DNA from: a virus
Lineage: Duplodnaviria; Heunggongvirae; Uroviricota; Caudoviricetes
DNA: 19,493 nt
Strand: one strand, 5' to 3'
IMG/VR virus record: IMGVR_UViG_3300028048_000050
Span: 1 to 19,493 of that record
The notes beneath the pieces are model-generated. The model worked only from the letters and a program-made list of their open reading frames with translations. It was not told the origin of the DNA and made no database searches. Below, piece by piece: positions 1 through 19,493 of the stretch. Position numbers and translations under genes: made by a program. Numbering within the stretch: position 1 is the first letter of the stretch; every line of letters begins with the position of its first letter.

Positions 1-204
1 TAATCCATTATCAGTTACTTTAATAACATGAAAATCATTTGTATCTTTAACAATTCCTCCCCACCATTTATTAGAACTTAAATACTCTATTATATTCTTG
101 TCTATTCCACATAAATGATAAGTATTATGAGTAGAAGTTTCACTTAAATCTATTAAACTATCTATAGTATTTTTTAATACTTTATAGTATAAATTACTTA
201 CCAT
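1..204 (-). CDS. Hypothetical protein, partial (runs off the left edge)
   Basis: Manual translation from ATG 204: MVSNLYYKVLKNTIDSLIDLSETSTHNTYHLCGIDKNIIEYLSSNKWWGGIVKDTNDFHVIKVTDNGL, open to the window edge; same strand as all neighbours. Confidence 0.65.
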   Translation of the reverse strand, partial: MVSNLYYKVLKNTIDSLIDLSETSTHNTYHLCGIDKNIIEYLSSNKWWGGIVKDTNDFHVIKVTDNGL

Positions 205-239
205 TTTCTCTTAAAATTCTACATTAACTACTAATTGAA

Positions 240-422
240 TCATACTTGTTCAATATTTGTTACTTCCGGATCTTCTATTTCACCTTCTTCCGAATCTTCT
301 ACTATTTCGTCATATGTACCAGATAATACTAAATCAGAAGCTTCATCAATACTATCAGCTTCAACTCTATAAGTTGTTTCATGTTCCACTACTCTGTGAA
401 GAGTTACTTCATATGTTTTCAT
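240..422 (-). CDS. Small acidic phage protein, DpnD/PcfM-like
   Basis: 60 aa; MKTYEVT...YRVEADSIDEA pattern resembles the DpnD/PcfM-like 'VEAxSxxEA' family (from memory); overlaps the upstream gene end. Confidence 0.6.
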   Translation of the reverse strand: MKTYEVTLHRVVEHETTYRVEADSIDEASDLVLSGTYDEIVEDSEEGEIEDPEVTNIEQV

Positions 423-759
423 AACGTTCTTTTATTTTATCTAAAATAAATGATAAAGCTTTATTTTCATCATATTCTCTTGTATCTAATTTTTCGTCAG
501 ATACAGTAAATGCAAAACAATTTAAATCGTCCTCTTCATGATGATGAAATAAATCTTCAGGAATAAAATTATCAAGTATATAATTCTCTAAATCTTCAGA
601 ATTAGTTAATACTTCAGGATTTTCGTAAATAAAATCCCATAAGTTATCTTCATAACACCATTCCCATAATTCTTCTAGAAATTCATTTTCATCTAAAATA
701 TTAAGGAAAGGATTAATAGATTTATTAATATCTATTATAATAAAATTGTATGTTGTCAT
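409..759 (-). CDS. Hypothetical acidic protein (116 aa)
   Basis: Track ORF 409..813; ATG at 759 (MTTYNF) lies 1 nt after the ligase TAA (761-763) and is the more plausible start. Confidence 0.7.
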   Translation of the reverse strand: MTTYNFIIIDINKSINPFLNILDENEFLEELWEWCYEDNLWDFIYENPEVLTNSEDLENYILDNFIPEDLFHHHEEDDLNCFAFTVSDEKLDTREYDENKALSFILDKIKERYENI

Positions 760-760
760 A

Positions 761-1984
761 TTAGATATCATATCTAAAAGCCTTAAAGGCTGGTTGAAGA
801 GGAACACCTTCATCAGAATAATAAAAGAATTTACATTCTCCTAATCTTCCTTTATATTTTTGTTCAAAATTATTCCAATATTCCTCTTTTTGTTCTCTAT
901 CTCCTAAAGGTTTAGCTTTAAATGTTTTTCCATCTTTGGTTTCACATATAAATACCATATCTTCAGAACCTCTTAATCCTAGTGCTGCATCAACTACTGT
1001 AAAGCAGTCATCTTTATAGCATTTGATTTTAATCATATCATTAGTTCTTTTTCCAAAACCATAAGGCTTATTTGGATTTCTAATAACTACTCCTTCAAAT
1101 CCTTCTTCTACATATTTATTATGTAATTCCATGATATTATCATAGCCAGATACTTTTACATGAGGAACCATTTGAAGTTGTAATTCTCCTTCTTCCCAAT
1201 GTCTATAAGGATCAAATGATAGACTAAGTTCTTTAGATATTTGATTAAGAATTTTAAGTCTAGTTTTAAATGGAATATTAGGATACATTACATCATAAAT
1301 GTATCCTTCTAACCATTTACAATCATAAGCATTCTTCTCTAAACGGGCAGCACCACTAATTTGTTGAAGACTTCTACCATGTTTATAAAGTTCCAAATCT
1401 AATATTACTTCTGGATGTCTTTGGAAAAACTCTATAAATTGTGGATGTTGAGTAAAATGAATACATGCCGAATCATAATTACCACCACCTCTAGAAGCAG
1501 TAACTATTTTACTTCCATTCCAATAAAAAGAACATCTTACTCCGTCTATTTTTCTTGAAGCATACCAATATTCTTCATTATCAATGGTAGATTTCTTTAC
1601 TTTATCAAATGCTTTAGCTAACATATGTTTCTTAAATCCATTAGCATCAGTATTTTCTTTAGGCAAAAGTTTATCAACTTCTTCTTTAGAATAAGTATAG
1701 AAATCTCTTTCTAATTCTTTATAACCCTTATCTTTCTTTTCTTTAATTAACGATAAGAATTTAAGAATAGTTTGTGCGTGTGTATCACGTTTTACTTTTC
1801 CTTCACAAATAGTAATACTAGGTTGTTCTACAACTTTACCACCCCATTGAGAAGATTGCCTATGAATTATATAACATTCGCCTTCTTTTTCATACCAAAT
1901 TTCAAAACATCTAATTTCTCCTTTAGCACCTCTAGTAACTAACCAAGTTCTAGTTTGTTCTTGTGAAGCAAATAAATCAGACAT
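761..1984 (-). CDS. lig: ATP-dependent DNA ligase
   Basis: Motif I ASRKIDGVRC (KxDG), motif III ILDLELY, motif IV EGFEGVVIR, motif V MIKIK, C-terminal OB domain; N-terminal ~100-aa WGR-like extension. Confidence 0.93.
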   Translation of the reverse strand: MSDLFASQEQTRTWLVTRGAKGEIRCFEIWYEKEGECYIIHRQSSQWGGKVVEQPSITICEGKVKRDTHAQTILKFLSLIKEKKDKGYKELERDFYTYSKEEVDKLLPKENTDANGFKKHMLAKAFDKVKKSTIDNEEYWYASRKIDGVRCSFYWNGSKIVTASRGGGNYDSACIHFTQHPQFIEFFQRHPEVILDLELYKHGRSLQQISGAARLEKNAYDCKWLEGYIYDVMYPNIPFKTRLKILNQISKELSLSFDPYRHWEEGELQLQMVPHVKVSGYDNIMELHNKYVEEGFEGVVIRNPNKPYGFGKRTNDMIKIKCYKDDCFTVVDAALGLRGSEDMVFICETKDGKTFKAKPLGDREQKEEYWNNFEQKYKGRLGECKFFYYSDEGVPLQPAFKAFRYDI

Positions 1985-2336
1985 TTTTGAAATACGCTTT
2001 TTTATCAGTTAAAAGGAAATCCCAAAGTTCTTCTAAACTATTTAGATGATATTTGATTTCCTTTTCTTCACCAAATATATCTCTTTCTTGTTTAACCGTA
2101 ACCAGTTTATCTTCTATATCTTCAAACATATAGTAAGATACCCAATCAGCTCCTTGTTCTGTAAAATGAGTATCTACAAATATATCAAACATTTTTCCTA
2201 CAGCTGAGTACCAATCTGATTCCCATAAATTACATCCATATTTAGAACCAGAAATAGCTACTTCCATTCTATCTACAGCCTTTTCAAATGTTTTAAATTC
2301 TGTAAGAAACTTGAAAAAATTCTCTTTGCTTATCAT
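1977..2336 (-). CDS. Hypothetical phage protein (119 aa)
   Basis: Intact ORF overlapping both neighbours; no recognised motif. Confidence 0.75.
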   Translation of the reverse strand: MISKENFFKFLTEFKTFEKAVDRMEVAISGSKYGCNLWESDWYSAVGKMFDIFVDTHFTEQGADWVSYYMFEDIEDKLVTVKQERDIFGEEKEIKYHLNSLEELWDFLLTDKKAYFKNV

Positions 2337-2833
2337 ACTTTAAAATTTGCATCGTCTCTTACAAGACCGCCGTCAGCTCCTCTTTCAGTTTCATCTAAAT
2401 CATCCACTTCTTCAAATTTCCAGTTTTCTGTTTTTCTTAGCATTACTTGAGCAACAGCATCTCCTACTTTATATGGAGCTAATTCATTCTCCATTTCAAG
2501 GATATTTAAATTGTAGTCTCCATCAGGAAATAATACGTCAAAAGAAGTTCTTAACTTAAAGAATACAAACCATTCTCCTCTATAACCAGAATCTATAGTT
2601 CCAGGAGCATTTGGAATATAAGCATCAGTTTTAGTATTAGAACTTCTAGGAACAATAGAACATTCATAACCTTCGGGAATAGCAGAAGCAAATCCTAAAC
2701 CATATTCAAATCTATCATATTTAGGATTATATTTCATAGAAGTAGCAATTAAATCTTTTCCAGCATCTCCAGAATGTTTAAATTGAGGAATTACAGCATT
2801 TTCATTAAGCTTTTTAAATTTGACATTAATCAT
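2333..2833 (-). CDS. dut: Trimeric dUTPase family protein (atypical motifs 4 and 5)
   Basis: VKFKKLNENAVIP start, motif 1 GDAGKDL, motif 2 PRSS, motif 3 GTIDSGYRGE, motif 4 GDAVAQ, motif 5 TERGADGG. Confidence 0.9.
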   Translation of the reverse strand: MINVKFKKLNENAVIPQFKHSGDAGKDLIATSMKYNPKYDRFEYGLGFASAIPEGYECSIVPRSSNTKTDAYIPNAPGTIDSGYRGEWFVFFKLRTSFDVLFPDGDYNLNILEMENELAPYKVGDAVAQVMLRKTENWKFEEVDDLDETERGADGGLVRDDANFKV

Positions 2834-3092
2834 TGTTATTGTAATAATTTATAAATTGTTGGCAAGCATTTCCACTTTCTGACCAAAAACACTTGATAAA
2901 TTTATCTTCATCATCATATAAAACTACAAAAGGATTTAATCTAGCACCAAATTCAGATTTAATTTGGTAACCTTCTTTCTTACCATTTTTAGTTTTAACA
3001 TCTATAAATTCCACAAAAAAAGGAGCTGAGAATTTAACTAATTCAATCAACTCCTTATCTTTTTTATCTTCATATACTACTTCAACTTTCAT
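2826..3092 (-). CDS. Hypothetical protein, possible thioredoxin/glutaredoxin-like fold lacking CxxC
   Basis: 88 aa; FGARLNPFVVLYD resembles the cis-Pro/beta-strand segment of redoxins; no N-terminal CxxC. Confidence 0.45.
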   Translation of the reverse strand: MKVEVVYEDKKDKELIELVKFSAPFFVEFIDVKTKNGKKEGYQIKSEFGARLNPFVVLYDDEDKFIKCFWSESGNACQQFINYYNNND

Positions 3093-3888
3093 AAAAACCT
3101 TTTTCTTCCGTTATTTCCCAAGTTAAAGTATCTATAATAAAACCTTTTCTACAATCTAAACATGCCCACTTTTTAGTAATTAGTGGACCCTTTAATTGTG
3201 TATGTCCAAATACTTGATATATTCCTTCTTCTCCAAGAGGACTTAATATTTTACTGGACATATTTACATGTTCCTTTATATCAGCCCATTCACAAGAACC
3301 ATATTCTGATTCTCCCCATCTATAATAAGATATATTGCTAATTAATTGTATATATTCATTATTTACTTTAGTTAAAGGAATATCATTTAATGCTAAAGCA
3401 ACATCCATTATAGATTTATATGCTGACTCTGGATACCTAAATTTTTTCCAGACTTCTTTAGCCCATCCATCAGTTATACCTGCGTGACTAAATATCACAT
3501 TATCTTCAACCCAAACCAAGTTAAAAAATTCTAAATTTTGTGAAAAAAACTTATGATATAATTCCCAATTTTTATAATCGGTTCGAGTTGCAGCATGGAA
3601 TTTAGACCAAATATAAGAGTCAGTATGATTTCCAGTTAATAAAATATATTTATTAGGTTCATTTTTCTTTAATGAAACAATATCATTTAACATTTTTAAA
3701 AGATTTTGAGAATCTTCAAATCTTTCACATTCCATAGATTTTGTTAAATAATTATCATGTATTTCATCATTGTATGGATCAAGATAGTCTCCTAAAAATA
3801 TTACTTTATCAACTCTATGTAAATTATTATGTATTGTCTCCCTCCAAAATTTCCTTCCGTGAAGGTCCGGAAGTATTAGAATTTTCAT
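3082..3888 (-). CDS. Calcineurin-like metallophosphoesterase
   Basis: DLHG, GDYLD, GNH, HAG and GHT motifs in canonical order. Confidence 0.9.
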   Translation of the reverse strand: MKILILPDLHGRKFWRETIHNNLHRVDKVIFLGDYLDPYNDEIHDNYLTKSMECERFEDSQNLLKMLNDIVSLKKNEPNKYILLTGNHTDSYIWSKFHAATRTDYKNWELYHKFFSQNLEFFNLVWVEDNVIFSHAGITDGWAKEVWKKFRYPESAYKSIMDVALALNDIPLTKVNNEYIQLISNISYYRWGESEYGSCEWADIKEHVNMSSKILSPLGEEGIYQVFGHTQLKGPLITKKWACLDCRKGFIIDTLTWEITEEKGFYES

Positions 3889-4147
3889 AGTTCATTCTAA
3901 ATCTAAAATCATTTATAAGAGGAATTAAATCCATCTCTAAATTATCTCCACATATACTCCATCCGTTTGTTTTTATGTGTATAAATTTACCTCCACCACC
4001 ATCTCTACTAGATAATGTTATTTCTTGAGGATCATCATCTCTACTTTCAGTACAATCCGGTTCTTGGATATATGTACAAGAAATAGAATCTAAAAGAATT
4101 TCATTTTCTTTTGGCCAGCCCTCTGTAATTACGTTAGCTCTATCCAT
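3827..4147 (-). CDS. Hypothetical phage protein (106 aa)
   Basis: Track ORF 3827..4204; ATG 4147 (MDRANV) avoids a long overlap with the membrane gene; contains RDGGGGKFIHIKTNGWSI; 3' end overlaps the next gene by 62 nt. Confidence 0.65.
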   Translation of the reverse strand: MDRANVITEGWPKENEILLDSISCTYIQEPDCTESRDDDPQEITLSSRDGGGGKFIHIKTNGWSICGDNLEMDLIPLINDFRFRMNYENSNTSGPSRKEILEGDNT

Positions 4148-4335
4148 ATTTTTAATATTAATGTTATTAAAAGTACGATTATAATTAACGCCAGTGGAAT
4201 CCATAATGGACTAAATACCCACCACCAACTCCAATCTATTTTATCATATATCTTAGCAAAGAAGAAAGCTAGAAATACTATTACAGCTAGTGGAGAAGCA
4301 CATCCAATGTTAATATTTTTATTTGTTGTTTCCAT
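4129..4335 (-). CDS. Small two-helix membrane protein (WSWWWVxSPLW type)
   Basis: Two hydrophobic segments flanking IDWSWWWVFSPLWIP, a motif I recognise from small phage membrane proteins. Confidence 0.75.
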   Translation of the reverse strand: METTNKNINIGCASPLAVIVFLAFFFAKIYDKIDWSWWWVFSPLWIPLALIIIVLLITLILKIWIELT

Positions 4336-4807
4336 GTTTCCAAAATTTATAAGTTATATCAATGGCTTTAAAATCATATTGACTATTACCTACATATTTT
4401 TGTTCAATTTTAAACATTCTTTGATTAGTATTTGGATTATCTAAAGAACCTTTTTCTTTTATATAAGGTCCTATTTTAATATAATCATAATTCCAAATTT
4501 CTAATTCTTTAGGTAAATCCGGAAGTCCTGTATACCAACCAACTTTTAAGTTAGTATGTAGTCTAATGAAATTTGCTAACTTATTTACTTCTTCTACATT
4601 ACCTCCCATAAATCCAACACATGTAATTCCTCTACTATGTTCTATAAGATTAGAAAGTTCTTCTTTCGTTAATTCTGTACCAATATCTTCCCAAAGTTCT
4701 GGACTATGACATCCAGGACAATGGAAAGGACAATTAGTTATATTTATACATAAAGCAATTTCATCTGGAAATTCACTAAATGTTATCATTGTATTAAGGT
4801 ATTTCAT
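4319..4807 (-). CDS. nrdG: Anaerobic ribonucleotide reductase activating enzyme (radical SAM)
   Basis: CPFHCPGC (CxxxCxxC), GFMGG, YIKIGPY, NTNQR; in the nrdD cluster. Confidence 0.93.
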   Translation of the reverse strand: MKYLNTMITFSEFPDEIALCINITNCPFHCPGCHSPELWEDIGTELTKEELSNLIEHSRGITCVGFMGGNVEEVNKLANFIRLHTNLKVGWYTGLPDLPKELEIWNYDYIKIGPYIKEKGSLDNPNTNQRMFKIEQKYVGNSQYDFKAIDITYKFWKHGNNK

Positions 4808-4809
4808 TT

Positions 4810-4914
4810 TTAATAATTATTTTTAGTATAAAGTTTATTTCCAGATTTCGTTTTTTCTAAATATTCTATTAATTCTGGGTCTGTAACTTTTTCCCATTCA
4901 TCTTCTTCATTCAT
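4810..4914 (-). CDS. Small hypothetical protein (34 aa)
   Basis: MNEEDEWEKVTDPELIEYLEKTKSGNKLYTKNNY; ATGA overlap with the FTR-like gene stop; TAA 2 nt before the nrdG ATG. Confidence 0.6.
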   Translation of the reverse strand: MNEEDEWEKVTDPELIEYLEKTKSGNKLYTKNNY

Positions 4915-5108
4915 ACTTCTTTAATATATAATTGGCAACAACATTTATCCCGTAATCTATAACTTTCACAGGGACAAGTAAGATCTCCATCGTTTTCCTC
5001 ATGAACACAAGGACATTTACCTTCATTTCTTTCTACTGCTTTAGTAATACCTTTAACAATTTTTTCATTTGGATTTAACTACCAACCTTCTTTAATTAAA
5101 TATTTCAT
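4911..5108 (-). CDS. Ferredoxin:thioredoxin reductase catalytic-subunit-like Fe-S protein (65 aa; in-frame TAG at codon 10)
   Basis: MKYLIKEGW[TAG]LNPNEKIVKGITKAVERNEGKCPCVHEENDGDLTCPCESYRLRDKCCCQLYIKEV; CPC/CPC/CxC motifs plus LNP; ATGA overlaps with the nrdD stop and the downstream ORF start. Confidence 0.85.
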
Positions 5109-7324
5109 CCAAACCAAACTCCTCCTTCCTCATTGTTATTAACACCGTAAACTCTTTTCTTTTGTTCTATTTTACGAGGATTACTAAAAGCACTTACAGG
5201 ACGAAGGTATCCAATAATTCTAGTCCAATAATCGATATTTTCACTACCACACTTAGGACATTTCTCAATAGGAGCATTTACTACATGACCACACTTTTTA
5301 CATTCACTTATAGGAATATTAAAAGTAAAGTAATTAGTACCTTCTTCTATAGCAAAATCAATTAATTTAAGATATTGTTCTTTCGAAAGATGTGCATCCA
5401 AGTTAGCGTGAAGTGCTTGTCCTCCATCACAATATGGAGCTACTTGTTTACCATGTAAAATAAATTTATCAAGAATAGAGGTATTGTCCCAAGGATTATA
5501 AAAATAACAGTTATATAAGTTCTGATCTTTAGGTACCCAATATCCATCCTTCTTATCATGTTCATAAAGTTTTACTCCTAATCCTTCTCCAGGAATTGCT
5601 TCACTATTAAATAAAATAGGTCTTTTCTTGTCTCTAATAGAATGTAATTTATTTTGTTCTTTAACAGTTCCAAATACTAATCGTAGAAATTTAATATATT
5701 CCTCATTATTAGAAACAGACATTCCTAAGAATTGAGCAGCTTCAGTATAACCGATAAGTCCAATAGTAGAATATAATTTTTTCATATAAATATATCCTCC
5801 ATTAGACGGACTGAACATACCTTTTTCTTCTAAATCATAAAGCATTGTTTTATATGCTATGTGATATTTGTAAACTCTCTCAAGAATACTGCAAAGATAA
5901 TTTCTAAAGCCTTCCATATCCTCTTCTGTAATATCTTTGTATAGAATACCAGAAGTTCCAAAGTAATTTGTATCTACAGTTTTAAAATAGTCTTGAGTGA
6001 TTCTATTAATATTAAGAGTAATTACATTACAAGAACCTGTCATAATTCCAGTCATTCCAGTAGTACTACTAAATGTATTTTCAGACATTTCATTAAGTAC
6101 TCTACAACAGCTAGCTAATGCTGATGGATTATTAGAAAGATAACAGAAGAAACTTCCACCTTTAGCCCATTCCTCGGCACATAAATCTTTATATTCCTTA
6201 TCAATTACATCATTACCATCATGTACCATAGCAAATGTGGTAACAGGGAATGTTAAAGGCTTAATAAGTCTAAGCTCTCTATGTAATTCCATGAATATTC
6301 TTTGAAGTGTATCTATTGCTTTCCATTCTGGTTTAGTTCCATCTGGATAATAGAATTCATCAAAGATAGATTCAAAATATGTTTTATCATAATACGAACA
6401 ATTACTAAATGGAGAATTATAACTTCTGTTACCAGCAGGCTGATTAACTCCATAAATAAATTGTTTCATACCTTTACGAATAGCTCTTCTAATAGTCATC
6501 GGTCTTAAACAATGATCAGATGTTGTATTTACATCTAATTTATTATACCAATTTGGACCATATTCTGCTATTACATAATAATTTAAAGCAATAAAGTAAT
6601 CACCTAAAGCTATAGCACCTTTTGCTGAGGCTGATAGTAAAAATACAAGATTTGTTACTTGTCCACTAAATGATTGAATATCGTTAGGAGGTGTTGGAGT
6701 TACTCCATCTATTACTCCTACTCCTTCAGCCATTAATGGGAATAAAGTTGCAGCCATACAATAAGGCTTAAGAACTGGAGAAGAAGCTTCGTCATGAGTA
6801 TAAATAACCCAATTCTCCAAATCCTTTATATATTGTTTACCCAAATCGTCTTCCTCAGGGAATAATTCATTGAGTTTATCTTTCATTCTTTGTCTTTGAA
6901 TACGTCTGTTTGTTACTTTATAAACTTCACCTTCTAAATTGGCTACATTTTTCATAGTAACATTAGCATTAGAATCTGTTTCTGAAGAAGTAGACGCATT
7001 ATCTCCAGAATTAGCATAATTATCCATGTAATCTAATCTTTCACGGATAAATCTTGCTTGTTTATGTTCTAATCTGTAAGTTTGATAACAATCTGCTATT
7101 TCGGAATAATCAAAGTTTCGTAATGTTTCAATTACTTGGTCTTGAATATCTTCAATAGTCATTTCATTCCATACTTTAACGGAATTAACTAATTCATTAT
7201 ATACATCATCATCTACAGTATATCCTACAGAATTAAAAGCAGCTTTAATTGCATTTTTAATCTTGTTAGGATTAAATTGTTCTTTTTTACCTGAACGTTT
7301 AATAATTAACATTTTTTCTTTCAT
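5105..7324 (-). CDS. nrdD: Anaerobic (class III) ribonucleoside-triphosphate reductase with N-terminal ATP cone
   Basis: ATP cone IIKRSGKKEQFNPNKI; finger-loop SCCR; Zn site CKKC...CPKC; glycyl-radical motif TRIIGY. Confidence 0.96.
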   Translation of the reverse strand: MKEKMLIIKRSGKKEQFNPNKIKNAIKAAFNSVGYTVDDDVYNELVNSVKVWNEMTIEDIQDQVIETLRNFDYSEIADCYQTYRLEHKQARFIRERLDYMDNYANSGDNASTSSETDSNANVTMKNVANLEGEVYKVTNRRIQRQRMKDKLNELFPEEDDLGKQYIKDLENWVIYTHDEASSPVLKPYCMAATLFPLMAEGVGVIDGVTPTPPNDIQSFSGQVTNLVFLLSASAKGAIALGDYFIALNYYVIAEYGPNWYNKLDVNTTSDHCLRPMTIRRAIRKGMKQFIYGVNQPAGNRSYNSPFSNCSYYDKTYFESIFDEFYYPDGTKPEWKAIDTLQRIFMELHRELRLIKPLTFPVTTFAMVHDGNDVIDKEYKDLCAEEWAKGGSFFCYLSNNPSALASCCRVLNEMSENTFSSTTGMTGIMTGSCNVITLNINRITQDYFKTVDTNYFGTSGILYKDITEEDMEGFRNYLCSILERVYKYHIAYKTMLYDLEEKGMFSPSNGGYIYMKKLYSTIGLIGYTEAAQFLGMSVSNNEEYIKFLRLVFGTVKEQNKLHSIRDKKRPILFNSEAIPGEGLGVKLYEHDKKDGYWVPKDQNLYNCYFYNPWDNTSILDKFILHGKQVAPYCDGGQALHANLDAHLSKEQYLKLIDFAIEEGTNYFTFNIPISECKKCGHVVNAPIEKCPKCGSENIDYWTRIIGYLRPVSAFSNPRKIEQKKRVYGVNNNEEGGVWFG

Positions 7325-7337
7325 AAAAATTTAAATT

Positions 7338-7378
7338 AAAAGGTTATAAGAATATTAATATATTCTTAATAACCCTTT
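7338..7378 (-). terminator. Putative intrinsic terminator between the ADP-ribosylglycohydrolase gene and nrdD
   Basis: Minus strand GGTTATTAAGAATAT-ATTA-ATATTCTTATAACC (one bulge) followed by TTTTAATTT. Confidence 0.55.
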
Positions 7379-7392
7379 AATCAAAATCATAT

Positions 7393-8238
7393 TTAGAGGT
7401 CTAAATTATACATTTTACTAAAGTCCTCTAAAATATTCAATAGATCACTAGGTAATCTATCTAATGTTTCATCAGCCAAATCTTTTGGAATTCCCCAATA
7501 TGCTGCAGCTAAACTACCTGCTATACAAGCTTGAGTATCTGTATCTCCTCTTAATAATATAGCTTCTCTTATAGTTTCTTCATATGAATGACTGTAAAGA
7601 AAACAACTTATTGCTTCTGGAACTGATTTTTGACAACTTACTTCAAACTTATATCCAGAATTTCTAATTTCTTGAGGAGTCCTATCAACTTTATACTTAT
7701 AATCAATAGTAGGAATTAATACAAAACCTTCCATATAAGGTGTATCATAATTCTCCCAATCATTATATTGTAGAATTCTAAATATTAAATTAGCAATAAC
7801 TTGAGCACCTTTTATACCTTCTGGATGATTATGACTTACAGAAGCTGACATTCCAGCAACAAGTTTTGTAGTTTCTAAACTTTCAAAACAACATCCCACA
7901 GGACTTACTCTCATAGCTGAACCATTTCCCCAACTATTATAAGGTTTAGGATTTTCTGTTTTTAACCATTGACGAAAGTTACCTCCATATCCAGCATTAG
8001 GATATTTATTACCTAAATCTTGCATAATATTGATAAGATCATTAGTATTAAAAGGTTCTTCTAGTAACCATTTAGATACAGCTAAAGTCATTACAGAATC
8101 ATCAGAAAAACGTGAATCATCAGACCATAATGGAAAATCTTTTTCAATATGAACTCCTTTTCTAAGAAATTCATAAGGAACTTCAATCATATCTCCACAA
8201 ATAGCTCCTAGTACAGGATTTTTTATAAATTTATCCAT
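7393..8238 (-). CDS. ADP-ribosylglycohydrolase (DraG/ARH family)
   Basis: GAICGD..PYEF, SDDSVMT, SWGNGSAMRVSP, SHNHPEG and GDTDT metal-binding motifs. Confidence 0.92.
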   Translation of the reverse strand: MDKFIKNPVLGAICGDMIEVPYEFLRKGVHIEKDFPLWSDDSRFSDDSVMTLAVSKWLLEEPFNTNDLINIMQDLGNKYPNAGYGGNFRQWLKTENPKPYNSWGNGSAMRVSPVGCCFESLETTKLVAGMSASVSHNHPEGIKGAQVIANLIFRILQYNDWENYDTPYMEGFVLIPTIDYKYKVDRTPQEIRNSGYKFEVSCQKSVPEAISCFLYSHSYEETIREAILLRGDTDTQACIAGSLAAAYWGIPKDLADETLDRLPSDLLNILEDFSKMYNLDL

Positions 8239-8240
8239 AA

Positions 8241-8486
8241 TTAATTATATTGTTCATAAAAAGCAAACTTACTTAATAACATTCTTTTCCATGTTATTTC
8301 AGACTCTTCATTAAATGGATCAATAACTAGTATGTCTTCTCGTTGTCCATCACATAAAACTGAAGGTTCATATCTGATTATATCACAATCAACAAGAATT
8401 TGTCCAAATCTTAAATCTGGATGTTTTTCAACTAATTTAGAAAGGGTTTCTAATATTAATTTATTATACTTTTGCCTTTCTTTCAT
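8241..8486 (-). CDS. Hypothetical phage protein (PDLRFGQ family)
   Basis: 81 aa containing HPDLRFGQIL, a motif common in small phage proteins; coupled to neighbours. Confidence 0.75.
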   Translation of the reverse strand: MKERQKYNKLILETLSKLVEKHPDLRFGQILVDCDIIRYEPSVLCDGQREDILVIDPFNEESEITWKRMLLSKFAFYEQYN

Positions 8487-9268
8487 ATATCAAGAATGTC
8501 TTTAACAAGTAAGGTCTTTTCAAAAATATTAAATGGATCTTTTTTCATACCGTCAGTAATTACTTGAGTAAAAGCATTATATACTTGATACATACTAGTA
8601 TCTCCTCCAAATCCTACATAATAATCATCGTCCTCTTTTTCAAATAAAGATTTATAAGCATCAATAGGAGTAGAACAAGCAATTTTTACTGGTTGATATT
8701 GATTATTAAAACTGTAATTAATACAATTTCTAATCCATCTGCCTAAAGATTCATTTACATTTTGCTCAGTACAATCAAAATCTGTTTCTACTAATTTCTT
8801 TAACCAAACAGAAGTATCATCAGTTTTCTCAATAATTCTATCTAACGGCTTAAAATCAATAGGAGTTTCGGACTCTACATCTTGACAAGATAAAAGTTCA
8901 GGAGAAAATACACATAAATTAGTACAAGCTCTTCTTTCTTGTCCTTTAAAGAATTTAGCTACAGGTTTACGAACATCTAATCCATAAACCATACCAAATA
9001 CAGAACGATGAACATCATCATTAAACTTATATTCATCTGGAAGAATAGCTTCAATAAGAACTCTATTATAAGTTATATCTTCAGTATTTATATCACCTTC
9101 AGCAGTATAAGTAATTTGACTTGGAAGTTGTACTTGAACTCTAATTTCTTGAGTTATCTTTTGAACTCTTTCCAAAAAGGGCTCTACATAAGCCCTAGTT
9201 GGAAGAAATTCTTTACTTTTAATTCTGGTAGCTCTACCAGCTAATAATTCATTTAAAGTAATTTCCAT
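8483..9268 (-). CDS. DUF932-like protein
   Basis: 261 aa; RRACTNLCVF resembles the DUF932 R..C.N motif; TAATG and ATGA overlaps. Confidence 0.6.
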   Translation of the reverse strand: MEITLNELLAGRATRIKSKEFLPTRAYVEPFLERVQKITQEIRVQVQLPSQITYTAEGDINTEDITYNRVLIEAILPDEYKFNDDVHRSVFGMVYGLDVRKPVAKFFKGQERRACTNLCVFSPELLSCQDVESETPIDFKPLDRIIEKTDDTSVWLKKLVETDFDCTEQNVNESLGRWIRNCINYSFNNQYQPVKIACSTPIDAYKSLFEKEDDDYYVGFGGDTSMYQVYNAFTQVITDGMKKDPFNIFEKTLLVKDILDI

Positions 9269-9597
9269 TATACAAAATTTAAAAAACGTTCTGTAGCTAG
9301 TTCCTCTTTTAATTCATCTACTTCTAAATAAAGACGTTCAATATGTCTTCTCTCCTCTGAAGTAATATTATAATTTACTTCTCTCCAATATTTTTCTATA
9401 TTAGCATTATCATTTCGATAATTTGCGTATGAAATAAAAATAGAATCAGGATCTATTCTTATTTCTATACGTTCATCTCCTCTTTTTATAGAAAACATAT
9501 ATCTATCTATAGAAAAACTATAACTATCTACACAATATCTATTTTGTATAGATTTTTCAATAACTTCAAAACATTTAGATATAGTAATATTTTCCAT
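9268..9597 (-). CDS. Hypothetical protein (109 aa)
   Basis: Intact ORF, TAATG-coupled to the next gene. Confidence 0.7.
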   Translation of the reverse strand: MENITISKCFEVIEKSIQNRYCVDSYSFSIDRYMFSIKRGDERIEIRIDPDSIFISYANYRNDNANIEKYWREVNYNITSEERRHIERLYLEVDELKEELATERFLNFV

Positions 9598-9599
9598 AA

Positions 9600-9950
9600 T
9601 TACTCGTCATCGTCATCTAAGTCATTAACTGTCTTAGGTTCATCATCTGTATTGAAATAGCTTTCAAATTCAGAAATAGCTATATCTTCATTATATTCTT
9701 TTACAGTTAAATGAAAAGCTTGAATTTCTAGTTTATCTCTTTCACTATAATTGAAAGGAATTTTCAGATAACCTTTCAAAGTTCTTAAAGAGAAATATTC
9801 ACCCCCAAATCCAAACCAAATTTCTATAGAATCTCCAATTTCAAAACAAATGTAATTATTATCATTATTAAACGATTCTATTTTTTCTCCTTTATTCATA
9901 GCCTTTCTAATAAATTCAAAAGACTCTTTAATCCAATTCCTCGTCTCCAT
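9600..9950 (-). CDS. Hypothetical protein (116 aa)
   Basis: Track ORF 9600..9986; ATG 9950 (METRNW) minimises overlap with the upstream gene; acidic tail. Confidence 0.65.
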   Translation of the reverse strand: METRNWIKESFEFIRKAMNKGEKIESFNNDNNYICFEIGDSIEIWFGFGGEYFSLRTLKGYLKIPFNYSERDKLEIQAFHLTVKEYNEDIAISEFESYFNTDDEPKTVNDLDDDDE

Positions 9951-10635
9951 AATATTCTTTTTTAATTTCTTCTTCATTAATTTCAATATCTTCTCCCCTA
10001 TATTCCTTCCAATTCTTTATAACTATATCTTTATTAGAATAAGGACTTGGTCCCATATATACAGACATATTAAATGAATTTAAATCTCTATTCCAATTAA
10101 AGAAATTTCCTGCCATATCAAGAAATTCAAAGAATTTACTTTGAACAGACTCTGCAATAGCTGATTTATCAAATCCAGAATCTGGAATTAAATCAATAAG
10201 TTGTTTTTCTAAATTATCAGGATGATCATAACTCCTATATCCAGGATGATGAAATCCAGTTTCGTCTGTCCAATCGTCAATATATTTATCAACAATAGGT
10301 TCTTTACAATAATTTTTAAGGGTTTCTATTATGTCTAATAATTCTTGTTGATTATCTATTTTATAGGCATAAACATAGTTATCAACAATATCCTTTAATA
10401 TATCTTTTGGAAGATAATAAAATTCATAAGGTCTAGGTCCAATACATTCTACTAAAGACTTTCCAATGTAGTTTGGATCAAGATCCTTAGTTTTTTCCCA
10501 TAATAAATATTTATTAGAATACACTTTATTCTGACCTACAAAATCTTCCCATTCTACATGAGGTTGAGCATATGAATATAATTCCTTCATACAATCGTCA
10601 GCCGCTTTACTTAATATATCAGATCGTGTTAACAT
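9928..10635 (-). CDS. Hypothetical phage protein (235 aa)
   Basis: Long intact ORF in the operon; no recognised motif. Confidence 0.75.
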   Translation of the reverse strand: MLTRSDILSKAADDCMKELYSYAQPHVEWEDFVGQNKVYSNKYLLWEKTKDLDPNYIGKSLVECIGPRPYEFYYLPKDILKDIVDNYVYAYKIDNQQELLDIIETLKNYCKEPIVDKYIDDWTDETGFHHPGYRSYDHPDNLEKQLIDLIPDSGFDKSAIAESVQSKFFEFLDMAGNFFNWNRDLNSFNMSVYMGPSPYSNKDIVIKNWKEYRGEDIEINEEEIKKEYYGDEELD

Positions 10636-10638
10636 AAT

Positions 10639-12144
10639 TTAATCTTCTATTTTACCAAACATTACATTATTTCCTACAACATATGAATAATTAATGCTCC
10701 AAGGAGTGTTACCCCAGTTTGCTGCAATATAATTAGAAGTTGCATACATACTACCTACTGAAACATAATCAAATTGTTTGCCAGAAGTATAAGCAAACTG
10801 ATGTAAATCACCTTTAATTACATAAATCTTATTAGTTCTATCTGAATTTAATTTCTTTTCAGCAATATAGTTAGCAAAATATAATTCAGTTTGAGGATTT
10901 AAAGTTAATGGAAATTGTTTAGATTGATTTTGATTATCCTTACCATGAGTACAAATAAATTTAATTTTGTCTACAGATAATTCATCGATAGGATAATCAC
11001 TTACATAAGTTTTCCATCCAGTTTGTTGTAATCTATAAGATAAAGCTAAATTTAATGCCCAACCAAAATTACCACTATGATTACTTTCTCCAATACTAAA
11101 ATATAAATAAGAATCAGCTTTTACTAAATTCTTAATATTATAAAAGAAATATTCCATACAATCTAAATAAAGATGACTCATTTCTTTATCAGTCATATTA
11201 TTAGGAAGTAAATGACCTCCTCTAGTAGTCTCTTTATTATATTGATCAATAGAATCTCCTAAATCAGCAATTAAAACATTATTATAAGATTTTCCAGCAA
11301 ATGTGGAAATAATCTTATCTAATCTTCTTTTAATTTCTTCTTTATCATAATTAGGTAATTGATAGAAACCAAACTTTTCATTATAAGCTCCGATATGTAG
11401 ATCTGATAACCAAATAATTAAGGTTTCAGGTAATGTACCCTGATTTTCAATTATAGGCTTTTCATTTGTAAAGTTGGGATCATACTCTAATAATTGTTCT
11501 AACAAAGAACTATTTTTAGAAAGTTTTTGATTCTCTTGTGCTAATTTATTAATAAGTTTATTAGCTTCAGAAAGTTGATCTTTCTCAAGTCTTCTAAGAA
11601 CATTATTTTCTTTATTTTGATTATGAAGAGCTACTAATTCTTCTTCAGATTTTTCTTCAATAATATGTGGAGCAAATTCTGAATTAGCTTTATAAATGTT
11701 AAATGCTCTAAGAATTCTTTTAAATTCTACAAAAGTATATTCTGGAAAATTTCTAGAAACTATCTTTTGAGTTAAATTAGAACCATAAATAGAATATAGT
11801 CTATAAATAGTTTCCATTTCTTTTCTATCTAACTTTCCAGATAATGTTGGAGCATCCTTTCTAAAAATTTCAAATGTATAATATTGAATTAAGCCGTTTT
11901 CATCTCTTTCGGTAAAAACATTAGCTCTATCATCGGTATCTACACTTTTCTTAACTTTTCTTTTCTTACAGTTATTATATGCTTCAATAAATTGTGCTTT
12001 CAATTCATCTGAATGATCGGAACTAACTACATTCTGATACATTTGATAATAATATCCTGCTTTGTGTTTTTCATTATCTAAGGTTTTATAATTGTTTAAA
12101 TCCTCTATAATTTCATTAATTTTCTTTTCACTTATTTTATTCAT
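10639..12144 (-). CDS. Metallophosphoesterase/nuclease (Mre11/PolD-small-subunit-like) with N-terminal helical and coiled-coil region
   Basis: C-terminal half has WLSDLHIG, DLGDSID, GESNH, CTHG and GDLH; residues ~180-215 look coiled-coil. Confidence 0.8.
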   Translation of the reverse strand: MNKISEKKINEIIEDLNNYKTLDNEKHKAGYYYQMYQNVVSSDHSDELKAQFIEAYNNCKKRKVKKSVDTDDRANVFTERDENGLIQYYTFEIFRKDAPTLSGKLDRKEMETIYRLYSIYGSNLTQKIVSRNFPEYTFVEFKRILRAFNIYKANSEFAPHIIEEKSEEELVALHNQNKENNVLRRLEKDQLSEANKLINKLAQENQKLSKNSSLLEQLLEYDPNFTNEKPIIENQGTLPETLIIWLSDLHIGAYNEKFGFYQLPNYDKEEIKRRLDKIISTFAGKSYNNVLIADLGDSIDQYNKETTRGGHLLPNNMTDKEMSHLYLDCMEYFFYNIKNLVKADSYLYFSIGESNHSGNFGWALNLALSYRLQQTGWKTYVSDYPIDELSVDKIKFICTHGKDNQNQSKQFPLTLNPQTELYFANYIAEKKLNSDRTNKIYVIKGDLHQFAYTSGKQFDYVSVGSMYATSNYIAANWGNTPWSINYSYVVGNNVMFGKIED

Positions 12145-12170
12145 TTTTCAATGTTGTACTATAGTGTTAT

Positions 12171-12211
12171 AAAATAAAAAGCCGATTAGAAAATTACTTT
12201 CTAACCGGCTT
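12171..12211 (-). terminator. Intrinsic terminator after the 179-aa gene
   Basis: Minus strand AAGCCGGTTAGAAA-GTAAT-TTTCTAATCGGCTT (14 bp, one G-U) followed by TTTATTTT. Confidence 0.85.
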
Positions 12212-12238
12212 AATATTAAGAGTCTACAAAATCTGAGA

Positions 12239-12778
12239 TTAATCCATCACTTTGTAACCAAATACAAGCAACTTGCATGGCTGAGTACCCTTAGAAGGTA
12301 CATAGTTTACCTTAGCATAAAGAGAGTTCTTCTCCTTCATACGAGTTTCAATAACGAGGTCTACACCAACCTTGTTGTCGATAACCCACTCCTTAGCAGC
12401 TTGTTCAGCAGCCTTAGAAGTCTTCTCAGTGAAGATTTCCTCACCAGTATCTTGAGCACGACCTACATACACTCTTACTGGAGTATGTGTACGAGCCTCA
12501 TACTTAGGCTTTTCTACCTTATAAGGACGCTCTCTCGAATCAAGAACAGCTGACTGAAGAACGATATATGCACCATCATTAGGCATATTAAACTTCTTCT
12601 TCTTCAGATATTCTACCATCCACTCCTTAACATTATCTTCATTAGTTACATTCTCCTTAGCCCATTTCTTATAAGCCTGAGTAGCATCTACACGAAGGTT
12701 AAGCTTAGAGTTCTTCATTGCTTCATCTTTGGTCTGACCAATAGTCTCAAATTTTGTGAAAAATACGTTATTTTCCAT
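12239..12778 (-). CDS. Basic hypothetical protein, probably highly expressed (179 aa)
   Basis: Intact ORF with visibly more AAG/GAG/AAC/TTC/GGT/CGT codons than neighbours; long leader upstream and a strong terminator downstream. Confidence 0.8.
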   Translation of the reverse strand: MENNVFFTKFETIGQTKDEAMKNSKLNLRVDATQAYKKWAKENVTNEDNVKEWMVEYLKKKKFNMPNDGAYIVLQSAVLDSRERPYKVEKPKYEARTHTPVRVYVGRAQDTGEEIFTEKTSKAAEQAAKEWVIDNKVGVDLVIETRMKEKNSLYAKVNYVPSKGTQPCKLLVFGYKVMD

Positions 12779-12938
12779 AATAGTTAATAAAATTTACATC
12801 AATTCATTCGGATTTAATCCGTCATAACTATCTACTAAAATGGAAACATCTTTTCCCCCGAAGAGGAACATATTAAATTTATCATCAACTATGAGTAATC
12901 ATAGTTAATGAATGTTAAAATTAATTTTTTAACATTTG
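12779..12938 (-). promoter_or_regulatory. Structured 160-nt intergenic leader (four hairpins)
   Basis: Inverted repeats at 12911-12936, 12883-12910, 12853-12868 (cUUCGg loop on minus strand) and 12809-12821; longest non-coding stretch in the window. Confidence 0.5.
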
Positions 12939-13286
12939 TTAAAAGGGAAGATAAGAACTTAAAATTCCCCTTATTTCTTTAATAATATCTTGTCCTTTTA
13001 ATCCAAAAGTTGGAAATTCAGAACAAGAATATGCGAAATCCTTACAAACAATACTTAATCCAATTATGAACTTATCGGGTAAACCTAATTTATCAGATAA
13101 TTTCATTACCACTTGATAATAAGTTGTATCAGGATTTTTTAATTTCATCTTATGTGTTACATAACAGATTAATGAAATTAATTCCAGCTTCCTTTCAAAA
13201 GAAGTCATAGTGGAAGTAGGTTTAGGATTTAAATAACCTATACTAAATACATCTCTGTATAAATTTTCTAATTCTTTATATTTCAT
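12939..13286 (-). CDS. Hypothetical protein (115 aa)
   Basis: Intact ORF, ATGA-coupled to the exonuclease gene. Confidence 0.75.
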   Translation of the reverse strand: MKYKELENLYRDVFSIGYLNPKPTSTMTSFERKLELISLICYVTHKMKLKNPDTTYYQVVMKLSDKLGLPDKFIIGLSIVCKDFAYSCSEFPTFGLKGQDIIKEIRGILSSYLPF

Positions 13287-14314
13287 TTGAATTCAAATCC
13301 TTTTACTACATTTAAATAAGCTACAGTTTTTAATAAATACAAAGCTTCCTTCCACCCTGACAAGAATAATTTAGAAGTCATAGGATATACACGAGTTTCG
13401 TATTCTGGAATAGTAGAAACCACTAAGAAATTACCTTTAGTCATTGCTTGTTCAACATTATAATATTTCTTAGCAATTAATTTAAGTAACCATGAATAGA
13501 AAGCTATTTCTCTTTGATAACTATAGTAAGTTGGATCAAATATTGCTACAGGTCTTGATGTAGTTTTCAAATCATTAACTGTAAGAATATTATCTTCTGT
13601 ATCTATACTAAAGTTATCTAATTTAGCTTTTAACTTATATTGTCTTTTTTCATATCCTGGTACTTCCATCCATATATCCAACAAAATAGTCTTCTCATTA
13701 CCGATAATTGGATCAGATAAAGGATTAGAAGGATTGAGTAACTTTTGAATATCTTTATTTGCATTTAATGTTTTTAAACAATTATTTAATAATTCAAAAT
13801 TCTTTTCATCAGTATATATTCTTTCCTTATCTCCTTCTTTAATAGGATTATTTTGTTCATAAATAAACCTATCTCTCCAATAAGGTTCGGCTTTTTCTCT
13901 AAACTTCTTTATTATATTATCAGAAAGTTTATCTTTATAATAGCCTATTTCATAAGACTTAGCTTTTATTTCATTATCTGTTGGTGTTTTTCCATTAGAT
14001 TTATATAAAGATTCTGCCATTAATCCGGCTTTAGCAGTAGGTTTAAATACACCATCAATTACTTGATATTTATCACCTTGTAAAACTATTTGATGTATAA
14101 GACTACCAGTTTCAAAGGATGCAGAATAATCATTTTTTAATCCATCAAAGAAACTTTCAGCTCCATCAGTAACAAGCTTTCCTAATCTACTATTAGAAAT
14201 ATAATCACTATATTTCTCACTAAAGTATACAGAATCATCAATATCTTCTAATCTTAAAGAATCTAGTATTGGAGTTACTTTTATTTTTTTAATTAACTCA
14301 TTATCAAGTGTCAT
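13283..14314 (-). CDS. PD-(D/E)XK exonuclease (DUF3799/RecE-like)
   Basis: ISNSRLG, GSLIHQIVL, KAKLDNF, VNDLKTT and YQREIAFY motifs of phage RecE/Cas4-like nucleases. Confidence 0.8.
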   Translation of the reverse strand: MTLDNELIKKIKVTPILDSLRLEDIDDSVYFSEKYSDYISNSRLGKLVTDGAESFFDGLKNDYSASFETGSLIHQIVLQGDKYQVIDGVFKPTAKAGLMAESLYKSNGKTPTDNEIKAKSYEIGYYKDKLSDNIIKKFREKAEPYWRDRFIYEQNNPIKEGDKERIYTDEKNFELLNNCLKTLNANKDIQKLLNPSNPLSDPIIGNEKTILLDIWMEVPGYEKRQYKLKAKLDNFSIDTEDNILTVNDLKTTSRPVAIFDPTYYSYQREIAFYSWLLKLIAKKYYNVEQAMTKGNFLVVSTIPEYETRVYPMTSKLFLSGWKEALYLLKTVAYLNVVKGFEFK

Positions 14315-14841
14315 ATATATTTACTAAATTCTTTGAATATTCCCATTTCCTTTGCTAAATAATAAACATCTTCTATTTCATCATAGCTTAATGAATATAT
14401 TTTTAGAAAAGGACCATATTCTTTATTATTATCTCCATCAATTAATAAGCATGGAATACCAGCTAAATTTAAATTGATCCATTGATGGGGTGAATCTTCG
14501 ATAAAAACATCTACTCTTCCTTTAATATATCGAGATTTAGGAATTCTATATCCTGGTACCTGATACAACGGACTGTTAGGTAAATCATTTATTTGGATTG
14601 CCTTTTTAGTCCAACATTTTTTATTTACCCTAGAACTACAATATAGTTTAGGATCAAAATCAGGTCTTCTTATTACTGGTAAATTTACCCAAAAATCTCT
14701 CTCTTTGGAAAGTATATGTTCTACATTTCTTGTAACAGCCCAATCATATTTAGGCCATCTTTTAAATCGGTTGATATATCCTTTAGAAAATCCGAATATA
14801 GTATCATCTAAATCACAACCTATTTGTAAACGTTTAATCAT
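14311..14841 (-). CDS. HAD-superfamily 5'(3')-deoxyribonucleotidase-like protein
   Basis: HAD motif I CDLDDT, motif II CSSR, motif IV VFIEDS. Confidence 0.8.
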   Translation of the reverse strand: MIKRLQIGCDLDDTIFGFSKGYINRFKRWPKYDWAVTRNVEHILSKERDFWVNLPVIRRPDFDPKLYCSSRVNKKCWTKKAIQINDLPNSPLYQVPGYRIPKSRYIKGRVDVFIEDSPHQWINLNLAGIPCLLIDGDNNKEYGPFLKIYSLSYDEIEDVYYLAKEMGIFKEFSKYI

Positions 14842-14941
14842 TCTTTACTAAATTAGTTTCTAATCTAAACGTTTCTTTCTCTTCTTCAGATAAATTATTA
14901 TATGAAGTAATTAACCTTTTAATATAAGTTTCTCTTTTCAT
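14834..14941 (-). CDS. Small hypothetical protein (35 aa)
   Basis: MKRETYIKRLITSYNNLSEEEKETFRLETNLVKND fills the gap, with ATGA overlap upstream and 8-nt overlap downstream. Confidence 0.6.
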   Translation of the reverse strand: MKRETYIKRLITSYNNLSEEEKETFRLETNLVKND

Positions 14942-15168
14942 AATTCATCAATTTCTTCTAAATCTGACAATGCAATATCGAACTTATCATTCAGATATTC
15001 CCTTAATTGATCCCAATTTTCTATAGTGTTTAAAATAGTATCATCATCAAATTCTTCACCATATTTAATGATTAACTTTTCAACAGCATCATTATAGGAT
15101 CGTGCAACAAGAGTTTTAATTACTGGCCAAACATCTATAGGACATTCTGCCCATAAATACTTATTCAT
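14938..15168 (-). CDS. Hypothetical protein (76 aa)
   Basis: Intact ORF in the operon. Confidence 0.7.
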   Translation of the reverse strand: MNKYLWAECPIDVWPVIKTLVARSYNDAVEKLIIKYGEEFDDDTILNTIENWDQLREYLNDKFDIALSDLEEIDEL

Positions 15169-15174
15169 ATTTTA

Positions 15175-15798
15175 TTATTCAATAATTGTCCAAAGTTCAT
15201 AGAACTTATCAAAATCTTCATAGGGTAATATACTATATCCATCCTGTCCATAATGCTTACCCCAAGAATTTCTTATAATAAATCCGTCTTTATTATAACC
15301 TACTATTGCTATAGCATGTCCTCCTTCAAAAGAACCTTTACTTTTATCCCAGAAATTTTTTGTATAAGAATTATATACAGGCAATCCTCCTATACACGGT
15401 CCATTAGCTACAATAGCTTGTTTTAGAGCTAATTCTGAACCTATTCTAGCATATTTATGTACAATTCTCCTATTTCCAGATTTTATGATAGCATCGTTAT
15501 GTTTTAAATAATGTAAAGCATCTTTAAATGACATTCCATCATTACTTGAATTTGTTCTATGTTTAAAAATATCTGAACAATTTAGTCCGTTTTCATATTC
15601 ACTGTTTCCTGTTTCCATATTTATAATCCAATTAACATATGCAGATATTGAACATGGTACACAAACAGGATTATTTCCTTGGTTTAATACTTCAGGTAAA
15701 CAATCAACATAACTTATTTTATCGGGGATGGAACCATCATTAGATAGAAACATATATTCGGTTCCATCAATTTTCGACTGTACAAATCCAAAGTTCAT
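15175..15798 (-). CDS. Papain-like cysteine peptidase (C1A-like)
   Basis: Oxyanion Gln and nucleophile Cys (NQGNNPVCVPCS), His (GGHAIAIVGY), Asn (IRNSWG); no signal peptide. Confidence 0.88.
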   Translation of the reverse strand: MNFGFVQSKIDGTEYMFLSNDGSIPDKISYVDCLPEVLNQGNNPVCVPCSISAYVNWIINMETGNSEYENGLNCSDIFKHRTNSSNDGMSFKDALHYLKHNDAIIKSGNRRIVHKYARIGSELALKQAIVANGPCIGGLPVYNSYTKNFWDKSKGSFEGGHAIAIVGYNKDGFIIRNSWGKHYGQDGYSILPYEDFDKFYELWTIIE

Positions 15799-16100
15799 TA
15801 CTTAATTACTCTTTTAATTATTTTAACGCTATCATTATTTATCTTTTCAACTTTATATGTTGCATTATTTTTTGAACATACATAAATAGTAATTCTATCT
15901 TGTGTTTCTTCTTCTTTAAGATATAATTTATCCCATTTATCTATATAGGGTAAAAAATCCTATATACACATAGAATCTAACTAGGCAATAGAATATTTTC
16001 CATTCATCTAGTTAATCATCTATCCTCCAGATAAATCTATAACTTTAGGAGAACATGAAAACAATAGTAAAGTTAATAATAACTATGAAACTTTTTTCAT
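15798..16100 (-). CDS. Lipoprotein (100 aa) with five in-frame TAG codons
   Basis: MKKVS*LLLTLLLFSCSPKVIDLSGG*MIN*MNGKYSIA*LDSMCI*DFLPYIDKWDKLYLKEEETQDRITIYVCSKNNATYKVEKINNDSVKIIKRVIK; lipobox LFSC at Cys16; ATGA overlap upstream, TAATG overlap downstream. Confidence 0.85.
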
Positions 16101-16645
16101 TGCAATTTTAATTTTAAATAATCATATAATATCTCAACAGGAACTAATGCAAGTGTTCCTGGACTATTTCCACCTTCTTTATCTTGTTTTTTCCAAATAA
16201 CAACAAAAGGTTTATCCTTTAGAGGACATTCCTCTTCTATTTTAAAATATGAAGGAACTGTTTGTGTTGCTTTACATTGAATATAACAAGGTAAATTACC
16301 ATCTAAATCATCTATATCTACTTTGGAATTATCCAACATTTTACTATTTGACCGGCTACTTACTGTATGATAACCCATATCATTTAGTTTATGAATAACA
16401 TCTAGCTCAAGTTGTGAACCTTTTTGCTTAGATCTCTTAGCAGTATAATGTTTTTTTGTATGTGGATCTAACCACTCCACTTGTATTCCATCTTTAGGAA
16501 TACTATTTTTATTAGCCCTTATTTTTAATGTTTGAACTGATAAAGTAGTCATTTCAGATGCTTTTTCTATAGAATCATAAACATAAGTATTTCCACCTTT
16601 ATCAGTTATTTTTACACCAGTATTTAACTATTTAGCTTTTGCCAT
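16097..16645 (-). CDS. Holliday-junction resolvase (Hjc-like PD-(D/E)XK) with N-terminal NUMOD1-like HTH; TAG at codon 6 (182 aa)
   Basis: SKQKGSQLE..L..MGY, KVDI, IQCK core; frame extends 31 codons above track start 16552 to ATG 16645 through one TAG (MAKAK*LNTGVKITDKGGNTYVYDSIEKASEMTTLS). Confidence 0.78.
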
Positions 16646-16775
16646 CGTATTTACTATTACTTGTTTCTCTAAGATAAACTCCAATTATCTTATACCAAAT
16701 ATCTTCTACACTGTAATTATATTCACAGGACTCTAATCCTTTTTCAATAATTTTAAAAAGTTCTTGCTTAGTCAT
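16632..16775 (-). CDS. Small hypothetical protein (47 aa)
   Basis: MTKQELFKIIEKGLESCEYNYSVEDIWYKIIGVYLRETSNSKYDGKS; ATGA overlap upstream; stop overlaps ATG 16645 region by 14 nt. Confidence 0.65.
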   Translation of the reverse strand: MTKQELFKIIEKGLESCEYNYSVEDIWYKIIGVYLRETSNSKYDGKS

Positions 16776-16981
16776 TTTATAACATGAACTATAGACCAAA
16801 ATATATGTCTTTCAATATATTGACCTCTTGGTATTTCATCTTCTGCAAAAGAGGCTGTAATATCAAATATATTTAATTTATTACCAGACCAAATGTCTGG
16901 CATACCTCCACATTTCATAAGTTTTGGAGGTTCTGCAAATACATGAGAACCAGTCCAATCTTTAGCTAAATATACTTTCAT
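16772..16981 (-). CDS. Hypothetical protein (69 aa)
   Basis: ATGA-coupled at both ends. Confidence 0.7.
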   Translation of the reverse strand: MKVYLAKDWTGSHVFAEPPKLMKCGGMPDIWSGNKLNIFDITASFAEDEIPRGQYIERHIFWSIVHVIK

Positions 16982-17979
16982 TTTAATTTATACTCTTTAA
17001 AAAAATCATCAACATACTCTTTCATATTATCTACTCCTACTAATTTAATAGAATCAGTAAAATCTTTAGATAAATAGAAAGGTAAATAAAAATAATTTAA
17101 TTCTGGATGTTGCTTACGAATAAGCCACATATTATGTTTTCCAGGTCTATCATTATCATATAATACTAATATATGTTTAAACCTTTGTTTGAACTCTTCT
17201 AGTTTCTTATCTTCAATAAATAAAGTTTCACTATTAGGACTTACCGCTGCTATTCCAAAACCATAAAGAGCTACTACATCTTTCATAGATTTTGTAATAA
17301 CTAACAAATCCCCAGTCTTTGGTAATTGATGATAACCTTGAAGAACTTTTTTAGAAAGATTATTTAAAAATCTATATTCTGTTTTTAGAGGAAAATATAT
17401 TTTCCATTTTTCAATACCATTTTTATCTTTACCAAAATAATATCCATAAATAGGACTTTTTTCATCAGAAGTAAATTTCAATGCTCCGTTAAGAAAAACG
17501 TGTTGTAAAGAATATATATGATACTTTTTTAGTAGCTTTTTAGAAATACCAAAAGATTTCCACCATTCTAATTCTTGTTCTGTATAATCCTTTATTTGAA
17601 CCTGTATTCTAGTTTTCTCAGTTTCTTTTAAGGGCTGAACAAGTTTTGGTGCTTCTTTCAAATTACTATTAGAACCTCCAATTAATCTAAAATCTCTAGC
17701 TATTATTTGTAATGCTTCATAATAGTTTACACCATATTTCTTCATTACTACCTGAAAACAATTTATGTGTTCATTGGTAGCAAAATCATGTAAATATAAT
17801 ATATTAGATTTAGATTTATATAAGGCACAAGTAACTTTATGATCATTTCTAAATGGAGATAGATGTAACTTTTTGCTAGTTACATCTATTCCAGTATAGA
17901 ATTGCATTATAGATTCCTGATTTATTTTAGAAAATATAAATTCCTTAGTTATTTCTGGTTCTAATGCTGAAAAATACAT
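16978..17979 (-). CDS. DNA primase (TOPRIM, DnaG-like)
   Basis: N-terminal SPFRND...LHDF domain; TOPRIM VITKSMKDV and LYDND (DxD); start may be 17979 or 18006. Confidence 0.85.
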   Translation of the reverse strand: MYFSALEPEITKEFIFSKINQESIMQFYTGIDVTSKKLHLSPFRNDHKVTCALYKSKSNILYLHDFATNEHINCFQVVMKKYGVNYYEALQIIARDFRLIGGSNSNLKEAPKLVQPLKETEKTRIQVQIKDYTEQELEWWKSFGISKKLLKKYHIYSLQHVFLNGALKFTSDEKSPIYGYYFGKDKNGIEKWKIYFPLKTEYRFLNNLSKKVLQGYHQLPKTGDLLVITKSMKDVVALYGFGIAAVSPNSETLFIEDKKLEEFKQRFKHILVLYDNDRPGKHNMWLIRKQHPELNYFYLPFYLSKDFTDSIKLVGVDNMKEYVDDFFKEYKLK

Positions 17980-18023
17980 AATTGATAATTTAAATTTTCT
18001 AAACAAGAATCTTATAATCTATA

Positions 18024-18737
18024 TTATTCGTCTAAATCAATGTCTAAATCAACTTCAGCATCGGCAGTATCAGGATTATCATCGTTATTATCCTTCATAG
18101 CTGTAGGCTTAGCCTCTTGATACTTCTTCATTTGAGTTAACTCATAATTACTCCAATTAAGAAGTTTCTTATCAAGAGAAACAAAGTTCAAAGCAGAAGG
18201 CTTTGTATCTGGTTTAGCGTCCTTACCTAATACACAAGAACTAGGAAGGGTTGAGAATGTCTGGTTATTTGTAGTACGACCAACAAGCTTTAGGAAGAAC
18301 TTAACATCAGTCTTTCCAGAAAGAGCTTTGATGATAAGATCTACAAACTGCTCCATACTCTTTAACTTAGAAGCATTCTCTTTAATCTTAGCAGCACCCT
18401 TAGGATTAACTACTTCAGTTAACTGCATAAGGGTATACTGGAATTGCTCGAAAGCAGAAGGATACTTAGCTCCACTGGTTTCATTAGTTCTTCTCTCGAA
18501 ATCAGAATCTTTAGTAGGAATAAACAGATTATGATTATATACACCTGTTTGATCTCCACAACCTGTAAATTCAATAGCAATTACAGGATATTCTGTGCCA
18601 TCCTTACCTTTCAAAGAAGTTTGTTCAATCTTTGTAAGATTTACCTCATAAATATCATAAGGACGAAGGTACTGAGGACCATTGTTTGTGAAAGAAGTTT
18701 CATTTAAACCATTAAAACTAAAATTTGCCATATTCAT
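18024..18737 (-). CDS. Putative single-stranded DNA-binding protein
   Basis: Between the AAA ATPase and primase; beta-rich N-terminus; acidic tail DADAEVDLDIDLDE-like (ADAEVDLDIDLDE); high-expression codon bias. Confidence 0.6.
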   Translation of the reverse strand: MNMANFSFNGLNETSFTNNGPQYLRPYDIYEVNLTKIEQTSLKGKDGTEYPVIAIEFTGCGDQTGVYNHNLFIPTKDSDFERRTNETSGAKYPSAFEQFQYTLMQLTEVVNPKGAAKIKENASKLKSMEQFVDLIIKALSGKTDVKFFLKLVGRTTNNQTFSTLPSSCVLGKDAKPDTKPSALNFVSLDKKLLNWSNYELTQMKKYQEAKPTAMKDNNDDNPDTADAEVDLDIDLDE

Positions 18738-18789
18738 TAATACATTTTAAAATTTAGTACATTATATAGTACCATCATAAGTATCTATA

Positions 18790-19365
18790 TTAGTCGTCAA
18801 TATCGAGATCAAAACTAATATCTGCTGCTTCTACTCCATCTTCATCAACATCTAAATCTTCATCAGAAGGATTAGCTATTTCATCAGGAATATCTACAGT
18901 ATCGTCTTCTTTTTCAGGAGCATCACCTACAAGCTTAAACCAACCATCCTTACCTTCATAAGGAACTACATCAAATACAGTTCCATATTCAGCAAGATTA
19001 TCGTGTTTAGAACCTCTACAACTAATAGTATTAGTCTTAGTTAATCTATTACCTTTAGATAAATCTTCAAGCAGAATAGGAGTTATTTTCTTACCTTCTT
19101 TGTTGAAACGAATATCAATCTTCATTTCAGCTTCCCATCCAGTTAATTCCATTGCAGCATTATTCAACTGAATCTTACCCTCTAATAAAGTTGCTTTAGG
19201 ATTAGGATCTCCATCATCCTTTGGTTTACGTGTTCTTGTAGTAGTAGAAGCAGATTTCTTAACTTCCTTAAAATCTCCTAGAGTAGCCTCTCTAGTAATA
19301 ATTTCTCCTGTCTCTTTATCAACAATAGACAGAATAAGTTTAGCTGATTGAATTTCTAATTCCAT
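18790..19365 (-). CDS. Replication-module protein with SSB-like acidic tail (191 aa)
   Basis: Intact ORF ending DEDGVEAADISFDLDIDD; TAATG-coupled to the ATPase. Confidence 0.7.
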   Translation of the reverse strand: MELEIQSAKLILSIVDKETGEIITREATLGDFKEVKKSASTTTRTRKPKDDGDPNPKATLLEGKIQLNNAAMELTGWEAEMKIDIRFNKEGKKITPILLEDLSKGNRLTKTNTISCRGSKHDNLAEYGTVFDVVPYEGKDGWFKLVGDAPEKEDDTVDIPDEIANPSDEDLDVDEDGVEAADISFDLDIDD

Positions 19366-19493
19366 TATAATTCTTCTTCCTCTTCACCATTATATTCTCT
19401 AATGACTTTAAGAATTTCATTTAAGTCATTATCAATTTCCATATCTTTAAACATATCCATAGGAGTTTTAGCAAGACACTTACCATCATTATT
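19365..19493 (-). CDS. C-terminal end of AAA_24/Sak4-like ATPase, partial
   Basis: NNDGKCLAKTPMDMFKDMEIDNDLNEILKVIREYNGEEEEEL*; AKTP..MF....IDNDL is the typical C-terminal signature as I recall it. Confidence 0.7.
   Translation of the reverse strand, partial: NNDGKCLAKTPMDMFKDMEIDNDLNEILKVIREYNGEEEEEL

Follow-up and report, generated by a model that had tools for sequence, protein, structure and literature searches.

The window analysed here, a stretch of 19,493 nucleotides, is the replication block, poor in TAG, of a crAss-like phage genome of 179 kb from bovine gut metagenomes, of a size typical of the Zeta group. We consider it probable that the phage is dual-coded, with this window in its low-amber half, and that the seven in-frame TAGs of the window are genuine, non-randomly placed Gln codons, from which we infer delayed translation of genes that carry them. 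crAss-like phages with TAG recoding have already been described (Yutin 2021, PMC7886860; Borges 2022, bioRxiv 10.1101/2021.08.26.457843; Peters 2022, PMC9523058). The new detail beyond known recoding is the selective placement of TAG, especially at codons 3-7 of a nuclease gene.

The replication and nucleotide-metabolism block (1..19493, minus strand) was delineated from ORF lists and from Pfam and PHROG matches. It comprises 35 genes compatible with the standard code, all on the minus strand, including those for a DNA ligase, a dUTPase, a metallophosphoesterase, an NrdG-like activase, the anaerobic ribonucleotide reductase NrdD (5105..7324, minus strand; Pfam NRDD, 1.8e-78), an ADP-ribosylglycohydrolase, an exonuclease-like protein and a primase. 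The genome has crAss-type PHROG matches for TerL (phrog_6681, 1.8e-67), portal (phrog_6547, 3.6e-49) and MCP (phrog_11589, 7.6e-10), encodes 33 tRNAs and harbours very large ORFs of 3136 and 3353 aa. In its TerL, portal and MCP families and its many tRNAs, among them a CUA suppressor, it resembles the code-15 crAss-like phages, especially those of the Zeta group (PMC7886860, PMC9523058). These families, the tRNAs, the large ORFs and a length within the 145-192 kb range of Zeta-group genomes make it a candidate member of this group of Crassvirales.

No gene end in the window is a TAG. The 21 TAA and 14 TGA stops (35/35) reproduce the count of the earlier note on this DNA: 32 complete ORFs of at least 55 aa have 18 TAA, 14 TGA and no TAG stops, and three small ORFs (4810-4914, 14834-14941 and 19365-19460) all stop with TAA. 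The probability of finding no TAG among 35 stops is 0.025 to 2.6e-5, assuming that TAG makes up 10-26% of stops, the 26% share being taken from the TGA-recoding relative G004. On the coding strand of the window genes, the two off-frames contain 239 and 144 TAGs, versus seven in frame. These seven lie in three intact genes, exactly where the earlier note had placed them, and the contrast that it drew between NrdD and a lipoprotein also holds: all 21 Gln codons of NrdD are CAA (19) or CAG (2), whereas five of the six Gln-like codons of the lipoprotein are TAG, the remaining one being CAA.

At the scale of the genome, TAG is almost certainly read as Gln, with TAA and TGA still serving as stops. 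The proposed comparison of coding densities bears this out, as ORF coverage increases from 65.6% with code 11 to 92.3% with TAG as sense, while reading TGA as sense yields just 68.2%. Between 120 and 160 kb the gain is from 31-47% to 99-100%, and in the close relative G001 from 63% to 92%. In total, 585 in-frame TAGs are distributed across 95 of the 234 ORFs, mostly in the plus-strand structural block, and the base that follows them is sense-like (G in 30% of cases versus 5-8% at true stops). A few ORFs genome-wide have TAG in their last 1-4 codons, which could represent old stops followed by a back-up stop.

The homologues continue past the TAG positions, at which most of them have Gln. For the portal protein, compared with 42 homologues devoid of any TAG, Gln occupies 459 of the 712 cells (64%) in the 17 TAG columns, versus 6.7% as background; where the portal itself has CAA/CAG, 52% of the homologue cells are Gln. 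Gln is the majority residue in 12 of the 17 columns, and four columns contain Gln or TAG exclusively. Exchanges between TAG and CAA/CAG are also found at codons 31 and 40 of the lipoprotein and at the glutamine of the N-Q-G-x4-C motif of a peptidase.

Among the tRNAs of the genome is one with a CUA anticodon (72,400-72,489, plus strand; 58.8 bits, Rfam tRNA), located close to where the late block on the plus strand starts (~69 kb). A search of the whole phage genome for RF1 and RF2 domains yielded none. It is likely that the phage's own tRNA(CUA) decodes TAG. Its Gln identity is inferred from the protein alignments, the sequence similarity to the other tRNAs of the phage being indecisive in this respect.

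Two objections to this reading have to be considered. TAG might be decoded not as Gln but as Tyr, Lys, Glu, Leu, Ser, Trp or pyrrolysine, or be ambiguous owing to two suppressor tRNAs. ARAGORN indeed labels both CUA tRNAs of the genome 'Pyl', the main one resembles class II tRNAs in its long extra arm, the second candidate exists albeit with a weak score (38 bits), and a few TAG columns are mainly Tyr, Glu, Asn or Thr in the homologues. Nevertheless, we regard this as very improbable given the predominance of Gln in the portal columns and the use of TAG to encode a near-invariant Gln of the lipoprotein family and, in orthologues, the Gln of the peptidase motif. Moreover, the hairpin formed by the extra arm has a loop, CUCUGAA, that resembles a CUG (Gln) anticodon loop, and Gln at TAG has been seen by metaproteomics in other crAss-like phages (PMC9523058). 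Alternatively, nonsense mutations might have turned the three genes into pseudogenes, or errors of sequencing or assembly might have created the TAGs, as table 11 interrupts all three frames. The interruptions are exclusively TAG, never TAA or TGA; the proteins are conserved on either side of them in dozens of orthologues; and the in-frame TAG pattern spans the genome. Assembly errors, which the earlier note had named as a possible refutation, are further contradicted by the presence of identical TAGs in independent assemblies (L166-L169, L219-L221, L170-L173 and L196-L217) and in runs from several studies. Contigs from an RNA-library run, informative as to presence only, match the entire window with zero differences, and in a run from another study that spans 15389-16077, all seven differences lie outside the TAG positions. 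The probability that we attach to broken or misassembled genes is negligible.

TAG is very unevenly distributed between the two parts of the genome, making up 3.9% of the Gln-like codons in the window versus 32.8% of those in the late block (p = 1e-19). Replication and nucleotide-metabolism genes use TAG neither to terminate nor, with few exceptions, to encode Gln, and are therefore read in the same manner under the host and phage codes. In structural and virion genes, roughly one glutamine in three is a TAG. The partition is largely maintained in G001, where among 23 syntenic orthologues TAG is found in the nuclease only, plus codon 2 of NrdD, which may be a mis-called start. In the low-amber domain, the sole other robust TAG-bearing gene codes for a PDDEXK_5 endonuclease. 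This early/late partition is not universal in the clade, because TGA is spread through early genes, e.g. that of NrdD, in G004. Within the window, the selective placement proposed earlier is supported statistically: five of six Gln-like codons are TAG in the lipoprotein gene versus 2 of 172 elsewhere (p = 9e-8), and the nuclease TAG is present in 20 of 20 distinct orthologues.

The nuclease gene (16097..16645, minus strand; 182 aa), a core syntenic gene, codes for a putative DNA endonuclease with a DNA-binding domain of the homing-endonuclease type and a C-terminal resolvase-like domain. Its structural model makes an N-terminal DNA-binding domain of the I-HmuI/I-TevI type well supported (Foldseek probability of 1.0 with 1u3e; VIA-align Z of 7.1 over residues 1-62). 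The protein matches the 'RusA-like Holliday junction resolvase' family phrog_244 (E = 2e-8) and, weakly, Hjc by phmmer (E = 0.5), and its C-terminal half is modelled with low confidence and yields generic fold matches only (Z 5-7). The TAG, codon 6 (16628..16630, minus strand), for which we propose the term 'amber gate', falls within codons 3-7 in 19 of the 20 orthologues. In the tail that precedes the LNT motif, the 20 orthologues together have 19 TAG versus 3 CAA/CAG, and in the remainder of the gene 2 versus 152 (Fisher 2e-20, uncorrected for the shared ancestry of the orthologues). The tail is hypervariable, with 15 different sequences, 14 of which contain TAG; L200, the lone orthologue whose tail lacks TAG, carries one at codon 36 instead. 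These comparisons make it probable that the nuclease TAG has been retained by selection.

The lipoprotein gene (15798..16100, minus strand; 100 aa) overlaps both of its neighbours. Its product has a predicted signal peptide and an LFSC lipobox, and its structure model is poor, with no fold match. The first of its TAGs, codon 6 (16083..16085, minus strand), lies inside the signal peptide and, as checked at the DNA level, is a TAG in 7 of 7 orthologues, although it is not a conserved Gln across the wider family. The other four (15960..16022, minus strand) are codons 27 (16020-16022), 31 (16008-16010), 40 (15981-15983) and 47 (15960-15962). In the same seven orthologues codon 31 is TAG six times and CAA/CAG once, and codon 40, which corresponds to the near-invariant Gln of the family motif Q-x-D-S-x-C, is TAG in four, CAA/CAG in two and Ser in one. 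The adjacent gene codes for a cysteine peptidase of the papain family that lacks a signal peptide (15175..15798, minus strand; 207 aa; Pfam Peptidase_C1, 1.4e-9). It has no TAG in the window; its orthologues have one at the Gln of N-Q-G-x4-C in four of six cases and at codon 15 in five of six. The two genes form an accessory cassette that is absent from G001.

The third gene (4911..5108, minus strand; 65 aa), located between nrdD and the nrdG-like gene, overlaps nrdD by an ATGA start/stop. From its sequence it is best called ferredoxin:thioredoxin-reductase (FTR)-like, with a Pfam FeThRed_B score of 22.5 bits for a cut-off of 22 and cysteine motifs CPC, CPC and CCC, the third of which lacks the His of the CPC...CPC...CHC arrangement. 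It has 58 full-length homologues. Downstream of the TAG there is no ATG, GTG or TTG start, and the gene is readable only with TAG as sense. The TAG is codon 10 (5079..5081, minus strand), and among the 71 IMG/VR loci compared, 25 have AAA/AAG aligned with it, 22 ATT/ATA/ATC, 11 CAA/CAG, 6 ATG and 3, all close relatives, TAG. As the position is variable (K/I/Q/M) and AAA is found in G001, the closest complete relative, this TAG may be incidental.

It is tempting to speculate that the selectively placed TAGs delay or gate the production of the proteins concerned, a role that we regard as only slightly more likely than not. With the host release factor 1 unopposed, ribosomes would halt after a few codons of the nuclease and lipoprotein genes, and both proteins would be absent. 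As the suppressor tRNA accumulates, the gated proteins would then be translated. Such timing would be independent of transcription, because the overlapped neighbour genes are TAG-free. We propose more tentatively, and with some doubt, that the early amber is a dedicated, selectively maintained translational timer, in which the codon rather than the Gln residue would be under selection.

It is also possible, if rather unlikely, that TAG is just another Gln codon and that the few present in this block are incidental, devoid of any regulatory role and tolerated because the genes can be dispensed with, have low expression or are in any case translated late. The FTR-like TAG fits such neutral leakage. 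A single step suffices to turn TAT, AAG, TTG or CAG into TAG, with codon 15 of the peptidase alternating between Tyr and TAG, and TAG is mutationally 'sticky', as the rare CAG is its only one-step synonymous neighbour. Genome-wide, 22 genes have TAG in their first 10 codons versus 15.5 +/- 2.2 expected, a comparison confounded by start-site calls. Neutrality accounts poorly for a nuclease codon that persists in all orthologues while the tail changes in sequence and length, for the dominance of CAA/CAG in the rest of that gene or for the coincidence in L200 of the single loss of the tail TAG with a new one at codon 36. Likewise, the TAG share of the lipoprotein gene is above even that of the late block (P = 0.017). 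For the lipoprotein-peptidase cassette, the codon usage might have been imported, unadjusted, from the TAG-rich, late-type context of another recoded phage, a reading compatible with the main explanation. The cassette is missing from five related IMG/VR genomes, the closest complete one included, in which a 76-aa gene directly adjoins the nuclease gene, and both genes carry TAG in cassette orthologues. However, TAG has been kept at codons 6 (7/7) and 31 (6/7) of the lipoprotein despite up to 37% protein divergence among the orthologues, and adjustment does occur, because the peptidase of the window has lost all TAGs. Furthermore, import leaves the core syntenic nuclease unexplained, and we consider it improbable as the origin of the pattern.

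If the timer is real, a recoded phage can delay chosen proteins whose genes lie in early-transcribed operons of standard code, up to the point at which enough suppressor tRNA has accumulated. In this phage the held-back proteins would be DNA endonucleases and a predicted exported lipoprotein, which suggests that the functions held back extend beyond lysis genes alone. The rule may extend to other dual-coded phages, for nucleases located within their low-amber halves. To our knowledge, the idea that recoding times late functions is widely cited and has never been directly tested, and the nuclease represents an unusually clean test case, with one conserved TAG at positions 3-7 and overlaps with TAG-free neighbours. 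In practical terms, annotation with table 11 loses or truncates three real genes of the window and fragments a third of the genome; code 15 is required for calling this phage in any pipeline.

The proposed arrangement can be likened to a built-in conditional amber allele. In classical amber suppression, the E. coli supE tRNA-Gln(CUA) rescues conditional amber mutants of T4 and lambda, and there too a gene with an early amber yields protein only with a Gln-inserting suppressor tRNA. In this phage, by contrast, the suppressor would be supplied by the phage itself during infection, and the ambers are evolutionarily maintained rather than laboratory mutations.

Like other code-15 crAss-like phages, this one has TAG as Gln mainly in late genes and a replication block that fits both codes, as in the genomes termed 'dual-coded' (Mgcod, bioRxiv 10.1101/2022.06.29.495998). 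It differs from them in coming from the bovine rather than the human gut and in lacking a close relative in GenBank, where a single phage record matches the window (5% covered at 72% identity). In the model of Borges 2022, the recoding of stop codons regulates late and lysis genes post-transcriptionally, and Agate phages have a TGA-rich intron homing endonuclease within an early gene (bioRxiv 10.1101/2021.08.26.457843). Our proposal shares its logic, that no protein is made before the suppressor acts, as well as the presence of a few recoded genes in a standard-code block, including a nuclease with a DNA-binding domain of the homing-endonuclease type. In contrast with that model, we describe not a general enrichment but a single TAG at codons 3-7 in 20 orthologues of a core gene that is syntenic and free-standing; recoding affects TAG, not the TGA of Agate phages; and no 'code-change module' was seen, a release factor not being found with the suppressor. 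Finally, the Zeta crAss-like phage Lera and its relatives have both CTA and TCA suppressor tRNAs with one stop reassigned (PMC12386605). The same holds here, in a genome of similar length (179,624 bp versus 179,115 bp), with the roles exchanged: Lera reassigns TGA and apparently does not use its CTA tRNA, while the present phage reassigns TAG and its UCA tRNA is apparently unused, with one candidate in-frame TGA join.

TAG is a glutamine codon in this phage, and the early block of its genome avoids it. The literature already documents TAG recoding, and the genome studied here is a further case. The genome is a single record of 179,115 bp with a 251-bp terminal overlap, 99% complete according to CheckV. 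The phage was found in bovine gut metagenomes of 17 studies, and the sole GenBank phage match to the window covers 5% of it at 72% identity. RNA-library contigs also cover the window; they show presence, not transcription, strand or timing. The comparison of coding densities proposed in the earlier note favours recoding: in a greedy ORF cover, treating TAG as sense lifts coverage of the genome from 65.6% with table 11 to 92.3%, as against 68.2% with TGA as sense, and the region at 120-160 kb goes from 31-47% to 99-100%. With TAG as sense, 585 in-frame TAGs are spread over 95 of the 234 ORFs, and the base following them is sense-like (G in 30% of cases, versus 5-8% after real stops). In-frame use of TGA is limited to a single candidate join in the genome, at 42,019 on the minus strand. 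TAG represents 32.8% of the Gln-like codons in the plus-strand block at about 70-163 kb, which encodes TerL, portal, MCP and ORFs of 3136 and 3353 aa, versus 3.9% in the window (p = 1e-19). Within this late block, TAG is avoided by the most heavily used or earliest-needed genes: it accounts for none of the 17 Gln-like codons of the MCP gene (L081:11366-12793, in genome segment coordinates; P = 0.001) and for 3 of the 31 of the TerL gene (L080:2456-4732), in agreement with TAG being a slow or costly codon.

The residue read at TAG was sought by comparing DNA loci, because predicted proteins would be circular. The portal gene contains 17 TAGs, and 42 of its 80 IMG/VR homologues have none. In these TAG-free homologues, Gln occupies 459 of the 712 cells (64%) at the 17 TAG columns, compared with a background of 6.7% and with 52% at the columns where the portal itself has CAA/CAG. 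Gln predominates in 12 of the 17, and four columns contain only Gln or TAG in all 80 homologues. In the window, the lipoprotein gene alternates between TAG and CAA/CAG among seven orthologues compared as DNA: six have TAG and one has CAA/CAG at codon 31, and codon 40, a nearly invariant Gln in the family motif Q-x-D-S-x-C, is TAG in four, CAA/CAG in two and Ser in one. The Gln assignment of the earlier note is thus supported. As for the adjacent papain-family peptidase gene (15175-15798, minus strand), the Gln of its N-Q-G-x4-C motif is encoded by TAG in four of six orthologues; the spacing of the motif suggests that this residue corresponds to the oxyanion-hole Gln19 of papain.

The window has a G+C content of 28.5%, and all its genes lie on the minus strand. 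That none of its 35 gene ends is TAG was confirmed, with 21 TAA and 14 TGA. Of the 32 complete ORFs with 55 aa or more, 18 have TAA and 14 have TGA as their stop, and three small gap-filling ORFs on the same strand (4810-4914, 14834-14941 and 19365-19460) each end in TAA. If TAG represented 10-26% of gene ends, the upper value being that of the TGA-recoding relative G004, the probability of finding none among 35 would be 0.025 to 2.6e-5. Reading through TAG turns three stretches that seem empty with table 11 into intact genes, all on the minus strand: a 65-aa FTR-like gene (4911-5108) with TAG at codon 10, a 100-aa lipoprotein gene (15798-16100) with TAG at codons 6, 27, 31, 40 and 47, and a 182-aa nuclease gene (16097-16645) with TAG at codon 6. 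All seven in-frame TAGs reported earlier for three genes match these coordinates. The described difference between NrdD and the lipoprotein also holds, with 21 Gln codons and no TAG in the former and five TAG plus one CAA in the latter. The FTR-like and nuclease TAGs have in common the 9-nt context TAG TTA AAT (5073-5081 and 16622-16630; q-L-N, where q is TAG). The next base is T for four of the seven window TAGs, a marginal figure (P about 0.05); genome-wide, T follows 59% of true TAA stops, where it is the preferred base, and 22% of in-frame TAGs.

Specific genes keep TAG near their 5' ends. We collected 20 distinct nuclease orthologues from IMG/VR, ENA and Logan, with protein identity down to 49% and 9-43% of same-residue codons differing. 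All 20 contain at least one TAG, and in 19 of them it is found within codons 3-7, in a short tail preceding the conserved LNT motif; the single orthologue without a tail TAG has one at codon 36. The tail itself occurs in 15 versions, such as MAKAKq, MKq, MKKq, MKqKQ, MGKNq and MKqKKE. TAG and CAA/CAG number 19 and 3 in the tail, versus 2 and 152 in the rest of the gene (Fisher 2e-20, ancestry uncorrected), which supports the selective placement claimed in the earlier note. As ATG, GTG and TTG are all absent from the TAG to codon 45 and the intervening protein is conserved, this TAG must be read through. In G001, the closest complete relative and likewise TAG-recoded, TAG is present in the nuclease only among 23 syntenic orthologues of window genes, besides one NrdD TAG that is probably a false start. 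The DNA-binding domain of the nuclease is of the I-HmuI/I-TevI type and well supported (Foldseek probability 1.0; VIA-align Z 7.1). For the C-terminal domain there is a match to phrog_244 (2e-8), annotated 'RusA-like Holliday junction resolvase', and similarity to Hjc is weak. In the low-amber domain outside the window, the only further robust TAG-bearing gene encodes a PDDEXK_5 endonuclease (genome 28,990-29,475, minus strand; L077:9990-10475; Pfam 2.2e-31) and has three in-frame TAGs. Nucleases thus represent two of the four TAG-bearing genes of this domain. No description of the conserved N-terminal amber codon was found in the literature searched.

Selective placement also holds for the lipoprotein gene, in which TAG makes up five of six Gln-like codons versus 2 of 172 elsewhere in the window (p = 9e-8), a share exceeding even that of the late block (P = 0.017). 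All seven orthologues have TAG at codon 6, which lies in the signal peptide and is not a conserved Gln across the wider family. The gene overlaps both neighbours and is therefore probably on their transcript. With the peptidase gene it forms a two-gene accessory cassette (15175-16100) present in several ENA/Logan contigs and missing in G001, where the nuclease gene directly adjoins a 76-aa gene, and in four other relatives. A profile search yielded at least 116 representative clusters for the lipoprotein family, and the source names returned for the 10 clusters looked up were all 'hypothetical protein'. The lipoprotein has no Pfam or PHROGs match and no relatives in the IMG/VR scan; its AlphaFold model is poor (pLDDT 63), with no PDB match by Foldseek. 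The idea that it inhibits the neighbouring peptidase was considered and dropped, because the lipoprotein is exported, whereas the peptidase lacks a signal peptide.

It is possible that some of these TAGs result from neutral leakage and are incidental. This matches the FTR-like TAG, whose position is variable (K, I, Q or M among 71 loci); three close relatives have TAG at codon 10, and G001 has AAA. The FTR-like TAG may be incidental. Neutral leakage does not match the nuclease TAG. As for the TAG richness of the cassette, imported codon usage may contribute to it. Reading of TAG as another amino acid is contradicted by the alignments. The same alignments, together with independent assemblies and runs, contradict the idea that the three TAG genes are pseudogenes or assembly errors. 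Overall, the initial observation is confirmed, and recoding as its explanation is supported.

Yutin 2021 (PMC7886860) and Borges 2022 (bioRxiv 10.1101/2021.08.26.457843) have proposed a withholding model, and we infer that this timing model extends to the exceptions inside the early block. Before tRNA(CUA) builds up, host RF1 would terminate translation of the TAG genes after a few codons, so that their proteins would be withheld early; they would be made later, once the tRNA accumulates. The N-terminal amber codon of the nuclease offers a simple handle to test this timing hypothesis. A genome-wide 5' bias of TAG was not retained: 22 genes were counted versus about 15 expected, a figure confounded by longest-ORF start calls. 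In four early-block cases an ATG stands just downstream of the TAG, so that the extension is probably false. Nor is the number of TAGs near gene ends, as might be left by old stops, higher than chance. Two small early-block ORFs (23,417-23,617 and 21,909-22,157; L077:4417-4617 and 2909-3157) have a single TAG 1 and 13 codons before the next TAA/TGA. In both, the TAG may be a terminator followed by a back-up stop, an arrangement known from some Zeta phages.

ARAGORN identified 33 tRNAs in the genome. The CUA-anticodon tRNA sought to account for the recoding was found (genome 72,400-72,489, plus strand; L079:15400-15489; 58.8 bits, Rfam tRNA), a few kb inside the TAG-rich plus-strand block that starts near 69 kb. 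Another CUA candidate, at 38 bits, is weak. Comparison of the main CUA tRNA with the phage's own tRNAs did not settle its identity. By sequence and fold, its variable region comprises an extra hairpin whose 7-nt loop, CUCUGAA, resembles the anticodon loop CUCUAAA but bears the Gln anticodon CUG, and this hairpin may be a decoy recognition element for GlnRS. A DNA search did not find this 90-nt tRNA in four relatives, and G001 has another CUA tRNA of 73 nt. The search for a release-factor gene detected no RF1/RF2 domain in the genome. A well-formed tRNA(UCA) is also present (genome 34,217-34,290, minus strand; L077:15218-15290; 61 bits), despite which TGA acts as a stop, terminating 14 window genes. 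Rfam tRNA matches of 110-153 nt at L078:15595-15704, 16508-16622 and 12251-12403 suggest, from their length, tRNA genes with inserts.

Related phages differ in their code, and not all of them show the early/late partition. G004 (167.5 kb) has reassigned TGA, its ORF coverage rising from 75% to 91%, and ARAGORN detected no suppressor tRNA in it. Its in-frame TGAs are spread through early genes (seven in NrdD, six in primase, three in an exonuclease-like gene) and thus give no gene-specific signal, so convergent gating in G004 was rejected. The Zeta phage Lera has both suppressor tRNAs and uses only TGA (PMC12386605); our phage mirrors it, also with CUA and UCA tRNAs, but reassigns TAG rather than TGA. 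Borges 2022 described a TGA-rich intron homing endonuclease within an early gene, an analogous case of a recoded endonuclease in the early block, where the nuclease of our phage carries TAG. The same bimodal 'low-amber/high-amber' layout is described in a 2026 preprint. Finally, in contigs of two independent DNA runs, about 853-913 bases are missing at window 7387-8241. This gap coincides precisely with the ADP-ribosylglycohydrolase gene (7393-8238), so strains seem to differ in whether they carry it.

Follow-up and report, generated by a model that had tools for sequence, protein, structure and literature searches.

A lipoprotein gene with five in-frame amber codons and its papain-like peptidase partner in a gut phage that reads TAG as glutamine

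The gene locus

The DNA analysed here, referred to as the window, is a stretch of 19,493 nucleotides. It comes from a 179-kb phage from the bovine gut, in which TAG is decoded as glutamine. Three neighbouring genes on the minus strand are of interest, with the following features:

15175 to 15798, minus strand: papain-like (C1A) cysteine peptidase, 207 residues, identified by PF00112, PDB 3ois and its catalytic residues
15798 to 16100, minus strand: lipoprotein gene (P0001), 100 codons plus TAA with TAG read as Gln, supported by translation, homologues, dN/dS and an AF2 model
15960 to 15962, minus strand: TAG codon 47 (Gln) in a variable column, TAG in the window copy only
15981 to 15983, minus strand: TAG codon 40 (Gln), the Q of QFDSxC, in close homologues TAG in 7, CAA in 1, CAG in 1 and TCA in 1
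16008 to 16010, minus strand: TAG codon 31 (Gln) in a conserved Gln column, TAG in 9 homologues and CAA in 1
16020 to 16022, minus strand: TAG codon 27 (Gln) in a variable column, TAG in the window copy only, other residues in relatives
16053 to 16100, minus strand: predicted signal peptidase II-type leader, codons 1 to 16, by PROSITE-style lipobox match
16083 to 16085, minus strand: TAG codon 6 (Gln) within the predicted signal peptide, TAG in all recoded close homologues
16097 to 16645, minus strand: upstream RusA-like nuclease, long form, 182 residues, with one TAG at codon 6 (16628 to 16630), phrog_244

Read on the minus strand with TAG as glutamine, positions 15798 to 16100 give MKKVSQLLLTLLLFSC..., a protein of 100 residues, with no TAA or TGA ahead of the terminal TAA. 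TAG, at codons 6, 27, 31, 40 and 47, is the only type of stop inside the frame. Both ends share nucleotides with the adjoining genes: the ATG with the upstream gene's TGA, as ATGA, and the terminal TAA with the start codon of the downstream gene, as TAATG. A plus-strand reading of the same interval contains many stops and was discarded. A preliminary description had reported a single frame in this interval, with overlaps at both ends and amber codons at these five places. Its coordinates are right, both overlaps can be seen in the sequence and the translation reproduces all five codons; the strand is here corrected to minus.

TAG as a glutamine codon

The genome encodes two tRNAs with a CTA anticodon, at 54896–54973 (minus strand) and 72400–72489 (plus strand), and its coverage by long open reading frames rises from 48% to 83% once TAG is treated as a sense codon. 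Of the 29 complete genes in the window, 16 end in TAA and 13 in TGA; none ends in TAG. All nine homologue loci for which DNA is available translate only with TAG as glutamine, and homologues exchange TAG for CAA or CAG at Gln31, Gln40 and Gln68. In the peptidases of relatives, TAG occupies the invariant glutamine of the papain oxyanion hole (NQG). These comparisons indicate that TAG is decoded as glutamine in the lipoprotein gene. The TAG at codon 6 also holds in one homologue (L005), given its true upstream start.

Five of the six glutamine codons of the lipoprotein are TAG, the highest fraction in the genome. In the late arm TAG makes up 33% of glutamine codons, and the lipoprotein's enrichment above this baseline is modest (binomial P=0.017). 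Two further open reading frames in the window carry one TAG each (4911–5108 and the long form 16097–16645), and the gene is therefore, as had been proposed, the most heavily recoded in the window. Otherwise the surrounding genes are amber-free, again in line with the preliminary description: there are 0 in-frame TAG in the 6085 codons of the 29 complete window genes.

Read with the standard code, the frame has five breaks, and the interval might then be a decayed or non-coding spacer, its TAGs being true stops. TAA and TGA together occur off-frame at 0.098 per codon, as measured in the genes of the window, so that a frame of 100 codons free of both has a chance probability of about 3e-5. The gene has a dN/dS of 0.28, which indicates purifying selection. 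It has more than 100 homologous clusters, full-length copies free of TAG among them; the exchange with CAA and CAG, and the confident fold model described below, also argue against a spacer. For practical purposes that reading is refuted, and the minus strand of 15798–16100 encodes a 100-residue prolipoprotein of a phage that uses TAG for glutamine.

The lipoprotein and its family

The leader consists of MKK, a hydrophobic stretch VSQLLLTLLLF and the lipobox L-F-S-C16, and matches a PROSITE PS51257-style pattern. It is one of only two credible lipobox matches in the genome, with the lipobox cysteine at 16053–16055. Cys16 is invariant in 66 diverged members of the family and present in 54 of 54 members from viral contigs, and the leader has the lowest dN/dS of any segment of the gene (0.14). 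The signal peptidase II leader proposed earlier is thus well supported, and we predict that the product is a signal peptidase II substrate, that is, a lipidated protein. The two further cysteines that had been pointed out, Cys45 and Cys75, are both present. Homologues have either C or Y in the column of Cys75, which makes a conserved Cys45–Cys75 disulfide unlikely.

The homologue search with TAG as glutamine that had been suggested found conserved homologues, 21 of them close and the others in at least 116 distant clusters (at 50% identity). The family shares the motif QFDSxC, whose glutamine (codon 40) is near-invariant in the wider family. AlphaFold2 models the protein with a pLDDT of 94.2, the mature domain (residues 17–100) being a strand, a helix and a four-stranded antiparallel sheet, and there are 2 prolines in its 84 residues.

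The family has no ready assignment. There was no match to Pfam or PHROGs, and Pfam applied to the 66 family members gave scattered single matches only. A search of viral contigs with P0001 as query returned no related loci. At the level of fold, Foldseek against the PDB found nothing at E≤1e-3, AFDB clusters gave matches that were weak, unnamed or DUFs, BFVD gave unnamed proteins only, and a wide search with VIA-align gave a flat list, its highest Z being 5.1. A sequence-profile search of the PDB gave only marginal matches, all within leader sequences of further lipoproteins (FlgP, BamD), and the ESM Atlas had no match at ≥0.9. The name 'YxeA', which one source applies to a distant cluster member, is unsupported by a Pfam scan and was set aside. 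The phages that carry the family are large phages of the gut and rumen, including megaphages of 300–540 kb.

The partner peptidase

The downstream gene encodes a papain-like peptidase (38.8 bits to PF00112, with a cut-off of 20.7; 2e-11 to PDB 3ois), with Q40, C49, H161 and N177 intact. The motifs NQG, CVPCS, GGHA and RNSWG are invariant across 62 peptidase sequences. The start typical of a mature enzyme, IPDxxxYVD, is at residue 24 and is preceded by a conserved N-terminal extension of residues 1–23. The N-terminus was examined and has no signal peptide or hydrophobic leader, and no I29-type prodomain. The window copy has no TAG, and most of its close relatives have one to four.

The two genes are almost always found together. 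Among 55 viral contigs found by means of the peptidase, 54 have an open reading frame of the lipoprotein family 3–136 nt upstream on the same strand. In MAG contigs, the lipoprotein lies near the peptidase in nine of ten extension-bearing matches, on the opposite strand in two cases. Two genomes in which the genes are not adjacent were checked, and both encode the lipoprotein elsewhere. No lipoprotein gene accompanies 13 distant peptidases that lack residues 1–21. Extension and lipoprotein are associated (63/65 against 0/13, Fisher 5e-13), although the association is confounded by phylogenetic distance. Lipoprotein and downstream peptidase form a near-obligate pair. We found no description in the literature of a two-gene module of a lipoprotein and a papain-like peptidase.

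Predicted complex

Structure prediction for the complex of lipoprotein and peptidase gave a score of 0.64, with 0.00 for the best control. The mark used was calibrated on 80 solved complexes, 58 of which reached it, and on 110 mismatched pairs, of which 2 did. The partner has a pLDDT of at least 75, and runs share at least 58% of their contacts. The input consisted of the window peptidase translated with code 11 and of proteins returned by the search, in alignments built for this analysis; in place of the window lipoprotein, P0002 was used, which is 98% identical.

The predicted interface is made up of peptidase residues 12–33 together with patches on the back of the enzyme, with Q40, C49, H161 and N177 outside it. 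The model thus suggests that the mature lipoprotein domain binds the peptidase by means of its β-sheet, with contacts to the N-terminal extension and to the rear side of the enzyme, and that the catalytic cleft stays free.

Distribution of the TAG codons

The nuclease gene, whose short form matches phrog_244 (1.3e-8), forms the 5' edge of a TAG island of three genes. Its N-terminal 31 residues, which include the TAG, are conserved as protein in three relatives (L001, L002 and L008). The island of the relatives is made up of the nuclease, lipoprotein and peptidase genes only, and some 18 flanking genes per locus have no TAG. In the lineage studied here, the lipoprotein–peptidase pair sits among replication genes, in an otherwise TAG-free arm. 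In relatives that use the standard code the pair has no TAG, and usually adjoins genes for the tail sheath, tail tube or baseplate wedge; overall, about 40 of the 54 relatives have the pair among tail sheath, tube or baseplate genes. TAG-rich copies are also found in a second recoded lineage (L041) and in Lak-A1. In L041 the neighbouring genes are about as rich in TAG as the pair.

This pattern resembles what has been published on code-15 phages, in which a phage suppressor tRNA reads TAG as glutamine and early replication genes keep the standard code (Borges et al., bioRxiv 10.1101/2021.08.26.457843). In those phages lysis genes are preferentially recoded, a few families favour TAG over CAA and CAG (spanin, amidase, tail tube protein and an unknown), and TAG also occurs in homing endonucleases that have inserted between early genes (bioRxiv 10.1101/2021.08.26.457843). 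Recoding of this kind has been validated by metaproteomics (PMC9523058). The present phage shares with them the use of TAG for glutamine with its own suppressor tRNA, and the standard code in early replication genes, with recoded homing endonucleases among them. It differs in that the recoded block contains lipoprotein and peptidase (with the nuclease), and lies within the replication arm, a long way from the endolysin cassette of the phage itself.

The preliminary description took the five ambers to imply strong selection against premature expression. The sharp boundaries of the island and the published recoding of lysis genes speak for this view. Against it, retention of TAG is ordinary: extra selection on the TAG codons was considered and discarded, the TAGs at codons 6 and 31 being retained about as well as AAA, GAT and TGT at conserved positions. 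Further, the L041 neighbours are about as TAG-rich as the pair, and the island of most close relatives also holds peptidase and nuclease, so that the lipoprotein gene is not uniquely gated. Selection against premature expression is consistent with the data and is not proven; the TAG load may reflect merely relaxed constraint on a protein that is dispensable early. Two metatranscriptome contigs (X1 and X3) cover 14800–17100 without differences. Contigs of RNA libraries may be carried-over DNA and give no strand, transcript ends or level; they indicate neither transcription nor timing, only that there is no sign of editing at the TAGs.

The TAGs might also have been inherited. The block of nuclease, lipoprotein and peptidase would then have come to the replication arm out of a late region rich in TAG, perhaps along with the nuclease, and its TAGs would be inherited or neutral and not a selected timer. 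Several observations fit. The first gene of the island is a nuclease; the remaining open reading frames with TAG in this otherwise TAG-free arm encode endonucleases of homing or mobile types (GIY-YIG, T5orf172/NUMOD and PD-(D/E)XK); the genomic location of the pair varies among lineages; the late neighbours in L041 are equally TAG-rich; and TAG is retained no better than ordinary codons. Within the clade, however, position and gene order are constant at protein identities of 62–98% and dS up to about 1. The genes on both sides of the island are free of TAG, which implies that selection against TAG acts there and not on the three island genes. The window peptidase, moreover, has lost TAG or is without it, yet the lipoprotein retains five. 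We consider this origin improbable; it concerns where the TAGs came from, and is compatible with a function as partner of the peptidase.

Possible functions

On the basis of these observations, we tentatively favour, at a little short of an even chance, the view that the lipoprotein is tethered to the membrane, acts as partner of the peptidase and is translated only upon amber suppression. After export, a lipid anchor would hold the lipoprotein to the outer face of the envelope, while the signal-less peptidase would remain in the cytoplasm until late infection. The peptidase would then enter the envelope compartment, the simplest route being holin lesions at lysis; there the lipoprotein would capture it and, as its docking subunit, keep it at the membrane for proteolysis of the envelope late in infection. 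Synthesis of full-length lipoprotein would depend on suppressor tRNA as roughly the fifth power of the read-through per codon. Five TAGs would thus make this dependence steep and delay translation of the lipoprotein even if its mRNA were made early. The start of the peptidase overlaps the stop of the lipoprotein, and hence early termination at codon 6 may also lower translation of the peptidase.

Several points count against such an anchor. The two proteins are predicted to begin in different compartments. An active cytoplasmic protease without a prodomain is awkward, unless its specificity is narrow, and it is hard to explain what harm early synthesis of a mere anchor would do. TAG retention is ordinary and the enrichment modest. 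The phage also already has a canonical amidase endolysin with a type-II membrane protein, in a separate cassette about 58 kb away. Related contigs carry MAG labels as varied as Prevotella, Bacteroidales, Bacilli and Clostridia; with Firmicutes among them, a role specific to the outer membrane cannot be general. Host assignment from these labels was discarded as unreliable, the phage contigs probably being mis-binned.

Alternatively, the lipoprotein may be a cognate neutraliser, acting in immunity or superinfection exclusion, a possibility we rate as unlikely though far from negligible. The peptidase would be carried in the virion or released at lysis and would attack the envelope from the periplasm, where the lipoprotein would wait and bind it, shielding the infected cell or keeping out like phages that attempt superinfection. 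The tight, adjacent and near-obligate pairing is typical of enzyme–immunity pairs, binding is predicted, and the location of most relatives' pairs among tail genes fits a tail-associated enzyme. The compartment problem is solved, because the peptidase comes from outside, and the model holds whether or not the host has an outer membrane. The inhibitors known for papain-like enzymes, however, block the catalytic cleft, whereas the predicted interface leaves the catalytic residues uncovered. Exclusion proteins are usually early, whereas this lipoprotein is TAG-gated and among late genes in relatives; and a virion protein would not usually be encoded, as the peptidase is here, by a TAG-free gene of the early arm. 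Such a neutraliser could be likened to T4 Spackle, TP-J34 Ltp and the immunity lipoproteins of T6SS. Spackle (gp61.3) and Ltp are small exported phage proteins, the latter a lipoprotein, which act respectively against the gp5 lysozyme and the tape-measure protein, that is, they bind a protein that the phage particle carries into the envelope. They differ in being expressed early or from the prophage, from genes away from that of the target, and we found no homology between them and the lipoprotein. A precedent in gene arrangement is offered by the Bfi proteins of Bacteroides fragilis, staphostatin-like putative inhibitors of 116–138 residues encoded beside C10 papain-clan Bfp proteases (PMC2873492). 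Two of the three Bfi have lipoprotein signals, some copies lie on mobile elements or prophages, and the Bfp proteases are exported and have prodomains (PMC2873492). Here too a small gene (100 residues) lies within a few bases of a papain-clan peptidase, in a gut-anaerobe setting, and the arrangement is of the staphostatin/Bfi type (co-oriented, with the TAATG overlap; 54/55 viral loci). The present peptidase, in contrast, has neither signal peptide nor prodomain, and the predicted interface avoids the active site. No similarity to staphostatins was detectable in sequence or fold, and none were among the fold matches; the lipoprotein model has one helix and five strands, and the staphostatin fold is an eight-stranded β-barrel.

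It is also conceivable, though we give it little credence, that the lipoprotein is an independent envelope protein, either a receptor blocker of the Llp/Cor type or a non-canonical o-spanin, with adjacency to the peptidase reflecting shared regulation only. It shares small size, phage origin and a signal peptidase II leader with the lipoproteins Llp and Cor and the Rz1-type o-spanins, its TAG bias resembles that of lysis genes, and the relatives' copies lie near tail genes, as do llp and cor. The type-II membrane protein beside the endolysin (225 residues, genome 73544–74221) has no lipoprotein gene next to it, so an o-spanin could be encoded elsewhere. The features of an o-spanin that were examined are nevertheless lacking, as the preliminary description had recognised from its composition. 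The mature domain is globular and well folded (α/β) instead of proline-rich and unstructured. Its neighbours, here and in relatives, include no i-spanin-like protein: they are the nuclease and the peptidase, and the only i-spanin-like open reading frame is the distant type-II membrane protein. No match to Llp, Cor or any solved lipoprotein domain was found in PDB profile or fold searches, although a missing match does not exclude that family. The partner here is a peptidase and not a receptor-binding protein, the pairing persists across two different genomic contexts, and binding is predicted with clean controls. A near-obligate partner that it is predicted to bind makes a stand-alone receptor blocker or spanin unlikely.

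Implications

The analysis identifies a widespread family that had no Pfam or PHROG assignment, with at least 116 clusters and at least 784 peptidase partners, and the pair offers a testable binding interface and two distinguishable functional hypotheses. Recoding as a timer of late genes is already known, mostly for whole late modules. Here, a TAG island of three genes lies inside a standard-code replication arm, and the same genes are free of TAG among the tail genes of standard-code relatives. This contrast is a clean experiment of nature on whether ambers can stand in for genomic position in timing.

Taking the idea further, the pair could be a previously undescribed two-component envelope system, in which a lipid-anchored receptor waiting outside the cytoplasmic membrane captures a signal-less protease by its N-terminal docking peptide and, in recoded phages, translation is timed by ambers; we regard this as possible and doubtful. 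Its purpose would be either late proteolysis of envelope tethers or neutralisation of the protease delivered by the tails of superinfecting phages. If true, tether proteolysis would be a new route of envelope disruption beside spanins and disruptins, and in recoded phages the stack of ambers would time the system purely at translation, independently of the position of its genes in the transcription programme.

The lipoprotein gene and its reading frame

The preliminary description was right in placing a heavily recoded lipoprotein gene at 15798-16100, and the strand is minus; a plus-strand reading of this interval is ruled out by its many stops. Translation bears out its account of the frame. 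There is one frame, whose ATG overlaps the TGA of the upstream gene (ATGA) and whose TAA overlaps the ATG of the downstream gene (TAATG), with TAG at codons 6, 27, 31, 40 and 47 and neither TAA nor TGA ahead of the terminal TAA. The genes discussed here are as follows.

15798-16100, minus strand: lipoprotein gene, single frame with TAG as Gln, terminal TAA
15175-15798, minus strand: papain-family peptidase, 207 aa, downstream of the lipoprotein gene (PF00112, PDB 3ois)
16097-16645, minus strand: RusA-like nuclease, long form, 182 aa, TAG at codon 6

The lipoprotein has 100 residues and begins MKKVSQLLLTLLLFSC... (minus-strand translation, TAG as Gln). Off-frame TAA and TGA together occur at 0.098 per codon in the window genes (window GC 28.5%), so a 100-codon frame lacking both has a chance probability of about 3e-5. 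The surrounding genes are indeed amber-free, with 0 in-frame TAG in the 6085 codons of 29 complete genes, none of which terminates in TAG (16 TAA, 13 TGA). TAG supplies 5/6 Gln codons of the lipoprotein gene, the highest share in the genome (binomial P=0.017 against the late-arm rate). A homologue search of 5.8 billion proteins returned 21 relatives with 62-98% identity, mostly full length, and all nine whose DNA was retrieved translate only with TAG as Gln. The gene is real, and its TAG codons are read as Gln.

Recoding in the phage genome

The window occupies bases 1-19493 of a single contig of 179,115 bp (30% GC) carrying 33 tRNA genes, among them:

genome 54896-54973, minus strand: tRNA, anticodon CTA
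genome 72400-72489, plus strand: tRNA, anticodon CTA
genome 34217-34290, minus strand: tRNA, anticodon TCA (reads TGA)

The TCA-anticodon tRNA is present, yet TGA terminates 13/29 window genes. Treating TAG as sense raises long-ORF coverage from 48% to 83%, with nearly all of the gain in the plus-strand late arm (71-162 kb), which contains the terminase, portal, major head protein and an Amidase_3 endolysin. The minus-strand arm runs from 163 kb via the contig end to about 70 kb, carries replication genes, and is nearly devoid of TAG. TAG accounts for 33% of late-arm and 9% of minus-arm Gln codons, and CAA is the preferred Gln codon genome-wide.

Every other TAG-bearing minus-arm ORF that could be assigned encodes a mobile endonuclease (GIY-YIG, T5orf172/NUMOD or PD-(D/E)XK). 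Homing-type endonuclease genes, with 3-9 in-frame TAG each, were found at:

genome 45740-46375, minus strand
genome 162582-163316, minus strand
genome 28990-29460, minus strand
genome 111955-112710, plus strand

They carry these codons even where they lie in the otherwise TAG-free arm. TAG recoding is a known phenomenon in phages (bioRxiv 10.1101/2021.08.26.457843; PMC9523058), and a preference for recoding has been reported for homing endonucleases that have inserted among early genes, a pattern that the minus-arm endonucleases match (bioRxiv 10.1101/2021.08.26.457843). Two further isolated recoded genes encode basic Gly/Asn-rich proteins of 245 aa (7 TAG, genome 35057-35794, minus) and 235 aa (9 TAG, genome 72707-73414, minus), neither of which matched Pfam or PHROG.

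Codon exchange and the TAG island

In the codon alignment of lipoprotein homologues with DNA, codon 6 is TAG in all; codon 31 is TAG in nine and CAA in one; and codon 40 is TAG in seven, with CAA, CAG and TCA once each. Codon 68, CAA in the window gene, is TAG in one relative. In several relatives the peptidase gene encodes the invariant oxyanion-hole Gln (papain motif NQG) by TAG. TAG therefore interchanges with Gln codons at conserved Gln sites. The median pairwise dN/dS of the lipoprotein is 0.28 (signal peptide 0.14; dS 0.2-1.15), and no selection on the TAG codons beyond this purifying signal could be demonstrated. Preferred codons of other amino acids are conserved to about the same degree, and TAG thus simply behaves as the preferred Gln codon of this gene, despite the genome-wide preference for CAA, and nothing beyond that.

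In the window lineage, in-frame TAG forms an island of three consecutive genes, with 1 in the nuclease long form (codon 5/6), 2-5 in the lipoprotein and 0-4 in the peptidase (0 in the window and its nearest relative), while the roughly 18 flanking genes per 12-kb locus have 0. A second, independently recoded lineage (L041, a 160-kb contig) has 5 TAG per module gene, and there the pair closes a TAG-rich block. The true nuclease start probably precedes the standard-code ORF by 93 nt. Three relatives share the first 31 residues of the long form (MAKAKqLNTGVKITDKGGNTYVYDSIEKASEM...) almost without change, and this segment is similar to the HTH/NUMOD-type DNA-binding motif found in homing endonucleases; a Pfam search with it gave no match.

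The stretch was detected in sequencing runs on bovine gut and rumen, drawn from about 16 studies. Contigs of two metatranscriptomic libraries (one sample) span 14800-17100 with zero differences, and there is no sign of editing at the TAGs. Such libraries can contain DNA, and transcription is therefore not proven.

The lipoprotein family

Searching 1.84 billion cluster representatives with a profile (E<=1e-3) yielded a family of 116 clusters, all of about 90-135 aa. An alignment of 66 members shows no change at the lipobox Cys16 or at Trp56, and hardly any at the QFDSxCxADTLP motif, Tyr82 and a C-terminal Lys-Arg. The disulfide between Cys45 and Cys75 implied by the preliminary description is not conserved, since Cys45, though frequent, is missing from some members and even close relatives differ at Cys75. 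Its remark that the protein lacks the Pro-rich character of o-spanins holds, the mature protein having 2 Pro in 84 residues. No family was matched by Pfam or PHROG for the lipoprotein, and Pfam on 66 members gave nothing beyond isolated single matches. AlphaFold2 with a deep alignment gave a confident model (pLDDT 94.2, pTM 0.70), with a signal helix (2-14), a strand (28-37), a helix (38-47) and a four-stranded antiparallel sheet (57-99), for which fold libraries, a PDB sequence profile and the ESM Atlas yielded no assignable relative. We infer that the protein is exported and lipid-anchored.

The sole other lipobox ORF in the genome (29609-29770, minus; 53 aa, MKKILFILAAMMLMFAC..., no TAG) is of o-spanin size and adjoins the PD-(D/E)XK endonuclease ORF with 3 TAG at 28990-29460.

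Pairing with a papain-like peptidase

The downstream gene encodes a peptidase (PF00112, 38.8 bits against a cut-off of 20.7; PDB 3ois, 2e-11) with Gln40, Cys49, His161 and Asn177 intact. It has neither signal peptide nor prodomain. Residue 24 opens the mature-type sequence IPDxxxYVD, and ahead of it lies an extension of 23 residues, several of them invariant. Relatives of the peptidase number at least 784, and their contigs reach 414 kb.

For three distant lipoprotein homologues (34-49% identity, 40-401-kb contigs), which use the standard code without TAG, the peptidase gene begins only a few bases downstream, the remaining neighbours being different. In the converse search from the peptidase, a lipoprotein-family ORF, always with the lipobox Cys, precedes the peptidase gene by 3-136 nt in the same orientation in 54/55 viral contigs fetched; in the sole exception, and in the Lak-A1 megaphage, the lipoprotein is encoded elsewhere in the genome. 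Extension-bearing peptidases in MAG contigs have a lipoprotein gene nearby in 9/10 cases, and 13 more distant peptidases lacking residues 1-21 have none (0/13). Combined, the association of extension with lipoprotein gene is 63/65 against 0/13 (Fisher 5e-13, confounded by phylogenetic distance). The two genes form a conserved pair.

In Lak-A1 (a Prevotella phage, MK250015.1; loci L021 at about 220 kb and L077 at about 160 kb) both genes are present and unlinked. The peptidase (209 aa, 4 TAG) sits between TAG-rich ORFs of 631 aa and 417 aa, about 60 kb from the lipoprotein homologue, which has 3 TAG among 5 Gln codons. In two MAG contigs labelled Romboutsia (L090, L091), the homologue is on the strand opposite the peptidase and not directly upstream, a rearranged version of the module whose contigs were binned with Firmicutes.

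Where relatives use the standard code, the pair generally accompanies contractile-tail genes, with tail sheath upstream and tail tube downstream (about 23 loci), or with NrdD/NrdG upstream and gp25-like and gp6-like baseplate wedge genes downstream (about 17 loci). The window lineage has a replication/recombination setting: primase, RusA-like nuclease, the pair, and an exonuclease VIII-like gene.

The predicted complex

The window peptidase was modelled with the mature lipoprotein of P0002, a homologue 98% identical to the window protein, in place of the latter. The complex scored 0.64 (runs 0.64, 0.58 and 0.65; best control 0.00), a mark reached by 58/80 solved complexes and 2/110 mismatched pairs, a calibration that is rough here because custom alignments were used. 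Partner pLDDT was at least 75 and contact agreement between runs at least 58%. In the model, lipoprotein strand 57-63 adds confidently to peptidase residues 14-18, with further contact regions at 12-33, 61-66, 115-131, 169-190 and 206-207, and the catalytic residues lie outside the confident contacts. The lipoprotein is thus predicted to bind through the N-terminal extension, away from the cleft, which agrees with the evolutionary link between extension and lipoprotein. The prediction supports binding without demonstrating it.

Possible function

The lipoprotein would be exported and lipid-anchored, and the signal-less peptidase would meet it only on reaching the envelope compartment, most simply through holin lesions late in infection. 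The lipoprotein may then keep the peptidase at the membrane as a docking subunit, a reading that we favour tentatively, at a little under an even chance. With five TAG codons, full-length yield goes roughly as the fifth power of per-codon read-through (by arithmetic, 0.03% at 0.2 and 33% at 0.8), and synthesis would therefore switch on steeply as suppressor accumulates, regardless of early-arm transcription timing. Given the TAATG overlap, early termination at codon 6 could also be polar on the peptidase. The interpretation in the preliminary description is thus partly borne out: the recoded lipoprotein is real, and late gating is plausible, if unproven.

The main rival has the same binding with the sign reversed: the lipoprotein would block a tail-delivered or released peptidase, as Spackle, Ltp and immunity proteins do. 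The tail-gene setting in relatives favours this, and it solves the compartment problem; it is harder to reconcile with late gating and with a modelled interface away from the active site, and we consider it rather unlikely. The TAGs could also derive from a mobile cassette, which would be compatible with docking or blocking and is quite improbable. A stand-alone spanin or Llp-type role is quite unlikely, because neither neighbouring gene looks like a spanin gene, the domain is globular without being rich in Pro, and an endolysin cassette with a type-II membrane protein lies about 58 kb away, outside the window:

genome 73544-74832, plus strand: 225-aa type-II membrane protein and Amidase_3 endolysin, probable lysis cassette

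There is no lipoprotein gene beside this cassette. The membrane protein has one TM (22-40) and 5 TAG, and overlaps the endolysin start (ATGA); the endolysin (phrog_435, 1.7e-42) has 3 TAG, two within the first 15 codons. The suppressor tRNA with anticodon CTA on the plus strand (72400-72489) ends about 1 kb before the cassette.

The nearest gene-pair analogue is Bfi/Bfp of Bacteroides fragilis, in which small proteins, two of them bearing lipoprotein signals, share transcripts with the papain-clan C10 proteases that they are proposed to inhibit (PMC2873492). The phage pair has no detectable similarity to these, its enzyme is C1A, signal-less and prodomain-less, and its predicted interface is off the active site. 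A limited literature search found no description of the module, and the Zeta crAss-like phage paper (PMC12386605) mentions no protease, peptidase, lipoprotein or spanin. Related contigs carry MAG labels from both Bacteroidota and Firmicutes, and an outer-membrane-specific role is therefore not assumed. The conserved lipoprotein-peptidase module with its testable interface is a weightier result than the recoded lipoprotein and its possible gating.
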